NCBI GenBank assembly: GCA_963708135.1
Contig: OY970192.1
Coordinates: 3,072,001 to 3,136,000, forward strand
Origin: an uncultured Gemmatimonadales bacterium
GTDB lineage: Bacteria; Gemmatimonadota; Gemmatimonadetes; Longimicrobiales; RSA9
Direction of reading: 5' to 3'
Length of the DNA: 64,000 nt
Positions within the stretch are counted from its first letter, which is position 1, and each line of letters starts with the position of its first letter. Shown here one piece after another: positions 1 through 64,000 of this stretch. A program made the position numbers and the translations under genes. The notes beneath the pieces were generated by a model that saw only the letters and a list, made by a program, of their open reading frames with translations, had not been told where the DNA came from and searched no databases.

Positions 1-127
1 CGATACGAAGTTCTCTACAAAGAATAAGAAAAGGAGATAGTTGTGCTTAAGGTCTAACACTAGAGGAGTGATAAGAAGAGATGGCAGAGAAGAGGCTGAG
101 GGACTACAGGTGCAGACAGAACAAGGC

Positions 128-280
128 GGTTAACAAACGGTTGGCGCCTGCGCGGCCTGCGGCCGCTCCGGAGAACGCGCCGCGGCGGTCTAGAAGCTGG
201 TGAGGGATCGTGTAGTTTCGAAGGTGGTCGCGCGCTGAGGGTTATAGGCGCGGCGGGTCGCCAACCTGGAAACGTTATCT
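128..280 (+). other. attC site 1 (family I)
   Basis: GGTTAAC-aaacGGTTGGCG ... CGCCAACC-tggaaac-GTTATCT. Confidence 0.85.
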
Positions 281-327
281 GCCAGCCCTTGGGATGCTTG
301 AGGCATGTAAGATCCTTGAGGAGAGCC

Positions 328-772
328 ATGAAGACCTACGAGATTCACCGTCGTCATAGAGCGGGACGAAGATGGCCGATTTGTGAGCTATCGTGACTGC
401 GACTTTGCAGGGCTGCTACACGGAAGGCGATACGGAGCGAGAGGCTACGTGATCTGATTGAGGCGCGATCCGGCTTCACCTTGAGGATCGACTCGAGCGA
501 GGATGAGCAATCCACCAGGAGGTGGGCAGCACGAGGGTACGGATCGCGGTATGACGCGCCTGCCTTCCATGACCGCGCAGAAGATGGTGCGAGCTCTTGG
601 AGCGGCATGGCTTTGAGCGAGTTCGGCAATCAGGATCCACACCTCATCCTCCGCCACACGGTACGGACGCCGCGTCACCGTCCCCGTGCATAAGTCCAAG
701 GACCTCGGTCGCGAGTCTTCTAGAGCCGGATCAAGAAAGGTACGCGTACCTCTCGATAGAAGACCTCTAATA
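328..772 (+). pseudogene. Frameshifted copy of the HicB-HicA cassette at 8856-9292
   Basis: Near-identical DNA to 8856-9292 but with many single-base indels (decay or sequencing error). Confidence 0.8.
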
Positions 773-788
773 GGTCGAACGGGCCGGC

Positions 789-940
789 GTTTAACTAACG
801 TTTGGCGCCTGCGCGGCCTGCGGCCGCTCCGGAGAACCCGCCGCGGCCGCCGGGAAGCTGGTGCGTTTCGTAGAGGTTTCGAAGGTGATCGCGCGCTGGA
901 GGTTGTTGCGCGGCGGGTCGCTAACCTAGAAACGTTATGC
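789..940 (+). other. attC site 2 (family I)
   Basis: TTAAC ... CGCTAACC-tagaaac-GTTATGC; interior nearly identical to attC 14. Confidence 0.8.
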
Positions 941-980
941 GATCATTGCCTCGGGTTGGTGGTGCAGACGCCCTCGCCGG

Positions 981-1009
981 TTGTGATCATGTCAGGTATG
1001 ACATAGATT
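981..1009 (+). promoter_or_regulatory. Putative sigma70 promoter with operator palindrome
   Basis: TTGTGA-17 bp-TAGATT; ATGTCA-ggta-TGACAT inverted repeat in the spacer; GTG start at 1015. Confidence 0.55.
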
Positions 1010-1014
1010 GAACC

Positions 1015-1365
1015 GTGAGATCGAGCGAGAAGCCGCTGGTCTGGATGCATGGGGAGGTCAAGACGCCTCCCTTCAGCGTAGGCGCGCGAATCGAGGCCGG
1101 GGTCCTGTTGCGGCGACTACAGAACGGCGAAACGCTTGGGCTGCCGCACTCTCGACCGATGCCGGTGATCGGCTCCCAATGTCACGAACTACGGATTCGA
1201 GACGAGGATCACACGTGGCGGATCATTTACCGGATCGATCCCGATGCGATCGTGATCGCGGAGGTGTTCAGCAAGAAGACTCAGCAGACGCCCAGGGCCA
1301 CGATCGAGGTGTGCAAGAGGCGGCTGAAGGCGTACGATCGGATAGACGAGGAGCAGGATGGATAA
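1015..1365 (+). CDS. RelE/HigB-like toxin (phage Gp49-like)
   Basis: HSRPMPVIG..CHELRIRD...WRIIYRID motif; overlaps the downstream HTH gene. Confidence 0.8.
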   Translation: MRSSEKPLVWMHGEVKTPPFSVGARIEAGVLLRRLQNGETLGLPHSRPMPVIGSQCHELRIRDEDHTWRIIYRIDPDAIVIAEVFSKKTQQTPRATIEVCKRRLKAYDRIDEEQDG

Positions 1366-1804
1366 GGGAAAGAGGAAGAGGCTCGAGGCGGCTGGTTGGA
1401 AGGTTGGCTCTGCCGAGGAGTTCCTGAACCTCGACGACGCTGAGGCGGCGTTCGTCGCGCTCAAACTCCGCCTGAGCGAGGAGCTGCGGGAGCGGCGAAC
1501 GAAGGAGGGATTGTCGCAAGTCGAGCTGGCGAAGCGGATTGGTTCGAGTCAGTCCCGAGTTGCGAAGATGGAGGCGAGTGATCCCACAGTGTCCGTGGAT
1601 CTGCTCCTGAAGGGGTTGTTCGCGACGGGCGCGACCCAGGATGAAATTGGTGGAGCGATCGCGAAGGGTCGCCGAGGCGTGCAGGCACGGCAGGCGCCCG
1701 AGGCAACGCGGCATAACAAGACGGTTACCGCGGCGGCGCACCTGCGGTGCGCCTTGCCCTCCGCTTCGCTCCGGGACGCCTCGCCTTCGGCTCGGTGTCG
1801 GTAA
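1358..1804 (+). CDS. XRE-type HTH antitoxin; the C-terminus runs into attC 3, possibly through an indel
   Basis: GLSQVELAKRIGSSQSRVAKME HTH motif. Confidence 0.8.
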   Translation: MDKGKRKRLEAAGWKVGSAEEFLNLDDAEAAFVALKLRLSEELRERRTKEGLSQVELAKRIGSSQSRVAKMEASDPTVSVDLLLKGLFATGATQDEIGGAIAKGRRGVQARQAPEATRHNKTVTAAAHLRCALPSASLRDASPSARCR

Positions 1805-1820
1805 CGCTGAAACGTTATCC
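1711..1820 (+). other. attC site 3
   Basis: GCATAAC-aagacGGTTACCG ... CGGTAACG-ctgaaac-GTTATCC. Confidence 0.8.
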
Positions 1821-1886
1821 GGCATGTTCCAGGCAGCGCTTCTGTAGCAGATAGAGTTAGGGAGAACGCCGGACGAAGGAGGTCGC

Positions 1887-2380
1887 GTGTCGAAGGTTCC
1901 GATCAAGGAGCTGCTGGAGCTGTCGGTGGCAGAACGGATCAGCTCATATGACTGTGGGAGAGAGAGGTCGCTGACTCGGAGGGGGTCTCGATCAGTGAGG
2001 CTCAGTTGCAGGAAGCTCGGCGTGTATGGAGGAGCATTGTGCGGATCGGGCTCGCGATCTGGGAGCAGCTTCGGCGGGAGTTGTGAGAGAGATACGGATG
2101 AACGGGAGTTGATGTTGGTTTTGGCGCGTTGGATGTGCTGGAGGCGATAGAGTGGTACTCGGGTAGATAGAGATGGCGCTGAATTGTGCGAGTGCTTGAT
2201 GCTGCGTTGAATAGATTCAGCAGAATTGGCTTAGTTTCAGTGGTGGACGCTTGATTGGAAGCTGGTGCTCGTTCTACAAGATTGTTTACGGCTGACGAAC
2301 GAGAGATTGTGATTCTGTGGTTTTATGTGAGAGAGATAAGGCACTGGAGAGGTGGAAGTGAGGAGCTCAGGGTGAGGTTG
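1887..2380 (+). pseudogene. Degraded addiction-module antitoxin plus ParE/RelE-like toxin
   Basis: N-terminus VSKVPIKELLELSVAERI and downstream EIVILW fragment; frames broken. Confidence 0.5.
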
Positions 2381-2387
2381 AACACGC

Positions 2388-2526
2388 GGATAACAAACGG
2401 TTGGCGCTGCGCGGTTGCGGCGCTCGGAGAATGCGCAGCGTCTGGAAGCTGGTGAGGTGATGCAGTTTCGAAGGCATGGCGCGCTGAAGGTATGGCGCGG
2501 CGGATCGCTAACTGGAAACGTTATCG
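2388..2526 (+). other. attC site 4 (family I)
   Basis: GGATAAC-aaacGGTTGGCG ... CGCTAAC-tggaaac-GTTATCG. Confidence 0.8.
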
Positions 2527-2774
2527 GAATGCGCTGGTGCGCTGGGGAGTGAACCTCTTGTTCCCCTCCCCGCCCGGATCCAGCGGTTTCGCGGGACCGG
2601 TGCGATCGATGATCTTGGCACACCGGGTTCGGAGGCAGCAGCTGGTGAGGCGCTGGGCGCATGTTCCTGTATCCGCGGCGTCGAGAGCTCGGCCGGAGTC
2701 GAAGCGTTTGTCGGCGCTGAGTTCCGGGCCGCGCTCGCCTTCCGCTGGAGGCGGAGGGGCGCACTCCGGATAAC
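2520..2774 (+). ncRNA. Gene-less cassette, variant A, copy 1 (candidate structured RNA)
   Basis: No credible ORF; near-identical to 11001-11259 and 12078-12336; multiple stems. Confidence 0.55.
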
Positions 2775-2899
2775 AGAGCGGTGGCCGCTGCGCCGCCTTC
2801 AGCGGCTTGCCCGCCGGGTGAAGTGAAGTCGTAGGCTGAGAACACGGGCTGGCGGGACGCGGCGCTGGGGGCCGCGTCGGCAACCGCCAGACGTTATAG
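2768..2899 (+). other. attC site 5 (family III, belongs to gene-less cassettes)
   Basis: GGATAAC-agaGCGGTGGCCG ... CGGCAACCGC-cagac-GTTATAG. Confidence 0.85.
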
Positions 2900-2944
2900 G
2901 ACATTTTCCACGTTGGTCTCCCATCTGAGCAAGGAAAGTCATCG

Positions 2945-3736
2945 ATGGCTTTGAAACCCTGTCGCGAGTGCTCGCATAAGATCAGCACCGAGGCCAATTC
3001 ATGCCCGAATTGCGGAGCTAAAAATCCGACAGGATCGAGAATCTCCGCGAAACAGGGATGCCTCGGCTGCCTAGGACTAATCGTTCTTATGGTCATTATG
3101 ACGTCTCTAATCAATACGTGCGGGTCCGGTTCCACCCCGTCATCAAGCGTGATGTCGCACTCTAGAGTGAACCCGTCGGTCAATCCCGACAGTGTTTGGG
3201 CCGCCGGTAATGCCTCACAATTAGGCTCACTGTCTCGACGCGATTCAATGAGGTATGACCATATCACACGCACGACTGGCCTCACGCCAGCTGAGCCCAA
3301 ATTCCATGAACGCGTTGTCGCGATGCGAATTGCAGACGCGCGAGACGCGTCGAAGCGTCCTGAATCCAGGGGAGACGCGTTGACCTTCCTATCACTTGCA
3401 GACACTCCATTTACTTCCACACAATCCGCCGCGATCAAGTCTTTGCGCACATTGATATCGGCGTCTATAGATCGTGACACTAGGAAGGCGGGCATCCCGC
3501 TTCGCCGCGCCTATGCGGCGACGTTGAGAAACAAATTTCTCGACGACGCTCTTGATATTAAGGTTTCCGCACTCGGCGACGACGCGACTACGCTGAAACT
3601 TGAATTCGTCCTGTTCAATGACGTGTGGAGTCACAAGCTAGTAACCGGGGAGTTCCAGCAGTTGCTTCGCCAGATGGGATTCAAGCGGCTTCGGATGACG
3701 GACGGGTACGACTGGGGATACTACTGGGATCTATAG
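2945..3736 (+). CDS. Zinc-ribbon membrane protein/lipoprotein of unknown function (cassette cargo)
   Basis: CRECSH...CPNCG zinc ribbon followed by a hydrophobic segment; fills the cassette. Confidence 0.8.
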   Translation: MALKPCRECSHKISTEANSCPNCGAKNPTGSRISAKQGCLGCLGLIVLMVIMTSLINTCGSGSTPSSSVMSHSRVNPSVNPDSVWAAGNASQLGSLSRRDSMRYDHITRTTGLTPAEPKFHERVVAMRIADARDASKRPESRGDALTFLSLADTPFTSTQSAAIKSLRTLISASIDRDTRKAGIPLRRAYAATLRNKFLDDALDIKVSALGDDATTLKLEFVLFNDVWSHKLVTGEFQQLLRQMGFKRLRMTDGYDWGYYWDL

Positions 3737-3772
3737 CCGGCCACGCGAGACATTCGCACGATGGAAAACGTC

Positions 3773-3926
3773 CTATAACTGGACAATTGCCGCAGAGCCC
3801 GCCGGGATTGAGACCACGCGGCATTTAATAGGTAGGCCGGACGGGACATGACTCCGCTCAGGCGCGAGATCGCGTTGCTCACTCGCTTCCTCGCTGCGTC
3901 ACGTCGGCAATCGCTTAACGTTATCT
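3773..3926 (+). other. attC site 6
   Basis: CTATAAC ... ATTGCCG ... CGGCAAT ... GTTATCT. Confidence 0.75.
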
Positions 3927-4179
3927 GGAATGCGCTGGAGCGCTGAACAGCAATGATGTGCTCCGCCGCCCCGCCCCGGTTCCAGCGGCTTTGCGCTCGA
4001 GGTGCGATGGACGTTGACGGGCCGGGATGCGTCAGAGGAGGCAGGAGCTGGTGAGGCGCCGTGCGTCGGCCCCGCCGGTGCGGTTCGGCAGCGGGGCACG
4101 TGCAGGTCGCCGGCGGCGAGTTGCGACCGTTCCAGAGTGCACGGCTGTGGCAGGACGCGAGAGGCGCACTCCAGATAAC
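3920..4179 (+). ncRNA. Gene-less cassette, variant B, copy 1
   Basis: Only an 8-codon ORF at its start; essentially identical to 5847-6106; shares blocks with variant A. Confidence 0.55.
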
Positions 4180-4304
4180 GGAGCGGTGACCGCTTCGCCG
4201 CCTTCGGCGGCTCGCCCGCCGGGTGAAGTGAAGTCCAAGCCCGAAAAGATGGGCCGGCGGGACACGGCGCTGCGCGCCACGTCGGTAACCGAGAGACGTT
4301 ACGC
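4173..4304 (+). other. attC site 7 (family III)
   Basis: AGATAAC-ggagCGGTGACCG ... CGGTAACCG-agagac-GTTACGC. Confidence 0.85.
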
Positions 4305-4336
4305 GCCATACTGCGGGTGAAAAGTGGGGTCTTACA

Positions 4337-5038
4337 TTGAGCAACTGGTATCACCTGTACTGCGATGAGACGGGTATCGGGTCTGGACCGTCGTTCGATC
4401 TTGGTGCGCTCCAGATGTCGCCAGCACGAGCCCGGATCCTTGCGGAAGGGCTATTGCGGGTCCGTCACGAATACGGGCTCCGAGCCGAGATGAAGTGGAC
4501 GAAGGTATCTCTTGGGATGCTGGATGCGTACAAGGCCTTCGTGGATGTATTCCTGAACTGCCAGTACACGAGGCTCTATCACCTCAAAGTCCGCAAGCGC
4601 CACGATTGGACGGCGTTTGGCCGATCTGAGAATGCACGCTTCTTCAAGGCCTACTACGTTTTCCTGAGAATGCACATGCGGTCGCATTCGCGATATGTGG
4701 TGCAGGTGGATGACAAGCCAGGCAAGCGATATCGCTGGAGCCAGGTCTACTACGCCATCAACGCCGCGGCCGCTCGTGATTACGGAGTGACGCGGAAGCA
4801 GATTGCGGACTTCCGGCCGATGGATTCCAAGAGATCGGACCTGCTGCAGCTCGTGGATGTTGTGCTGGGTGCTATGACGTCGGTTGCTTCGGCCCCAGCG
4901 AAGCTGAATCTTCTCACCTATGTGCGGGATCGTGTTGCCTCAAGGGAGGCGGAGGTGAAGAGCGGCGAGTGGTCACCTACAGTGGTCGCCAAGTCCTCCT
5001 CGGCACTGGGAAGTCGTACGGCGCGTAACAAACGGTGA
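4337..5038 (+). CDS. DUF3800-family protein (cassette cargo)
   Basis: YCDETG N-terminal motif, EMKWTK, and DSKRSDLLQLVD C-terminal motif. Confidence 0.75.
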   Translation: MSNWYHLYCDETGIGSGPSFDLGALQMSPARARILAEGLLRVRHEYGLRAEMKWTKVSLGMLDAYKAFVDVFLNCQYTRLYHLKVRKRHDWTAFGRSENARFFKAYYVFLRMHMRSHSRYVVQVDDKPGKRYRWSQVYYAINAAAARDYGVTRKQIADFRPMDSKRSDLLQLVDVVLGAMTSVASAPAKLNLLTYVRDRVASREAEVKSGEWSPTVVAKSSSALGSRTARNKR

Positions 5039-5116
5039 GCGCCTGCGCAGCTCCGCTGCTTCGGCCCTGCGGGACACCCGCCTCCGGCGGGCGTCGCTCA
5101 CCTAAGAACGTTATCT
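5023..5116 (+). other. attC site 8 (family II)
   Basis: GCGTAAC-aaacGGTGAGCG ... CGCTCACC-taagaac-GTTATCT. Confidence 0.85.
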
Positions 5117-5149
5117 GACATGAGCCGCACGACGTGATTAGATTGGCGG

Positions 5150-5428
5150 ATGAGCCCGAGCGAGCGATTCGAGCGACCCGAGTGGTGGGAGTGGGAGCTC
5201 GCGTTCACGGCTCACGTCGAAGCACGCATGGAGGAGCGTGGATTCTCCGAGGTCGATCTGCGCGAGATGCTCGAGGATGCATTGGATCTGGAGCAGAGCC
5301 GGAATCCGAGGCGGTGGCTGGTCCGCACCCGCTCGGGCGGCGCGCCGTGGATCGTCGTGGTTGAGCCCGATCCTGATGAACAGGTGCTTCTGATCGTCAC
5401 CGCTTACCTTCGAGACGCCCGCCGATGA
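5150..5428 (+). CDS. DUF4258-like putative toxin
   Basis: FTAHVEARMEERG ... LLIVTAY; coupled to the next gene. Confidence 0.7.
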   Translation: MSPSERFERPEWWEWELAFTAHVEARMEERGFSEVDLREMLEDALDLEQSRNPRRWLVRTRSGGAPWIVVVEPDPDEQVLLIVTAYLRDARR

Positions 5429-5694
5429 AAACTCTCACCGTCCAAGTGACCTACCGCAAAGGCGAGCCCTTTGCCGCCTACATTTACCTGGCTGCGAAGC
5501 CGGGCCAGAAGAGTGCACGGACCGAAGACGTCAGTCCCGACCTCGTCATCGACTACGCGGCCGATGGCACCCCGCTCGGGATTGAAATCGTTTCGCCGGG
5601 ATTCGTCACCCTCGACGAAATCCACGCCGTCTTCGACCGACTCGGCCTGGGACGCCCGGAACCATCGGAATTGGCGCCGCTCAGGGCGGCCTGA
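5425..5694 (+). CDS. DUF2283-like putative antitoxin
   Basis: AAYIYL ... VIDYAADGTPLGIEI motif; ATGA overlap. Confidence 0.75.
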   Translation: MKTLTVQVTYRKGEPFAAYIYLAAKPGQKSARTEDVSPDLVIDYAADGTPLGIEIVSPGFVTLDEIHAVFDRLGLGRPEPSELAPLRAA

Positions 5695-5735
5695 CTTCCC
5701 CAGCGGGTGGGCCAGCCCCGGCAGCGGCTCACATC

Positions 5736-5853
5736 AGATAACAAACGGTGAGCGCCTGCGCGGCTTCGCCGCTCCGGCCCTTCGGGACACCGAATCCTCA
5801 GCGCCGCGCTGCGGCGCCTCCGGTTCGGCGTCGCTCACCTACAAGCGTTATCT
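5736..5853 (+). other. attC site 9 (family II)
   Basis: AGATAAC-aaacGGTGAGCG ... CGCTCACC-tacaagc-GTTATCT. Confidence 0.85.
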
Positions 5854-6106
5854 GGAATGCGCTGGAGCGCTGAACAGCAATGATGTGCTCCGCCGCCCCG
5901 CCCCGGTTCCAGCGGCTTTGCGCTCGCGGTGCGATGGACGTTGACGGGCCGGGATGCGTCAGAGGAGGCAGGAGCTGGTGAGGCGCCGTGCGTCGGCCCC
6001 GCCGGTGCGGTTCGGCAGCGGGGCACGTGCAGGTCGCCGGCGGCGAGTTGCGACCGTTCCAGAGTGCACGGCTGTGGCAGGACGCGAGAGGCGCACTCCA
6101 GATAAC
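5847..6106 (+). ncRNA. Gene-less cassette, variant B, copy 2
   Basis: Duplicate of 3920-4179. Confidence 0.55.
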
Positions 6107-6231
6107 GGAGCGGTGACCGCTTCGCCGCCTTCGGCGGCTCGCCCGCCGGGTGAAGTGAAGTCCAAGCCCGAAAAGATGGGCCGGCGGGACACGGCGCTGC
6201 GCGCCACGTCGGTAACCGAGAGACGTTATGT
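6100..6231 (+). other. attC site 10 (family III)
   Basis: Identical interior to attC 7. Confidence 0.85.
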
Positions 6232-6283
6232 GAAATCGCCCGGAGGCCGCTGAACCCGCTGCGGTTGAGAGACCCCACCTGAC

Positions 6284-6312
6284 TTGTCGTAGCATGGGTG
6301 CCGTGCTATCAT
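6284..6312 (+). promoter_or_regulatory. Putative promoter/operator of higBA
   Basis: TTGTCG-17 bp-TATCAT; TAGCATGG...CCGTGCTA inverted repeat; ATG at 6318. Confidence 0.6.
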
Positions 6313-6317
6313 GCTAG

Positions 6318-6611
6318 ATGATTCGATCATTCCGGGATGCGGCGACCGAGGATCTGTTCTACGGTCGTTCGACGAAGGCAGCTCGGAAAGCGCTTCCACT
6401 GTCGCTGTGGCAGAAGGCGTCGGTGAAGCTCGATGCGGTCGACTCGGCCGGGATGTTGGACGACCTACGAGTTCCGCCAGGGAATCGATTGGAAGCCTTG
6501 AAGGGAGATCGTCGCGGTCAGCACAGCATCCGAATCAACAGCCAGTACCGGATCTGTTTTCGATGGACGGACGCAGGACCGGAAGACGTAGAAGTCGTCG
6601 ACTACCATTGA
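6318..6611 (+). CDS. higB: HigB toxin (plasmid maintenance killer family)
   Basis: PPGNRLEALKGDRRGQHSIRINSQYRICF...VVDYH. Confidence 0.92.
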   Translation: MIRSFRDAATEDLFYGRSTKAARKALPLSLWQKASVKLDAVDSAGMLDDLRVPPGNRLEALKGDRRGQHSIRINSQYRICFRWTDAGPEDVEVVDYH

Positions 6612-6619
6612 GGCATACT

Positions 6620-6946
6620 ATGGTCCGAGTACCGACCCATCGCCGACCGACGCACCCGGGGGAGATGCTCCTCGAGGAGTTTCTCGGCCCGATGGAGCTG
6701 ACGCAGCGGGAGCTTGCCGACGCGATCGCAGTCCCGTATCAGCGGGTCAACGAGATCGTGAACGGACGACGGGGAGTGACCCCGAGCACTGCACTGCGGC
6801 TATCGACCTACTTCGGCACGTCGACGGACTTCTGGATGAACCTTCAGCTGCGATGGGATCTGTACCACGCTCGAGAGGCCGAGGCCGACATCTTGAAGAA
6901 GATTCCTCGATACAAGTCTTCGAATCGCGACAGAGTAGGCGGATAG
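6620..6946 (+). CDS. higA: HigA antitoxin
   Basis: PTHPGEMLLEEFL ... FWMNLQLRWDL. Confidence 0.92.
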   Translation: MVRVPTHRRPTHPGEMLLEEFLGPMELTQRELADAIAVPYQRVNEIVNGRRGVTPSTALRLSTYFGTSTDFWMNLQLRWDLYHAREAEADILKKIPRYKSSNRDRVGG

Positions 6947-6977
6947 CACGATTGAAGCCGGGCAGAGGGGCGACTTC

Positions 6978-7073
6978 ACATAACACACGGTGAGCGGCTA
7001 AGCGGCGTTCGCCGCTACGCCCCTACGGGACACCCCCCATGCGGCGGGCGTCGCTCACCTGGAAACGTTAGAA
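6978..7073 (+). other. attC site 11 (family II)
   Basis: ACATAAC-acacGGTGAGCG ... CGCTCACC-tggaaac-GTTAGAA. Confidence 0.85.
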
Positions 7074-7152
7074 GACATGCCGGGTTGACGGGCGGTGGTA
7101 CTGAGTACTATAGTACGGAGGACGTTGAAGCCGGGAGGCTCGTATCGAATTC

Positions 7153-7473
7153 GTGGCAACCCGCAGCTTCGAGAGCTCCGCGAAGAAGCTCCTGTCCGAA
7201 GAGGACCGGAGGCAGCTTGAGTTGCTCCTGCTGGGAGATCCACGACATGGCAAGGTGATTGAGCGCACTGGCGGTTTCCGGAAGGTGCGCTTCGCTCGAC
7301 CCAGCCGGCGTGAAGGGAAGAGCGGCGGTACTCGGGTGATCTACTATCTCCTCGATCGACGTGACCGGATCTACCTGCTCCTCGTGTACGCGAAGGGGGT
7401 GAAGGACACCCTCACCCGCACCGAGGAGAACGAACTTCGGAAGCTGGCAAAGGCATTGGAGGAAGAACGGTGA
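7153..7473 (+). CDS. RelE/HigB-2-like toxin (start uncertain)
   Basis: GKVIERTGGFRKVRF...GKSGGTRVIYY...LLLVYAK. Confidence 0.85.
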   Translation: MATRSFESSAKKLLSEEDRRQLELLLLGDPRHGKVIERTGGFRKVRFARPSRREGKSGGTRVIYYLLDRRDRIYLLLVYAKGVKDTLTRTEENELRKLAKALEEER

Positions 7474-7850
7474 CCAAGGCACGGAGGAAGGGTACGTTCG
7501 GGCAGGTGCTCATCGAGTCCGCAAGAGAGGCGGTGCAGATCGAGCGCGGTGAGGCACCCCCGGCTCGTGTCACCAAGCACACGGCTGCGGAAACGAGGGT
7601 GGCACCTCCGCCTCAATACGTGCCGGAACGTATCAAGGGAATCCGGGATGTCATGGCATTGTCCCAGCCTGTCTTCGCTGCGGCCTTGAATGTGAGTCCA
7701 GAGACAGTCCGCGCTTGGGAACAGGGGAAGAGGGAACCCGACGGCCCTACGCTTCGACTCCTCGAGGTAGCGGAGCAGCACCCCGAGGTGCTCCTTACAA
7801 AAGTGCGGGCCCGAAGGTCGAGGAAACGGCCCAGCGCCGAGATCCGGTAA
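7470..7850 (+). CDS. HTH antitoxin (HigA-2-like)
   Basis: LSQPVFAAALNVSPETVRAWEQGKREPDG. Confidence 0.85.
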   Translation: MTKARRKGTFGQVLIESAREAVQIERGEAPPARVTKHTAAETRVAPPPQYVPERIKGIRDVMALSQPVFAAALNVSPETVRAWEQGKREPDGPTLRLLEVAEQHPEVLLTKVRARRSRKRPSAEIR

Positions 7851-7892
7851 CGTGCCTTGGAATGACGCGGTCAGCGTCATGGCCGGCACGTC

Positions 7893-8007
7893 TTCTAACA
7901 CACGGTGAGCGCCTGCGCGGCTTCGCTCCGGCCCTTCGGGACACCGAATCCTCAGCGCCGCGTTGCGGCGCCACCGGTTCGGCGTCGCTCACCTGGAAAC
8001 GTTATGT
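7893..8007 (+). other. attC site 12 (family II)
   Basis: TTCTAAC ... GGTGAGCG ... CGCTCACC ... GTTATGT. Confidence 0.85.
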
Positions 8008-8038
8008 GAAATGGCGCTGGCGTTGGTAGATTGAGAGC

Positions 8039-8326
8039 ATGAGCAACGAACTGAGGCAGCTCCAGGAGCGGATCACCCCCAAGCTGCGTGAGCACGGCGT
8101 CGTCAAAGCCGCCGTGTTCGGCTCCCGCGCTCGCGGGGATGCCGGACCCGAGAGCGATCTCGATCTCCTGGTCGAGTTCGAGAAAGGTCGAACGCTCCTG
8201 GACCTCATCGGCCTTGAGCAGGATCTCACGGAGCTGCTCGGGACCGAGACGGAGGTGGTCACCTACCGATCGCTGCATCCGCTCCTGCGGGAGCGAATCC
8301 TCGCCGACCAGGTGCCGCTCCTGTGA
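8039..8326 (+). CDS. Minimal nucleotidyltransferase (MNT/MntA-like antitoxin)
   Basis: VFGSRARGD...SDLDLLVEF. Confidence 0.9.
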   Translation: MSNELRQLQERITPKLREHGVVKAAVFGSRARGDAGPESDLDLLVEFEKGRTLLDLIGLEQDLTELLGTETEVVTYRSLHPLLRERILADQVPLL

Positions 8327-8667
8327 AGGATCCGGACGTCTTACCCTATCTCGCTCATGTCCTCGAGAGCATCGAGGCGATCGAACGGTACACGCGCGGG
8401 ATGGAGGCGGCGGCATTCCTCAACGATTCCCAAGCACAGGATGCCGTCGTTCGGCGCCTCGAGATCATCGGCGAGGCTGTGAAGAACGTCGGCCCGGAGT
8501 TCCGGGCGGCGCATCCAGAGATTCCGTGGAAGCGTATCGCCGGACTTCGAGACGTCCTAATTCACCGCTACTTCGAGGTGGATCTTGAACTGACGTGGGA
8601 GACGGTTCAAGAGCGGCTCCCGACGTTCAAACAACAGGTCCAGGCGCTTCTCCAGCAGTTGGGCTGA
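8323..8667 (+). CDS. HEPN/DUF86 RNase toxin (HepT-like)
   Basis: IPWKRIAGLRDVLIHRYF (RxxxxH motif). Confidence 0.9.
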   Translation: MKDPDVLPYLAHVLESIEAIERYTRGMEAAAFLNDSQAQDAVVRRLEIIGEAVKNVGPEFRAAHPEIPWKRIAGLRDVLIHRYFEVDLELTWETVQERLPTFKQQVQALLQQLG

Positions 8668-8686
8668 ACCCGGACGGCGCCACTTC

Positions 8687-8804
8687 ACATAACAACCGGT
8701 GAGCGCCTTCGCGGCTTCGCCGCTCCGGCCCTTCGGGACACCGAATCCTCAGCGCCGCGATGCGGCGCCTCCGGTTCGGCGTCGCTCACCTAGAAACGTT
8801 ATCC
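8687..8804 (+). other. attC site 13 (family II)
   Basis: ACATAAC ... GGTGAGCG ... CGCTCACC-tagaaac-GTTATCC. Confidence 0.85.
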
Positions 8805-8855
8805 GCCAGCCCTTGGGATGCTATCTTGTAGGCATCAAGATCCTTGAGGAGCGCC

Positions 8856-9077
8856 ATGAAGACCTACGAGTTCACCGTCGTCATCGAGCGGGACGAAGAT
8901 GGCCGATTTGTGGCTATCGTACCCGCTTTGCAGGGCTGCTACACGGAAGGCGAAACGGAGCGAGAGGCTCGGGATCTCATCGAGGACGCGATCCGGCTTC
9001 ACCTTGAGGATCGACTCGAGCGAGGAGAAGCAATCCACCAGGAGGTGGGCAGCACGAGGGTACGGATCGCGGTATGA
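8856..9077 (+). CDS. hicB: HicB-family antitoxin (short)
   Basis: VIERDEDGRFVAIVPALQGCYTEGET. Confidence 0.88.
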   Translation: MKTYEFTVVIERDEDGRFVAIVPALQGCYTEGETEREARDLIEDAIRLHLEDRLERGEAIHQEVGSTRVRIAV

Positions 9078-9292
9078 ACCCGCGCCTGCCTTCCATGACC
9101 GCGCCAGAAGTGGTGCGGCTCCTGGAGCGGCATGGCTTTGAGCGAGTTCGGCAATCAGGATCCCACCTCATCCTCCGCCACACGGACGGACGCCGCGTCA
9201 CCGTCCCCGTGCATAAGTCCAAGGACCTCGGTCGCGGTCTTCTGAGCCGGATCATGAAGGACGCGGACCTCTCGATAGAAGACCTCAAATAG
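9074..9292 (+). CDS. hicA: HicA-family toxin
   Basis: GFERVRQSGSHLIL...VTVPVH. Confidence 0.88.
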   Translation: MNPRLPSMTAPEVVRLLERHGFERVRQSGSHLILRHTDGRRVTVPVHKSKDLGRGLLSRIMKDADLSIEDLK

Positions 9293-9446
9293 GTCGAACG
9301 GGCCGGCGGATAACAAACGGTTGGCGCCTGCGCGGCCTGCGGCCGCTCCGGAGAACCCGCCGCGGCCGCCTGGAAGCTGGTGCGGTTCGTGAGGTTTCGA
9401 AGGTGATCGCGCGCTGGAGGTTGTTGCGCGGCGGGTCGCCAACCTA

Positions 9447-10617
9447 GTGTAGTGTCTGCCAATTGAGTTGATTTAACAAGACTCCGAGCGTACTGCGGTG
9501 AGCGCCTCGCGTGCACGCTGGATCTTGCGCAAGATGTCCTCGCCTTTGGCTCGCCACCGGTACGGCTTGGGATGGAGCTTTCGTTCGGCCAAGTAGCTCT
9601 CGATGTCACTCACCAGCTCGCGTACGCTGGAGAAGCTGCCCTCCCGAATCACGTCCTGCGTCAGCTCTCCGAAGAAGCGCTCGACGAGATTCAACCAGGA
9701 CGAGCTGGTCGGCGTGAAGTGAAGGTGGAAGCGCGGATGCTTCGCAAGCCACTGGGTTACGCTCTCTTGCTTGTGCGTGCAGTAATTGTCCACGACGAGG
9801 TGTAGATCGAGATCCTTGGGCGTCTCCCGATCGATCTGCTTGAGGAAGCGAAGCCACTCGACGTGCGTGTGACGCTCTTCCGTGCGCGCGATCAATTTGC
9901 CGTCGAGGTAGTTCAGTGCAGCAAACAGCGTGATGGTGCCGTGGCGGGTGTAGTCGTGGGTCTTGGTGCGAATCTCCCCGACGCCGAGGGGTAAGCCCGG
10001 TTGGGTGCGCTCCAAGGCCTGGCACTGGCTCTTCTCGTCACAACACAGGACCAGCGCCCTCTCGGGCGGATCGAGATACAGCCCGATCACGTCCCAGAAC
10101 TTCTCCTCGAAGCGCGGATCGTTCGACAGCTTGAACGTCTGCGTCAGGTGCGGCTTGATCTCGTTTGCCCGCCAGATCCGGTGCACGCTGTCCGGCGAGA
10201 TCCCGACCTCACGGGCCATTGTGCGCACACTCCAACGCGTGCACGGCTTGGGCGGCCGAGTCGCCCGCGTGATGACCTGCTCCACCTTGTGCGCCGGGAT
10301 CGAGGGGCGCCGGCCCCGTCCTTTTCGATCCTTCAGGCCGTCCAGGCCTTCGCGCTCGAAGCGTTGGGACCACTTGTTGACGCACGCGGCGCTCACGCCC
10401 AGCTCCCGCGCCACCTGCACCTGGCCGAGACCGCGCCCGCGCCGCAGCACGATGGCGGCACGAAGGCTGTCGCGCTTGGACACGCTGGGCGCCTTCACAC
10501 GCCGCTCAAGCTCTTGCCGTTCGGCGTCGGTGATCTCGATCTTGGACACAGGTCGCGCCATGGCGCAAGGATACGCCCGGCGCCTCCTTGTGTCAAGCTA
10601 TTTGTCGGACGCTACAC
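9447..10617 (-). mobile_element. IS630-family insertion sequence
   Basis: Imperfect terminal inverted repeats GTGTAG(T/C)GTC(T/C)G(C/A)CAA; TA duplication in a CTAG target. Confidence 0.92.
9473..10561 (-). CDS. IS630 transposase
   Basis: HTH plus CCDEKSQ, VVDNY and WLNLVERFF DDE motifs. Confidence 0.95.
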   Translation of the reverse strand: MARPVSKIEITDAERQELERRVKAPSVSKRDSLRAAIVLRRGRGLGQVQVARELGVSAACVNKWSQRFEREGLDGLKDRKGRGRRPSIPAHKVEQVITRATRPPKPCTRWSVRTMAREVGISPDSVHRIWRANEIKPHLTQTFKLSNDPRFEEKFWDVIGLYLDPPERALVLCCDEKSQCQALERTQPGLPLGVGEIRTKTHDYTRHGTITLFAALNYLDGKLIARTEERHTHVEWLRFLKQIDRETPKDLDLHLVVDNYCTHKQESVTQWLAKHPRFHLHFTPTSSSWLNLVERFFGELTQDVIREGSFSSVRELVSDIESYLAERKLHPKPYRWRAKGEDILRKIQRAREALTAVRSESC

Positions 10618-10624
10618 TAGAAAC

Positions 10625-10889
10625 GTTATCCGGAATGCGCTGGTGCGCTGAAGAGCAAGCGTGGGTGCCCCCCCTGCCACCCCGAGCCGGCGGTTTTTGC
10701 GCTCGCGGGCGTAGTGGACAATCGCGGCCGGGAGACTTCGCTGGACAGGGTGCTGGTCGGGCCGCCATGCGCTGCCAAGCCCGCTCGAGGAGTCGGTGTG
10801 CCAGGCAGGCGCCGCGCTGCTGGTGAGGCCGGTGCGGTTTCGAAGGAGCGCATGGCTGCTGCCGGCCGGGGGGGCGCACTCCGGATAAC
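10625..10889 (+). ncRNA. Gene-less cassette, variant C
   Basis: Same termini (GTTATCCGGAATGCGCTGGTGCGCTG ... GCGCACTCCGGATAAC) and GCTGGTGAGGC block as variants A and B; divergent interior. Confidence 0.5.
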
Positions 10890-11007
10890 AGCGCGGTGAC
10901 CGCTGCGCCGCCTTGCCCGCCCGAAAGCGTGCAGGGACTGTGATCAGGAACTTGGGCCGGCGGGACACGGCGCTGCGCGCCGCGTCGGGCACCGCTGAAC
11001 GTTATCC
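10883..11007 (+). other. attC site 15 (family III)
   Basis: GGATAAC-agcGCGGTGACCG ... CGGGCACCGC-tgaac-GTTATCC. Confidence 0.85.
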
Positions 11008-11259
11008 GGAATGCGCTGGCGCGCTGGGGAGTGAACCTGTTGTTCCCCTCCCCGCCCCGGATCCAGCGGTTTCGCGGGACCGGTGCAATCGATGATCCTG
11101 GCACACCGGGTTCGCGAGGCAGCAGCTGGTGAGGCGCCGGGCGCATTGTTCCTGTATCCGCGGCGTCGAGAGCCCGGCCGGAGTCGAAGCGTTTGTCGGC
11201 GCTGAGTTCCGGGCCGCGCCCGCCTTCCGCTGGAGGCGGAGGGGCGCACTCCGGATAAC
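11001..11259 (+). ncRNA. Gene-less cassette, variant A, copy 2
   Basis: Near-identical to 12078-12336. Confidence 0.55.
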
Positions 11260-11384
11260 AGAGCGGTGGCCGCTGCGCCGCCTTCAGCGGCTTGCCCGCC
11301 GGGTGGAGTGAAGTCGTAGGCCGAGAACACGGGCCGGCGGGACGCGGCGCTGGGCGCCGCGTCGGCAACCGCCAGACGTTAAGT
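11253..11384 (+). other. attC site 16 (family III)
   Basis: Near-identical to attC 5 and attC 18. Confidence 0.85.
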
Positions 11385-11444
11385 GCCATCACGTGGGTTC
11401 GCCTCATGCATTAGATTGGGGCGGTTACCAACGGGAGGACTTCG

Positions 11445-11651
11445 ATGAAGTATCGGGTGCTAATCGAGCAGGACGAGGACGGGTTCTTCGTGGCCGAGGT
11501 GCCGGCGCTCCCAGGGTGTGTGAGCCAGGGTGAGACTCGGCAGGAGGCGCTTGAGAACATCCGAGAGGCGATCGCGGGCTATCTGGAGAGCCTCGAGGAT
11601 CACCAGGAACCGGTGCCTCCCTCGATTCACGAGGAGATCGTGGAGGTCTAG
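11445..11651 (+). CDS. hicB: HicB-family antitoxin (short)
   Basis: IEQDEDGFFVAEVPALPGCVSQGETRQEALENIREAI. Confidence 0.9.
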   Translation: MKYRVLIEQDEDGFFVAEVPALPGCVSQGETRQEALENIREAIAGYLESLEDHQEPVPPSIHEEIVEV

Positions 11652-11876
11652 GTGGCCGAACTGCCAGTCGTCTCAGGACGCGAGGCAGTGAAGGCGTTCG
11701 GCAGGATCGGTTACGTTGTCGATCGCCAGCGAGGAAGTCACATCATACTGAGACAGGCGGAACCCCCTCATCGCCGCCTGACGATTCCGGACCACAAAGA
11801 GCTGCGGAAGGGAACGCTGCGGGCGTTGATCCGACAGGGTGGGTTGTCGGTGGACGAGTTCTTGGCGTTGCTGTAG
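11652..11876 (+). CDS. hicA: HicA-family toxin
   Basis: DRQRGSHIIL...LTIPDHKELRKGTLRALIRQ. Confidence 0.9.
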   Translation: MAELPVVSGREAVKAFGRIGYVVDRQRGSHIILRQAEPPHRRLTIPDHKELRKGTLRALIRQGGLSVDEFLALL

Positions 11877-11931
11877 GAACAGCAGAACCGCCCGTTCGGT
11901 CAGCGCCCTGGAGCTGGCTGGTCGTGACGGC

Positions 11932-12084
11932 ACTTAACAAACGGTTGGCGCCTGCGCGGCCTGCGGCCGCTCCGGGGAACCCGCCGCGGCCGTGACTAGA
12001 AGCTGGGGAGATCAGGGTAGTTTCGAAGGTGATCTCGGGCTGGAGGTATCGGCGCGGCGGGTCGCCAACCTGGAAACGTTATCC
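11932..12084 (+). other. attC site 17 (family I)
   Basis: ACTTAAC-aaacGGTTGGCG ... CGCCAACC-tggaaac-GTTATCC. Confidence 0.85.
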
Positions 12085-12336
12085 GGAATGCGCTGGTGCG
12101 CTGGGGAGTGAACCTCTTGTTCCCCTCCCCGCCCCGGATCCAGCGGTTTCGCGGGACCGGTGCAATCGATGATCCTGGCACACCGGGTTCGCGAGGCAGC
12201 AGCTGGTGAGGCGCCGGGCGCATCGTTCCTGTATCCGCGGCGTCGAGAGCCCGGCCGGAGTCGAAGCGTTTGTCGGCGCTGAGTTCCGGGCCGCGCCCGC
12301 CTTCCGCTGGAGGCGGAGGGGCGCACTCCGGATAAC
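12078..12336 (+). ncRNA. Gene-less cassette, variant A, copy 3
   Basis: Only a 7-codon ORF at its start; at least six predicted stems. Confidence 0.55.
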
Positions 12337-12461
12337 AGAGCGGTGGCCGCTGCGCCGCCTTCAGCGGCTTGCCCGCCGGGTGAAGTGAAGTCGTAGGCTG
12401 AGAACACGGGCCGGCGGGACGCGGCGCTGGGGGCCGCGTCGGCAACCGCCAGACGTTATCC
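12330..12461 (+). other. attC site 18 (family III)
   Basis: Near-identical to attC 5 and attC 16. Confidence 0.85.
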
Positions 12462-12645
12462 GAAAGCAGCCGCGGATACGCTATGAACGAAAGCATCGAT
12501 CTGATCGAGGGCGTGGTCATTGCGTATTCCGGTCATTCCGGCCATCGACTCCGGTCGAAGCCGGCCACCCGTTCCGGTGGCAAGCCGGCCGCTGATTCCG
12601 GAGCATTCCGGCCACCCGCCTCGGAGCGAAGCGACGCTGGTGCTT

Positions 12646-13275
12646 TCAGGCTGCGGCCTCGGTGTCTGCGTGTCGTTTCTTCGATCGTCGCATAGAAGCT
12701 CCTTTCAGGGTGATTCTGTGGGCGTTGTGGACGAGGCGGTCCAGGATGGCGTCGGCGAATGTGGCGTCTCCCACGACGTCGTGCCAGTGGTCGAAGGGGA
12801 GCTGACTGGTCACGAGGGTGGCGCGGCTGCCGTAGCGGTCCTCGAGGACTTCGAGCAAGTCCGTGCGTTCGTAGTCCTTCAGGGGCGCGAGGCCGAAGTC
12901 GTCCAGGATCAGCAGTTGGGCCTTGGCCAGGCGCTCGAGGAGCTTGGCATAGGAGCCGTCGGCGCGGGCCAGGGCGAGTTCTCCGAGCAGGCGTGAGAAG
13001 CGGTAGTAGCGCGTGGACAGACCCTGCCGGCAGGCGCTGTGGCCGAGGGCGCACGCGAGATAGCTCTTGCCGTTCCCGGTGGCACCGGAGATCAGCACGT
13101 TCTCGTGGTCGCGGATCCACTGGCAGCCGGCCAGCCGGAGGACGAGGCCGCGCTCGAGGCCGCGAGGGCTGCGGAAGTCGATGTCCTCGGGCACGGCCGG
13201 CAAGCGGAGCTTGGCCATTTGCAGGAGCCGCGTGAGGCGGCGGTCCTCGCGGAAGGTGATCTCGCGCTCGAGAAG
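12646..13275 (-). pseudogene. istB: IstB ATPase lacking its N-terminus
   Basis: GATGNGKS Walker A, LLILDDFG, ADAILDRLVH; fused directly to the istA remnant. Confidence 0.85.
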
Positions 13276-13970
13276 GGGTTCAGATCCGGCTCGTAGTAGC
13301 AGGCATGCTTGACACCGGTCCTCAGATTGTCGGGCACGATCAGACGCATCACGCCGCCGAAGTAGGCGAACATGCGCACGTGCGCCCCGACCCACTGGGG
13401 CAGCTCCTGGCTCCAGCAGGCCTCCGCGTAGGTGAAGTTGCTGGCGCCGAGCACGCCCACGAAGATCTCGGCCGCGCGGATCTCGCCGGTCGTGCGGTTG
13501 ACCACCGGGACGGTCTGGCCGGCGAAGTCCACGAAGACCTTCTCGCCGGGCACGTGCTCCTGGCGCAGGACCAGGTCCAGACGTCCCCGCCACCGGCGGT
13601 AGAGCTCACAGAACTGGCTGTACTGCAGCCCGTCCGGCTCGCGCTCCTTGTACTCGACCCAGAGAAGCTGCAGCGTCACGCCGGTGCGCTTGCGCGCCTT
13701 CAGCTCGCGGTGCACTTCGGCCCAGTCCGGCAGTGGCCGCGCGATGCTGGACGGCCGCGGCAAGGGGAAGAGCAGCCCTTGGAGCTGCGCATCCGTCCAG
13801 CCAGGCGGCAGCGGCCACGAGATCCCGGCCGCCTCGGCGCGCCTGAGGTACTCCGCCACCGTGCTGCGCGCGATCCCCAGGCTGCGCGCGATCGCTCGAT
13901 TGCTCTGGCCCGCGGCCTTCAGCCGCAGGACCTCCTTGGTCTTGCGCATGGACAACCTTTCCGCCGCCAT
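13276..13970 (-). pseudogene. istA: IstA transposase, N-terminal part only
   Basis: MAAERLSMRKTKEVLRL...FVDFAG...IVPDNL; breaks off after YEPDLNP. Confidence 0.85.
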
Positions 13971-14603
13971 CTCGCCTCCGGGTTCGAGAGAACTCGGCAG
14001 GAAAGTGACGGCCGGACGGATTCAGGTCATCCAGCGCCGCTTACGCTCCGCAGGGGGTGGCCGGAATGCTCCGGAATACCCGGCCGGCATGCTCCGGAAT
14101 CGGTGGCCGGCTTCGACCGGAATCGGTGGCCGGCTTGGGCCGGAATACGCAGGTCATCAAGGGTGGCGGAGGGGCCACCAAGAACCTCCGTCCGATTGAA
14201 GACCTGATCGCGGCTCGGAGTGGGCTGCCCTCGGTCTGTGAAGGCACTTTCAACGTGGGGTTAGAGGAACACTACCCTTTGCTCGCCGTCACAGGTGTGA
14301 TTTCCAACGATGAGTATGCCCATCACCAAGAGTGCATCAAGCTCAGGCGCTGCCGGGTTCGTATGGCGGGGTCCGCCGGAGCTGGGTTTCGCGGTGTGAT
14401 CGTGCGGCCCAGTCAGCATGAGGTTCCCGGGCGGCCCTACTGGCTCCGACTCGAAGTGATGTCCCCGCACAAGCTCCGCGATACTCTTGCAGCAGGGGAC
14501 GGCGATGTAGTGGTCGTAGAAATTGAGCAACCGGCCGCTGTGAATGAGGAATGGTGGAATAGGGCAGAGTCCCTTTAGTCAAGGCGTAGGAGCGGCTGCC
14601 CTC

Positions 14604-14758
14604 GGATAACAAACGGTCGGCGCCTGCGCTCGCTTCGCGAGCTCCGGAGAACCCGCCGTAGCCGTGACAAGAAGCTGGTGAGGTCGGTGTCGTTTCGAAT
14701 TGTGATTCCCGCGCTCAAGGCTGCGGCGCGGCGGGTCGCCAACCTGGAGACGTTATCC
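14604..14758 (+). other. attC site 19 (family I)
   Basis: GGATAAC-aaacGGTCGGCG ... CGCCAACC-tggagac-GTTATCC. Confidence 0.85.
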
Positions 14759-14774
14759 GGCATCCGCTTCAGAG

Positions 14775-15044
14775 CTACAGGCGCTTCAGGAGCTGGTCAT
14801 AATCGCCGTGGGAACCGATCCAGAACCAGATCCAGACATCGTCGCGGCGTCTGGCCAAAGCCCGGTGCTGGAGGGTGATACGTGCGGAGAAGATCGGCTC
14901 CGTCGTGTGAACCTGCTTGAACTGAAGGCTCGGATGGGCAGGATTGTCGGAGAAGAGGCGGAAGGCCTCGCGGGCTCGGTCCTGGACGTCTTCAGGAAGT
15001 GAGGCGAACGCTTTCCGAAACGCGGCGGTGGTGCGTGAGGTCAC
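14775..15044 (-). CDS. RelE/ParE-like toxin (inverted within its cassette)
   Basis: FRKAFASLP...NPAHPSLQFK...WFWIGSHGDYD. Confidence 0.8.
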   Translation of the reverse strand: MTSRTTAAFRKAFASLPEDVQDRAREAFRLFSDNPAHPSLQFKQVHTTEPIFSARITLQHRALARRRDDVWIWFWIGSHGDYDQLLKRL

Positions 15045-15259
15045 AGATCCGAAAGATCGAGCTCCCGGGTGTCACCGCGAGCGTCTTCGGCGAGGGCATC
15101 GTCGGCGAGTCGGGCGAGCGCGTCCTGTGAGCCCTCGAACGCGCGATCCCAGCGTCGCTCGGACTTGAGCTCCTCGAGAAGCAGAGAAGCGATTGCATCC
15201 TGCTGCTCGCGGGGGAGCTTGGATGCTTCGTCGAAGGCCTTCTTGAGTAGTTCGGTCAT
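15041..15259 (-). CDS. Cognate antitoxin
   Basis: MTELLKKAFDEASKLPREQQDAIA; overlaps the toxin start. Confidence 0.75.
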   Translation of the reverse strand: MTELLKKAFDEASKLPREQQDAIASLLLEELKSERRWDRAFEGSQDALARLADDALAEDARGDTRELDLSDL

Positions 15260-15357
15260 CGATCCTCCTTGGGAGGAGATGATACCCGTGCCGGGGTGGG
15301 CAGTTCAAGGAGAGCGTGGGTGTCGTGGAGCGAGAGGTTCCGGGTTTGCGGGCCGGC

Positions 15358-15508
15358 GGATAACAAACGGTTGGTGCCTGCGCGGCCTGCGGCCGCGCCG
15401 GAGAACCCGCCGCGGCCGTCTGGCAGCTGGTGAGTCTGTCGCAGTTTCGAAGGCGGCCGCGCGCTGGAGGCTGTAGTGCGGCGGGTCGCCAACCTGGAAA
15501 CGTTAGCC
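15358..15508 (+). other. attC site 20 (family I)
   Basis: GGATAAC ... GGTTGG ... CCAACC-tggaaac-GTTAGCC. Confidence 0.85.
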
Positions 15509-15558
15509 GAAACCGCGAAAGCGGGAGGACAGGGTGGACCAGGTCCAAGGTGGGGCGG

Positions 15559-15587
15559 TTGACGGCATGTAGTCGGTAGGATACACT
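15559..15587 (+). promoter_or_regulatory. Putative sigma70 promoter
   Basis: TTGACG-17 bp-TACACT; ATG at 15594. Confidence 0.6.
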
Positions 15588-15853
15588 TGAGCTATGATCG
15601 AAGTACGCAAGACGGAGCTCTTTGCTGGCTGGATCGACGGGCTGAAGGACGTCCGGGGGCGAGCCCGTGTGCTGGCGCGAATCGAGCGCCTTGCGGCGGG
15701 CAACCCCGGGGATGTCCAACCGGTTGGCGAAGGGGTTTCGGAGCTACGAGTGGATTATGGCCCAGGATATCGGGTGTACTACAGAAAGCGTGGGCAGAAG
15801 CTGATCATCTTGTTGGCCGGAGGGGACAAGAGCACACGGGCGAGAGATATCAA

Positions 15854-17614
15854 CCTCCCGTATTCACCACGCGTAGGTTGAGCCGATTGAGCGCGTGATT
15901 TGGAATTCGGCGGCGGCGTGCGTGGCGCCCGGGCTGATTACGGGGACAGCCCCCCTTTCCCCCGGCGCGCCGCCGACGGCTCCGTGCTCCGATCGCTCCC
16001 CGCCCGAGAAGGCCTACGCTGGAGTGGGCAGGGCCAGGGCGGCGGGGGAGCCGCGGGCCGAGTAGCGCCGGCTCATTTCTCGCCAGAAGCGCTGCCACAG
16101 GTGCGCGCGGCCCGCGTCGATGACGAGCGTGAGTCGTCGGCCGCTCACCAGCACGCGTCCCGCCGCTTTGAGCACGAGTTGGCGGAAGCGCTGGCGGGTC
16201 ATGACCTGACGTTCGCCGCACGAGACCAGTTCTGCGCCAGCTCTCAGCAGGTTGGCCGCGATGAGGCTCAGCAGCAGGCGCGCCTCGTTGGCGCCGAAGC
16301 TGTCGGTGTCGGGCTCGGGCGTGGCGACGCTCCGCCCGCGGTAGTGCTTCTTGGGCCGCGGCGCCGACGAGAGCGCCAGCGCCAGCGTGCTTTTCCAGTC
16401 CCCGAACTCCCGCTCGGCTTCTCCCCGCGCCCGGTAGCGCTCCAGCAGCGCCGGGCCGTCTACCTCTTCGGTGCTCGCGTTCGTGAGCAGGAAAAAATGG
16501 TCGAGGAACAGCTCCCCCTGCTCGTCCGAGCGCTCCAGCATCACGAGCACCACCCGGCGCGCATGGTCCCAGCGCCCGGCAGCATAGGTCAGCTCGTGCG
16601 TCCAGATCCGACCTTCGGCCGGCGGGTGTCCAGGCGGCCGCTTCAGGTACGGCGCCGCGAGTCTCTCCAGGCGTGCATTCCCACGCAGCCGGGCCACGTA
16701 GCGCACGCCCTCGTCCTCCAGCGTGGCCAGCAACTCGTTCTCCGGGAATCCCGCATCCATGCGCAGCCACACCTGCTCCGCCTGCGTCTTCGCCCAGAGC
16801 ACCGCGGGGACCACAAAGCCCAGCGCGCCTTGCGCCGTGTGCGCGTTTCCCTCTCGCAGCTCGGCCGCCAGGAAGTCTCCCAACTCCCAGCGCAGCACCA
16901 GCGGGTGGTAGCAGCAGCAGCCATAGTGCGCGTTCCACGAGCTGCCCGGCTGCAGCCCGTGCACTTCGACCGGCAGCGAATCCAGATCCAGCGTGACCTC
17001 CGCAACGCGCGGCGCGTTCCGGCCCCGCCGCCGCTCCGCACCCCGCAGCAGGAGCGTGGAAAGGCCCTGCCGGTTTCCCGGGTCGGCCAGCACCGCCAGG
17101 AGCCGCGACAGGGTTGGCTGAGAGGCCAGCCCGGAGGCCGCGCCCGCAGCCCCACCCCGCACCGGCGCCGTCCCCCGGCGCCGCGACACGGCCACGCGCA
17201 GCGCCGGATCGGCGCGCAGCAGGTCCGCATCCCGCTGGTCCGTCCATCCCTGCGCCAGCAGGAGCACCTGCGTGAGCATCAGCTCGAGGAAGTCGTGCGT
17301 GATCCGCGCGGGGTCGCGCGGGTCGTGCAGGTGGTGGTGGACCAGCGCCGGGAAGCCCAGCCGCTCCAGCAGCGCACGCAACAGCACCGCGCCCGCGTCC
17401 GAGGTCAGCCGCTCCGGTCGCGCCTCCACGCCCATCGAACGGTTGAAATCCAGCCGGAAAAGTGTACCTTGTTCTTCACCCATGGCGTGTTTGTCGTGTG
17501 GTCCGGAAGGATGGTTTGGTTTGCACCCCCATCTTACGGTCACACAGGCAGATGCGCCATGGGCGCTTACGCCCTACACAACCCCTCCACTAACCCGCTC
17601 GTGAATACGGCAGG
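15854..17614 (-). mobile_element. IS1380-family insertion sequence
   Basis: Inverted repeats CCT(C/G)CCGTATTCAC; 5-bp ATCAA target duplication. Confidence 0.9.
16014..17483 (-). CDS. IS1380 transposase
   Basis: LTSDAG, LASQPTLSR, LDLDS, RMDAGF and YRARGEAE motifs. Confidence 0.9.
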   Translation of the reverse strand: MGEEQGTLFRLDFNRSMGVEARPERLTSDAGAVLLRALLERLGFPALVHHHLHDPRDPARITHDFLELMLTQVLLLAQGWTDQRDADLLRADPALRVAVSRRRGTAPVRGGAAGAASGLASQPTLSRLLAVLADPGNRQGLSTLLLRGAERRRGRNAPRVAEVTLDLDSLPVEVHGLQPGSSWNAHYGCCCYHPLVLRWELGDFLAAELREGNAHTAQGALGFVVPAVLWAKTQAEQVWLRMDAGFPENELLATLEDEGVRYVARLRGNARLERLAAPYLKRPPGHPPAEGRIWTHELTYAAGRWDHARRVVLVMLERSDEQGELFLDHFFLLTNASTEEVDGPALLERYRARGEAEREFGDWKSTLALALSSAPRPKKHYRGRSVATPEPDTDSFGANEARLLLSLIAANLLRAGAELVSCGERQVMTRQRFRQLVLKAAGRVLVSGRRLTLVIDAGRAHLWQRFWREMSRRYSARGSPAALALPTPA

Positions 17615-17660
17615 ATCAAGGCGGCTCTCCGCCTGGCGCGCAATCTGGAGGAGTAGGATC

Positions 17661-17960
17661 ATGGCGAAGACTGTCACGAGCCGGTACGACGTAGCGGAGC
17701 ACCTCCGGACGCCGGAAGAGATGGCCGCGTATCTGGAGGCGTGTCTCGAGGAGGCGGACGGTGATGCGGCGTTTGTCGCCAAGGCGTTGGGCGACATTGC
17801 TCGAGCCAGAGGTATGAGCCAAGCGGCTCGCGATTCAGGCCTGTCGCGGGAGAGCCTCTACAAGGCCTTATCTGGGGAGCGCACGCCTAGCTTCGATACG
17901 ATACTCAAGGTCGTCGGCGCACTTGGGCTGAAGCTCCATGCGGAGGCTGCGCAGGGCTGA
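17661..17960 (+). CDS. Addiction-module antidote (HTH antitoxin)
   Basis: YDVAEHL..EEMAAYL...ALGDIARARGMSQ...RESLYKALS. Confidence 0.9.
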   Translation: MAKTVTSRYDVAEHLRTPEEMAAYLEACLEEADGDAAFVAKALGDIARARGMSQAARDSGLSRESLYKALSGERTPSFDTILKVVGALGLKLHAEAAQG

Positions 17961-17983
17961 TAGGTCCGTCGTGACGCGGCTTC

Positions 17984-18001
17984 GGCTAATAGACGTTATG
18001 T
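17984..18001 (+). other. Collapsed attC site 21
   Basis: GGCTAAT-AGAC-GTTATGT; the preceding bases complement the cassette start at 15502. Confidence 0.65.
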
Positions 18002-18122
18002 GAAATCGCTTTGGGTCGTGCATGGAGCCCATGGACGGTAGGTTGAGGTCCCAGTAGCATGAATGCCCAGAGTCGCCAGTCACGGCGGCGGGCTGCCACA
18101 ACCAGGAGTCGAGTGCTTCGAC

Positions 18123-18812
18123 ATGGAGCGCAGATATCAGGATCACGAAATCCGGCAGATTCTCGATCTAGCCATCGATGAGGGAGACGCTCCTGCAGAG
18201 TCTCTTCCTGTGATCGATGGTTTGACCCTTCGTGAGTTGCAGGAGGTGGGGCGCGAGGTTGGGTTGCCTGAAGGTCGTATCACGCAGGCAGTCGCGGCAT
18301 TCGAAGCGCATGGGATATCGGTGCCTCGAGGCACCACCCTCGGATTGCCAACTTCCGTCGGTAGCATCGTGGCCCTCCCTCGTAGCCCATCTGAGCGAGA
18401 GTGGGAGCTGCTCATCGCCGAGTTGCGCACGACGTTTGGCGGAAAGGGCGTCGCGACCTCGTATGGTGGTCTGCGAGAGTGGTCACAGGGGACTGTGCAC
18501 GCGTTTGTCGAGCCAACCGAGACAGGACATCGGTTGCGATTGGCGGATTCGCGGATGACGGCGGTGGGCGGGATCGGTCTAGGAGGTTTCTTCTTGGCAT
18601 TTGCCCTCCTAATCCTCGTTGTTCTGCTCGGCAAGGACGACCCAGGCGTCAGATTCGCCGTTCCGGCGTTCTTCTCTCTGATCGGCGGTAGCCTGATCGC
18701 GGGAAGCGTGGTGGCGTTACCCAGGTGGGCCCGCGAACAAGAGAACCGCATGGCGCACATCAGCAGCCGTGCAGTATCACTGCTTGCCCCACCTGGACCG
18801 GCGGGGGAATGA
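18123..18812 (+). CDS. Hypothetical membrane protein with two C-terminal TM segments (cassette cargo)
   Basis: Clean ORF filling the cassette; two hydrophobic segments. Confidence 0.75.
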   Translation: MERRYQDHEIRQILDLAIDEGDAPAESLPVIDGLTLRELQEVGREVGLPEGRITQAVAAFEAHGISVPRGTTLGLPTSVGSIVALPRSPSEREWELLIAELRTTFGGKGVATSYGGLREWSQGTVHAFVEPTETGHRLRLADSRMTAVGGIGLGGFFLAFALLILVVLLGKDDPGVRFAVPAFFSLIGGSLIAGSVVALPRWAREQENRMAHISSRAVSLLAPPGPAGE

Positions 18813-18899
18813 GCGCGCTGGCCAGTGCTCTTCAGGAGCGCATCGCGGGAAACAAGGGGAACGGATGAGGGGCATGGCCGCGCGCGAGCACGCGAAATC

Positions 18900-19056
18900 A
18901 CATAACAAGAGAGTTGCGCCTGCGCGGCCTTCGGCCGCTCCGGAGAACACCGGCGCTGAAATGGTGCTGTTGGAAGCGGCGGTAGATATCGTTGACGATC
19001 GCAGCCTCGTCGGGACGTGAGGACGCGCCGGCGTCGCAACTCAAAGAACGTTAAGC
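18900..19056 (+). other. attC site 22
   Basis: ACATAAC-aaGAGAGTTGCG ... CGCAACTC-aaagaac-GTTAAGC. Confidence 0.85.
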
Positions 19057-19288
19057 GCCATTGGCCGGCAAGAATGAATGATTAAAGCGTGAAGCGGGAC
19101 AAAACAATCGCCTTCCTTTTCCTCCCCGCGCTTTGGGTACCGATTGCTTCGCAAGAGAGCATTCTCATCGTCGCATGAAGTCAAAGGGACGATTCCTCAG
19201 AAAGCGCCCGTCATTGACCCCTATATTTCACGAGAGTACTCTGGTCCCAAGACGACGTAACCAGGATCTCACCAGCCGGCAGTGCAAA

Positions 19289-20668
19289 ATGACTCGTGTG
19301 TCACGGTACATCATCCTCTTCGTCATCCTGAGCTTCTGCCGGCAGGGACGCACGCTCGCGCAAAGCGCACCCCACGACTGGGCCTACCTTGATCCGGTCT
19401 CTGACTCCGTCGTGGGCATCAGTCTCTTCAAGGCGTATGCTCATCTCGGGGTCAGGCCGCACACAACCGTGATTGTCGCGATCATCGACAATGGGTTCGA
19501 CATCGAGCATCCGGATCTCAAAAGAGTCATCTGGACTAACCCGCGGGAAATCGCGGGCAATCATATAGACGACGATCACAATGGTTATGTCAACAATGTG
19601 CACGGCTGGAATTTCCGTTCTTCGCCCGACGGTGAACTCGCCGAGAACGACCAGATGGAATCAACGCGAATCTATGCACAATGGAGAGGCCGATTCGAGG
19701 CCGCCGACACAGGCGGTATGATCCCGGAGGTCAGACGGCAGCTGGATTTATACCGCACAGCGAAACAGGCATACCTCGAGAAACTGAAGGGTGAGTTGAC
19801 CGAGGACGAGCGAGAGTTCGCATACAACGCAGAATATGATCCGAGCCGGATCATCGGTGATCATGCCACAGATCCGACCGAGAAATCCTATGGAAGCCGT
19901 TCCATGAGGCTGACTCCGCAGCTTACGCACGGCACTCACGTGGCCGGCATCGTCGCAGCGGATCGCACGAATGGTGTCGGTGTAATGGGTGTCGCTGACC
20001 ATGTACTCATCATGCCTGTAGTTGCGACTACCGCTGCCGGTGACGAGCGCGACAAGGATGTCGCCAATGCGATCCGGTACGCCGTTGATAACGGCGCACG
20101 CATTATCAACATGAGCTTTTCGAAGATCTTGTCGCAGTACAAGTGCGTCGTTGATGATGCAGTACGGTATGCGGAGGCGAACAATGTTCTGATCATCCAC
20201 GCCGCCGGCAACGACGGACAGAACGACGATTCCGTGCCACATTATCCGACAGCTGATTTCTGCACCGGCGGAAGGGCAAAGAATTTCATCACGGTTGGCT
20301 GGAGCAGAGCGAAGTTTGACGAACGACTCGCGCACCCTTATTCCGACTTTGGAGCACACACCGTAGATATCTTCGCGCCGGGTAGCGATATCTATTCGAC
20401 AGTGCCCGGAGGGTATGACTACAAATCGGCCAGCAGCATGTCTACTGCGTTTGTTTCGGGTGTGGCGGCGCTGCTGCTTTCCTACTTTCCGGACCTCTCG
20501 GCTGTGCAGCTTAAAGACTTGATCCTGCAATCGGCGTTCAAGCCGGACGTGCTGGTGAACAAGCCCGGCACCAACGAAAAGGTTCCTTTTCGCAGCCTGT
20601 CGGTGAGCGGTGGCATCGTCAACGCTGGTGCCGCGGTAAGGTTGGCGCTACAGCGCTATGAGCATTGA
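19289..20668 (+). CDS. Secreted subtilisin-like S8 peptidase (cassette cargo)
   Basis: IIDNG, HGTHVAG, AAGND and variant Ser motif ASSMS; N-terminal signal peptide. Confidence 0.88.
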   Translation: MTRVSRYIILFVILSFCRQGRTLAQSAPHDWAYLDPVSDSVVGISLFKAYAHLGVRPHTTVIVAIIDNGFDIEHPDLKRVIWTNPREIAGNHIDDDHNGYVNNVHGWNFRSSPDGELAENDQMESTRIYAQWRGRFEAADTGGMIPEVRRQLDLYRTAKQAYLEKLKGELTEDEREFAYNAEYDPSRIIGDHATDPTEKSYGSRSMRLTPQLTHGTHVAGIVAADRTNGVGVMGVADHVLIMPVVATTAAGDERDKDVANAIRYAVDNGARIINMSFSKILSQYKCVVDDAVRYAEANNVLIIHAAGNDGQNDDSVPHYPTADFCTGGRAKNFITVGWSRAKFDERLAHPYSDFGAHTVDIFAPGSDIYSTVPGGYDYKSASSMSTAFVSGVAALLLSYFPDLSAVQLKDLILQSAFKPDVLVNKPGTNEKVPFRSLSVSGGIVNAGAAVRLALQRYEH

Positions 20669-20843
20669 CACATTCTCAGCAATCGTTGCCTCGACCGGTC
20701 GCGCCTGCAGCCGATCTCGGTTGAGTATCACGCTCCCGTTCAGGGTAGCGCTGAGCGCTGGATGTCGCGAAAGGTCGTCAAACGTAGCGGAATCGATCTC
20801 TTGATCTCCAACACGGCGGCGTTGCCGGACCGGCCAGCGGCGA

Positions 20844-20871
20844 GCCTAACGGCAGATAATAGACGTTATAC
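20844..20871 (+). other. Collapsed attC site 23
   Basis: GCCTAAC-ggcagaTAATAGAC-GTTATAC. Confidence 0.6.
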
Positions 20872-20935
20872 GCCATGCGCCTACCCTGGCGGATAGGCGC
20901 AGAAGCATACGCGAACAGGACCGGAGGCTGGGAAT

Positions 20936-21217
20936 CTACTTGCGAGCGGGTGGGGCAGGCATTCCGTAGAGCATGCCGTGCACGCTGATGTCCTCGTCCA
21001 CATCGGGCCAGTGGATGCCCTGGCCGGCACCAATGAGGCGATAGTTGCCGCGTTGCTCCGGCGTAGCCTGCGATAGGCGCCAGGACCACGCGAGTGCTCA
21101 TTCCACGCCTCACGGATGAGAGCGAGATTGGCTTGGATTACCCCGCGGATTCGGTTTAGCTCCTTGGGGGAGAACGCATAGGACGAGGCCAGCGTCAGCG
21201 GTTCGAGCCAGAACTTA
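20936..21217 (-). pseudogene. Remnants of a DUF4160/DUF2442 putative TA pair
   Basis: KFWLEPL...EAWNEH cut by IS256; GIHWPDVDEDISV fragment with an internal deletion. Confidence 0.7.
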
Positions 21218-22615
21218 GGGCCAAGTGTTGGCGTTCCAAAGCAAAGAGGTATCTCCAGAAGGTGTGGAAACGAGCAGAAGGCGGTGACACCTTTCGGTTG
21301 AGCCATCAACCACGGGCCTCGTGCCGGCACGAAAGGAGCCACCGCCGTGTCAAAGGTAACCAAGGAAGCGTCCTCGTCGTCAAGCGTGATATGGGGACAG
21401 CTGGAGGGCTTTGCCCGCGAGCAGGTTCAGGTATTCGTCCAGCGGCTGCTCGAGGAAGAGATCGAAGGGCTCCTGGGCCGGCGGAAGTCGGAGCGGCGAG
21501 AGCCCGGATCGGAGCCGGTCTAGCGGAACGGCTACGGCAAGGCGCGTAGGCTGGCGTTGTCGAACGGCACGATCAAGGTTCGGCGCCCGCGGGTCCGAGG
21601 GCTGGAAGAGCGGTTCGAGAGCCGAATCCTTCCGCTGTTCAAGCGGCGCACGGAGGAAGTCAGCCATCTCCTGCCCCAGCTCTACCTGCACGGGCTGGCG
21701 CTCGGCGACTTCGAGCTCGCGCTGAGGGGGCTGCTGGGGGACGCTGCTCCCCTTTCGGCTGCTTCGATCGCTCGGCTGAAGGCGCAGTGGCAGCTCGAGT
21801 TCCAGGAGTGGCGGAGCCGTTCGCTGGCCGAGCTCGACATCGTGTACTGCTGGGCGGATGGCCTGTACGTAAAGGCCGGCATCGACGACGGCAAGGCGGC
21901 GCTCCTGGTGATCATCGGTGGGACCCGCGAGGGCGAGAAGGTCGTGCTCGCCGTGGAGAGCGGGCAGCGGGAGTCGCGCGAGTCGTGGCTGGGCGTACTG
22001 CGCGACCTGAAGGCCCGCGGCATGAACGCGCCCCGACTCCTGGTCGCCGACGGCCACCTGGGCATCTGGGCCGCGGGCGCCGAGATCTGGCCGCGGTGCG
22101 AGGAGCAGCGCTGCTGGAATCACAAGATGGTCAACGTGCTGGACCAGGTTCCGAGGAAGCAGCAGGCGGCCGTCCGCCAGCACCTGAGAGGAATGATGTA
22201 CGCCGAGAGCAGGGCTGAGTGCGAGAAAGCGCGTGACCGGTGCGTGAAGCAGTTCGAGCGGCTCTACCCCAAGGCGATGGCGGCGCTCAAGCGGGACTGG
22301 GAGCGGATGGTCACCTTCTTCTCCTTCCCCCACGAGCACTGGGTCCACCTGCGCACCACCAACATCGTCGAGTCGCCCTTCGCCTCTGTGCGGCTCAGGA
22401 CCACGGCCGCAAAGCGCTACACGCGGGTCGAGAACGCCACGGCGTTGATCTGGAAGCTGCTCCTCGTAGCGGAGAAGACGTTCCGGCGGCTCAACGCCGC
22501 ACACCTGCTCGCTGCCGTTTCCGCGGGCGCAAAGTAGGTCGACGGCATCCCCGTCACCAGTCAGTCCGAAAGGGCCGCCGCCTGACGCCGTTTACACACC
22601 TATTAACGTGACCTC
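21218..22615 (+). mobile_element. IS256-family element; transposase has in-frame TAG stops at 21521 and 22535
   Basis: RNGYGK, WADGLY, QRCWNHK and RTTNIVES motifs; ends only approximate. Confidence 0.85.
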
Positions 22616-22663
22616 ATACTCTGACTCAATTGGCCTACGACTTTGTCTCTGCTAACCTCCTTC

Positions 22664-23779
22664 ATGGCCGAAACCATCCGCTCCGTACTGAGCGCACCGT
22701 ATCCGCCGGGAAGCCGCTTTCAAACCCGCGGCGAGCTGTACCGCTTCGCCCTGCGCCTGTTCTTCCTTTTGGTCGCCCTTGTCGCACCCATCATGTTCCT
22801 CCGGGCCAACTGGAGCCGCACCGGATGGGATCGAGACACCGTGCCCATTCACGTGGCTGCGCGGCGGATCCAGGACGGCAAGCCCCTCTACCCGGGTCCG
22901 AGCGGTTACACTCCGCTGAGGCCCGCTCTGGTTGGAGATCGCCTGGCCTACCCGCCGTTTCTGCCGGCGGCAGTTTCGTGGGCGGCGGACAGAGATTTCC
23001 CGGCGTTCACCCGCTTATTCTACGTTGCCGACCTGCTCGCCGTGCTCGTCTACGCGATCGCGCTGGCACGCATTGCAACCGGGCGCGTGCGGCCTCTGGA
23101 CGTCGGGGTGGCCGCGGGGGCGGTCTTCGCTAGCCCGCTGGCCCTTGGGGCGATGTCCATGGGCAACCCGGAGCCCATTCTCTGGGCTCTCTACTCCCTC
23201 GCGATCGCGTTCCCGGTATTTCGCGGCGCCGGGTTTCTGATGGCAGGCTCAGTGAAGCTGTTCGGGTTCTGGCCTCTGGCGGTGGCAGCCGTTCGAGATC
23301 GACGACGGACTCTGATCTCTGCCTCCGTTGCCGCGCTCGCCCTCGCCGCTCTAGGAATCGGCGTTCTCGGCGCTCCAGGGCTGCTTCAGGCGATGGTCAA
23401 CTGGTTCCGCTACTCCATGCCGGAGAGCGCGCAGGGGAGTTTCTTCTACGCGAACGTCTCCGTCAGCTTTGCCGTGGTGCGACTGGCTCGCCACCTCGGG
23501 TGGCAATACACCGGTGGTCCCCTTCCATTACTCGCAAGGATATGGCTCTTCGGCGCGGGCGTGACGGCCCCGCTCGTCACGGGCTGGATGACCCGTAATC
23601 GGAGCACGGATGTCCAATGCGCCGCTGTGCTCGTGGCGGCCCTGGCCTTTTCACCGATCTGCTGGTCGGAATACTCAGCCGTCCTTCTTCTACCCGGGGC
23701 CCTCTGGCTCCGCGTCCGCGCGCGGCTCCCGGAGCCGGAGCCCGCACAGGTGCCGCCCGAATCGGTCTATCATATCTGA
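22664..23779 (+). CDS. Polytopic membrane protein, GT87/DUF2029-like glycosyltransferase
   Basis: PLY...AYPPF motif, MGN, VKLF, FSPICWSEY; many TM segments. Confidence 0.65.
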   Translation: MAETIRSVLSAPYPPGSRFQTRGELYRFALRLFFLLVALVAPIMFLRANWSRTGWDRDTVPIHVAARRIQDGKPLYPGPSGYTPLRPALVGDRLAYPPFLPAAVSWAADRDFPAFTRLFYVADLLAVLVYAIALARIATGRVRPLDVGVAAGAVFASPLALGAMSMGNPEPILWALYSLAIAFPVFRGAGFLMAGSVKLFGFWPLAVAAVRDRRRTLISASVAALALAALGIGVLGAPGLLQAMVNWFRYSMPESAQGSFFYANVSVSFAVVRLARHLGWQYTGGPLPLLARIWLFGAGVTAPLVTGWMTRNRSTDVQCAAVLVAALAFSPICWSEYSAVLLLPGALWLRVRARLPEPEPAQVPPESVYHI

Positions 23780-23945
23780 ACACCGCTGCATGGCAGCAGA
23801 TGGCGGCGAACTTGCTCCACGGCCGCCGTGGCGACACCGCGCGGCCGTTGCCATAAGCGCGCCGCTGCCACCCCGCGTGCCCAGGGACACGGCGACGGCA
23901 GCTCGTAAGCAACGGGCTCAAAGCAAACGGATTACGGCGCACGGC

Positions 23946-24059
23946 GTACAACACGAGCGTTCCCGCTGCGCTCGCGTTCGCTCGCTTGCCGCTTCGCGGA
24001 CACCCCTGCGCTTCGCTTCGCGCCGCTGCGGGGTGTCGGGAACGCCTGGAACGTTCTAT
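23946..24059 (+). other. attC site 24 (last in the array)
   Basis: GTACAAC-acgaGCGTTCCCG ... CGGGAACGC-ctggaac-GTTCTAT. Confidence 0.75.
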
Positions 24060-24275
24060 GAGAGCGCGTGTCGGCGCATGCTCGGGTCGTGCTGGTGCGG
24101 TCCATCCCGCTATGGACGCCTGGGCCCGGCGGGAATAACGTTCGGGGTGCGCGATTCTCGAAGGCGGATTCACATTGCGCGGGCCGCGTCGTCCGCGACG
24201 GCGTGGTCGAGTGGCGGTGAGCGCAATGGTGCGGATGCGTACGGATAGGTCTCGCCCGCGGCCCCCCGGCGGGTC

Positions 24276-25217
24276 GTGAGGTCGGCTCCGGCGGCGATTC
24301 CCGGGACCGTGATCTGGGCGTACGCGGCCGGTGGGCTGGTCGTGGCCCTCGGGCTGCTCACGCTCCACCGGCGCGGCACCTGGCGAGAGCGGCGCGGCCT
24401 CGAGAGGCTGCTGCTGCTCGGGCCGCTCTTCTACGCGGCGCCTCTTGCCGGCTTCGGCACGGAGCACTTCACGCTGACGGCGACGATCGCGTCCCTCATC
24501 CCGCGCTGGATTCCGTGGCACCACCTCTGGGCGTACCTCGTGGGAGCGTGCTTCATCGGGGCCGCGCTGAGCATCGTGACCGGGGTCCGCGCGCGCCTCG
24601 CGGCAGGCCTCGTCGGCGCAACGTTCTTTCTCTTCGTGGTGCTGATGGACGCCCCGGCCTGGCTGCAGAATCCCGGCAGCCGGTTCGCGCTGGCGCTGGC
24701 GCTGCGGGAGCTGGCGTTCAGCGGCGGCGCACTGGCGCTGGCGGCCGGCCTCCGAGAGCCGGGCGGCGAGCGCGGGGCTCGCGCGCTCGCGACGGTGGCG
24801 CGGTACTTCATCGCCGTCGCCGTGCTCTTCTACAGCGTCGAGCAGCTCCTGCACGGCAACTACGTTCCCGGCATTCCACTGAACCGTGTGACGCCCGGCT
24901 GGGTCTACGGACGCGTCCTGTGGACGTACGCGGCGGGCGTGGCCTACGCCGTGACCGGCACACTGCTGCTGCTGGGGAGGTGGCCCCGCGCGGCCGCAAC
25001 GTGGCTGGGCGTGACGGTGCTGTGCGTGGAGGCAGTCGTCTACGTGCCCATCGCGGTCGTGGACCGCGCGAGCGTGGCCGGCTTCAACTACCTGGCGGAC
25101 ACGCTCATGTTCGCCGGCGCGGCGCTCCTGCTCGCGCGCGCCATGCCCGAGGGCAGCGTGGCGGAGGCGTCGCCCGCGCCGGGGCAGCTCCGGGAACGAT
25201 CACATGAGAGGGCCTGA
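24276..25217 (+). CDS. DoxX-like duplicated membrane protein
   Basis: GFGTEHF...IPRWIP motif with a degenerate repeat; many TM segments. Confidence 0.7.
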   Translation: MRSAPAAIPGTVIWAYAAGGLVVALGLLTLHRRGTWRERRGLERLLLLGPLFYAAPLAGFGTEHFTLTATIASLIPRWIPWHHLWAYLVGACFIGAALSIVTGVRARLAAGLVGATFFLFVVLMDAPAWLQNPGSRFALALALRELAFSGGALALAAGLREPGGERGARALATVARYFIAVAVLFYSVEQLLHGNYVPGIPLNRVTPGWVYGRVLWTYAAGVAYAVTGTLLLLGRWPRAAATWLGVTVLCVEAVVYVPIAVVDRASVAGFNYLADTLMFAGAALLLARAMPEGSVAEASPAPGQLRERSHERA

Positions 25218-25221
25218 GCCC

Positions 25222-25365
25222 ATGTCGAAGCTCATCTACCCGGCCATCACCTCCCTCGACGGCTACATCGAGGATGAGAGCGGCGAGTTCGGCCGGGCAC
25301 GGCCCGACGAGGACGTCCACGCCTTCGTCAACGAGCTCCTGCGCCCGATCGGCACGCACCTCTAG
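25222..25365 (+). pseudogene. Truncated dihydrofolate reductase/RibD-C family gene
   Basis: MSKLIYPAITSLDGYIED...VHAFVNEL followed by a stop. Confidence 0.65.
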
Positions 25366-25465
25366 GGAGAGGAGCAGATCATGGTTGGCGCAGAGATGGT
25401 CCGGCGGGGCACGTCGCTGCCATCGGGCTCACGCTGCGGCGGCCTGCGCCGCGGGCGGGGCAACC

Positions 25466-25933
25466 GTGGCTGACACGAGCAGCGCCGAGAGAGAGCTGGA
25501 CGGGTTCATCGACCGGTTCCAGCCGGAGATTGCCGACCGGACGCGTGACGCCCTGGCACGCATGAAGGCGCGGCTGCCCGGCGCGGTGCAGCTGGTCTAT
25601 GACAACTACAACGCCCTGGCCATCGGCTTCAGCCCCACCGAGCGAACGTCGGATGCGGTCTTCTCGATCGCCGTCTACCCGCGCTGGGTAAGCCTGTTCT
25701 TCCTGCTGAACGGGGCCGGGTTGCCAGATCCGAAGGGGCTGCTCAGGGGAGCCGGGAAGAAGGCGCGCCACATCGTACTGGAGCGAGCCGAGATGCTCGA
25801 GCAGAGCGATGTGCAGGCGTTGCTGGCGGCAGCGCTGGCTCACGCGCCGGGGTGCATGGCAGATCCCGCGCAGGGCCGGCTGATCATCAAGTCCGTGTCG
25901 GCGAAACAGCGGCCTCGACGGCCTGGAACGTAG
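25466..25933 (+). CDS. DUF1801-like protein
   Basis: LVYDNYNALAIGF...LPDPKGLLRGAGKKARHI. Confidence 0.7.
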   Translation: MADTSSAERELDGFIDRFQPEIADRTRDALARMKARLPGAVQLVYDNYNALAIGFSPTERTSDAVFSIAVYPRWVSLFFLLNGAGLPDPKGLLRGAGKKARHIVLERAEMLEQSDVQALLAAALAHAPGCMADPAQGRLIIKSVSAKQRPRRPGT

Positions 25934-26117
25934 GCGGCAAATGCAGGCGCGGGCGGACGAGCCGAGCGACGACGAACGGCCGGGCTCCACGGCGTTGCGC
26001 ACCTGAAGCGTCGCCGCGGGCCGCAGGATCCGGCGGGCCGGGCCCGCGCCTCCATTCTTGCCCTCCGCCCGTCGACTCTGCTACTCTGAACGCCTCACCT
26101 CACTCCTGGAGCCAACC

Positions 26118-28385
26118 ATGCCAGAGAACCGCTTGCAGCGCGTCGCCGCACGGCGCGCGCTCCCGCTCGCGCTCGGCGCCCTCCCGGCCCTCGTCGCGCT
26201 CCTCGCGCCGCTCGCGCTTGCCACGGCCTCCGCGGCCCAGACGCCGGCGCTCGGCGCACCGAGCGCCCGTCCCGCGCCGACCGCCAGCGCGGCCACGCCG
26301 GCCGCGCTCCGGACGCCCTCGGCCGCGGACGCGGCGCAGCCGGGGCTGCCGGCGGACGCGGGGGAGGCGGGCGGCGCCGTCGTCGCCTCGGAGTCCGATC
26401 TGTTCCAGCCGCTGGACGTGTTTCAGCTCGAGTGGGCGGCGGACCCCGAGATCTCGCCGGACGGGCGGAAGGTCGTCTTCGTGCGCTCGGGCTACGACAT
26501 CATGCACGACCGGACGCGCGGCAGCCTGTGGCTCATGAACGCGGACGGCAGCGATCTGCGCGCGCTGACGAGCGGGGAGCGGAGCGCCGGCTCGCCGCGC
26601 TGGAGCCCGGACGGCTCGAGGCTCATCTACACGTCGAGCGGCGAGGGCGGGGCGCAGATCTGGCTGCGCTGGATGGACACGGGGCAGGAGACGGAGCTCA
26701 CGCACATGACGGGCGCGGGCCCGCGCGGGATCACGTGGAGCCCGGACGGGAAGTGGATCGCGTTCTCGAGCTTCGTCGCCGAGAAGGAGCCCTCGATCGT
26801 GCACATGCCGGCGATGCCGAAGGGGGCGAACTGGGGGCCGGCATGGAAGTACATCGACAAGCCGCACTATCGGCAGGACGAGGTGGGCTACCTGCCGGAC
26901 GGCTTCAACCACGTCTTCGTGCTCCCCGTCGAGGGCGGCACGCCGCGGCAGGTCACCTTCGGCGAGCACAACGACGGCACGCCGTCATGGTCGGCGGACA
27001 GCAAGGCGCTGCTCTTCTCCGCCGATCGCACGACGGCGTGGCGCTACGCCGGCTCGAACACCGAGGTCTACGAGGTCTCCCTGGCGGGCGGCGAGCCGCG
27101 CGCGCTGACGGACCGCGACGGGCCCGATGCCGACCCGGTGATGTCGCCAGACGGCAAGCAGATCGCCTGGATCGGCTACGATGACAGCATCCAGGGCTAC
27201 CAGGTCCGGCACCTGTACGTGATGAACGCGGACGGCGGCGCGAAGCGGGAGGTGAACGCCGGCTTCGACCGCAGCGTGTCGCATCCGGTGTGGAGCCGGG
27301 ACGGGCGCGGCCTGTACGTGCAGTACGACGACCACGGCGACACGAAGATCGGCTTCGTGGACCTGAAGAGCGACGACGTGCGCAAGCTGGCCGACCACGT
27401 GGGCGGCCTGGACATCGGCCGGCCGTACTCCGGTGGCAGCTATTCGGTCTCGCCCGCGGGCATCTACGCGTTCACGCACGGCCTGCCGGACCACCCGGCG
27501 GACGTGGCCGTGGGGCGCGCCGGCCAGGCGGCCACCCGCCTCACCGAGCTCAACAGCGACCTGTTCGGCCACAAGACGCTCGCGCAGGTCGAGGAGTTCA
27601 CCGTCAAGTCGAGCTATGACGGCAAGGAGATTCAGGGCTGGATCATGAAGCCGCCGCACTTCGACGGCTCGAAGAAGTACCCGCTCATCCTCGAGATCCA
27701 CGGCGGCCCGTACGCCAACTACGGCGACCGCTTCAGCGCGGAGGACCAGCTCTACGCCGCGGACGGCAACGTCGTCATCTACCTGAATCCGCGCGGCAGC
27801 ACGAGTTACGGCGAGGCGTTCGGCAACATCATCCACCTCGACTACCCCGACCACGACTACGACGACCTCATGTCCGGCGTCGACTACGTGGTGAAGCAGG
27901 GCTACGTCGACCCGACCCACCTCTACGTCACCGGCGGCAGCGGCGGCGGCGTGCTCACGGCCTGGATCGTCGGCCACACGGACCGCTTCCGGGCGGCCGT
28001 CGTCGAGAAGCCGGTCATCAACTGGTACAGCTTCGTGCTGACCGCGGACGGCGCGCTCCACTTCGGCAAGTACTGGATGCCGGGGCTGCCGTGGGAGCCG
28101 GGCAACCTCGAGAAGTACATGGCGCGCTCGCCGATCACGTACGTGGGCAACGTCAAGACGCCGACGATGGTGATGACGGGCGAGGAGGACTACCGGACGC
28201 CGAACGAGCAGGCGGAGCAGTTCTACGAGGCGCTGCAGCTGAGGAAGATCCCGTCCGCCATGGTGCGAATCCCGGATGCCGGCCACGACATCGCGAGAAA
28301 GCCGAGCAACCTCGTCGAGAAGGCACTCTACGCGCTGGCGTGGTTCCACAAGTACGGCGGCGAGAGCGCGACCGCGACGCAATAG
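26118..28385 (+). CDS. S9 family peptidase (acylaminoacyl/dipeptidyl type)
   Basis: WSPDG propeller repeats, IHGGP, GGSGGG nucleophile and catalytic Asp/His region. Confidence 0.93.
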   Translation: MPENRLQRVAARRALPLALGALPALVALLAPLALATASAAQTPALGAPSARPAPTASAATPAALRTPSAADAAQPGLPADAGEAGGAVVASESDLFQPLDVFQLEWAADPEISPDGRKVVFVRSGYDIMHDRTRGSLWLMNADGSDLRALTSGERSAGSPRWSPDGSRLIYTSSGEGGAQIWLRWMDTGQETELTHMTGAGPRGITWSPDGKWIAFSSFVAEKEPSIVHMPAMPKGANWGPAWKYIDKPHYRQDEVGYLPDGFNHVFVLPVEGGTPRQVTFGEHNDGTPSWSADSKALLFSADRTTAWRYAGSNTEVYEVSLAGGEPRALTDRDGPDADPVMSPDGKQIAWIGYDDSIQGYQVRHLYVMNADGGAKREVNAGFDRSVSHPVWSRDGRGLYVQYDDHGDTKIGFVDLKSDDVRKLADHVGGLDIGRPYSGGSYSVSPAGIYAFTHGLPDHPADVAVGRAGQAATRLTELNSDLFGHKTLAQVEEFTVKSSYDGKEIQGWIMKPPHFDGSKKYPLILEIHGGPYANYGDRFSAEDQLYAADGNVVIYLNPRGSTSYGEAFGNIIHLDYPDHDYDDLMSGVDYVVKQGYVDPTHLYVTGGSGGGVLTAWIVGHTDRFRAAVVEKPVINWYSFVLTADGALHFGKYWMPGLPWEPGNLEKYMARSPITYVGNVKTPTMVMTGEEDYRTPNEQAEQFYEALQLRKIPSAMVRIPDAGHDIARKPSNLVEKALYALAWFHKYGGESATATQ

Positions 28386-28466
28386 GCGGACGGGAGATCG
28401 CGGAGGCGGCAGGATGCCGGCGGCCGCGAGACCGCAGGGCCGGCGCGGACCGGCGGTCCGGGCGCC

Positions 28467-31175
28467 TTACTCCGCTCGCAGCGCCTCCATCGGGTCCACG
28501 CGCGTGGCGCGGCGGGCGGGGAGCCACGCCGCGAGCGCGGCCACCCCGAGGAGCACGGCGGCAGCGAGCGCGAACGTGCCCGGGTCCGTGGGAGCCACGT
28601 CGTAGAGGAAGCTCCGGAGCGCCCGCGCTCCTCCCCATGCGGCGGCGCCCCCGGCCAGGGCCCCCAGGGCAGCGGGAATGAGCCCGCCGCGCACCACCAG
28701 CGCCACGACCTGGCCCGGTTCGGCCCCGAGGGCGATCCGGAGTCCCAGCTCCGGGGTCCTGCGGGTCACGGCGTAGGACACGACGGCCCAGACGCCCATG
28801 CATGCCATGAGCAGCGCGAGCGCGGCGAACGCGGCGAGGAGGGCGCCGAGCACGCGGGTGTCGGCGGTGGCCGTCGCCTCCCACTGCGCGTCGGTGGTCA
28901 CGTCGTGGATCGGGATGCCCGGGTCGATGGCGGCGAGCGCCGCACGGGCGCTCAGAATGGCGCTCAGCGGCTCGCCGCGGGTCCGCGCGACGATCCGGCC
29001 TGCGCCGGGCTCCTGGCGCTGCTCGACGTACGCGTCCGCCATCACGCCGTTCTCGGGCCGATCGTAGAGCACATCGCCCACCACCCCGATGACCTCGGCG
29101 GTGGCGCCGCGGTCCGCCGGTGTTAGGTCGAGGCCGAGCGCCACCGGGCTGCCCAGAGCGTGGCCCTCGGGGAAGAGCTCGCGCGCGGCCGTCTCGCTCA
29201 GCACGACCACCGGCGGGGAGCCCTTCCGGTCACGGGGGCCGAAGGTGCGGCCACGGCGGAGTGGGACGCCGAGCGTGCGGAAGAACTCATCGCTCACGTA
29301 GTTGACGCCGATGCGCGGCCGGCTCCCCTCGTCCCACGTGCGCCCCCCGGCCCGACGCACGCCGGTGATCACGCAGTGTCCGCCGAGCGGCGCGACGCAG
29401 GTCACCGCGGCCGACCGGATGTCCGGTAGTGCCCGGAGCCACTCGAGGTAGCGCTCGTTGAAGCCCGCGACGTCGCCCGCCCAGCGGCTCGTCCCGGGGA
29501 TGTCGAAGGCGAACGTCACGAGATTGCCGGAACGGTAGCCGCGGTCAACCGACTGGAGCTGGCGGAGCGAGCGCAGCAGGAGGCCCGCGCCCACGAGCAG
29601 CACCAGCGCGAGGGCGACCTCCACGGCCACGAGGCCGCCGCGCAGGTCCACACCCCGCCGCCCCCGCCATTCCCCGCCGGCGCCGGCGCGCAGCTGAATG
29701 GCGGGACTCACCTGGCTCGCCGCCAGCGCCGGCAGCGCGCCAAGCAGAAGCGCCGTCAGCAGCGCGACGAACAGTGCGAATGCGACGACGCGGCCGTCCA
29801 CGCTCACGGCGCCGAGATCGAGCCCGCGGACGCTCCAGCTCCCGTTCAGGAAGCGTGCGGGCCACGCGGCGGCGAGAGCGCGCGCGCCCCAGCGCGCCAG
29901 GAGCAGCGCCGCGCCCGCTCCGGCCAGTGAGAGCGCGAGCGCCTCCAGGAGGAAGCCGCGGGCCACGCGCCAGCGGCCCGCGCCGAGCGCCACGCGCACG
30001 GCCGACTCTCGCGCCCGCCCGCTGGCGCGGGCGAGCAGGAGGGCGGCGAGGTTGGCGCAGGCGGCGAGCAGCAGGAGCGCGGCCGCGGCGCTCAGCACGA
30101 GTACCGTCCGGCGCGCCTTCGGGTTCACGCGAGCCGCGACGTAGCTCTCCGCAGCCGCCCCCTGCACCAGGGTGGGATCGCCCGCCGGGGCTGCCTCGTC
30201 GATCGCCCGCCCCAGCGCCGCCATGGGCGCGCCGGCGGAGGCGAGCGATGCGCCCGGCGCGAGCCGCCCCACGACCCGCAGCCAGTGGATGCCCCCCAAG
30301 CGGGTGAGCGCCGGCGCGATGAGCGCGGCGCCGGCGCGGACGGGGAGGAACAGCCGGGCGCGGCCGCCCAGCCCGCGGAACCCCGGGGGCGCCACGCCGA
30401 CCACCGTGACCGGGCGCCCGTCCACCGTGACCACGCGCCCCGCCACCGCCGGGTCGGCGCCGAACCGCTCTCGCCAGAGGGAATGCTCCAGGATGGCGAC
30501 GGGTGCGGCCCCCTCGGCGTCGTCCGCCGGCGCGAAGCCCCGCCCCAGGGCCGGCGCGACCCCGAGGACCCGCAGGTACCCCGGCGTGACCAGCTCCACC
30601 GGCAAGTAGGCCGCCTCCCCGACCCCGAAGAGGGTCACCGAGCGCTCCCCGTAGGCCGCCGAGCCCACGAGCGGCAGCGCCCGGCCGGCGGCCAGGATCT
30701 CGTAGTCGGAATAGGACCACGGGATCGAGCGGGGCGGCGCCGGCCGGACGCGCGAGGATTCCGTGAGGTCGAGGAGCACGAGGCGGTCCGCGTCCCGGTA
30801 CGGGGGCGGCGCGAGGAGCGTCGCCTCGAGCGCCGCGAACACGGAGGCGTTCGCCCCGATCCCGAGCGCCAGTACGGCGAGGGCCGCCAGCGCCAACCCG
30901 GGCGTGCGCCGGAGCCCGCGCAGCGCGAACCGCGCGTCCTGTACCAGCGCCTCCCACCACCCCAGCCCCCACGCGTCGCGCATCCCGTCCTTCAACCAGG
31001 CGACGTTGCCGAACGCACGCTCCGCCGCCCGCCTCGCCTCCTCGGGCCCGAGACCCCGCGCCAGGTTGCGCTCCGTCTCCCGGTCCAGATGATAGCGGAG
31101 CTCCTCGTCCAGCTCCGCCTCCGCGCGGCCGCGCAGCAGAAGCGCCCGCAGCCAGACCGCCATGCGTCTCCACAT
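28467..31175 (-). CDS. ABC transporter permease (duplicated MacB/FtsX, ADOP-type)
   Basis: LALGIGAN, ACANLA, RIALGA and PARRATRVDPMEALRAE motifs. Confidence 0.92.
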   Translation of the reverse strand: MWRRMAVWLRALLLRGRAEAELDEELRYHLDRETERNLARGLGPEEARRAAERAFGNVAWLKDGMRDAWGLGWWEALVQDARFALRGLRRTPGLALAALAVLALGIGANASVFAALEATLLAPPPYRDADRLVLLDLTESSRVRPAPPRSIPWSYSDYEILAAGRALPLVGSAAYGERSVTLFGVGEAAYLPVELVTPGYLRVLGVAPALGRGFAPADDAEGAAPVAILEHSLWRERFGADPAVAGRVVTVDGRPVTVVGVAPPGFRGLGGRARLFLPVRAGAALIAPALTRLGGIHWLRVVGRLAPGASLASAGAPMAALGRAIDEAAPAGDPTLVQGAAAESYVAARVNPKARRTVLVLSAAAALLLLAACANLAALLLARASGRARESAVRVALGAGRWRVARGFLLEALALSLAGAGAALLLARWGARALAAAWPARFLNGSWSVRGLDLGAVSVDGRVVAFALFVALLTALLLGALPALAASQVSPAIQLRAGAGGEWRGRRGVDLRGGLVAVEVALALVLLVGAGLLLRSLRQLQSVDRGYRSGNLVTFAFDIPGTSRWAGDVAGFNERYLEWLRALPDIRSAAVTCVAPLGGHCVITGVRRAGGRTWDEGSRPRIGVNYVSDEFFRTLGVPLRRGRTFGPRDRKGSPPVVVLSETAARELFPEGHALGSPVALGLDLTPADRGATAEVIGVVGDVLYDRPENGVMADAYVEQRQEPGAGRIVARTRGEPLSAILSARAALAAIDPGIPIHDVTTDAQWEATATADTRVLGALLAAFAALALLMACMGVWAVVSYAVTRRTPELGLRIALGAEPGQVVALVVRGGLIPAALGALAGGAAAWGGARALRSFLYDVAPTDPGTFALAAAVLLGVAALAAWLPARRATRVDPMEALRAE

Positions 31176-31576
31176 CAGCCGCTCCCCAGGATCAGCCCCA
31201 GCGCCTCCGAGAACCGCTCCCATGACGCCCGCTCCAGCTCCAGCTGCTGGAGCCCCGCCTTCGTCAACTCGTAGTAGCGCGCCCGCCGGTTGTTCTCCGA
31301 CCGACGCCACTCCGCACGGACGTAGCCGCGCGCCTCGAGCCGCCGCAGCGCCGGGTACACCGACCCGTAGTTCACGTCCAGGATCCCCCGCGACACCACC
31401 TGGATCGACTGCACCAGGTCCCACCCGTTCGCCGCCCCCGCCCGCAGCAGCTTCAGCACGATCAGGTCGAGCGTCCCCTGGAGCAGCTCCGCTTTTTCCT
31501 CGCCCACTGCCTCCGCCTTTCCCTCCTGGCGGCCGTGCTGTCTGCCCCGCGCGCCGGCCCGCGCCCCCTTGACCAT
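31175..31576 (-). CDS. PadR-family transcriptional regulator
   Basis: LLQGTLDLIVL...GSVYPALRRLE...ENNRRARYY; TGATG overlap with the permease. Confidence 0.92.
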   Translation of the reverse strand: MVKGARAGARGRQHGRQEGKAEAVGEEKAELLQGTLDLIVLKLLRAGAANGWDLVQSIQVVSRGILDVNYGSVYPALRRLEARGYVRAEWRRSENNRRARYYELTKAGLQQLELERASWERFSEALGLILGSG

Positions 31577-31796
31577 CCAACAGGAAGTTGCCGCGCGACC
31601 TATTGGATGTCAATAGGAAGAGAGGCGTGCGTCGACGCCCGGGAACCCTATATTTCGGGCGCTGCCGCTACGCGGCCCCGGGGACCTCCGCGTCTCCGCG
31701 AGAGACGATCCCGAGACGAGCCGACCGCGCGCCACGAAGGCCGAGCGACCGCCGACGAGGCGCCACCCCGGACACCCTCGAACGGACTCCGAAGCG

Positions 31797-33233
31797 ATGA
31801 ACCGACACCCAGCGCTCTCGACCCTCGCCCTGGCCACAACCGCCCTCCTCGGCGCCCTCCCCCTCGCCGCGCAGCGCCCGAGGCTGTCGCCGCCGGTGCG
31901 GGCGTTCGCGCGCGTGGACACGCCCGTCGTCGCACTCACGCACGTGCGGGTGATCGACGGGACGGGGGCGCCGGCGCGCGACGACCAGACGGTGGTGATC
32001 CGGGAGGGGCGGATCGCGGCGGTGGGGCCGCAGGCGACGACGCCCGTGCCGGCGGGCGCCGCGGTCCTCGACCTCTCCGGGCGCAGCGTGATGCCGGGGC
32101 TCGTCATGCTGCACGAGCACCTGTTCTATCCGACGGGGCCGGGCGTCTACGGCAACGAGGCCATGAGCTTCACGCGGCTGTACCTGGCGGGCGGCGTCAC
32201 GTCGATGCGGACGACCGGCAACATGAACGGCTACGGCGACATCGGGGTGAAGCAGGCCATTGACGAGGGCAAGCTGCCGGGCCCGTGGATCGATGCGACG
32301 GGGCCGTACCTGGAGGGACCGGGGCTGGGGCTGCCGCAGGTGCACGCGCTGAAGGACGCGGCGGACGCGCGTCGCATGGTGGACTTCTGGGCGGACGCGG
32401 GCGCGACGTCGTTCAAGGCGTACATGCACGTCACGCGGGCCGAGCTCGGGGCGGCCATCAAGGAGGCGCACAGCCGCGGGCTGAAGGTCACGGGCCACCT
32501 CTGCTCCGTGACCTACCGGGAGGCGGCGGCGCTCGGCATCGACGACCTCGAGCACGGCTTCTTCGTCGCGACGGACTTCGTGCCGGACAAGAAGCCGGAC
32601 GTCTGCCCGGGGCAGGCGGAGGGGATGAAGGCGCTCGCCGCCACGGATCCGGATGGCGACGCCGCGCGCTCGCTGATCCGCGACCTCGTCCAGCACCACG
32701 TGGCCGTCACGTCCACGCTCACGGTGTTCGAGACCTTCACGCCCGGCCGTCCCGAGCCGCCGGGGCTGGAGGTGCTCGATCCGATCCTGCGCGAGCGCTT
32801 CGAGCAGGGGCGGGCGCGCGTGAACGCGCAGGAGACTTCGATCTACCCGAAGCTGCTGAAGCAGGACATGGCCATGGAGCACGCGTTCGCGAAGGCGGGC
32901 GGGCTCCTCGTCGCCGGGACGGACCCGACGGGCTTCGGCGGCGTGATCCCGGGCTTCTCCGACCAGCGCGAGCTGGAGCTGCTGGTCGAGGCCGGCTTCA
33001 CGCCGCTCGAGGCGATCCGCATCTGCACGCTCAACGGCGCCACCTACCTCGGACGCGCGGACCGCGCGGGCTCGATCGCGGCGGGGAAGCAGGCGGACCT
33101 GGTGGTCGTGCGCGGCGATCCGGCCACGAACATCTCGGACGTGCGCAACGTCGAGATCGTGTTCAGGCAGGGCGTGGGCTACGATCCTCACAAGCTGATC
33201 GATTCGGTGAAGGGGCAGGTGGGGCTGTACTGA
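31797..33233 (+). CDS. Amidohydrolase family protein
   Basis: MPGLVMLHEH, AGTD, GSIAAGKQADLVV. Confidence 0.92.
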   Translation: MNRHPALSTLALATTALLGALPLAAQRPRLSPPVRAFARVDTPVVALTHVRVIDGTGAPARDDQTVVIREGRIAAVGPQATTPVPAGAAVLDLSGRSVMPGLVMLHEHLFYPTGPGVYGNEAMSFTRLYLAGGVTSMRTTGNMNGYGDIGVKQAIDEGKLPGPWIDATGPYLEGPGLGLPQVHALKDAADARRMVDFWADAGATSFKAYMHVTRAELGAAIKEAHSRGLKVTGHLCSVTYREAAALGIDDLEHGFFVATDFVPDKKPDVCPGQAEGMKALAATDPDGDAARSLIRDLVQHHVAVTSTLTVFETFTPGRPEPPGLEVLDPILRERFEQGRARVNAQETSIYPKLLKQDMAMEHAFAKAGGLLVAGTDPTGFGGVIPGFSDQRELELLVEAGFTPLEAIRICTLNGATYLGRADRAGSIAAGKQADLVVVRGDPATNISDVRNVEIVFRQGVGYDPHKLIDSVKGQVGLY

Positions 33234-33234
33234 C

Positions 33235-33300
33235 GCAAACGCAAGCGCAAGGGCAAGGGCAAGGGCAAGCGCGAGGGCAAGGGCAAGCGCAAGCGCAAAC
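33235..33300 (+). repeat. Degenerate hexamer microsatellite GCAAG(G/C), about 11 copies
   Basis: Seen directly, intergenic. Confidence 0.85.
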
Positions 33301-33314
33301 CGAGGGGAAGGCGA

Positions 33315-34121
33315 ATGACGACAGTCTTCTGGCCTGAATTCGGTGTCCTGTTTGCTGCAACGCTCCTCGGCGGCGCGGCGGTGCTGCCCTACGTCATGAA
33401 GCTTCTGGGGAAGCCTGGACAGGAGAAGCGGCCCAGGCTCTCGGTTCCAACGCTCGTGCTGCTGTCGTTCCTCCAGACCGCCGTGCTCTCTGCGGTCGCC
33501 GTCGGAGTCGGACTGCTCGCTGCGCATGCGATCGGACTCGGCGCTCCGTATCTCGAGGCGGGCCTCGCTGGGGCGAGTGTGCAGGGGATCGCGAACATGG
33601 CGACGGTCGCCGGCCTTACAGGCACGCTCGCCGGAGTCGTCCTCCTGGGCGCCGACCTGCTCTTCCTGCCCTACTGGCCGCAAGCGCTTCTCGAGGCAAC
33701 GCGCCGCGCCACGGTGCGTGACAACTTCCTCGCTTCGTTCTATGGCGGGATCAACGAAGAGATCCTGATGCGTCTCTTCGGGCTCTCGGGCCTCGCGTGG
33801 CTCCTGGCTTTCGTCTGGCATGGTCCGGCGGGCGCTCCGACGACTGCCGGCTTGTGGCTCGTGAACATCGTCATGGCGATCGTGTTCGGCATCGGACACT
33901 TGCCGGCGTTGAAGAACATTCTCGGCAAGATCCCGCCCCTGATGGTGACGCGGACTCTGCTTCTCAATGCTCCAGTTGGACTCCTGTGCGGTTGGCTGTT
34001 CTGGACCTATGGGCTCGAAGCGGCGATGATCGCGCATTTTTCAGCGGACATTGTATATCACGTCTTCGGGACCGTACTGCTCGACCGCCGCCCGTTGCCG
34101 TCGCCGGCCGGGCAAGGCTAG
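33315..34121 (+). CDS. CPBP (Abi/CAAX) intramembrane metalloprotease
   Basis: EEILMR, FGIGH and AAMIAH motifs. Confidence 0.88.
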   Translation: MTTVFWPEFGVLFAATLLGGAAVLPYVMKLLGKPGQEKRPRLSVPTLVLLSFLQTAVLSAVAVGVGLLAAHAIGLGAPYLEAGLAGASVQGIANMATVAGLTGTLAGVVLLGADLLFLPYWPQALLEATRRATVRDNFLASFYGGINEEILMRLFGLSGLAWLLAFVWHGPAGAPTTAGLWLVNIVMAIVFGIGHLPALKNILGKIPPLMVTRTLLLNAPVGLLCGWLFWTYGLEAAMIAHFSADIVYHVFGTVLLDRRPLPSPAGQG

Positions 34122-34283
34122 AGTGCAGGGCCCGCCGCCGCGCGGGGTCGGCGGACTGGGCGGCCTCACCGTCGCCTGCTGGGTCCATGTCGTCGGTTAC
34201 GGTCTCGGTGCGGGGCCGGCTTGCGCCGCGTCGGCCGACGCCGAGATTGACAGACCCACATCCACCTCCCCGGAGTCCCGCAG

Positions 34284-35939
34284 ATGGAACCCAGCAACCC
34301 GACGACGCGGTGGCCCAGCGCCGCGCTCGGCCTCGCGGCCACGCTCGCGGTCTTCCTCGCCGGGTGCGGCCACGAGGCGCCGTCCGCCGGGTCGCTCGAG
34401 ACCGCCACGCCGATCAAGCATCTCGTGGTGATCTACGGCGAGAACATCTCCTTCGACCACTACTTCGGCACCTACCCGAAGGCGACGAACCCGCCTGGCG
34501 AGCCGGCGTTCACGGCGCTGCCCGGTACGCCGCGCGTGAACGGGCTCACGGATTCGCTGCTCACGCACAACCCGAACGCGATGAATCCCGCCAACGGAAC
34601 GGCGGCCACCGGCCCGTTCCGCATCGACCGCTCGCAGGCGGCCACCTCCGACCAGTCGCACGACTACACGCTCGAGCAGATGGCCTACGACGCCGGCCGG
34701 GCCGACCTGTTCCCGGACTACACGGGGCGCGGCATGGCGGGCGGCACGGGCGCGTTCTCGACGCCGGGGATGGTGATGGGCTACTTCGACGGCAACACGG
34801 TCACGGCGCTCTGGGGCTACGCGCAGCATTTCGCGATGAGCGACAACGCGTACGGCGACCAGTACGGCCCCTCGACGCCGGGCGCGCTGAACCTCATCGC
34901 GGGACAGACGAACGGGGTCGAGGTGGTCCAGGGCAGCGGGACCTGGTACTTCGTGCCGGACGGGCAGGGCGGAAAGACGATGACCGGCGACGTCGATCCT
35001 GCCGGCGACATCTGCTCCGACACCGCCAACACGGTCCGTATGGCCGGGCGCAACATCGGCGACCTGCTCTCGGCCGCGCACGTGAGCTGGGGATGGTTCG
35101 AGGGTGGCTTCGACACCACGATCGCGGGCAACGGCGACGGCAACGGCTGCCGCCGCCGAACGTTCTCCGCGGTGGTCAATGCGGCGCCGCCGGACTACAT
35201 CCCGCACCACCAGCCGTTCCAGTACTACGGCTCCACCGCCAACCCGACGCACGCGCGGCCCACGTCCGTGGCCATGATCGGCCACAATGGCGACGCCGCC
35301 AACCACCAGTACGGGCTGCACGATTTCTTCGATGCCGTGAAGGCCGGCAACTTCCCGGCGGTGACCTACCTCAAGGCCTCCGCCTACCAGGACGGCCACG
35401 CCGGCTACTCGGATCCGCTCGACGAGCAGACCTTCCTCGTGCAAACGGTGAACTTCCTGATGCAGCGCCCGGAGTGGAAGAGCACGGCCGTCATCATCCT
35501 CTACGACGACTCGGACGGCTGGTACGACCACCAGATGGCGCCCGTCGGCAACGCCTCCTTCGACCCGAAGGCCGACCGCCTCACGGCGCTGGGCGCGTGC
35601 GGCGAGCGTGGCAGGACGCCGCAGCTCCCCGGCGTCGCCGCGACGGGGCCCGTGAACGGCCGCTGCGGCCCGGGCACGAGGCAGCCGTTCCTGGTCGTGT
35701 CGCCGTGGGCGAAGCGGAACTACGTCGATCACACGCTGCTCACCCAGTCGTCCGTGCTCCGCTTCGTCGAGGACAACTGGCTCCACGGCCAGCGGCTGGG
35801 CGGCGGGTCGTTCGACGCCACCGCCAACCCGATCGACGAGCTGTTCGACTTCAGCGGCGGGGGAAACGCGCCCGCGCTATTCCTGGACGACACGCTCGGC
35901 ACGCCCGTGGCCACGCCGTCCGGGAAGCTGCCGCAGTGA
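34284..35939 (+). CDS. Phosphoesterase / phospholipase C (AcpA-like) lipoprotein
   Basis: IKHLVVIYGENISFDHYFG, GPSTPGA, YDDSDGWYDH; LAGC lipobox. Confidence 0.9.
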   Translation: MEPSNPTTRWPSAALGLAATLAVFLAGCGHEAPSAGSLETATPIKHLVVIYGENISFDHYFGTYPKATNPPGEPAFTALPGTPRVNGLTDSLLTHNPNAMNPANGTAATGPFRIDRSQAATSDQSHDYTLEQMAYDAGRADLFPDYTGRGMAGGTGAFSTPGMVMGYFDGNTVTALWGYAQHFAMSDNAYGDQYGPSTPGALNLIAGQTNGVEVVQGSGTWYFVPDGQGGKTMTGDVDPAGDICSDTANTVRMAGRNIGDLLSAAHVSWGWFEGGFDTTIAGNGDGNGCRRRTFSAVVNAAPPDYIPHHQPFQYYGSTANPTHARPTSVAMIGHNGDAANHQYGLHDFFDAVKAGNFPAVTYLKASAYQDGHAGYSDPLDEQTFLVQTVNFLMQRPEWKSTAVIILYDDSDGWYDHQMAPVGNASFDPKADRLTALGACGERGRTPQLPGVAATGPVNGRCGPGTRQPFLVVSPWAKRNYVDHTLLTQSSVLRFVEDNWLHGQRLGGGSFDATANPIDELFDFSGGGNAPALFLDDTLGTPVATPSGKLPQ

Positions 35940-35954
35940 TGTGAGGGGGGTAGT

Positions 35955-36002
35955 GGTTTTGGTTTTGGTTTTGGTTTTGGTTTTGGTTTTGGTTTTGGTT
36001 TT
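35955..36002 (+). repeat. (GGTTTT)8 microsatellite
   Basis: Seen directly. Confidence 0.95.
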
Positions 36003-36062
36003 GGGGAATGGATTTTCCTGCCGGCGACGAGGCGGCCGGGGGGGGGCCTGGTTGCCATAATC

Positions 36063-37376
36063 GTGCTCTTCGGTTGCACGCGCGGGCACGCGGCGGAGGC
36101 GAGGATCGGATTGAACCCCCACCCGGGCCGCCTCATCCGCCCGGCCATCCGGCCGCTCTCGCCCATGGCCACACTCGGCCGCGCGCTCTTTTCCGATCCC
36201 CGGCTCTCGCGCTCCGGCGCGCTCTCCTGCGCCTCCTGCCACAGCCCCGATCACGCCTACGGACCGCCCGACGGTCGCGCGGTGCAGGCAGGAGGACCGG
36301 CTCTCCGCCGGCAGGGCGCCCGCGCCGTGCCCAGCCTGCGCTACCTCGACCGGGTGCCGGCCTTCTCGATCGGGCCGGAAGCGGCGGACGCGGAGGGGAT
36401 GAGCGCGCCCGCGGCCGGCGCGGGAGGGTTCTTCGCCGCACCGACGCGAGGAGCCAGCGCCGGTGGCACCAGGGGCGGCCCCGCAGCGAGACCCAGGAAG
36501 ACCGCCGGTTCCCCGCCCGCCGCCCCTCCGGCGATTCCCCGCGGCGGCCTCTTCTGGGACGGCCGCGCGGGCACGCTGCAGGCGCAGACGCTCGGGCCGC
36601 TGTTCAGCCCGGTCGAGATGGCGAACGCCGACACGGCCGCGCTCGCGGCGCGGCTCCGCGCGCTCTACGGTCAGGCGCTCGCCCGACTGGTCGGCGGACA
36701 GACCCTCGCGAGCCCGCGGCGGCTCCTGGACGAAGCGATGTTCGCGGTGGCGCGCTTCGAGCTGGAGGACGCGGCGTTCCACCCGTACTCGAGCAAGTAC
36801 GACACGTACCTGGAGGGGAAGGCCCGCCTCACGCCCGCGGAGGCGCGCGGGCTCGCGCTGTTCGAGGACCCGCGGAAGGGCAACTGCGCGGCCTGCCATA
36901 CCTCACGGTCCGGTCCGGATGGCCGGCCGCCGACCTTCAGCGACTACGAGTACGAGGCGCTCGGCGTGCCGCGGAACGATTCGCTGCCGGCCAACCGCGA
37001 CGCGGGCCACTTCGACCTCGGCCTGTGCGGCCCGTTCCGGACCGACCTCGCGCACGAGACGCGCTACTGCGGCATGTTCCGCACACCGTCGCTGCGCAAC
37101 GTGGCCACGCGGCGGGTGTTCTTCCACAATGGCGTCTACCACACCCTCGAGCGGGTGCTCGAGTTCTACGCCTTCCGGGAAGGCGACCCGGGGCGGATCT
37201 ACCCCCGCGGCGCCGATGGCCGCGTCGCGCGCTACGACGATCTGCCGCCCCGCTACCGCGGCAACGTGGACACGCTCGATGGGCCGTTCGACCGCCCGGC
37301 GGGGGACGGCCCGGCCCTGTCTCCGGGCGAGATCCGGGACATCATCGCGTTTCTCGGGGCGCTGACGGACCGGTAG
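36063..37376 (+). CDS. Di-heme cytochrome c peroxidase/MauG family protein (start uncertain)
   Basis: CASCH and CAACH heme motifs, FWDGRA, FRTPSLRNV. Confidence 0.9.
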   Translation: MLFGCTRGHAAEARIGLNPHPGRLIRPAIRPLSPMATLGRALFSDPRLSRSGALSCASCHSPDHAYGPPDGRAVQAGGPALRRQGARAVPSLRYLDRVPAFSIGPEAADAEGMSAPAAGAGGFFAAPTRGASAGGTRGGPAARPRKTAGSPPAAPPAIPRGGLFWDGRAGTLQAQTLGPLFSPVEMANADTAALAARLRALYGQALARLVGGQTLASPRRLLDEAMFAVARFELEDAAFHPYSSKYDTYLEGKARLTPAEARGLALFEDPRKGNCAACHTSRSGPDGRPPTFSDYEYEALGVPRNDSLPANRDAGHFDLGLCGPFRTDLAHETRYCGMFRTPSLRNVATRRVFFHNGVYHTLERVLEFYAFREGDPGRIYPRGADGRVARYDDLPPRYRGNVDTLDGPFDRPAGDGPALSPGEIRDIIAFLGALTDR

Positions 37377-37413
37377 CCGCCGGGCGCGCGCAGGGGGACG
37401 GGCGCGCCGACGG

Positions 37414-37890
37414 GCCAGACCGTCGGACGTGGCCGGGAAGGTTCGGCGATCCTGTGCGCCCGGCGCACACAAGAGCCAAACCGTCGGACGTGGCCGGAAG
37501 CTTCGGCGATCCTGTGCGCCCGGCGCACACAAGAGCCAGACCGTCGGACCGGGACCGGAGCCCTCGGCGATTAGTTGCGCCGGGCGGACACAAGAGCCAG
37601 ACCGTCGGACCGGGACCGGAGCCCTCGGCGTTTGCGTGCGCCCGGCGCACACAAGAGCCAGACCGTCGGACGTGGCCGGGAAGGTCCGGCGATTATGTGC
37701 GCCTGGCTCACACAAGAGCCAGACCGGCGGACGTGGCCGGGACGATTCGGCGATCCTGTGCGCCCGGCGCACACAAGAGCCAGACCGTCGGACGTTGGCC
37801 GGGAAGATTCGGCGATCCTGTGCGCCCGGCGCACACAAGAGCCAAACCGTCGGACGTGGCCGGGAAGATTCGGCGATCCTGTGCGCCCCG
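37414..37890 (+). repeat. About 61-bp tandem repeat, 8 copies, with internal hairpins
   Basis: Recurring CACAAGAGCCAGACCGTCGGAC and TGTGCGCCCGGCGCACA. Confidence 0.9.
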
Positions 37891-38257
37891 GCTCACTCGA
37901 GAGAGATCTCGAGCCCGTACAGGGGCAGCGGCGGGCGGGCCCGGGGCAGCGGCGGGCGGGACGCGGGGGCCACGTGCTGCGGCGGGAGCGGCCCGTCCGG
38001 GCGGGGCGGCCGCGGTTCGCGTCCGCGCCGCTCGGTGTGCGACCTGCGGGCGTCCGCCGCGGCCCGACGGCAAGACCGGAGTTCGTGCCGTTATTCGCCC
38101 TCCTGTCCGCTCCCGTTCCTCCGCGCGCCCCCTGCGAACGGCGTTGCAGGCCCTCAGCGCCCTCTACCGCCGGGGGCCCGCGGCCCGCAACGCTCGCGGA
38201 GCTCGGGGAGCTGGTGCTCGCCCTCACCCGGGCGCGCGCACGCCGCGCGGGCGAGAC

Positions 38258-38345
38258 ACCCTCCCCACGCGGCCAAGCAGGCACCCTCCCCACGCGGCCA
38301 AGCAGGCACGCTCCCCACGCGGCCGAGCAGGCACCGTCCCCACCC
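38258..38345 (+). repeat. 25-bp tandem repeat, about 3.5 copies
   Basis: CCCTCCCCACGCGGCCAAGCAGGCA units. Confidence 0.8.
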
Positions 38346-38383
38346 GGTACGTCTTCGTTCGTGCCCGCCCGCGGGGCCGATGG

Positions 38384-39973
38384 TCAGACCACCACCTCCG
38401 GCTCCATCCCCGCGGGCAGCCCCGCCTCCTCTCGCTCGACCAGGTAGTCCTCCGGCGCCGTCTCGTCGGCGCCGCGCTCCGCCCCGAGGAGGTCCAGCAG
38501 CAGCGTGGCGGCCAGCACGACCGCGATGTTCAGGATCACCGAGTAGAACGCCGCGTAGCCGGGGATGGTCACGGCGCCGATGTGCAGCGGGTAGATCGAG
38601 CTCTGGAATCCCTGCGCGGCGGCCATGGCGGTGCCGGTCACGATGCCGACCAGCCAGCCGGCGGTGAGCGCCCGGGCGTGGAACCAGCGTGTGAAGAGGC
38701 CGCCGACGAGCGCGGGCAGGGTCTGGATGATCCACACGCCGCCGAGCAGCTGGAGCTGGATGGCGTACTTCGTGGGCAGGACGATGATGAAGGCGAGCGC
38801 GCCCAGCTTCAGCACGAGCGAGATGTTCTTGGCGGCGCGGGCCTCCGCGGCGCCGTCCAGCGAGCGGTTGAACCAGTCGCGGTAGATGTTGCGCGTGAAG
38901 AGGTTCGCGGAGGCGATGGACATGATGGCGGCTGGCACCAGCGCGCCGATGGCGACGGCGGCGAACGCCACGCCCACGAACCAGCTCGGGAACTGGTCGA
39001 GGAAGAGCGCCGGCACGGCGAAGTTCGGGCCGTAGCGCTCGAAGTACGGTGCGTAGGCCGGGTTCGCATCGACGTGCGCGGCGAAGGCCATGTAGCCGAG
39101 CAGCGCAATCAGCGCGAGCACCACCGAGTAGGCGGGCAGGAGCGACATGTTGCGCTTGATCACGCGCCGGCTGCTGGCGCTGAGCACGCCCGTCACCGCG
39201 TGCGGGTAGAGGAACAGGGCGAGCGCGGAGCCGAGGGCGAGCGTGGTGTAGGCGCTGAAGCTGCCCAGGCTGCCGGCCGCGGGCGGCGCGAGCAGCAGCT
39301 TGTCGCGCGGGATGGCGTCGAAGATGGCGCCGTAGCCGCCCAGGTGCGCGGGGATCACGATCACGGCGGCGATCACGGTGATGTAGATGAGCACGTCCTT
39401 GACGAGCGCGATGAGCGCGGGCGCGCGCAGCCCCGAGCTGTACGTGTACGCCGCGAGGATCGCGAAGGCGATGATCAGCGGGGCGTCGCCGGCGAGGCCC
39501 GTGGCGTGGAAGCCGAGGCCGGCGATGACGACCTCGATGCCGACGAGCTGGAGCGCGATGTAGGGCAGCGTCGCCACCATGCCCGTGATCGCGACGGCCA
39601 GCGCGAGCGTGGGGCTGCCGAAGCGGCCGGTTACGAAGTCGGAGGCGGTGATGTAGCCGTGGCGGTGCGAGACGGACCACAGGCGGGGGAAGACCAGGAA
39701 CACGAACGGGTAGACGAGCAGCGTGTACGGCACCGCGAAGAAGCCGATCGCGCCCGCGCCGAAGACGAGCGCCGGCACGGCGATCAGCGTGTAGGCTGTG
39801 TAGAGGTCGCCGCCGAGCAGGAACCAGGTCACGACCGTGCCGAAGCGGCGCCCCGCGAGCCCCCACTCGTCCAGCCGGTTCAGGTCGCCGCGGCGCCACC
39901 GGGCGGCCACGAAGCCGAGCACGGTGACGAGCGCGAAGAGCAGGACGAAGACCGTCGTCGCCATCCAGTTCAT
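38384..39973 (-). CDS. Sodium:solute symporter (MctP-like monocarboxylate permease)
   Basis: EWGLAGRRFG..WFLLGGDLYTAYT; multi-TM. Confidence 0.9.
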   Translation of the reverse strand: MNWMATTVFVLLFALVTVLGFVAARWRRGDLNRLDEWGLAGRRFGTVVTWFLLGGDLYTAYTLIAVPALVFGAGAIGFFAVPYTLLVYPFVFLVFPRLWSVSHRHGYITASDFVTGRFGSPTLALAVAITGMVATLPYIALQLVGIEVVIAGLGFHATGLAGDAPLIIAFAILAAYTYSSGLRAPALIALVKDVLIYITVIAAVIVIPAHLGGYGAIFDAIPRDKLLLAPPAAGSLGSFSAYTTLALGSALALFLYPHAVTGVLSASSRRVIKRNMSLLPAYSVVLALIALLGYMAFAAHVDANPAYAPYFERYGPNFAVPALFLDQFPSWFVGVAFAAVAIGALVPAAIMSIASANLFTRNIYRDWFNRSLDGAAEARAAKNISLVLKLGALAFIIVLPTKYAIQLQLLGGVWIIQTLPALVGGLFTRWFHARALTAGWLVGIVTGTAMAAAQGFQSSIYPLHIGAVTIPGYAAFYSVILNIAVVLAATLLLDLLGAERGADETAPEDYLVEREEAGLPAGMEPEVVV

Positions 39974-39982
39974 GGCGGCCCC

Positions 39983-40192
39983 CTACACGCCCAGCCGGAA
40001 GGCGACGGCGGTCGCCAGCGCGGCCACCGCGATCCACACCACCTGGAACCAGTAGAAGAACGGCACGCCGCCGATGCTCGGCTCGATGCGGTCGTAGAGC
40101 GGCACCCAGAGGGCGACCGCCGCGGTGGCCAGGAATGAGGCGTAGACCAGCCAGCGCTGCCAGCGGGCGGGCGTTCGGGACGGGGATGGCAT
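39983..40192 (-). CDS. DUF3311 small membrane protein
   Basis: VPLYDRIEPSIGGVPFFYWFQ; typical partner of sodium:solute symporters. Confidence 0.85.
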   Translation of the reverse strand: MPSPSRTPARWQRWLVYASFLATAAVALWVPLYDRIEPSIGGVPFFYWFQVVWIAVAALATAVAFRLGV

Positions 40193-40252
40193 GGCGGCTC
40201 CGGGGTTCGGGACTCGGGCTCGGGACCCGGGTTCAGGATGCGGGGGCGGCTC

Positions 40253-42413
40253 TCAGGGCCTCGTCGGCACCTCGGTCCGGCTCTCCAGGTGCGCCTCCAC
40301 GTCGGCGCGGGTCGTCCAGACCGGGCGCATCTTCTTCTCCGACTCGAGCTTCAGCTGGTCGCGGACGTGCGGGGAGCCGGGCTGCGTCGCGTTGCCGTAG
40401 GTCAGGAGCGCGGTGGCGCGCGGCCCCTCGGGCGCGAACTCGATGGCCGCGATCCACGTCTCGCCGACGACGGCCTGCGCCGTCTTCTTCCCCGGCACGG
40501 GCGCGTAGCCGATGACATGGAAGATGCCGAACGGATCGCCGGGCGCGCCGTTGCCCGGGTATTCCCCCAGCCGGTTAACCACGCCGTAGGCGACGTCGAG
40601 CCGGCCGTACCGGCGCTCGACCTTCCGCGCCACGCGGCCGAGCGTCTCCGCCGCCGCGGCCGGATCGGCCAGCCCCGTCGGCGTCGTGGTCGGCGCGTCC
40701 GGGCTCCAGGGCCTGGCGAAGCCGGCCGGATGCGGCGCCCACGGCGGGCCGCGGAACACCTGCTGCGTCCACGCCTCGAAGAGCACCGCGCCACGGCTGT
40801 CCGCGTCCGCCGCCCGGTCCCACGCGGCCAGCACCTCGCCCGCCCGGCGGGTGACGGAGTCGGCCGAGGCCTTCGCGGCGGGAAGCAGCGCCGGGAGCAC
40901 GCGATCGGCGAGGTCCATGTGGTTCGAGTAGCGCATGCGGATGAGATCGTCGTATGTGATGCTCGAGTCGGAGAGCAGCATGTGGAGCCCGCGCTGCTCG
41001 CGCATGTCGAGCCAGTCGGGGGCGAGGTACGGCGGGAAGGCGCGCGGGTCGAGCGCCCGGGGCAGCGTCGCGTACCAGGGCGGCGAGTTCGAGTTCTCGA
41101 TGAAGCCGGCCGGCGGGTCCACGATGCGCGGCATCGAGTCGAAGGGCAGGTAGCCGGCCCACAGGTTGGCGGCCGAGTCGCCGGAGACGGTGCCCTGCCA
41201 GAGCGCGAAGTCGCCGTGCGAGCGGGCGGGCACGCGGCCGGCGTAGAAGTAGAGGATGTGGCCGCCGCGGTCGGCGTAGGAGACGTTGAACATCGGCAGC
41301 CCCATCTCGTGCAGCGCCGCCTGGAACGAGGCCAGGTCGTGGGCGCGTCCCATGTCCCACCATTCCTCGAGGGCGCTGTCGGCGCCGAGCCCCGTGGTCC
41401 GCACGGCGATGGCCAGCGTGTCGTTCCGGAAGATGACCGGCCCCTGGATGGCGCCGCGGAGCACCAGCGGCTCGACGCGCAGCCTTCCGTTCGCGCCCTT
41501 GATCCGCATCGTGTCCGCCCGCACCTCGAAGGCGCGCACGCCGCCCTGCCAGCGGTAGCCGCCGGACACGAGGTGCAGCGCGTAGGTGTCGAGCGCGTCG
41601 ATGGTGTTCACGGTGTGGGACCAGCCGAGATCGCGGTTGAAGCCGATCGCGATCTCGGGCAGGCCGATCAGCGTCACGCCGTAGACCTCGCCGCCGGGCG
41701 AGGCGAGCTGTGCCTCGGTGAAGTGCATGAGCGGCGGGTCCCACGGCAGGTGCGGGTTCTGGAGCAGCATGGCGTGGCCGCTCGCGGAGCGGCTCGCGCC
41801 GATCGCCCAGGTGTTGGAGCCCGCGCCGCCCGGCCCCGGCGGTGCGCGCGGCCGCTCGGGCGGCAGGCCCGCGAGGCCCACCAGCGGGGGCTGGTTCCCG
41901 GTCGCGGCGACGAACGTGAAGAGCGCGCGGTCGCCGTGGGCGAGCACGTCGCCTGCCGTGACCGGCAGCACTACCCGGAGCGAGTCGGCGATGCGCTCCG
42001 GGTGCTCCCGCGCGTAGTCGTTGAACCCGTCCGCGAACGCCTGGACGTAGCCGCGGAGCGGCGCCGGCAGGCCGGCGGCCTGCCTCCGGCCGAGCGCGGG
42101 GAGGTCGAGCGCGCGCACGAGCCGGTCGGACGCCGCGTAGCGCTCGCCCCAGTACTCGGCGGCCCGGCCGCGCGCCAGGGCGTAGAGCTGGAGGATCGCG
42201 TCCGCATGGCCCCGCGCCTGCGCCCAGCCGAAGGCGTAGCCCATTCTCGTCGTCGCTGCGGGCGTAGATGTGCGGCACGCCCCAGGTATCCCAGAGGATC
42301 TCGGTGCGGCGGAGCGGCGTCTGCGCGCAGGCGCGGTCGGCCGCCGCGGAGAGGGCGAGCGCGGCGAGCACGAGGAGCGGAAGGGCGCGGCGGCCGCGCG
42401 GACCTGAGGCCAC
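40253..42413 (-). CDS. Penicillin acylase / Ntn-hydrolase (S45), with one frameshift near 42248
   Basis: ILWDTWGVPHIYA in one frame, GYAFGWAQA and GSNTWAI..QNPHLPW in another. Confidence 0.85.
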
Positions 42414-42607
42414 GGTCTCTCCTTCGAGCGGGGCGGATGGCCGGCCGGTCGGGCCGGATCGGTGGAGAACGGGCCAATAAGTGCGCCCGGCGGGGGCAGC
42501 CGCGCAAGGGCGGCAGGGCGGCCGGACGACTTCATTGCGCCCATCGCGCGCGCCGGCCTACCTTTCACGCTCCCCTCGCGCGTCCTCCCCCATCCCGAGG
42601 ATCGCAG

Positions 42608-44911
42608 ATGGCCACCGCTCCACAGAATCCTGGCAGCCGTGCCGGCCCGCCGCCCGAGGCGCCGGCCACCGGGCCGGATCCCCGCTTCGCCTCGAACGCG
42701 CCGCCGAACCCGCCGCCCAACGCGCCTCACGGCGACGCCGCCGGTGAGGCTCCGCCGATGGGTCCGGCCCGGATGAGCAAGCTCCAGGAGCCGCCGGGAT
42801 CCTACCAGAACGCGCCGCCCCGCGAGTTCGCGCAGGAGGCGGTGCAGGAGCAGGCGAAGGCGCAGGACGAGGTGACGGCTTCGGTCGCCGGGTTCCCGCC
42901 GACGGAGTCGGTGCGGGGCGCCGAGCGTTCGCTCGCGCTGGAGGGCCCCGTCAGCGCCTGGCGCGTCGTGCGCGAGCTCCTGGAGGCGCATCGCGAGTAC
43001 GGCGGCGGCCTGGCGGAGCGGGTCCTCGGCCTCACGGCCACGGAACGGTTCACCGTCGAACGTCCGGCATCGGAGTGGATCGACGCGGCGCGGGCGCTGC
43101 TCCGGCCGAACGCCCGCAGCGCGGCCGGAGACGTGATCCCGCTGCACGGCCGCCTGCTCATCGTCTGCCTGGCCCGCCTGGACCAGGAGCTGGGCGCCAT
43201 CCTCGCCGCCAGCGGGTTTCTCGCCGCCGTGGAGGGCGAGATCGAGGAGCCCTTCGAGACGCTGCTGCGCCCCGCCAGCGAACGGGCGAACGCCGTGCCG
43301 CCCGACCCCGCGCCGCTGCATCTGGACGATCCGGCCTCGACCGACCGGCTGGGCCGGCGCGGCTTCGCGCGCGGGCTGGCGTTTCGGCTGAACCGGATCT
43401 GGGCGGACAACGTGCAGTCGCCGCGCTCGAGCAGCTTCATCCTGCACCTGCACGGGCCGTGGGGCGCGGGCAAGACGTCGCTGCTGAACCTGCTCAGGGA
43501 GGAGCTCCAGTCCGGCATGAAGCGGGACGGCGGCGCGGCGGAGGGCGAGGGCGGCGCGCGCGAGGGCGGGAACGGCGGCGGCTGGATCGTCATCGACTTC
43601 AACGCCTGGAAGAACCAGCGGCTCGACCCGCCGTGGTGGCCGCTGCTCGAGGCGGTGTACCGGCAGAGCCGCATGCAGCTGGCCGCGTACGGCGACCGGC
43701 GGCGTGCGTGGCGGCTGCGCGCCCGGGAATGGGCGTGGCGGCTGGCCGTGGGCCGGCGCGAGCTGCTCATCACGCTGGCGGTGTTCGTGCCCGCCGCCGC
43801 CGCCGTCTACTGGCTGCTGGTCTCGGTCTCGCGCGGCGTGGGGCTGCCCGGCATGGCGAAGAACGCGGACAGCATCGGGAAGGTGATCGGCCTCGTGGGC
43901 GCGGTCGTCACGGCGCTGGTGCCGTTCGCGCGGGCGCTCTTCGCCGGCTCGGCCCGCTCGGCGCAGTCGTTCGTGGACTCCGCCAACGACCCGCTCACGC
44001 GCGTGGCACTGCACTTCGACGGGATCCTGCGCACGGTCGAGCGGCCGGTGGCGATCGTGATCGACGACCTCGACCGCTGCCAGCGCGGCTACGTGGTGAC
44101 GCTGCTCGAGGGGATCCAGACGCTGTTCAGCAGCTCGCGCGCCGTCTACGTCGTGGCCGCGGACCGGCGCTGGCTCGACACCTCCTTCGAGAAGGCCTAC
44201 AGCGAGTTCTCCGACACGGTGGTCGAGCCCGGCCGCCGGCTAGGCTCGCTGTTCCTCGAGAAGTGCTTCCAGCTCTCCGTCTCCATGCCGCGCATCTCGG
44301 ACGAGCTCAAGCACCGCTACTGGGACTTCCTCATCCGCGGCGCGCCGGCCGAAACGCGCGAGAGCATCGCGGAGGTCGAGAGCCGGGTGCGCCGGGAGAT
44401 GAGCGCCGGCGACGGCTTCGAGGACGTACTCTCCCGCGCCGCCGCCCCCGAGGCCGACCCGCTCGTCCGGCAGATGCGGCGCGAGGTCGCCGTCGAGCTG
44501 CTCGCCAACGTGGAGGTCGAGCGGGGGACCGAGGCGTTCCTCGCCCCGTTCGCGCCGCTCGTCGGGGCGAATCCGCGCTCGATGAAGCGCTTCGTGAACG
44601 CCTACGCGGTGCACCGCGACCTGGCGATCCTGGCGGGCGTGGACCTGCGCGACGCCGGACGCCGGAAGCAGCTCGCGCTCTGGACCATCGTCGCGCTCCA
44701 GTGGCCCGCGCTGCAGGACTACTTCATGGAGCGGCTGGACGGCGGCGCGCCGCCGGTCACGGACGACGTGCGCGCGCTGAACTCCTCGCCCGAGGTCCAG
44801 CGCGTGCTGAACGGCAATGCGCCGGGCGTGGGCGTGGCGCTCGACATGGAGGCCGTCGGCGCGTTCGCCGAGCTGCGGACGACCGCGTCCAGCGTCAGCA
44901 CGGTGGCGTGA
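42608..44911 (+). CDS. KAP-family P-loop NTPase
   Basis: GPWGAGKTS, FNAWK, two TM segments, IDDLDRC, FLEK, NPRSMKRFVN. Confidence 0.88.
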   Translation: MATAPQNPGSRAGPPPEAPATGPDPRFASNAPPNPPPNAPHGDAAGEAPPMGPARMSKLQEPPGSYQNAPPREFAQEAVQEQAKAQDEVTASVAGFPPTESVRGAERSLALEGPVSAWRVVRELLEAHREYGGGLAERVLGLTATERFTVERPASEWIDAARALLRPNARSAAGDVIPLHGRLLIVCLARLDQELGAILAASGFLAAVEGEIEEPFETLLRPASERANAVPPDPAPLHLDDPASTDRLGRRGFARGLAFRLNRIWADNVQSPRSSSFILHLHGPWGAGKTSLLNLLREELQSGMKRDGGAAEGEGGAREGGNGGGWIVIDFNAWKNQRLDPPWWPLLEAVYRQSRMQLAAYGDRRRAWRLRAREWAWRLAVGRRELLITLAVFVPAAAAVYWLLVSVSRGVGLPGMAKNADSIGKVIGLVGAVVTALVPFARALFAGSARSAQSFVDSANDPLTRVALHFDGILRTVERPVAIVIDDLDRCQRGYVVTLLEGIQTLFSSSRAVYVVAADRRWLDTSFEKAYSEFSDTVVEPGRRLGSLFLEKCFQLSVSMPRISDELKHRYWDFLIRGAPAETRESIAEVESRVRREMSAGDGFEDVLSRAAAPEADPLVRQMRREVAVELLANVEVERGTEAFLAPFAPLVGANPRSMKRFVNAYAVHRDLAILAGVDLRDAGRRKQLALWTIVALQWPALQDYFMERLDGGAPPVTDDVRALNSSPEVQRVLNGNAPGVGVALDMEAVGAFAELRTTASSVSTVA

Positions 44912-44938
44912 ACCCGGGCGGAGCCTGCGCCGCGCGGC

Positions 44939-45420
44939 CTACAGCCCTTCGGCGAGAGTCCCCTGACAGGCGCCCGGCCACCCCTCCTGGCATGCTATGG
45001 CGTAGAGCCGGGTCGGCCGGCGCTCGCGCAGGGGCGGCTTGGTTCCGCGCAGCACGATGGGCAGGTCGGCCACGAGGGGCGCCGAGCGGACGAGCCGGTC
45101 GGGGGCCGGCGCCGGCGTGGCGACGTTGTGGCAGGCGGTCGGGAACCCCAGCTCGCAGCCGTGCGAGAAGAGCTCGCCGGCGGATCCGCCGCTGCGCACG
45201 GCCGCCACGCCGGCCTCGTTGCACGCCCAGCCCGAGCCGTTCTCGCAGTAGGTGAGGGTGAGATGGCCCGCGTAGCGGCACGCGCGCTCGCTCCCCTCGT
45301 GGCACGCGTGGGCCCAGAAGGGCAGGTACTGGCCGGGGTGGTGGTCGCCCAGAGCGCGGGCACCGACGAGGGTGAAGAACACCGCGACCCAGACGCCGGC
45401 AAACGCGACGCCGCCGAAGG
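44939..45420 (-). pseudogene. C-terminal fragment of a membrane protein with Cys-rich Sel1-like repeats
   Basis: ACHEGSERAC, CENGSGWAC, GCELGFPTAC; no credible start codon. Confidence 0.5.
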
Positions 45421-48400
45421 ATGTCGAGGACCGGGATCGCCGCGCTCGCCGCGGCGGTCCTGGGCCTCCGCCGTCCCTCTCTCCGCGCAGCAGGCGGGAC
45501 GGGTGGAGGGCCACGTCGCTGGCGGCCAGGAGTCTGCAGCCGCTGGCGGGCGCCCAGGTCGTCGTGGAGGGCACGGGACTGGGCACCCTCACGCAGCAGG
45601 ACGGACGCTTCGTCATCCTGAACGTGCCTGCGGGCTGCGTACACGCTGCGGGTCGAGATTCTCGGCTACCGGACGGGCTCGAAGCCGATCACGGTCACCG
45701 CGGGGCAGGCCACGACGGCCGACTTCCAGCTCGCGCGAGACCGCGGTCTCGCTCGAGCAGCTTGTGGTGACGGGCACGGCGGCGGCGGTCAAGAAGAAGT
45801 CGCTGGGCACGAGCATCGCCTCGATCTCCGCCGCCGAGATCGAGGGGGCGCCCGGTCGCGGACGCCTCGCAGGCGCTCGAGGCCAACGCCTCGGGCGTGA
45901 CCGTCATGGCCAACAGCGGCCAGGCGGGCGCGGCCTCGACGGTCAAGATCCGCGGCGTCCACTCCGTGGCATCCAACAGCGCGCCGATCATCAACGTGGA
46001 CGGCGTTCGCATCTACAACCTGCCGACGCGCGCCGGCTGGGACAGCCACCAGTCGACCTCGCCCGCTCCAGGACATCGACCCCGCGGACATCGAGCGAAT
46101 CGAGGTCGTGAAGGGCGCCGCCGCCACCACGCTGTACGGTACGGAGGCGGCCGCGGGCGTGATCCAGATCTTCACGAAGAGCGGGCAGACGGGCGGCACC
46201 CAGTGGAACGCCGAGCTGAACGGCCGGCGGCGTCGGCCGCGCCGCGGTTCGGCGCGAAGAACGACCCATCGAACCTGTTCGTGGACTGCAACAACCACGG
46301 CGCAGATGTACGGGCTGGACACGTTCAACGCGCTACGGCACGGCGGGCTACGGGGACCGCGTCTACTTCCAGGACCCGACCTGCCCGGCCCGAGCGGGCA
46401 CTGGAACGAGCTCGGGCCGCGCAGCGGGCTCTCGCTCTCCGCGCGCGGCGGCAGCGAGTCGATCACGTACTACCTGTCCGGCAACTACAACGACCAGTCG
46501 GGCTACCTGCCGACGCAGCGCAACAAGGACGGCGGGCTGCGCGCCAACGTTTCCTTCGCGCCCACGGACAACTTTACGATCCAGCTGAACTCGCGCGTAC
46601 CAGCGGGTGCACACGCGCTGGACCGAGGACGGCAACGACGCCAACGGCTTCCTGCTCGACGTCGGCCGCGGCTTCGGCGGCTATCTCAAGGGCGGCAAGG
46701 GCGACGATTGCGCCGGCGTGCCGCAGACCGGGCCCGGCGGCGCGTCCATGGTGTGCGTGACCAACCAGTACCTCTTCGACTCGGAGCTCTTCACGCGGAA
46801 GGACCACTACACGACGGGGCTGACGCTGCGCTACACGCCGATCACGAACCTGCAGAACCGCTTCGTCGTCGGCTGGGACTACCTCTACGTCAACAACGAG
46901 TCCACCCGGCCGTACGGCAGCCTCTACACGCCGGGCGGCTACTACTGGCCGGAGAACACCTGGCACCGCAAGCTCTCGCTCGACTACGCCGGAACGCTGA
47001 GCAACGACTTCATGGGCGGCGAATCTGACCTCGGCCCTCTCCTGGGGCGGGCAGATCTTCCGCGACGACCACGACTGGACGGAAACGGACATCGAGGACT
47101 TCGCCGGCCCCGGCCGTCCGACCCTCACCTCCGGCGCCAACCTGACGTACCGCAACGAGCACACCTACGCCATCACGAACGCGGGTTTCTTCGGGCAGGA
47201 GCAGCTCGGCCTGAAGGATCGCCTGTTCCTGACGGCCGGCATCCGCGTGGACGGCAACAGCGCGTTCGGCTCGGCGCTCGGGCTCCAGACCTACCCGAAG
47301 CTGAGCCTCTCCTACGTCCTCTCGGACTACGACTGGTGGCCGACCAACTGGTTCGACACGTTCCGGCTGCGCGGCGCCATCGGCGAGTCCGGCAAGGCGC
47401 CGGACCCGTTCGCGAAGCTGCGCACCTGGCAGCCGGTCTCGGACGGCAACTCGGAGGCCGGTTTCGCCCCGCAGAACGTCGGCAACGCCGATGTCGGCCC
47501 CGAGCGCACGCTCGAGACGGAGGGCGGCTTCGACGCCAGCCTGCTGAACGGCCGCCTCGGGCTGAACATGACCTACTACCACGACAAGACGTTCAAGATG
47601 CTGGTCAACGAGACGCTGCCGCCGAGCAACGGCTTCCTCTCCGGCCGTCTCGCGAACGTCGGCTCGATGGTGAACAGGGGGCTCGAGATCGAGTCCACGC
47701 TCGGCCTGATCCGCACGCGCGCGATCGACTGGAGCATCCGCGGCAACATGGACCTGCAGAAGAGCAAGGTGCTGGACCTGGACGGCGACCCGGCCACCCA
47801 CACCCGCGTCTACTCGGGGCTGCTCTCCTACTTCGACGAGGGTCAGACCGCGCCGGTCTACGAGGGCCATCTGGTCCTGAACCCGAATGCCTTCGCCGAC
47901 CCCGTCATCGTCTCCGATACCGTGATCGGACCAGTGTACCCGACCAGGCACTTCGGCATCGGGACCACCCTCAAGCTGGGATCTCGCCTCACACTCGATG
48001 CCCTGGTCGACCGCCAGGCAGGCCACTACCTGCCCAACTACACCGCCTACCAGAACGAGCGCCGCGGCGTCTGGCACCCGTGTTACGATGTGCAAGCCAA
48101 GATCATCGACTACTACAAGAACGGGAACGCGAGCGCGCTCGAATGACGTCACCGCCCTCCAGCGCGCGCAGTGCGCGATCACCGGCGTCGGCATGAGCCC
48201 GAACAGCGACTACTGGATCCAGAAGGCGGACTTCACCAAGCTGCGCCACGTGTCGCTGACCTATCAGGTCCCGCCCGGGCTGCTCAAGTTCGCGAGCAAT
48301 GCCTCCGTCACCCTCTCGGGCGAGAACCTGTACACGTGGAGCCCCTACCGGGGGGCGGATCCCGAGGTCATGGATTTCTCCGACCAGAACGGGACCGAAT

Positions 48401-48490
48401 GTCACGCTGGCGGGCAACTACGGCCGCCGCGACTACTACCAGATCCCGAGCGCACGCCTGTTCACGCTCTCCTTCCGCGTCAGCTGGTGA
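45421..48490 (+). pseudogene. SusC/RagA TonB-dependent receptor with multiple frameshifts
   Basis: LEQLVVTG, IEVVKGAAATTLYGTEAAAGVIQI and DGNSAFG pieces lie in different frames. Confidence 0.85.
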
Positions 48491-48501
48491 GGGGGCCCGA
48501 A

Positions 48502-49734
48502 ATGAGGAAAGCGATGAGCAACCACAGCAAGCCGTTGTCCGTGCTGATCCTCGCCGTGGTCCTGCCGCTCGGGGCCTGCCATGGCCTCTTCGACGTGGTG
48601 AGCCCCGGCCGGATCGCCGACACCGACCTCAACACCAAGGATGCGCTGTCCGGGCTGGTGGCCGGCATGTCCTGGGCGGTGGCGGAGGGCGAGAACCAGT
48701 CGCTGGAGCGCCTCTCCCTGTTCTCCGGCGATCTCTGGCACGCCGGCAGCTACGACTTTGGCGACAACGCCCGGGGCAAGATCCTGCCCGAGGAGGTGAA
48801 CGGCGAGTGGGGCGAGATGGAGCGGGCCCGCTGGGTCGCCGAGGACGGGGTCCGGCGCATGAAGGAGGAGATCTTGTCCGGCTCGGCCGATGCGTTCGCG
48901 AAGAGCGCCTACGCGGCGCAGGCCTACATGTGGGAAGGGTTCGGCGACCGGCTGCTGGGGGAGAACGTCTGCGCCGCGGTGATCGATGGAGGCGCGGAGC
49001 AGCCGGACACGGTCTACTTCCAGCGCGCGCAGGACGAGTTCACGCAGGCGATCCAGATCGGCCAGGCCGCGGGCGACGACGAGACCGTGACCGCCGCCTA
49101 CGGCGGGCGAGCCACGGTGCGAGCCTGGCAGGGCGACTGGGACGGCGCCGTGCAGGATGCCATGCAGGTGCCGGATGACTTCATGTTCGACGCGCCGATC
49201 TCGACCGAGATGCAGAACCGGCTCGCGTACGAAACGCACACGCGCTACGAGTACTCCGTCTACAGCACGGTCTTCGAGGACCATCCGGACGATCCGCGCG
49301 TGCCCTGGACGATCCTCTACAACGCCGACGGCAGCGTCGCGCGAGGCGCCAACGGCTCGACGCCGATGTACCAGCAGAACAAGTACGACTCATACGACAG
49401 CGGGGTGCCGCTGACCAAGGGGACCGAGATGCTGGTGCTGCGGGCGGAGGCCGCGCTGCGTGGCAACGACATTGCCGGGGCCTACGCGCTCATGAACCAG
49501 GCCCGCGCCGTCTACGGCATGGACCCGCTCCCCGTTGCGGCCGACATGACGGCGGCGTGGAACGACCTCCACTACGAGCGCATGGCCACCGTGTGGCTGG
49601 AGAACCGCAAGCTCTGGGACATGCGCCGCTGGTTCGCGGCCAGCGGCCCCGAGCACTACGATTACCTGAGCGGCCGCGACAGGTGCGTGCCGGTCAGCCA
49701 GGAAGAGGTCAATGCGAACCCGAACATTCCGTGA
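48502..49734 (+). CDS. SusD/RagB-like lipoprotein
   Basis: LGAC lipobox, EMLVLRAEA, ERMATVWLENRKLWDMRR, EVNANPN. Confidence 0.88.
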   Translation: MRKAMSNHSKPLSVLILAVVLPLGACHGLFDVVSPGRIADTDLNTKDALSGLVAGMSWAVAEGENQSLERLSLFSGDLWHAGSYDFGDNARGKILPEEVNGEWGEMERARWVAEDGVRRMKEEILSGSADAFAKSAYAAQAYMWEGFGDRLLGENVCAAVIDGGAEQPDTVYFQRAQDEFTQAIQIGQAAGDDETVTAAYGGRATVRAWQGDWDGAVQDAMQVPDDFMFDAPISTEMQNRLAYETHTRYEYSVYSTVFEDHPDDPRVPWTILYNADGSVARGANGSTPMYQQNKYDSYDSGVPLTKGTEMLVLRAEAALRGNDIAGAYALMNQARAVYGMDPLPVAADMTAAWNDLHYERMATVWLENRKLWDMRRWFAASGPEHYDYLSGRDRCVPVSQEEVNANPNIP

Positions 49735-49822
49735 CGAAGCGCGCGGCCCGGGCTACGGACCGGACCGGAGCACCGGAGCGGGGGCCTCGTGCCCCCGCTC
49801 TCGTTCCGGAAAAGGAGACTCC

Positions 49823-50314
49823 ATGTCGTCGGTCAACAGGAGGCGCCTGCGCGCCGTCGGCGCGGCGCTGCTCGGCCCGCTGGTGGCGGGCTGCTTCAGC
49901 TACGCGCAGGTCCCGCCGGGAGACGTTCAGCCGGGCGCGCGCGTTCGCGTTCACATCGCGGCCGACCGCGCCGGCGAGCTGCGCCAGGCGCTCGGCTACC
50001 CCGTGGACCGACTGCGCGGAGAGGCGCTCGCCACCGACGGCGACACCCTCGTGCTCCAGGTGGCCAGCGCCCCGGCCGGCGGCGGAGCGGCGCTCCGGCA
50101 GAACGTGCGCCTGGCCCCCGGCGACTTGGATGAGGTCGAGCTCCAGCGCCTGAGCTGGCCCAAGACCGGCGCAGTCGCCGGGGCCGCGATCCTCGTCGGG
50201 GGCATCATCGTCGCCAGCGTGCTGCACACGGATCAGCGGAACGGGCAGAGCAACCCCAAGCCCACGCCCAACGCGGCACGCCTTCCCCTGGTCCTGTTCT
50301 TCATCCATCCATAG
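49823..50314 (+). CDS. Hypothetical lipoprotein
   Basis: AGGAG ribosome-binding site; VAGC lipobox. Confidence 0.7.
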   Translation: MSSVNRRRLRAVGAALLGPLVAGCFSYAQVPPGDVQPGARVRVHIAADRAGELRQALGYPVDRLRGEALATDGDTLVLQVASAPAGGGAALRQNVRLAPGDLDEVELQRLSWPKTGAVAGAAILVGGIIVASVLHTDQRNGQSNPKPTPNAARLPLVLFFIHP

Positions 50315-50356
50315 CCCGGCGCCCGGGCTAGAGACGACCCGACCAGGAGGCTCGAG

Positions 50357-50884
50357 TTGAGGCATCTGCGCGGCAGGAACGCGATCGTCACCGGTGCGTC
50401 GTACGGGATCGGACCCCGGATCGCGCGGGCGCTGGCGGCACAGGGGGTGAACCTGGTGCTGGCCGCCCGCTCGGGGGCACGCCTCGAGCGGGTGGCGGCC
50501 GAGCTCGCGGGCGCGGGAGTGCGAGTGGTCCCGGTCGCGGCGGACCTCCGCGATCCGGCGGCGCGGGAGAGGCTGGTCTCGCGGGCGGAAGCCGAGCTCG
50601 GGCCGGTCGACATTCTGGTGAGCAACGCGAGCACGGCGTACGGTGGACGGCTGCACACGACCGAGCCGGCACAGGTTGACGCGATCGTGGAGACGAACAG
50701 TACCTGTCTCTCTATGGCGCTACGAAGCATGCCGTGGTCGGCTTCAACCACTGCCTCCAGGAGGAGCTGCGCGGGACGGGCGTCCACAGCTCCGCGGTCT
50801 GCTCCGGCTTCGTGCGGGGCGAGGGGATGTGGGGCGCGCTTCGAGCAGAACGTGCATCCGGCCTTCGCCGGCCAGGCCGGCTAG
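50357..50884 (+). pseudogene. Short-chain dehydrogenase with an internal deletion
   Basis: TGASYGIG N-terminus; YGATKHAVVG catalytic segment in another frame. Confidence 0.75.
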
Positions 50885-52605
50885 GTTTCCGACCTGAGCC
50901 CGATCCGCGACACCAGGCCGGCGTAGCGCGGGTCGGCCCGGAGCGGATCGTAGGACGGGTCCACGTGCAGGTAGATGAGCCCCGACGAGCGCTGCGCCAG
51001 CGCGCGCTCGAGCGCCGCGAACGCGCGGTCGGGCTCCCCCGTCGCCGCGTAGCCGGCTGCCAGGTACTCCGCGCGGACGTAGTGGGAGCCGGCCTCGAGC
51101 TCGCGGAGCCGGGCGCGGGCGCCCTCCACGTCTCCCGTGGCGACCATGGCGCGGGCGATGAACGGGACGGCCGAGGGCACGTGGCCGCTCACCTCGTGCG
51201 CGCGGTGGAACGAGGCGAGCGCCTCCGCCGACTGGCCGCGCAGCAGCTGACACTGGCCCAGGATGAGCAGCGGCCGGAACGAGGTCGGATCCAGCTCGAC
51301 GGCCCGAGCGAGCTCCTCCACCGCCGCGTCCACCTTCCGCTGGAAGTAGAGGTAGCGCGCCAGCCAGTAGCTGGCGATCGGGGAGAGCGGGTCCAGCGAG
51401 AGCGTGGTTCGCATCTCCCTCACGCCCTCCTCGAGCTGCCCGTTCGGCGGCAGGATGCTGCCGAGCCCCCAGTGCGCATCGGCGTAGCGCGGGTTGGCCG
51501 CCACCGCCCGGCGCATCGCCAGCTCCGCGGCGTCGAACCGCCACTCGAACCAGCCCAGCACCTTGCCGATCGCGGTGTGCGCCTCCGCGAGCGCGTCGTC
51601 CAGCGCCACCGCCTTCTCCGCCGCCTCCTTGGCGGCGGGGTAGGCCTCCTCCGGCGCCACCCAGTCGTCGGCCAGCTGCATCCACGTGTCGGCGATGCCG
51701 GCGTACGCCCGCGCGTACTCCGGGTCCAGCGCCAGCGCCTCCCGGTACAGCTCCAGGCTGCGGCGCAGGTCCGCCTCCTTGAAGCGCGTGAACAGGAAGC
51801 GCCCCTTCAGGTAGAGCGTGTAGGCCCGCACGTCGTGGGTGACCGGCGCCACCAGCGGGCGCTCCTCCTCGCCGACCAGCTCGACCTTGAGCGCCTCCAC
51901 GATCGCGCGGGCGATCTCGTCCTGCACCCGGAACACGTCCTCGAGCTCCCGGTCGTAGGTGTGCGACCAGAGATGGTAGCCGTCGGCCGCGCTGATCAGC
52001 TGCGCGGTCACCCGGATCCGGCTCCCCGCCTTGCGCACGCTCCCCTCCACCACCGACTCGACGCGCAGCCGGCGCGCGATCTCGAGCACGTCCAGATCCT
52101 TGCCCTTGAAGGTGAACGACGACGTCCGCGAGGCCACCCTCAGCTGCTCCACCTTGGCCAGCGCGTTCAGGATCTCCTCCGTCATCCCGTCGCTGAAGTA
52201 CTCGTTCTCCCGGTCGTCGCTCATGTTCACGAACGGCAGCACCGCGATCGAGCGCTCGGCCGCCGGCGCGCCATCCGCCCCCGCGGGTGCGGGCGGGGGC
52301 AGCGTCGCCACCCCTCCTCCGGATCCCCCAGGCGATGTGGCCGCAGCATGCTCCCCGGCCCCCGCGGGCGGCGTGCGGCGGACGCCGCCCGGCGTGACGT
52401 CGAAGGTCCAGGCCAGCAGGAGCGCGACGGGGAAGCCGAGCAGGAGCAGCACCACCACGAAGGTGACCGCCCAGCCGGGAAGCAGCAGCGCCGGGAAGAT
52501 GGTGGCCGCGGCCTGGATGAGCACCCAGGCGACGATCACGTAAGTGAGCGCGAGAGGCGCCACCTTGCGACGGCGCAACTCCGACCAGAGCTCGCTCAAC
52601 GCCAT
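50881..52605 (-). CDS. Membrane-anchored TolB-like/TPR protein (adenylate-cyclase-associated type)
   Basis: SIAVLPFVNMS..ENEYFSDG, VEGSVRK and TPR repeats. Confidence 0.88.
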   Translation of the reverse strand: MALSELWSELRRRKVAPLALTYVIVAWVLIQAAATIFPALLLPGWAVTFVVVLLLLGFPVALLLAWTFDVTPGGVRRTPPAGAGEHAAATSPGGSGGGVATLPPPAPAGADGAPAAERSIAVLPFVNMSDDRENEYFSDGMTEEILNALAKVEQLRVASRTSSFTFKGKDLDVLEIARRLRVESVVEGSVRKAGSRIRVTAQLISAADGYHLWSHTYDRELEDVFRVQDEIARAIVEALKVELVGEEERPLVAPVTHDVRAYTLYLKGRFLFTRFKEADLRRSLELYREALALDPEYARAYAGIADTWMQLADDWVAPEEAYPAAKEAAEKAVALDDALAEAHTAIGKVLGWFEWRFDAAELAMRRAVAANPRYADAHWGLGSILPPNGQLEEGVREMRTTLSLDPLSPIASYWLARYLYFQRKVDAAVEELARAVELDPTSFRPLLILGQCQLLRGQSAEALASFHRAHEVSGHVPSAVPFIARAMVATGDVEGARARLRELEAGSHYVRAEYLAAGYAATGEPDRAFAALERALAQRSSGLIYLHVDPSYDPLRADPRYAGLVSRIGLRSET

Positions 52606-52804
52606 GGGGGCAGGCCCGGCTCAGGGGGATACGGCGGATGGGGTGTGCCTCACAAGATACCATGCGGCGGGGGCGCCGCCAAGGACGAGCCGCCCGGGCG
52701 ACGCTCCATTCCACGCGCAGGGAGCGGCAATCCTCGCCGCGGGCCCGCAGTGCGGCCGGCGGCAGGGCGAGGGGCGAAGCGGTCCGCCCCTCACCCGGCG
52801 CAGG

Positions 52805-53443
52805 TCAGTCCTCGTGCCGCTTCCTGAGCACCTTCCCGCTGTTCGCGTTGACCAGCACCTCCTCGTGCCCCGAGGGGGCGGTGTCCAGGTCGATCTCCCA
52901 GACGAGCACGCCGTCCTCCGTCTCGAGGTCCACGTCCTTCACCGGCGCGCCGGGTACCGCGTGCTTCGCGATCGCCACGGCGTGCTCCTCCGAGATGGCG
53001 GGGTGCATCTTCTCGATGTCCTCCTTGCTGAAGACGCGGTCCGCCTTCTTCGCGGCTTCCTTGCCCGTCTTCTCCGCTTCCCTGCCCGCCTTCTCGGCCT
53101 CCTTGCGGGCCTCTTTCGCGGCCCCTTCGGCCTTGTTCACCGCCGTCCCCACGAGGTCGTCCTCGTGCTTGCTGTAGACGATCGCGCCGGTATGCGCGTC
53201 CACCCGGACCTCCTGGTGGCCGGAGCCCGGCGTCTCGATGTCGAACTCCCAGACCAGCACTCCATCCCTGGTCTTCAGCTTGGCGGACTCCACGCCCTGG
53301 TTGTCCGGCACCTTCGCGAGCGCGATGGCGCGCGCACGGTCCAGGGTCAGCGTCCCCGCCGGCGCGGGCTGCTGCGCCTCCAGCGCCCCGGCGCCCGTGA
53401 CCAGGGCCGCCGCGGCCAGCACGAGCAGGCTCGATCGAATCAT
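52805..53443 (-). CDS. Secreted double-PepSY-domain protein
   Basis: Two repeats of LET.DGVLVWE.D...EV.V.A..G. Confidence 0.85.
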   Translation of the reverse strand: MIRSSLLVLAAAALVTGAGALEAQQPAPAGTLTLDRARAIALAKVPDNQGVESAKLKTRDGVLVWEFDIETPGSGHQEVRVDAHTGAIVYSKHEDDLVGTAVNKAEGAAKEARKEAEKAGREAEKTGKEAAKKADRVFSKEDIEKMHPAISEEHAVAIAKHAVPGAPVKDVDLETEDGVLVWEIDLDTAPSGHEEVLVNANSGKVLRKRHED

Positions 53444-53688
53444 GGCTTCTCCTCCGTCGTCGGTCCGTGCCGTGTGGGAGGCGGATGCCTCCACCCGGAA
53501 AGCGCGCAAGGTCGGTACCAGCAACGGATTGGAGACCGCCAACGCGGCCGCGGCCGGCGCGTCCCGCCCGGCGGCACGGACCGGTGCATGCGCGTGAAAC
53601 CCCTATTGCCCGCCCCACGTACGAGTTATCATTCGGCCGGCGCCCCACCTTCCCGGCGCCGACCCCCGTTCTCGAACCGTCGAATGGT

Positions 53689-54390
53689 ATGAGCGCACTT
53701 CCAGGTACGCCCCGAGCCGTCGTCGCCCTCGTCCTCGGCATTGCCGCCGTCGGCTGCGGCGGCGCCGTCGCCTCCGGCGCGAAATCCTCCCCCGCGCCGC
53801 GCGCCGCCCCCTCGCCGGCGCCGAACGCGGAGGTCGAGGCCATCTACCACGCGCGCATGGACAGCGCGCTCTCCCACTACACGGACGCGGACGTCCGCTT
53901 CATGAGCGGGATGATCCACCACCACGCGCAGGCGCTCGTCATGGCGGAGTGGGCGCCGAGCCACGGGGCGAGTCCTTCCGTGCGGACGCTGTGCGCACGC
54001 ATCATGAACTCGCAGACGGACGACATCCACCTCATGCAGCACTGGCTCGCCGAGCGCGGCAGGCACGTGCCGGACGTCCAGCTCGACACGGCCAGCGTGC
54101 TGATCGACGGCAAGCCGCCGATGCACATGCACGGGATGCTCTCCGACGAGCAGATGCGGGAGCTCGACCACGCCACCGGCACGGAGTTCGACCGCCTGTT
54201 CCTCAAGTACATGATCCAGCATCACAGCGGCGCGCTCACGATGGTGGACGACCTCTTCGGCACCGACGGCGCCGGACAGGACATGCTCGTCTTCAAGTTC
54301 GCCAACGACGTGCAGATCGATCAGAAGACCGAGATCGCCCGCATGCAGCGCATGCTCGACGCGATCTCCGCAGGAGGCCGGGCACCGTGA
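53689..54390 (+). CDS. DUF305 lipoprotein
   Basis: DVRFMSGMIHHHAQA, MIQHHSGA, QKTEIARM. Confidence 0.88.
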   Translation: MSALPGTPRAVVALVLGIAAVGCGGAVASGAKSSPAPRAAPSPAPNAEVEAIYHARMDSALSHYTDADVRFMSGMIHHHAQALVMAEWAPSHGASPSVRTLCARIMNSQTDDIHLMQHWLAERGRHVPDVQLDTASVLIDGKPPMHMHGMLSDEQMRELDHATGTEFDRLFLKYMIQHHSGALTMVDDLFGTDGAGQDMLVFKFANDVQIDQKTEIARMQRMLDAISAGGRAP

Positions 54391-54446
54391 TCGCACCGAA
54401 CCCGATCCGGCGCGGGCCCCACACCCCCCAGCAAAGGAACCGTGTC

Positions 54447-56462
54447 ATGGACTCCGTCGCTCCGCTCCGCTCCAGGGCCGGGAAGGCCGCCGCCTTCCGG
54501 GCGCCCCGGCTGCGCGCCCTCGCCGTCGCCGCAGCGCTCGTCGGTGCCGCCGCCTGCGCTTCATCCCAGGCGACGAACACCGCCTCCGGCCCCACGCCCG
54601 GCGCCGACCTCTCGAAGGCCGCGCCGAGCCCGGACCCGCGCGTCGGACTCGCGCCCGGCCTCACGGATGCCGGCGAGGCCGCCTGGAACCTGAAGGTCAT
54701 GGCGCAGATGTCGCCGGCCAAGGACTTCATCGGCGTCACCAACTCCGACCTGGCCTTCACGGGCCGGTACGCCATCCAGGGCAACTACAACGGCTACCAG
54801 GTCTGGGACATCTCCGACCCCGCGCACCCGACGCTCGCCGAGGGCTTCGTGTGCCCCGCGTCGCAGAGCGACGTCTCCGTCTACCACGACCTGCTCTTCG
54901 TCTCCGGAGAGGGGCTCGGCGGCCGGCTCGACTGCGGCACGGAGGGCGTGAAGACCACGGTCAGCCCCGACCGCCTGCGCGGCATCCGCATCTTCGACAT
55001 CAGCGACATCCACAACCCGAAGTACATCGGCAACGTGCAGACCTGCCGCGGCTCGCACACCCACACGCTGCTGGTCGATCCGAAGGACCCGGACAACGTC
55101 TACATCTACGTGTCCGGCTCCGCGCCCGTGCGGCCGTCCGAGGAGCTGCCCGGCTGCTCCAGCGGCATGCCGACCGACGACCCGAACACCGCGCTCTTCC
55201 GCATCGAGGTCATCAAGGTGCCGCTCGCCCACCCCGAGCAGGCCGCCATCGTGAGCTCGCCGCGCATCTTCAACGACCTGGCCGCGCCGCCGCGCCACGG
55301 CATGGCCCCCGCCGACAAGGAGGCGGTGGCGAAGGCCAAGGCGGCGGGCGCCTTCGTCGTCAACGTCATGGGCGAGTCGATGGTGCTGCCCGCCCGCATG
55401 ACCGACCCGATGCTGGACAGTATCATGAAGGCCCGCGGCGGCAGCGGTGCGCCCAGCGCGGAGGACAGCGCGGCGCTGCGCAGCACGCTCGACGCCATGG
55501 TCGCGAAGATGATGGCCGGCCGGGCCGACCACGGCCCCACCCAGTGCCACGACATCACCGTCTATCCCGCCATCGGCCTGGCCGGCGGCGCATGCGAGGG
55601 CTACGGGCTGCTCCTCGACATCAGCGATCCCGTGAACCCGAAGCGCATCGGCGCCGTCTCCGACGCCAACTTCTCCTACTGGCACTCCGCCACCTTCAAC
55701 AACGACGGGACCAAGGTCCTGTTCACGGACGAGTGGGGCGGCGGCGGCGCCCCCAAGTGCCGCGCCACCGATCCCAGGGAGTGGGGCGCCGACGCCATCT
55801 TCACGCTCGACAACCGCGAGATGAAGTTCCACGGCTACTACAAGCTGCCCGCGCCGCAGACCTCCTTCGAGAACTGCGTCGCCCACAACGGCTCGCTCAT
55901 CCCCGTCCCCGGCCGCGACATCATGGTCCAGGCCTGGTACCAGGGCGGCATCTCCGTCTTCGACTTCGGCGACGCCGCGCACGCGCGCGAGATCGCCTTC
56001 TTCGACCGCGGCCCCGTGGACGGGACCAGGATGGCCATGGGCGGCTCCTGGTCCGCATACTGGTACAACGGCGCCATCTACAGCTCCGAGATCGCCCGCG
56101 GCCTCGACGTCTTCGAGCTCGAGCCGAGCGCCTTCCTCACCCAGAACGAGATCGACGCCGCCCGCTCCGTCAAGCTCGATTACCTCAACGTCCAGGGTCA
56201 GCCCCACTACGTCTGGCCCGCCACCTTCGCCCTGGCCCGCGCCTACGTGGACCAGCTCGCGCGCTCCGGCGGCCTCTCCACCGACAGGATCGCCGCCGTC
56301 CGGAAGAGCCTGACCGGCGCCGAGAACGCCTCCGCCACCGCGCGCCGCCAGGCGCTCATGGAGCTCGCCTCCCAGCTCGACGGCGAGGCGTCCGCATCGA
56401 AGGATGCCGCCAAGGTGCGCCTCCTCGTCGGCGCCGTGCGCGGACTCGCCGCCGGCGAGTAA
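54447..56462 (+). CDS. LVIVD-repeat lipoprotein
   Basis: NSDLAF, GIRIFDIS, QTCRGSHTHT, QCHDIT, NCVAHNG; commonly paired with DUF305. Confidence 0.85.
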   Translation: MDSVAPLRSRAGKAAAFRAPRLRALAVAAALVGAAACASSQATNTASGPTPGADLSKAAPSPDPRVGLAPGLTDAGEAAWNLKVMAQMSPAKDFIGVTNSDLAFTGRYAIQGNYNGYQVWDISDPAHPTLAEGFVCPASQSDVSVYHDLLFVSGEGLGGRLDCGTEGVKTTVSPDRLRGIRIFDISDIHNPKYIGNVQTCRGSHTHTLLVDPKDPDNVYIYVSGSAPVRPSEELPGCSSGMPTDDPNTALFRIEVIKVPLAHPEQAAIVSSPRIFNDLAAPPRHGMAPADKEAVAKAKAAGAFVVNVMGESMVLPARMTDPMLDSIMKARGGSGAPSAEDSAALRSTLDAMVAKMMAGRADHGPTQCHDITVYPAIGLAGGACEGYGLLLDISDPVNPKRIGAVSDANFSYWHSATFNNDGTKVLFTDEWGGGGAPKCRATDPREWGADAIFTLDNREMKFHGYYKLPAPQTSFENCVAHNGSLIPVPGRDIMVQAWYQGGISVFDFGDAAHAREIAFFDRGPVDGTRMAMGGSWSAYWYNGAIYSSEIARGLDVFELEPSAFLTQNEIDAARSVKLDYLNVQGQPHYVWPATFALARAYVDQLARSGGLSTDRIAAVRKSLTGAENASATARRQALMELASQLDGEASASKDAAKVRLLVGAVRGLAAGE

Positions 56463-56469
56463 GCCGCAA

Positions 56470-58015
56470 GCCAGCGCCGCCGGGGGCGGCGCTGCGCCAG
56501 AGTGGGGGAGTGGGGGAGTGGGGGATGCGGCGGCCCTCGCCGCGTCCCTCACCTCGCGGCCAGCGCCGCCGGGGGCGGCGCTGCGCCAGAGTGGGAGAGT
56601 GGGAGAGTGGGGGATGCGGCGGGCCTCGCCGCGTCCCTCACGCTCCCGCCGCGGCGCCGAGCCCGGCACCCGCCGCGAACGGCGCGGCGCGTCTGCAACC
56701 GCGCCGCCCGGATCCCGCGCACGCGGCAAACGGCTCCCGGCCCCGCGCTCGAGGCGAGCCTCGCCGCCAGCCCGTCTCCCACTCTCCCACCTCGCGGCCA
56801 GCGCCGCCGGGGGCGGCGCTGCGCCAGAGTGGGAGAGTGGGGGAGTGGGGGATGCGGCGGGCCTCGCCGCGTCCCTCACGCTCCCGCCGCGGCGCCGAGC
56901 CCGGCACCCGCCGCGATCGGCGCGGCGCGTCTGCAACCGCGCCGCCCGGATCCCGCGCACGCGGCAAACGGCTCCCGGCCCGGCGCTCGAGGCGAGCCTC
57001 GCCGCCAGCCCGTCTCCCACTCTCCCACCTCGCGGCCAGCGCCGCCGGGGGCGGCGCTGCGCCAGAGTGGGGGAGTGGGGGAGTGGGGGATGCGGCGGGC
57101 CTCGCCGCGTCCCTCACGCTCCCGCCGCGGCGCCGAGCCCGGCACCCGCCGCGAACGGCGCGGCGCGTCTGCAACCGCGCCGCCCGGATCCCGCGCACGC
57201 GGCAAACGGCTCCCGGCCCCGCGCTCGAGGCGAGCCTCGCCGCCAGCCCGTCTCCCACTCTCCCACCTCGCGGCCAGCGCCGCCGGGGGCGGCGCTGCGC
57301 CAGAGTGGGGGAGTGGGGGATGCGGCGGGCCTCGCCGCGCCCCTCACGCTCCCGCCGCCGCGCCGAGCCCGGCACCCGCCGCGAACGGCGCGGCGCGTCT
57401 GCAACCGCGCCGCCCGGATCCCGCGCACGCGGCAAACGGCTCCCGGCCCCGCGCTCGAGGCGAGCCTCGCCGCCAGCCCGTCTCCCACTCTCCCACCTCG
57501 CGGCCAGCGCCGCCGGGGGCGGCGCTGCGCCAGAGTGGGAGAGTGGGGGAGTGGGGGATGCGGCGGGCCTCGCCGCGTCCCTCACGCTCCCGCCGCGGCG
57601 CCGAGCCCGGCACCCGCCGCGATCGGCGCGGCGCGTCTGCAACCGCGCCGCCCGGATCCCGCGCACGCGGCAAACGGCTCCCGGCCCCGCGCTCGAGGCG
57701 AGCCTCGCCGCCAGCCCGTCTCCCACTCTCCCACCTCGCGGCCAGCGCCGCCGGGGGCGGCGCTGCGCCAGAGTGGGAGAGTGGGGGAGTGGGGGATGCG
57801 GCGGGCCTCGCCGCGTCCCTCACGCTCCCGCCGCGGCGCCGAGCCCGGCACCCGCCGCGATCGGCGCGGCGCGTCTGCAACCGCGCCGCCCGGATCCCGC
57901 GCACGCGGCAAACGGCTCCCGGCCCCGCGCTCGAGGCGAGCCTCGCCGCCAGCCCGTCTCCCACTCTCCCACTCTCCCACTCTCCCACTCTCCCACTCTC
58001 CCACTCTCCCACTCT
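56470..58015 (+). repeat. 238-bp tandem repeat (6 units plus 1 partial) ending in a (CTCCCACT)n tract
   Basis: Unit starts at 56559, 56797, 57035, 57273, 57503 and 57741. Confidence 0.95.
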
Positions 58016-58092
58016 CTCCTTGCGTCGGCCAATCCCTGGCCCCATATTTCACCTGCAAGTGATTGGCGAATCCATTGCAGGAGGATCCAGAC

Positions 58093-58467
58093 ATGCCCGG
58101 AGCCGCCACCGCCGCCGCGCCCGAGCCCGGCGCCGTGCTGACCAAGGCCGTACGGTCCGCGGCGGCGCGCCTGGGGCTGCGTAACCGGGAGCTTGCCGTC
58201 GTGCTGGGGACGAGCGAGGCGTCGATCTCGCGGCTCAGGGGGAGCCGCACGCTGGATCCGGAGAGCAAGGAGGGCGAGCTGGCCCTGCTGCTGGTGCGGC
58301 TGTTCCGGAGCCTGGATGCGCTGGTGGGCGGGGACGAGCGACGGGCGCGGGCGTGGCTGCACGCGCGGAACGAGCACGTGGGCGGGGTGCCCGCGGAGCG
58401 GATCCGGCAGGTGGAGGGACTGGTCGATGTCGTCCAGTATCTGGACGCGATGCGCGGGCGGCTCTGA
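58093..58467 (+). CDS. Xre/MbcA/ParS-like antitoxin
   Basis: N-terminal HTH; LFRSLDAL...ARAWL...GLVDVVQYLD. Confidence 0.88.
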   Translation: MPGAATAAAPEPGAVLTKAVRSAAARLGLRNRELAVVLGTSEASISRLRGSRTLDPESKEGELALLLVRLFRSLDALVGGDERRARAWLHARNEHVGGVPAERIRQVEGLVDVVQYLDAMRGRL

Positions 58468-59179
58468 GGTCGGTCCGCTCGCGCTCGAGCCGTGGCGGGT
58501 GGTGGAGGCGCAGCACCTGGTCTCGACGCGGAAGCTGGTGGACACGGACGCGGAGCAGGCGCTGCTGGAGGATCTCATCGAGCGGGTGAAGCCGCCGGAT
58601 CCCACGGGCGGCCGGCTGCACTACCTGCTGGCGACGCCGTTCCGCTATCCGCCGCTCCGCCACGGCTCGCGCTTCGGGGGCCGGCACGAGCGGGGGCTCT
58701 GGTACGGGTCGGAGACGCTGTCAGCGGCGTTCGCGGAGGTGGCGTACTATCGGCTCCTCTTCCTCGAGGGCACGGCGGCGGATCTGGACGGTGTGGAGAC
58801 GCAGCTCACGGCGTTCCGGGCGCGGGTGCGGGCGGAGGTCGGTGCGGACCTCGTCGCGGGCTGCTTCTCGGATTGGCACGCGCAGATCGCCTCGCCGACC
58901 TCGTACGAGGCCACGCAGGCGCTCGGGGCGGCGATGCGGGAGGCGGGGGTGCAGGCGTTCCGCTACCCATCGGCGCGGGACGCGGAGGGGGTCAACGTCG
59001 GGGTTCTGGATCCGGCGGCGTTCGGGCGCCGTGCGCCGCACGCCTTCGAGACGTGGCACTGCACGGCGACGCGGGGGCGGGTGGAGCTGCGGAAGCGGGA
59101 CTACTTCACGCGACGCTCCCTTTCCTTCCTCCGGGAGCGCTTCGTGGTGGACGGACGTCTGCCGGCGCCGGCGCTCTGA
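58427..59179 (+). CDS. RES-domain toxin
   Basis: WRVVE, TPFRYPP...GSRF, AEVAYY, YPSAR; overlaps the antitoxin by 41 bp. Confidence 0.88.
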   Translation: MSSSIWTRCAGGSEVGPLALEPWRVVEAQHLVSTRKLVDTDAEQALLEDLIERVKPPDPTGGRLHYLLATPFRYPPLRHGSRFGGRHERGLWYGSETLSAAFAEVAYYRLLFLEGTAADLDGVETQLTAFRARVRAEVGADLVAGCFSDWHAQIASPTSYEATQALGAAMREAGVQAFRYPSARDAEGVNVGVLDPAAFGRRAPHAFETWHCTATRGRVELRKRDYFTRRSLSFLRERFVVDGRLPAPAL

Positions 59180-59611
59180 GCGGTTCCGGGCTCGGCTCGG
59201 CGCCCGCACACCGCGCCGGCGCTGGTCCCGAGCGTGCCGTCACGGCCCGCGCGGCCGGATTCGGATTCCGGGGCTCCGCCCCTGGACTGCGCGGCCGCGC
59301 CGCTGGATTCGGATTCGTGGGCACATCCCGGGGCGCGACCTCCGGCGTCAGGCTGTGGCCCGACGGGTCGGGCGAGAACAATCGCGCAGTCGAGGCATCC
59401 CCATCCGGCCAAATCCCGATCTTTCCCGGATACCGAGCAAGATCGGGATCTCGCCGGGCCGCCGCCGCGGCCACTGCGCGATTCCTCTCGGATTCCGATC
59501 AAATTCGGGATGTCGATGCCGGCGACGATCTCCATTCCCCGATCTTGCTCGCGTGCCTCTCGGATTCGAATTCCGGGCTCCGCGGCGGTCCCCAACGCGC
59601 GTCCGCCCTCC

Positions 59612-62600
59612 TCAATACATGATTCTCAGGCGCCTCGCCATCCCCCGGCCGAGGCGGCCGGGGCGCGGGATGTAGCGGTGCAGCTCCTCGGGGGTCTCGA
59701 CCCAGACGCACAGGTCGGGGAGGAGGGCGAAGTCGCCGATGCCGATGGCGGCGCCGAAGTGCGAGATCAGCAGCACGGCCTCGCCGTCGAGGAGGGCGGA
59801 GCGGTAGTCCTCGTTGTGGGAGCCCTGGAGCAGGTAGTAGATGACGCGATCGGGCTTGTCGCGCGTGACCTGGGTCTGGAAGAGTCCGCCGCCGGCGGCG
59901 CGCGAGTCGGCGGCCTGCTCGAGCGGGAAGAAGCCGAGGTACTGGAGCCGGTTCTCGATGATCCGGGCACGGCCGCGGAAGTAGGCGGCGAGCAGGTGGC
60001 CCCAGGCGGGGTCGGCGAAGAGGTTGTCCCACCCCTCGGCGGACGCGAAGAACTGGGCCTTCATGTGGAGCTTCGGATGCTCGCCGGGGTCGGCCGGCCG
60101 GGGCGGCTCGAAGCCGCGGGCGCGGAGCCGCTCGGCGACGGCGTGCAGCGAGTCCACCACCGCGGTCGAGAACGGCTCGAGGGCGAGCAGCCAGGGCGTC
60201 CGCGCGCGGCGGGCGAGCGCGGTGTCGATGCGGGCGGGCAGGTCCACGACGGGGATGGCGGTGTCGTAGATCCCGACGCGGAGCAGCCCGCCAGCGCCGT
60301 GGATGGCGGGGGCGAGGGTCCGGCGGGCGAAGAGCAGATGCGAGAGCGTGGCCTCGGCGAGCGCCATGGCGCCGCCGTAGGGGGCGGGGGCGTTGCGGAC
60401 GGAGGGGGCCATGACGAGCACGCGGCCGCCGTCGAGGGCGCGGCCCACGAGGAGCGAGGCCCAGAGTGGATTGCTCCACAGCGAATCCGGGATGCGGAGC
60501 ACGGAGCCGGGCGGCAGCAGCGAGTAGAGCATGGCCTTGGCGATGGTGGCGGCCTTGAAGCCGTAGCCGACGCGGTTGTGGAGCTGGACCACGGTGGCCG
60601 GCGTCAGGTCGAAGCGGGGTACGGGCGCGGGGTCCGCAACGGCGGCGGCGTCGCCGGGGGGCCGCAGGAACGAGGGGAGCTGGTCCGGCTTCACGCCCTG
60701 GCGGAGCAGCAGACGCGAGGCGGCCTCCTTCACGGGCAGCGCCGCGGGGCCCTGGAGCAGCACGGCGCGGTCCTCCCACTCGGGCCCGGCGTAGTCCTCG
60801 CCGACGCCCATGCCGCTCATGATGAGCATGCCGCGGTAGGGGTCGCCTTCCGTGAGGTCGTAGAAGGCGAGCTTGCGGTGGTCGCGGAGCGCGTTGTCGG
60901 GGAGGCCCACCAGCGGCAGGATGTCGGGGCTCCAGAAGGAGGGATCCTGCTGGTCGGTCACGTGGACGTGCACGGCCACGCGGTCGTGCAGCCAGTCGGC
61001 GCCGTGGCCGCGCGCCTCCGTCTGCAGCCGCCGTGAGGCCGCCACCGCCCGCCTGAGCTCGCCCTGCAGGCTGTCGATCACGGCCGCCCACGCGCGCGGC
61101 GCCCCACGCAGGCGCGAGCCGCGCGAGAGCGGATCCGTGAGCACCGGCATCCAGAGCCGGCTGCGGTGCGCCTCGAAGTAGTACTGGTCGAGGAAGATGT
61201 GGAACTGCGGCAGCACGCCGGTCGCGTCGTAGGCGCGCACGCGCCGGATGAGCGCGTCCAGGTAGCCGTACGCCACCATGCGGAAGGCCACGGAGTCGGC
61301 CACGCCGTGCTGGTCCACGCCGTGGAAGTCGTGGATCCAGAGCACGTGGTACGTCCGCGCCTCGTGGATCGAGCGGTCGAGCTCCCACTGGAACTGCGAG
61401 TTGCGCGCGTACGCCACGTGGTTGCTGTCGGAGAAGGCGGCGCCCGTGGCGCGCTCGATCAGCCGGTCAACCTGCTCCTGCGTGCAATGGTCCTCCTCGC
61501 GCAGCGCGAGCTGGAGCGGCAGCCAGACGAGCCGCCAGTCGCCCCAGCGCCGCTGCTGCTCGGCCGCCACCTCGCCGACCGCGTCGAGCAGGCGCGCCAG
61601 CAGCCAGCCGGTGCGGGCCAGGTCGTCCGTCCCGGCGACGAGGCCGCCGCCGGATGCCGGCCCGCTCTCGCCGGCTTCCGCGCGCACCACCCGCCGGCCC
61701 GCGAACGGCTCGAGCAGCGCGGCGGCGAACGGCGCCAGCGACACCGGCTCGCGCTTCTGCCCGAGCAGGCGGTCGTACGGCAGCAGCACCCGAGCGAGGA
61801 GGAGCAGCCGCATGGAGTCGGCACGCGCGCGGCCGCGCGGCGTCACGCCGGCGGCGCGGGGATCCAGCGCCACGGAGAACGCGCGGTCGAACGCGTGGTG
61901 ATAGGCGGCCAGCACGGCGCCCGCGCCGCCCGAAGCGGCCACGAGCCGGCCAAGCGCCGCGAGGCTGTCCACCACCTCCGCCGGCGGGGTGCCGCCTCCC
62001 GCCCGCCTCAGGTATGGAACCACGACCGCCCCGACGCGCAGCGCCCAGGCACGCAGGTCCGCGGCGGCCGCCCGGAGCGGGTCGGCGGCGGGCGGCGCGG
62101 GTGGGACGGGCGGCGTCGCCTCGGCGAGGTGCACGCGGTCGCCCTTCGGGCGGTCCTCACCCCTGAGCCGCTGGCCGACCGGCAGCACGAAGCCGATCCG
62201 CAGCCGCTCCGCCCCCGCCGGTGTCCAGGTGGCGTGCAGCATGGTGCCCGGCAGGAGGAATCCGCCGCGCACGAGCGGGTGCATGAGGGAGAAGTACGGC
62301 GAGGCCTGGCCATCGGGGAGGTCCACCTCGATTCCCATGCCGAGGCGCAGGATCGGGCTCCGGACGCCGGCCATAAGGGCGCCCCGCGGCCCGGCACGGT
62401 TCGTCTCCGTGCCGATCGCCCCCTCGAGCTGCAGGCCGAGCAGCCCGGTGGCCGGGTTCAGCAGGCCGCGGTAGATGCCCGCGCCGACGAGCCCGCCCAC
62501 GCCCGTCCCGCCCCCGCCGCCGACGTACGCACCGACGAACGGCCGCAGCACCGGCGGCAGGCTGAGGAGGTCGGCGTACGCTTCAGGCGGCGGCGGCTGC

Positions 62601-62803
62601 CGCCGTGCCGCGGCCGCTCGGGCCCGGTCGGCGTGAGCGGTGGCGGCGGGATCGGGCGTAGGCCGCGCGACGGCCTGGGCATCGAGGCTCCCGGGCGCCG
62701 CGAGCAGGCAGGCGCACACGACCGCGATCGCAGCCGTCCCCGCCCGGCGGCGGATCCCGCGCCACGCCTCCTCCCTCTCCGCCATCCACGCCTGCCTCGA
62801 CAT
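59612..62803 (-). CDS. Large exported protein with a PLD-superfamily-like C-terminal half
   Basis: Signal-like N-terminus; DHRKLAFYD, LHMKAQFF and GSHNEDYRS motifs. Confidence 0.6.
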   Translation of the reverse strand: MSRQAWMAEREEAWRGIRRRAGTAAIAVVCACLLAAPGSLDAQAVARPTPDPAATAHADRARAAAARRQPPPPEAYADLLSLPPVLRPFVGAYVGGGGGTGVGGLVGAGIYRGLLNPATGLLGLQLEGAIGTETNRAGPRGALMAGVRSPILRLGMGIEVDLPDGQASPYFSLMHPLVRGGFLLPGTMLHATWTPAGAERLRIGFVLPVGQRLRGEDRPKGDRVHLAEATPPVPPAPPAADPLRAAAADLRAWALRVGAVVVPYLRRAGGGTPPAEVVDSLAALGRLVAASGGAGAVLAAYHHAFDRAFSVALDPRAAGVTPRGRARADSMRLLLLARVLLPYDRLLGQKREPVSLAPFAAALLEPFAGRRVVRAEAGESGPASGGGLVAGTDDLARTGWLLARLLDAVGEVAAEQQRRWGDWRLVWLPLQLALREEDHCTQEQVDRLIERATGAAFSDSNHVAYARNSQFQWELDRSIHEARTYHVLWIHDFHGVDQHGVADSVAFRMVAYGYLDALIRRVRAYDATGVLPQFHIFLDQYYFEAHRSRLWMPVLTDPLSRGSRLRGAPRAWAAVIDSLQGELRRAVAASRRLQTEARGHGADWLHDRVAVHVHVTDQQDPSFWSPDILPLVGLPDNALRDHRKLAFYDLTEGDPYRGMLIMSGMGVGEDYAGPEWEDRAVLLQGPAALPVKEAASRLLLRQGVKPDQLPSFLRPPGDAAAVADPAPVPRFDLTPATVVQLHNRVGYGFKAATIAKAMLYSLLPPGSVLRIPDSLWSNPLWASLLVGRALDGGRVLVMAPSVRNAPAPYGGAMALAEATLSHLLFARRTLAPAIHGAGGLLRVGIYDTAIPVVDLPARIDTALARRARTPWLLALEPFSTAVVDSLHAVAERLRARGFEPPRPADPGEHPKLHMKAQFFASAEGWDNLFADPAWGHLLAAYFRGRARIIENRLQYLGFFPLEQAADSRAAGGGLFQTQVTRDKPDRVIYYLLQGSHNEDYRSALLDGEAVLLISHFGAAIGIGDFALLPDLCVWVETPEELHRYIPRPGRLGRGMARRLRIMY

Positions 62804-62889
62804 GCCGCCCTCTCCGGCCGAGCACCCGGGTGCCCGTCCATGGGGGCACCCGCAGGGCCGTGTGCAAGCCGGAGACCACACTCCACTGA

Positions 62890-64000
62890 CTATACTCCGT
62901 CCGTCATCGGCCGCTGTGCCGGCTCGCAGGCGATGGCGGTCTTCGCGCCGGCGAGCCCGGGCGCGCCCGCCTCGAGAGTCAGCGTTCCGGGCTCGCGGCC
63001 GGCCTGCAGGATCGCGCAGCACAGGCCGCCGAAGGCGCTGCGCTTCATCGCCCTGTCCGCCTCGTGGCTGCTGGGATCGCCGTTGCCGACGCCGAGGAGC
63101 TTCCCCGCGCCGGTGACGCGGAAGGCGACCTCGTCGCCTGCCACGGGGACGAGGCGGCCGCGCGCATCCTCGACGCGCACCTCCACGACGGCCACGTCCT
63201 GCCCGTCCGCGGCGATGCGGGCGCGGTCCGGGCGGAGCGCGAGCCGGGCCGGCGCCCCGGTGGTCTCGCGGCGCGCGATCAGCGCCGGCTTGCGCGAGCC
63301 GGTGCGGTATCCGCGCGCGGTAAGCGTGCCCGGCGCGTACGGCACGGTCCACTGCACGTGGCCGTATCTCGGCACGTCGCGCGCGCCGAGGGAGCGGCCG
63401 TTCAGCAGGAGCTCGACACGATCGAGGTTCGTGTAGCACCAGACGTCGATCGGCTGGCCTTCCCTGCCCTGCCAGCTCCAGTGGGGAAAGAGGTGGAGCA
63501 CGGGGGCGCCGCCCCACATGGCCTGGTAGTAGAAGAAGGCGTCCTTGGGGAAGCCGCAGGTGTCCATGACGCCGAAGTGCGAGCTCACGCACGGCCAGTC
63601 GTAGGGCGTGGGCTCGCCGCGGTAGTCGAGGCCGGTCCAGACGAAGCCGCCGGCCAGGTACTCGCGCGCGGCGTAGTGGGCCCACCAGTCCTCGGCGGTG
63701 CTGCCCCACCACGGGTGGTTCACGTCGTAGGCGGAGAGGTAGCCGCGCTCCTTGTCGGTCGTGTAGATGCCGCGCGTCGAGAGGGCGCTCGCGACCTCGG
63801 TTCCCATGCACGGCTTCGCGGGGAACCGCTGGTGGAACGCGTCGGTCTTGGCGTCGCGGTAGTTGAAGCCCTGCACGTCGATGACGGTCGAGATGCCGGT
63901 GCCGAAGCCGCTGTCCATGGCGGCGGCCACGGGCCGGCCGGGGTCCAGGCGCAGCACCGCCCGCTTCAGCGTGGCGGCGATGCGGGCGCCGCGCTCGTTC
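62890..64000 (-). CDS. GH2 beta-galactosidase, C-terminal part (runs off the window)
   Basis: GFNY, MGTE, GGFVWTGLDYRGEPTP, FGVMDTCGFPKD, GVGNGD. Confidence 0.92.
   Translation of the reverse strand, partial: NERGARIAATLKRAVLRLDPGRPVAAAMDSGFGTGISTVIDVQGFNYRDAKTDAFHQRFPAKPCMGTEVASALSTRGIYTTDKERGYLSAYDVNHPWWGSTAEDWWAHYAAREYLAGGFVWTGLDYRGEPTPYDWPCVSSHFGVMDTCGFPKDAFFYYQAMWGGAPVLHLFPHWSWQGREGQPIDVWCYTNLDRVELLLNGRSLGARDVPRYGHVQWTVPYAPGTLTARGYRTGSRKPALIARRETTGAPARLALRPDRARIAADGQDVAVVEVRVEDARGRLVPVAGDEVAFRVTGAGKLLGVGNGDPSSHEADRAMKRSAFGGLCCAILQAGREPGTLTLEAGAPGLAGAKTAIACEPAQRPMTDGV

Follow-up and report, generated by a model that had tools for sequence, protein, structure and literature searches.

The canonical attC site of integrons is laid out as R''-L''...L'-R', with a 7-bp R box (RYYYAAC/GTTRRRY) and extrahelical bases, and recombines through its bottom strand; the extrahelical bases are thought to be read by the IntI-specific domain of the integrase. 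Cassettes without genes are known from such arrays. In the chromosomal integrons of Vibrio, 6–49% of cassettes are described as non-coding and one family reaches 45 copies, for which the authors named two options, a selfish element or a regulatory role (Boucher et al. 2006, PMC1382264). Vibrio and Treponema are also reported to have gene-less cassettes that bear promoters; these possess an attC of their own and at times occupy the first position of the array (Blanco et al. 2024, PMC11014356; Tansirichaiya et al. 2019, PMC6557892). The latter report cites sRNA-Xcc1, an sRNA that Xanthomonas campestris encodes in an ORF-less integron cassette and a precedent for a cassette that carries an RNA gene.

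Here we analysed a 64-kb stretch of DNA from a soil bacterium (the whole stretch is called the window below), in which an earlier note had seen six gene-less, highly structured cassettes and proposed a selected structured RNA or ssDNA element. We favour, with a probability of roughly 0.55, a family of ORF-less integron-type mini-cassettes that is mainly a selfish passenger with a spacer-like interior and not an RNA gene; a selfish cassette was among the roles that the note had listed. The sequence family is indeed undescribed, as the note supposed, whereas its kind is not: paralogous non-coding cassettes, probably selfish ones such as these, are already known from Vibrio (PMC1382264), with gene-less relatives in kind described elsewhere (PMC11014356, PMC6557892).

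Copies and their placement in the array

The start motif GGAATGCGCTGGNGCGCTG matches the window six times, always on the + strand, against a chance expectation of 0.24 and a count of six in none of 100 shuffles. These matches confirm the six places reported before, and alignment bears out their division into variants A (2520, 11001 and 12078), B (3920 and 5847) and C (10625), together with the shared start, CCRGCGGYTT, GCTGGTGAGG and end motifs. All on the + strand, copy A1 occupies 2520..2892 (body 2520–2774, own attC about 2768–2899) and carries four 1-nt deletions relative to A2 and A3, including one within its R' box; B1 occupies 3920..4297 (body 3920–4179, own attC about 4173–4304), and B2, at 5847..6224 (body 5847–6106), is 100% identical to it over 300 nt. 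The most diverged variant, C1 (10625..11000, body 10625–10889), is followed in tandem by A2 (11001..11377, body 11001–11259), and A3 lies at 12078..12454 (body 12078–12336), its 259-nt body being 100% identical to that of A0 upstream of the window.

Six is too low as the size of the family. A genome search, which added variant D and a degenerate B', gave 13 copies in five variants (A, B, C, D, B') and one orientation, as counted in a single assembly, the public contigs of the source run leaving most copies uncovered. Seven of the 13 stand just upstream of the window, directly 3' of the recombinase gene. The family thus fills 13 of the 30 cassette slots (43%) of a 25-kb array and not a quarter of it, as had been estimated. 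The length of ~255–265 bp given earlier applies to the ORF-less body (256–266 nt) and not to the cassette unit, which includes its own attC of ~116–135 nt and measures ~376 bp (357–378 bp); these are the smallest cassettes of the array, the remaining ones being at least 660 bp long.

All 13 copies begin at the GTTA of the upstream site (R'), be it attI or one of at least four different attC types, and 12 of them end in their own ACGTTA, the R' being lost in D4. Each is bounded on both sides by an attC crossover (G|TTRRRY), has one attC at its 3' end and no protein gene, and stands in a one-orientation array with a tyrosine recombinase and an attI-like junction, as expected of an ORF-less integron-type cassette. 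Identical copies (D1, D2) take up the first two slots after attI and family members seven of the first eight; five copies stand in tandem, near-identical copies recur at separate places with other variants in between, and a coding cassette follows each run of copies. The cargo of the array includes five toxin-antitoxin pairs among the 15 ORFs scanned. Judged from this placement the cassettes appear mobile, and they would have spread within the array by site-specific recombination, in line with the spread by the integrase that the earlier note had suggested; their boundaries lie exactly at the attC crossover.

That mis-assembly of repeats inflated the copy number and the tandem runs is very improbable. 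A single-contig genome derived from a metagenome, with the contig coverage noted above and many 1-nt differences between paralogues, might invite this explanation, and the many 1-nt deletions that set A1 and B' apart are of the kind expected from long-read errors. However, neighbouring copies upstream of the window are of differing variants (order A0-B0-D3-B'-D4), and copies lie between different unique cassettes, an arrangement that a single repeat, collapsed or expanded, would not give.

Like the paralogous non-coding cassettes of Vibrio as described by Boucher et al. (PMC1382264), the copies have no ORF, are present as many paralogues per array, and belong to a class in which homologues are very close or absent. 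They differ in belonging to a soil bacterium, in a G+C content of 69–73%, in a recombinase without the IntI domain, and in interiors that are far more diverged (44–55% identity) between conserved ends; moreover, searches of other genomes found no homologue of the family outside this one.

The closing stem and the attC site

The earlier description of the cassettes as highly structured holds for one element, the stem that closes the body. In A3, the 3' arm of this extended R stem consists of the copy's first 16 nt, GTTATCCGGAATGCGC (12078..12093), with a conserved A at position 11, an arm present in every copy; the 5' arm, GCGCACTCCGGATAAC (12321..12336), ends in the R'' of the copy's own attC and places a C opposite position 11. 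This mismatch, A.C when read on the + strand and G.T/G.U when read on the − strand, is the sole conserved non-Watson-Crick site of the closing stem and points the other way from the earlier strand argument, in which G-U pairs had been held to favour a + strand RNA.

Where R'' is exact, as in 24 cassettes, 21 have an A/C pair at position 11, and 10 of these 21 belong to other families; in 19 of the 21 (8 from other families), an uninterrupted 10 matched nt is followed by the mismatch and at least 3 matched nt, and the R-stem arms of the 19 differ in sequence and covary. Behind homologous recombinases in five other genomes, the same stem pattern recurs in 24 of 24 pairs. Since other cassette families and five related genomes have the stem as well, it does not belong to this family alone; it is an extended attC R-arm, an array-wide feature of the recombination site that coding cassettes have too. 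A MITE or transposon-derived repeat was considered and rejected, since its apparent terminal inverted repeat is the R'/R'' stem that coding cassettes also possess and 0 of 13 copies in the genome search lay outside the array.

The site shares with the canonical attC the G|TT crossover, a circular form in which the cassette's own start can complete R', and an asymmetry that marks the bottom strand. Unlike the canonical site, its complementarity reaches 14–22 nt into the cassette and not 7, and it bears the conserved A/C (top) or G.T (bottom) mismatch at position 11. Cassette starts such as GTTATGTGAAAT may resemble the XerD arm of dif.

The R'' arm matches the start of its own cassette over a mean of 14.1 nt, versus 5.8 nt for the start of the next cassette (18 non-tandem junctions). 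Predicted bottom-strand ssDNA R-stem probabilities in the circle form were 0.96 for the family (n = 11) and 0.85 for other cassettes (n = 13); in the array form they were 0.66 versus 0.19, with 0.81–0.98 at the six member-to-member junctions. When the upstream cassette is a non-member, the closing stem is predicted to outcompete, within the array, the R boxes of the attC sites on either side, and such competition could hinder excision.

Folding, coding potential and conserved blocks of the body

Folding energies of whole bodies gave z-scores of −1.2 to −4.6, whereas bodies without the closing stem ranged from −1.0 to +1.6 against dinucleotide shuffles in all 10 variant/strand tests. The five arms drawn by eye for variant A are present in its minimum-energy fold, but its interior folds no better than same-dinucleotide shuffles (z −0.41), and B, C and D do not retain the arms. 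The RNAalifold consensus energy did not depart from that of 100 column shuffles (z 0.03 on the + strand, −0.86 on the −), nor were compensatory pairs significantly enriched (16 versus 11.6 ± 2.8, with at least 16 in 9 of 100 column shuffles), in a comparison of low power over about three independent lineages. Both-side changes in 17 RNAalifold consensus pairs exceeded within-pair shuffles (8.4 ± 1.8; 0/500), although the structure was derived from the same six sequences and the effect was gone in the column-shuffle control. Apart from the closing stem, consensus helices mostly had near-zero pairing probability in single variants. Rfam gave no match at the gathering score in the whole window and, at E ≤ 1, only RcsR1 (E 0.25) at 8482–8581, outside the copies. 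On these grounds, namely the empty Rfam search and interior and consensus folds at shuffle level, we see no support for the selected structured RNA that had been proposed, with several arms and with variable stems joined by conserved linkers. What looks like RNA folding is for the most part due to the high G+C content; at 70% G+C, arms found by eye and 'compensatory' RNAalifold pairs arise at chance level, which is a caution for similar cases.

A functional ncRNA could also be transcribed from the + strand of the body and act through short conserved blocks instead of a conserved fold, and this we regard as unlikely. Its transcription might, for instance, start at promoters of toxin-antitoxin cassettes or come as read-through of the recombinase gene, which has the same orientation, and a C-rich tract might serve as an anti-Shine-Dalgarno element; short blocks are kept among otherwise diverged variants, the copies share the orientation of the cassette genes, and some RNAalifold helices (e.g. 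columns 142–150 with 233–242) show compensatory changes. A cassette-encoded trans-acting sRNA has a precedent in sRNA-Xcc1 (cited in PMC6557892), from which the present family differs in having neither an Rfam match in its copies nor a supported fold. Besides these folding and Rfam results, none of the copies contains a promoter-like or terminator-like site, the wobble of the stem favours the − strand, and the searches yielded no homologue in which selection could be seen.

The copies are gene-less, as had been claimed: frame, indel and Pfam checks gave no credible ORF. Four variants have stops in each of their + frames; stop-free + frames number two (B' frame 1, C frame 0) and are not common to the variants, and open − strand frames differ from variant to variant. 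All 43 indel runs between variant pairs have lengths that are not multiples of 3, substitutions between variants show no 3-periodicity, and none of the seven ORFs overlapping copies has a Pfam match. That the body encodes a short protein or peptide is most improbable, whether it were to start, for instance, at the conserved GTG of GCTGGTGAGG that follows GAGG or to lie on the − strand with its long open frames. An SD-like GAGG/GGAGG does stand 8–9 nt 5' of this GTG in A and B, and ORFs of 60 aa (A) and 97–99 aa (B) begin at or near it; however, the 3'-end frame from the GTG differs between A/C and B/D, the resulting peptides are unrelated and Arg-rich, the ORFs continue into the attC and past it, and the − strand ORF has one relative only in the database, a further copy from this genome.

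Also unlikely is a cassette that drives or modulates transcription of the one behind it, as many gene-less cassettes of Vibrio and Treponema do. Most gene-less cassettes assayed from four Vibrio superintegrons, and some from Treponema, are reported to have promoter activity (PMC11014356, PMC6557892), and in-silico promoter calls for such cassettes are reported to be unreliable (PMC11014356); each run of copies here also precedes a coding cassette. Nevertheless, the four sigma-70-like sites in window positions 1–13000 (shuffles 2.0 ± 1.3) all fall at starts of coding cassettes or in an IS, none within copies, which thus differ in silico from the promoter cassettes, as they do in their high G+C and tandem runs. 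The bodies (69–73% G+C) contain no A+T-rich stretch, five tandem copies make little sense as promoters, and several downstream cassettes are toxin-antitoxin pairs. Toxin-antitoxin pairs usually bring their own promoter.

Between variants, identity is 81–100% over the 5' 27 nt, 85–100% over the last 20 nt and 53–83% in the attC, and falls to 44–55% in the interior between lineages A, B/D and C, while body length stays at 256–266 nt. Three interior elements are conserved beyond what a neutral spacer would show: GGNGCGCTG, the C-rich tract with CCRGCGGYTT, and AGCTGGTGAGGCGCCG. The last is found on the + strand at 12201..12216 in A3, and its AGCTGGTG core also starts at 2640, 4046, 5973 and 11124; the counterpart of the core in C1 is GCTGGTGAGG, starting at 10819 (+). 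A 10–11-nt core of the AGCTGGTGAGGCGCCG block recurs in the centre of type-1 attC sites, with which the 3' part of C1 has 28 nt (GCTGGTGAGG..GTTTCGAAGG) in common. Among genome matches to AGCTGGTG[AC]G, the array holds 18 of 52 on the + strand versus 1 of 45 on the − strand. This conservation suggests that the interior is not wholly a neutral spacer.

It might instead contain accessory sites, the AGCTGGTGAGG block being a candidate, that make the cassettes enhancers, decoys or insulators for the integron and not pure parasites, putatively through binding by the recombinase's extra N-terminal part of ~70 residues or by a host factor. We consider this improbable. The motif is strand-specifically enriched in the array and present in two otherwise unrelated element types, the motif-bearing type-1 attC centre is conserved in another genus, and the recombinase has an N-terminal extension beyond the Xer/IntI models. 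However, since copies within an element type are homologous, there are only two or three independent occurrences; the block is absent at the shared position in variant C, and the attI region, by reading, has no motif.

The recombinase and a possible cycle of the mini-cassettes

The first GTTAT lies 120 nt past the end of the recombinase gene, and the 30 cassettes then extend over 25 kb. The gene product scores 216.9 bits with the integron-integrase model TIGR02249, below the cut-off of 265 and in two stretches, and 225.5 with NF040815 (XerA/integron integrase), above the cut-off of 220. Aligned to VchIntIA (2a3v), it has 24 residues (237–260) in place of 66 in that chain (174–239). By these comparisons, the recombinase is without the IntI-specific additional domain. 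Model matches begin at residue 69–83, leaving the N-terminal extension outside the Xer/IntI models. The locus therefore differs from a canonical IntI-driven integron in the missing IntI-specific domain and model score, and also in having no divergent intI. The recombinase gene shares its strand with the cassettes, as it also does in the relative G012. Co-oriented ('inverted') integrons exist.

For the selfish passenger that we favour, integron biology and DNA folding suggest the following cycle. The first and last 16 nt of the body would serve as outer arms of the extended attC R stem. The recombinase would release the unit through an attC x attC reaction at G|TT; in the resulting ~376-nt circle, its own start would pair with the R'' arm into a 16–17-bp R stem bearing the G.T wobble on the recombining (bottom) strand. 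The circle would then re-insert, preferably at attI, while replication keeps the donor copy, so that copy number would rise. In tandem members, the next copy would provide the matching arm, and family sites would therefore stay correctly folded in the array and should be easier to excise than other cassettes. The interior would be largely a spacer under length constraint, save for a few short conserved blocks.

More tentatively, all of this may be combined: the copies could be the smallest unit able to propagate itself within a distinct integron-like cassette system that belongs to this bacterial family, with a co-oriented Xer-type recombinase lacking the IntI domain, a 14–22-bp cassette-specific R stem whose bottom-strand G.T at position 11 acts as a strand mark, AGCTGGTGAGG as an accessory site shared with attC centres, and tandem folding by which the copies out-replicate coding cassettes.

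The wider interest may lie in the surrounding system, in which each cassette brings a long R-stem arm of its own that includes a conserved wobble, and a gene-less family occupies 43% of the slots. The array offers a testable case of strand choice and site folding in a recombinase without the IntI insert, and of competition between selfish and cargo cassettes.

Cassette family, array and recombinase

The window has six occurrences of the start motif GGAATGCGCTGGNGCGCTG (2526, 3927, 5854, 10632, 11008 and 12085), always on the + strand, against a chance expectation of 0.24, and six occurrences were reached in 0 of 100 shuffles. These matches confirm the six copies described in the earlier note (A1, A2 and A3 at 2520, 11001 and 12078; B1 and B2 at 3920 and 5847; C1 at 10625), and the variants A, B and C with their shared motifs were recovered by a repeat finder and by alignment. 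Across the source genome the family totals 13 copies, every one on the + strand and within a single array; 7 of the 13 lie just upstream of the window, among them four copies of a further variant, D, and a degenerate form, B'. Based on R' sites (..ACGTTA..), the array comprises 30 cassettes at genome positions 3067981-3092865 (window about -4019 to 20865, + strand), and the family holds 13 of these 30 slots. Each unit is a 357-378 bp cassette in which a body, kept at 256-266 nt across variants, is followed by an attC of its own (about 116-135 nt); no other cassette in the array is as small. Other cassettes carry the pairs Gp49-like/HTH, DUF4258/DUF2283, RelE/HTH, MNT/HepT and HicB/HicA, as well as DUF3800 and a zinc-ribbon protein, a cargo of the kind typical of sedentary integrons.

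An assembly artefact is one rival explanation of the repeated copies, whose number rests on assembly; public contigs of the one DNA run leave most copies uncovered and speak neither for nor against that number. B' (genome 3070797) and A1 (window 2520) contain many 1-nt deletions, reflecting either decay or assembly errors. Copy D4 (genome 3071154-3071530) has lost its R' box (…CGCGAAAAAACCGCC instead of …CGCGAAACGTTAT) and is thus fused to the next cassette. One public contig, a variant roughly 98% identical, joins window 917-1805 to 8793-9132; the join falls at two attC R' sites that are separated by 4 other letters. This suggests either that cassette order varies within the population sampled or that the contig is chimeric. 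Window 272-932 and 8796-9460 are paralogous cassettes (464-554 and 8987-9077, for example, are 98% identical), the former apparently riddled with frame-breaking 1-nt differences. An IS630-like element at window 9445-10620, with a - strand ORF (9473-10561) for a DDE_3 transposase with HTH domains and inverted ends, read by eye, of GTGTAGTGTCTGCCAA / GTGTAGCGTCCGACAA, appears to have inserted at a TA in the L'-R' spacer of the type-1 attC (the long attC type of the array) preceding C1, splitting that attC.

A tyrosine recombinase of 343 residues is encoded just upstream of the window (genome 3066828-3067859; positions 1003-2034 of locus L015), in the orientation of the cassettes (+ strand). It contains Phage_integrase and SAM-like domains, and scores 225.5 against NF040815 (XerA / integron integrase; cut-off 220) and 216.9 bits, in two stretches, against TIGR02249 (integron integrase), below the cut-off of 265. 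The alignment to VchIntIA (PDB 2a3v) also falls into two pieces, with 24 residues where that chain has 66, the region in which the IntI-specific domain lies; the recombinase lacks this domain. Xer-type recombinases (4a8e, 5hxy) align in one piece. An N-terminal extension of ~70 residues falls outside all these models. Of 40 other genomes in the bacterial family, 19 encode homologues at 39-65% identity, a tally that takes in the unpublished genomes G015 and G016. The homologue in genome G012 is co-oriented with an array, and five further genomes have cassette arrays on the downstream side of the recombinase. Integrons are on record from Gemmatimonadota (PMC8618304).

Coding potential and structure of the cassette bodies

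The lack of credible ORFs reported in the earlier note is borne out, in that no + frame is open across all variants. The + frames of A, B and D contain 1-2 stops each, and the two open + frames, number 1 in B' and number 0 in C, do not recur between variants; open - strand frames differ from variant to variant and are expected at 70% G+C. A small ORF, the rival explanation on which these frames bear, would also have to accommodate seven pairwise comparisons in which all 43 of 43 indel runs were not multiples of three and substitutions lacked three-base periodicity. Seven ORFs overlapping copies had no Pfam match at E<=0.1, and a - strand ORF compared with 5.8 billion proteins returned a single relative, another copy in the source genome.

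The earlier note had further proposed a selected, structured RNA. Rfam returned nothing at gathering score over the whole window, and nothing inside any copy at E<=1. A look-up of public RNA runs listed none that contains this DNA. Compared with dinucleotide shuffles, whole bodies folded more stably (z -1.2 to -4.6), an excess that comes from the closing stem alone: interiors without the stem arms (~221-231 nt) gave z values of -0.41, -0.15, +0.83, +0.95 and +1.64 on the + strand, and -1.01, +1.55, +0.32, +1.36 and +1.08 on the - strand. RNAalifold proposed ten helices from six sequences, with 95% of cells paired on its own alignment and 17 pairs changed on both sides versus 8.4 +/- 1.8 in within-pair shuffles (the structure being drawn from the same data). 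This signal was removed by two controls. When column-shuffled interiors were refolded, the observed energies lay within the spread of the shuffles on the + strand (-35.9 vs -36.0 +/- 4.3, z 0.03) and the - strand (-27.2 vs -23.8 +/- 4.0, z -0.86), and compensatory pairs were not significantly enriched on the + strand (16 vs 11.6 +/- 2.8, 16 being reached in 9 of 100 shuffles) and the - strand (8 vs 8.5); with about three independent lineages (A, B/D and C), these covariation tests have low power. In single-sequence ensembles, computed with RNA and DNA parameters on both strands, the closing stem was the only robust helix (mean pair probability 0.73-0.99), and other consensus helices were mostly near zero, with the exceptions of H5 (B, B'), H9 (B'), H10 (B), H8 (D) and H4/H7/H8 (C).

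The five arms read by eye in variant A do appear in its minimum-energy fold, but B, C and D fold differently, and the arms are a chance product of base composition. With interiors resembling shuffles, a consensus fold resembling column shuffles and no Rfam match, a selected structured RNA is not supported. A non-coding RNA acting by sequence, not fold, is a separate rival, for which there is precedent in one Xanthomonas cassette that encodes an sRNA (cited in PMC6557892); what bears on it here is sequence conservation. Identity between lineages is 81-100% over the first 27 nt, 85-100% over the last 20 nt and 53-83% in attC, but only 44-55% in the interior (78% for B versus D).

Some blocks within the interiors are conserved, namely GGNGCGCTG, CCRGCGGYTT with a C-rich tract ahead of it, and AGCTGGTGAGGCGCCG. 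Long type-1 attC sites likewise have the core AGCTGGTG[AC]G at their centre, and 18 of its 52 + strand occurrences in the genome fall in the 25-kb array, versus 1 of 45 on the - strand; all 7 of 7 genome occurrences of GTTTCGAAGG lie inside the array. This distribution bears on a further rival, in which the conserved blocks would have an accessory role at the DNA level. Similarity between bodies and type-1 attC, tried in both orientations, was found for variant C only (z 2.7-3.7, same orientation), which has 28 nt containing both motifs in common with type-1 attC centres; A, B and D share just a 12-14-nt block. The type-1 central module itself, AGCTGGTGAGG followed after about 9 nt by GTTTCGAAGG, is conserved at window 186-230, 852-890, 2445-2475, 9370-9405, 11996-12030 and 15420-15455, and sits where attC is normally variable. 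Another genus also has a type-1 attC in which both motifs occur, as AGCTGGTGAAGG and GGTTTCGAAGG (locus L211, about 5900-6030). A Chi-like role for GCTGGTGAGG was considered and rejected, as its 16 + and 12 - matches outside the array look unremarkable by a rough composition estimate. Sigma-54, G-quadruplex and Rho-site readings, weighed by eye only, were set aside.

The closing stem as an extended R stem

In the closing stem, the 16 nt that open the cassette (GTTATCYGGAATGCGC) pair with 16 nt ending in the R'' box of its own attC (GCGCACTCCRGATAAC), with one mismatch, at position 11. R'' was identified in 24 of 30 cassettes by searching near the 3' end of each for the exact reverse complement of its 7 opening nt. 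An A at the cassette start faces a C in the R'' arm at position 11 in 21 of these 24 (11 from the family and 10 from other families), so that the pair reads A.C in the top strand but G.T in the bottom one. The pattern of 10 matched nt, the mismatch and at least 3 more matched nt is uninterrupted in 19 of the 21 (11 family, 8 other); in cassettes 16 and 26 position 10 is mismatched as well, after which 8 nt match, and cassette 27 matches its R'' arm poorly. From position 12 onward the sequence varies by cassette (TGCGC, TGCCGG, TTTTCCA, TAC, TGAGCCGC, TCGCCC, TGGCGC, TCACG, GCAGCCGC), and each version is matched by the cassette's own R'' arm, so that stem matching across unrelated cassettes is genuine covariation. 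On average, the R'' arm matches 14.1 nt of its own cassette start versus 5.8 nt of the next cassette's start (18 junctions that are not member-to-member). The complement of the R'' arm extends over the first 14-22 nt of the cassette. Cassette starts follow GTTA NNN G NN A, which may resemble a XerD-type dif arm.

The same arrangement recurs downstream of homologous recombinases in five other genomes of the bacterial family (G035, G027, G004, G387 and G009; loci L208, L209, L210, L211 and L212), where complementarity was required of the first 10 nt only: all 24 of 24 start/R'' pairs found have the position-11 mismatch, the start contributing A and the arm C, and in 23 of 24 a further 2-11 nt are complementary past it. 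A cruder search of G012 found an exact R'' in 2 of 10 cassettes, both with the position-11 pattern. As the stem is common to other cassette families and to related genomes, the closing stem belongs to the recombination site of this integron type, as its extended R stem. The conserved wobble favours the bottom DNA strand and not a + strand RNA, contrary to the earlier argument from G-U pairs. In integrons, the bottom strand is the one that is recombined.

We then predicted site folding with DNA parameters, taking the R'' arm, attC and the cassette's own start as the circle form and the next cassette's start as partner in the array form. R stem probability in the circle form was 0.96 for the family (n = 11) and 0.85 for the remaining cassettes (n = 13). 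For the family it was still 0.66 in the array form, and 0.81-0.98 at the six member-to-member junctions, against 0.19 for the remaining cassettes. With a different cassette upstream, the 16-bp stem closes the body in the minimum-energy fold of either strand, so that both flanking attC sites would lose their R boxes.

Relatives and nature of the family

The searches made found no homologues of the body outside the source genome. BLAST against 60 relatives gave short matches only (query positions 204-385, with at most 26 nt inside the body), and the best foreign match among 400 genomes of the class was 58 nt at 81%; these tallies take in the unpublished genomes G019, G073, G397 and G076. An exact pattern built from halves of the closing stem, with 18 fixed bases, proved too loose to be informative on genome contigs, with at least 119 loci; a family profile run on the loci listed found none at E<=1 and a single match, at E 6.4, among the matches listed. 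On metagenome contigs, an exact pattern found 5 loci, none of which matched the profile at E<=10, and the matches of both scans are chance only. Run on array and recombinase loci from relatives (L185-L212), the profile matched nothing but the source genome's own copies. As such searches require shared exact words or an identity of about >=70%, more diverged relatives could have escaped them. G027 and G387, of different genera, have a cassette in common (L209 2000-2440; L211 8809-9249), with nearly the same start (GTTATCTGAAACCCCT..) and a 440-nt start-to-R'' distance, which hints at cassette exchange between genera.

The best-supported reading is that the family consists of non-coding, largely selfish mini-cassettes, which would be excised, form circles and be re-inserted. 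Cassette boundaries are exact behind different neighbours; identical copies occupy both attI-proximal slots, and the family fills 7 of the 8 first slots; near-identical copies lie apart with other variants between them. The minimal size, the recombination ends that stay conserved while an interior of fixed length drifts between them, and the predicted advantage by which tandem members keep each other's sites folded all point the same way. A promoter cassette, as in Vibrio and Treponema, is a rival, and many cassettes lacking a gene show promoter activity (PMC11014356, PMC6557892); no sigma-70-like site, and no terminator-like site, was found within any copy, although such scans are weak evidence.

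Cassettes of this kind, paralogous and non-coding, have long been known. In the Vibrio arrays described in PMC1382264, 6-49% of cassettes are paralogous and non-coding, one family reaching 45 copies, and a selfish or regulatory role was proposed by its authors. With no claim that they are unpublished, the more unusual features lie at the level of the system: the R stem is extended and specific to each cassette, its bottom-strand wobble is conserved, and the recombinase lacks the IntI insert.

Follow-up and report, generated by a model that had tools for sequence, protein, structure and literature searches.

An extended cassette-end stem with a fixed mismatch at position 11 in an integron-like array of a Gemmatimonadales bacterium

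Introduction

What does it mean when the two ends of each cassette in an integron-like array are complementary to one another well beyond the recombination boxes, and one position within that complementarity is held as a mismatch? The question is raised by an array in a 64,000-nucleotide stretch of DNA, here termed the window, from an uncultured soil bacterium of the Gemmatimonadales (GCA_963708135.1, OY970192.1:3072001-3136000). The original prediction treated the array as a standard integron served by its own IntI and proposed that the extended pairing, with its A/C mismatch at position +11, is either a determinant for the integrase or a footprint of how cassettes are created. In classical integrons, strand and end discrimination relies on extrahelical bases and the I2 helix, and the IntI-specific domain is thought to be necessary for recombination of a folded strand.

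Results

Organization of the array

The window contains 23 cassettes on the plus strand, spanning positions 274-23952, and eight further cassettes lie upstream in L009. Cassettes are referred to by their first nucleotide, and the G of the GTT at the cassette start is position 1. There are 24 sites with ...AAC, complementary L boxes, and GTT, that is, with the R''/L''/L'/R' layout of integron sites, and the cargo consists mainly of toxin-antitoxin pairs and small unknown genes. The last folded site (23946-24059, with R'' at 23946-23952 and R' at 24053-24059) marks the end of the array.

The start of every one of the 23 cassettes is complementary to its own 3' end up to about position 17. At +11, an A in the start faces a C in the end in 18 of 23 cassettes without gaps and in 22 of 23 if 1-2-nt indels are permitted. 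Within positions 12-17, 17 cassettes have at least five matches, and pairing is unbroken over 14-18 bp in 12 cassettes if +11 alone is excused (both counts ungapped). The six inverted repeats that were quoted as examples are all present in the sequence, each at the position given for it. The arms of the 2893 cassette (2893-3779; a 263-aa open reading frame (ORF) with no Pfam match), located at 2893-2910 and 3762-3779, form an 18-bp stem with +11 A/C as its sole mismatch. The +11 A/C mismatch likewise lies within a 14-bp stem in the cassette for a DUF3800 protein (4298-5029), 17-bp stems in those for HigB with a helix-turn-helix (HTH) antitoxin (6225-6984) and for a nucleotidyltransferase with HepT (8001-8693), and 16-bp stems in one for HicB and HicA (11378-11938) and in a cassette that is split by a DDE_Tnp_1_4 transposase (15502-17990; transposase at 16014-17543, minus strand). 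In this last cassette, R'' has AAT as its terminal triplet and the centre of the site is absent. The cassette for a RelE-like protein and an HTH partner (7067-7899) has a 17-bp stem and a second HicB and HicA cassette (8798-9314) a 15-bp stem; the site of the latter (9308-10631) is interrupted by an IS630-type insertion at ~9446-10613. Stems of 16 bp are also observed in the gene-less cassettes at 3920-4179 (with +11 A/C), 5847-6106 (identical to the 3920 cassette), 10625-10889 (a diverged subfamily), 11001-11259, and 12078-12336.

Several stems depart from this pattern. Two 19-bp stems contain mismatches at both +10 and +11: that of the DUF4258 and DUF2283 pair (5110-5742; C/A at +10 and A/C at +11, both wobbles on the bottom strand) and that of a cassette split by an IS21-type element (12455-14610; IstB ORF at 12646-13593, minus strand), in which both are of the A/C type. 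In the last cassette (20865-23952), which carries genes for an IS256-type transposase and for a GT87-like membrane protein, the 17-bp stem is mismatched at +4 and at +11. Indels of 1-2 nt are needed to align A with C in four cassettes: 934-1717 (Gp49-like toxin and HTH partner; 1 nt, with 10 matched bases after the A/C), 1814-2394 (ORF with no Pfam match; 1 nt, with five matched bases after it), 2520-2774 (gene-less; the 5' arm is 1 nt shorter by deletion, and the corresponding position has A/C), and 19050-20850 (S8 subtilase; 2 nt, then A/C, with the site centre absent). The cassette at 274-795 (arms at 274-290 and 779-795) is a decayed, HicB/HicA-like paralogue (92%) of the cassette at 8798; its R'' box is altered at positions 5-7, and its +11 A/C is retained. 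The weakest stem, with mismatches at 9, 11, and 12, belongs to the cassette whose ParE-like pair is encoded on the minus strand (14752-15364). The only cassette without A/C (17995-18906; a 249-aa ORF with no Pfam match) has a stem that is broken at +10/+11, with AA facing AA. Weaker pairing at 14752, 17995, and 19050 had been noted in the original prediction, and this assessment holds.

The stem exceeds chance and belongs to the circularized cassette

The role of chance was evaluated with 17 independent cassette families, the partners of which were permuted 100,000 times. Own start and own end match at 76 of 102 bases in positions 12-17, compared with a permuted mean of 39 and maximum of 64; the claim that the pairing is not a chance effect was thus correct. 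The match rate in these families is 0.59-0.88 at positions 13-17 and falls to background from position 18, with individual stems reaching 19 bp, and position 11 is matched in 0 of the 17. The cassette-end stem with its fixed mismatch is confirmed as real and above chance. Base conservation at the cassette starts is highest at G8 (17 of 17 families), A11 (16 of 17), and T12 (13 of 17).

In the array context, in which the end of one cassette faces the start of the next, pairing is near background and the R stem has only about four fixed pairs. Both arms come from one cassette, so the stem is present only after the cassette has been circularized, as had been proposed. The proposed strand asymmetry is likewise borne out: the +11 mismatch is T·G if the bottom strand pairs and A·C if the top strand does.

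The cassette of 934 nt that starts at 7067 is present a second time at L009:12733, with 933 of 934 nucleotides identical and unrelated flanks. Identity ends at -5 and +938, around the GTT triplets, which places the cassette boundary at GTT. Identical copies of gene-less cassettes also occupy several positions in the array. These copies are indirect, sequence-based evidence that the cassettes move as units; no cassette circles or excision products were seen. Both 16-nt arms are retained in gene-less subfamilies with interiors of 59-87% identity, the single exception being a compensated change at position 7.

An insert-less recombinase beside the array

The recombinase gene upstream of the array encodes a protein that scores 216.9 bits with the integron integrase model TIGR02249 (cut-off, 265), with the match split into two segments on either side of model positions 179-234. 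Both blocks of the IntI-specific insert (the I2 helix region) are absent from its alignment and are carried by two classical IntI proteins of the same phylum. None of the 12 relatives scanned reaches the TIGR02249 cut-off, and no classical IntI in this genome exceeds it. The enzyme does score above the threshold set for NF040815 ("XerA / integron integrase"), and in a quick tree these recombinases are the sister group of IntI. Assignment as XerC or XerD was rejected, as the scores (XerD model, 206.3 vs 329.6; XerC model, 200 vs 335.15) fall below both cut-offs; the genome's own XerD (353.7 bits, above the XerD cut-off) and a XerC-like gene are located elsewhere. The first GTT junction lies 122 nt past the recombinase stop codon (L009:11981), and its right half is formed by the start of the first cassette. 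In relatives, a comparable GTT junction is found about 70-300 nt behind the recombinase gene.

Related loci carry the same signature

The same signature is observed downstream of related recombinases at 42 loci with ten phylum labels. Candidate cassettes at these loci were selected by positions 1-9 only, which gave 127 distinct candidates downstream of the recombinase compared with three chance hits in 617 kb upstream; the 127 are partly non-independent, as 27 come from one locus and some form nested pairs. Candidates are present at 40 of the 49 related loci that have at least 1 kb of downstream sequence. At +11, A/G is found in 101 of the 127 candidates and is the majority state at 36 of 42 loci, and A11 at the cassette start is found in 117. 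The match rate is 0.69-0.87 at positions 12-17, about 0.45 at 18-19, and background from 20. We provisionally define I2-less integron-like arrays by an insert-less IntI-like recombinase located upstream on the same strand, private stems of 17-19 bp, and A/C at +11; the array described here belongs to this group.

Predicted folds of the sites

For 14 circularized sites, the predicted DNA fold of the bottom strand is more stable than that of the top strand in 11, by a mean of 1.9 kcal/mol, and the R stem alone is predicted to favour the bottom strand in 15 of 17 cases (mean, 1.2 kcal/mol). Array-context sites are predicted to be on average 9.4 kcal/mol weaker than circularized sites (n = 14). 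Minimum-energy DNA folds of the bottom strand were also searched for extrahelical bases on the R''-L'' arm, defined as two single-base bulges on the 3' side, 4-7 bp apart, in the pattern (0,1)-stem-(0,1). Such paired bulges are predicted in 0 of 17 sites of this array and 0 of 39 in relatives, compared with 14 of 17 and 5 of 11 sites in two classical arrays of the same phylum (L112 and L114). The folds of the sites here and in relatives instead contain an unpaired stretch of 3-6 nt on the 5' side of the bottom strand.

Discussion

Comparison with known systems

Similar to classical integrons, the system combines a recombinase gene, a junction, and a row of cassettes; its imperfect palindromes are bounded by ...AAC/GTT..., each cassette start pairs with its own R'', the boundary is at GTT, and the cargo is of the same kind. 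The closest classical counterparts are sedentary chromosomal integrons in which intI and the cassettes share a strand. The main differences are that classical IntI carries the insert, that the classical R stem is fully paired over 9-12 bp rather than extended to 17-19 bp around a fixed +11 mismatch, and that paired single-base bulges are predicted in most of the classical sites folded. A standard integron with its own IntI can therefore not be assumed, and with an insert-less recombinase and predicted folds devoid of extrahelical bases, the proposed comparison with Vibrio and class 1 cassettes becomes one between two systems.

The pairing past the 7-nt box was already known. The introduction of Bouvier et al. 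(2009, PLoS Genet, PMC2727003) describes 9-11 consecutive complementary nucleotides as usual for cassettes, in a passage that mentions no conserved mismatch. Here, pairing resumes past the mismatch for a further 6-8 bp; the distinctive part of the extension that had been highlighted is limited to positions 12-17 and the mismatch at +11. One could still suppose that the whole feature is generic to all integron cassettes, given this usual pairing, the pairing to 11-12 (some 13-14) in the classical arrays L112 (17 cassettes) and L114 (11 cassettes), and end pairing of 8-12 bp in six class 1 cassettes. Position 11, however, is paired in 15 of the 17 L112 cassettes, in 8 of the 11 L114 cassettes, and in four of the six class 1 cassettes (by eye), in contrast to none of the families here, and positions 13-17 in the classical arrays match at 0.18-0.53, near their background of 0.24-0.35. 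A generic origin is thus very unlikely. Literature searches returned no description of a 17-bp stem with a +11 mismatch, and both the 6-8 bp of additional stem and the fixed mismatch belong to a system that differs from classical integrons and is apparently undescribed and widespread.

Two other comparisons are instructive. Xer recombinases (XerC/XerD and archaeal XerA) resemble the enzyme in length and fold families, but the enzyme adjoins a cassette array rather than a single dif site. Xer arms are ~11 bp long, which would put +11 at the outer limit of an arm of this kind. A program that requires the IntI domain would call this array integrase-less, as it would a CALIN, a cluster of attC sites without an integrase (Cury et al. 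2016); unlike a CALIN, the array has a conserved recombinase gene directly upstream.

The 17-bp repeat as a probable basal stem

We consider it probable, at roughly 0.6, that the 17-bp repeat is the basal (R) stem of a folded single-stranded site in an integron-like system, the recombinase of which is an insert-less sister of IntI. For the folding, the choice of strand, and the role of the wobble, this reading draws on the sequence and on predicted energies, and the adjacent recombinase is the putative enzyme acting on the sites. Positions 1-10 would be the recombinase-binding arm, as in classical sites, and the extra 6-8 bp would clamp the hairpin of the free cassette, which would be a much better substrate than the chimeric array site (by about 9 kcal/mol in the predicted folds). 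A better free-cassette substrate would favour capture over loss. The fixed T·G wobble may serve as a mark of asymmetry that lets the enzyme, or folding itself, distinguish the bottom from the top strand and the R from the L end. Three observations count against this reading. The array-context R stem has few fixed pairs. The predicted strand bias is small, and 3 of 14 whole-site folds favour the top strand instead. Finally, 39% of the candidates in relatives are mismatched at position 10 as well, frequently with a bottom-strand T·T that does not qualify as a wobble, and the mark may thus lie in a locally distorted stem and not in G·T pairing itself.

Alternatively, A11 and C11' could be read separately on double-stranded DNA, A11 within an R arm lent to the attI-type junction and C11' keeping the R'' side from being mistaken for an arm, with the hairpin mismatch as a by-product. 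The semi-conserved start word (G8, A11, and T12), the prevalence of A11 in relatives, and the contribution of the first cassette's start to the junction behind the recombinase gene agree with such a role. We nevertheless regard it as unlikely, although compatible with and not exclusive of a basal stem, since it leaves unaccounted for both the private pairing at 12-17 past the mismatch and the fixed end-side base that is often seen at +10. Less likely still is a passive footprint of cassette making with no present function, for example, from fold-back or template-switch synthesis that placed an inverted copy of the 5' end beside the site. The arms are private to each cassette, their first 17 nt overlap the three longest ORFs (at least 50 aa) per cassette in 0 of 17 families, and the mechanism of cassette birth is described as not known by Cury et al. 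(2016). Such a footprint would be expected to decay and to vary in length, yet the stem stops at 17-19 bp across ten phylum labels, the arms of gene-less subfamilies are conserved while their interiors diverge, and templated copying could not produce a mismatch that is the same base pair in 101 of 127 candidates. Of the two roles originally proposed, that of an integrase determinant is favoured by conservation across phylum labels and diverged cassette families, and that of a footprint is less favoured; neither is proven. A stem that closes the sense or antisense transcript of each cassette, and so serves RNA processing, stability, or termination, is highly improbable. Its arms would flank the coding part and +11 would be G·U on antisense RNA, but the same position is A·C on sense RNA, the enclosed loops are 250-3000 nt, the arms are anchored exactly on the GTT/AAC crossover triplets, and the co-occurring gene is that of a recombinase, with no RNA-processing gene.

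Building on the folded basal stem, a broader idea can be offered tentatively, as something we hold to be possible rather than probable: insert-less "integrons" may be an old sister lineage of the classical ones, present in at least 10 phyla including Bacillota, that recombines folded single strands without the I2 helix or extrahelical bases. A fixed T·G or T·T imperfection, set 10-11 bp away from the crossover in a long stem private to the cassette, would mark strand and polarity and stop the reaction after one strand exchange. To our knowledge, classical integrons are almost never found in Bacillota. If the idea is true, acquisition of I2 was unnecessary for single-strand hairpin recombination.

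A cassette-private stem with a fixed mismatch at position 11

The cassette row that occupies positions 1-24059 of the window with its distal part originates 4 kb upstream, in the neighboring stretch L009 of the same genome (G000:C1:3056001-3072000). Each cassette starts with GTTA and ends with TAAC; an imperfect palindrome ~90-155 nt long then follows, with the next GTT at its close. There are 24 sites in the window and eight further junctions upstream, and the 31 cassettes comprise 21 distinct start/end pairs and 17 independent families.

With stem positions counted inward from the G of GTT, the first 24-26 nt of each cassette were compared with its last 24-26 nt, up to and including AAC, in reverse complement. 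The six inverted repeats quoted in the original prediction are all exact in the sequence, and the near-invariant A (start) against C (end) that it described at position 11 is present without gaps in 18 of the 23 window cassettes. The same A/C appears after an indel of 1-2 nt in four more (934, 1814, 2520 and 19050), and the cassette at 17995 is the sole one in the window that does not have it. The complementarity does extend far beyond the 7-bp core: 17 of the 23 window cassettes have at least five matches within positions 12-17, and across the 17 independent families these positions match in 76 of 102 cases, compared with a mean of 39 and a maximum of 64 in 100,000 permutations of starts and ends. 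Position 11 matches in none of the 17 families, and from position 18 onward a cassette's own ends match no better than those of different cassettes. The excess of own-end matches over permutation and the return to background at position 18 thus define a real, cassette-private stem of ~17 bp. When the end of one cassette is compared with the start of the next, as arranged in the array, pairing is near background, so the stem forms only in the circularized cassette.

Comparison with classical cassettes

Self-pairing past the 7-nt boxes has been described for most classical cassettes, with a total of 9-11 consecutive complementary nucleotides given in a passage of Bouvier et al. 2009 (PMC2727003). 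Classical IntI, defined by a TIGR02249 score over cut-off, is encoded in 124 of the 301 Gemmatimonadota genomes searched, a tally that includes the unpublished genome G157. Among the Gemmatimonadota genomes examined, no arrays are seen on the side of intI where textbook integrons carry cassettes; the classical cassettes follow intI downstream and share its strand (L112, L114 and L115, from G103, G215 and G238, respectively), and the R stems of these arrays measure 11-14 bp.

Two of these arrays, defined by hand, served as controls. In L112 (17 cassettes), the own-end match is 0.88 at positions 11 and 12 and ~0.5 at positions 13-14, followed by background; in L114 (11 cassettes), it is 0.73 at position 11 and 0.45 at position 12, again followed by background. 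In six class 1 cassettes from four plasmids, read by eye, pairing spans 8 bp (blaIMP-1/-10), 9 bp (dfrA33), 11 bp (blaVIM-66) or 12 bp (aac(6')-Il; aac(6')-31, with one mismatch; aadA1, with two mismatches). Position 11 is paired in 15 of 17 (L112), 8 of 11 (L114) and 4 of 6 (class 1) cassettes, and these 34 cassettes contain neither a fixed mismatch at this position nor pairing that resumes beyond it. Together with the work of Bouvier et al., this comparison makes the extension to position ~11 a generic feature that is already in print. The mismatch at position 11 and the further 6-8 bp are neither. In the abstracts and passages that it covered, a full-text literature search returned no 17-19-bp private stems, no mismatch at position 11 and no cassette arrays beside recombinases that lack the IntI-specific insert.

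The adjacent recombinase lacks the IntI-specific insert

The only candidate recombinase is a protein of 343 residues encoded at L009:10828-11859, on the same strand as the cassettes, with its stop codon 122 nt ahead of the first GTT junction. Its score of 216.9 bits against the integron-integrase model (cut-off 265) is split over two stretches, and the model segment with the IntI-specific insert is passed over; both insert blocks are absent when it is aligned with two classical IntI of the phylum. The protein is over the cut-off of NF040815 (‘XerA / integron integrase’) and far below those of XerC and XerD. The genome, a single contig that is 97.65% complete, encodes its own XerD and XerC elsewhere and contains no IntI over cut-off. 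This array does not belong to a classical integron. The insert ‘is not fully conserved’ in a subgroup of integron-like recombinases, in the wording of a passage of Smyshlyaev 2021. A quick tree separates 24 insert-less recombinases from 12 classical IntI; the branch joining the two groups has an SH-aLRT of 97, and both lie apart from the XerC and XerD of this genome and another tyrosine recombinase; with three outgroup rows, the insert columns kept in and no bootstrap values, the sister-group status of the insert-less enzymes is provisional.

Relatives in other phyla

A recombinase scan with one genome per species yielded 80 loci at 39-59% identity, and in many of these relatives a scan anchored on GTT...AAC finds the same stems immediately behind the recombinase gene. 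A second scan required identity at positions 1-9 only, plus the start form GTTA-NNN-G, to avoid selecting on the feature itself. It recovered 127 distinct candidate cassettes in 42 loci downstream of the recombinase, 27 of them from one locus and some nested, compared with three hits in 617 kb of upstream control; of the 49 loci whose downstream sequence reaches 1 kb or more, 40 have a hit. At position 11, 101 of the 127 candidates have A/G (the same pair with the end reverse-complemented), eight have G/A and only 6% match, and A/G is the majority pair in 36 of the 42 loci. The match is 0.69-0.87 at positions 12-17 and ~0.45 at positions 18-19, with background from position 20; position 10 is also mismatched in 39% of candidates, in which the end side usually carries T. 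A site finder that relied on structure alone (AAC, complementary 7-mers, GTT) gave too much noise: sites were overlooked, cassettes were mispaired and almost no classical sites were recovered. It was replaced by the positions-1-9 scan and the hand-defined classical arrays.

By record title, the loci fall under ten phylum-level labels: Bacillota, Bacteroidota, Ignavibacteriota, Spirochaetota, Gemmatimonadota, Latescibacterota, Kryptoniota, Saccharibacteria, WOR-3 and Dehalococcoidia. Cultured strains among the relatives include Natronincola, Marinisporobacter, Tissierella and Halanaerobacter. All 12 of the relatives' recombinases scanned fall below the IntI cut-off, and all eight of those aligned are without the insert. 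The N-terminal ~70 residues of the recombinase (L009:10828-11050) have no Pfam match; among the relatives, this domain is conserved at 23 array-bearing loci and missing from 18, mostly of Bacteroidota and Ignavibacteriota types. It was considered as a reader of the distal stem and rejected, because 90 cassettes from 23 loci with the domain have the same stem profile as 36 cassettes from 18 loci that lack it. A cassette run in a Spirochaetota relative (L063:17393-20046) has the reversed pair at position 11, with G at the start and A on the end side, and this part of the array appears inverted.

Predicted folds of the recombination sites

In predicted DNA folds of the circularized bottom strands, the basal stem of this array's sites measures 15-20 bp and leads into an internal loop (6 nt on the 5' side against 3 nt) and an L stem of ~8 bp. 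A pair of single-base bulges is found in none of 17 such sites. In contrast, the 3' side carries two single-base bulges at a distance of 4-7 bp in the predicted folds of 14 of 17 (L112) and 5 of 11 (L114) classical sites, and all 11 L114 sites have at least one; this spacing is the known signature of extrahelical bases, according to Nivina 2016. Among relatives, 39 folded sites from 18 loci are likewise without the bulge pattern, and the median length of their predicted basal stem is 18 bp, with a 5'-side bulge of 3-4 nt coming next in most of them. In these models, the absence of the protein insert and the absence of the bulges go together.

On the bottom strand the mismatch at position 11 reads T·G, and on the top strand it reads A·C. 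The predicted folds modestly favor the bottom strand, which is more stable for the whole site in 11 of 14 cases (mean 1.9 kcal/mol) and for the R stem alone in 15 of 17 (mean 1.2 kcal/mol). The circular form is, by prediction, strongly favored, being on average 9.4 kcal/mol more stable than the array form; in the array context, only about four fixed pairs are left to the R stem.

Cassette content, selection and mobility

By Pfam, the cargo consists mainly of toxin-antitoxin pairs (Gp49/HTH, HigB/HTH, RelE-like/HTH, nucleotidyltransferase/HepT, HicB/HicA twice and ParE-like); other cassettes encode DUF3800, DUF4258/DUF2283, an S8 subtilase and a GT87-like protein. Twelve copies of a gene-less cassette of ~377 nt form five subfamilies, several copies being 100% identical; none of its frames has a Pfam match, and it may act as a promoter, a small RNA or a spacer. 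Six copies are in the window (2520, 3920, 5847, 10625, 11001 and 12078) and six are in L009 (11981, 12357, 13667, 14044, 14421 and 14798); a thirteenth, at L009:15155, was outside the alignment. The first cassette after the recombinase gene is one of these copies.

The stem length and the mismatch at position 11 are held across phyla, and among the gene-less subfamilies, whose interiors are 59-87% identical, both arms are kept save for one compensated change at position 7. At the sequence level, this constancy and the kept arms are evidence for selection, with the evidence for compensation drawn from the gene-less family of this array alone. A tally of compensatory versus single-sided changes among homologous cassettes was discarded as invalid because many of the ‘homologous pairs’ were nested candidates sharing one end. 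An overlap test of the 3' arm with ORFs is unreliable in this GC-rich DNA; its 6 of 17 overlaps come from ORFs that were judged spurious without a test.

A toxin-antitoxin cassette of 934 nt is present twice, with 933 of 934 positions identical and unrelated flanks, a sequence comparison that provides evidence of cassettes moving as units at GTT. Public reads, in the form of contigs from one soil metagenome, contain one joint and loose ends, which are explained by repeated sites preceding different cassettes; they speak neither for nor against cassette circles.

The stem as a probable part of a variant recombination site

The feature is most likely the R stem of a variant integron-like recombination site, of a type that is probably undescribed. 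By analogy with classical sites, in which pairing stops at position 11-12, positions 1-10 would constitute the recombinase arm. The distal 6-8 bp would clamp the hairpin of the free cassette, and a hairpin clamped in this form would favor capture. The fixed imperfection at positions 10/11 could supply the asymmetry that extrahelical bases and the I2 helix, the region of the insert, give in classical integrons, and we infer that the stem functions as a strand and polarity mark.

The observation behind the original prediction is confirmed; its interpretation, an extra determinant for the integrase or a host factor or else a footprint of how cassettes are created, is partly supported. A passive footprint of cassette birth would not yield a fixed mismatch or a fixed length. 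The 34 classical cassettes contradict a reading of the stem and its bias at position 11 as generic to integron cassettes. Separate recognition of A11 and C11' on the duplex is compatible with a variant recombination site, but it leaves the pairing at positions 12-17 unexplained. Action at the RNA level fits poorly, since the mismatch on the sense strand is A·C and the crossover triplets anchor the stem.

Implications for the role of the I2 helix

The accepted account, as set out by Escudero et al. 2020 (PMC7790495), traces single-strand recombination by IntI to its acquisition of the I2 helix, which docks the extrahelical bases of attC. The same authors state that direct proof of causality is lacking because deletion of I2 kills IntI1. 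The provisional sister group of insert-less recombinases represents the missing natural comparison: these enzymes adjoin arrays of hairpin-like sites that appear to bear another asymmetry mark, and the open question of I2 causality is now testable by ordinary recombination assays.

Arrays of this kind in Bacillota, Bacteroidota, Ignavibacteriota, Spirochaetota and others are probably missed, or classed as integrase-less clusters, when the tools used depend on the IntI-specific domain. A passage of Néron 2022 describes Firmicutes as almost without complete integrons. The long private stem could serve as a practical signature of cassette boundaries.

Insertion sequences and irregular junctions

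Four insertion sequences break cassettes or sites of the array; their coordinates are partly approximate. They are an IS630-type element (DDE_3, window ~9446-10613) within a recombination site, an IS21-type element (IstB, ~12500-14160), a DDE_Tnp_1_4 transposase (16014-17543) and an IS256-type transposase whose frame is split into two ORFs (21262-22537). In the cassette at window 934, the HTH antitoxin ORF (1358-1804) reads through R'' (1717), the box that closes the cassette end, and most of the recombination site before its stop.

Two junctions, at window 17984-18001 and 20844-20871, have no site centre. In these junctions, the same 4 nt link the next GTT to R'', which ends in AAT or in AAC plus a 10-nt R''-like remnant, and an identical 13-nt string is common to both. 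The flanking cassettes are in effect fused, and hairpin deletion may be the origin of these junctions. One upstream junction, at L009:15515-15535, has a run of A instead of GTT; the cassette behind it, whose end lies at window 134, has A rather than C there at position 11, and with both changes it has the appearance of a decaying cassette.
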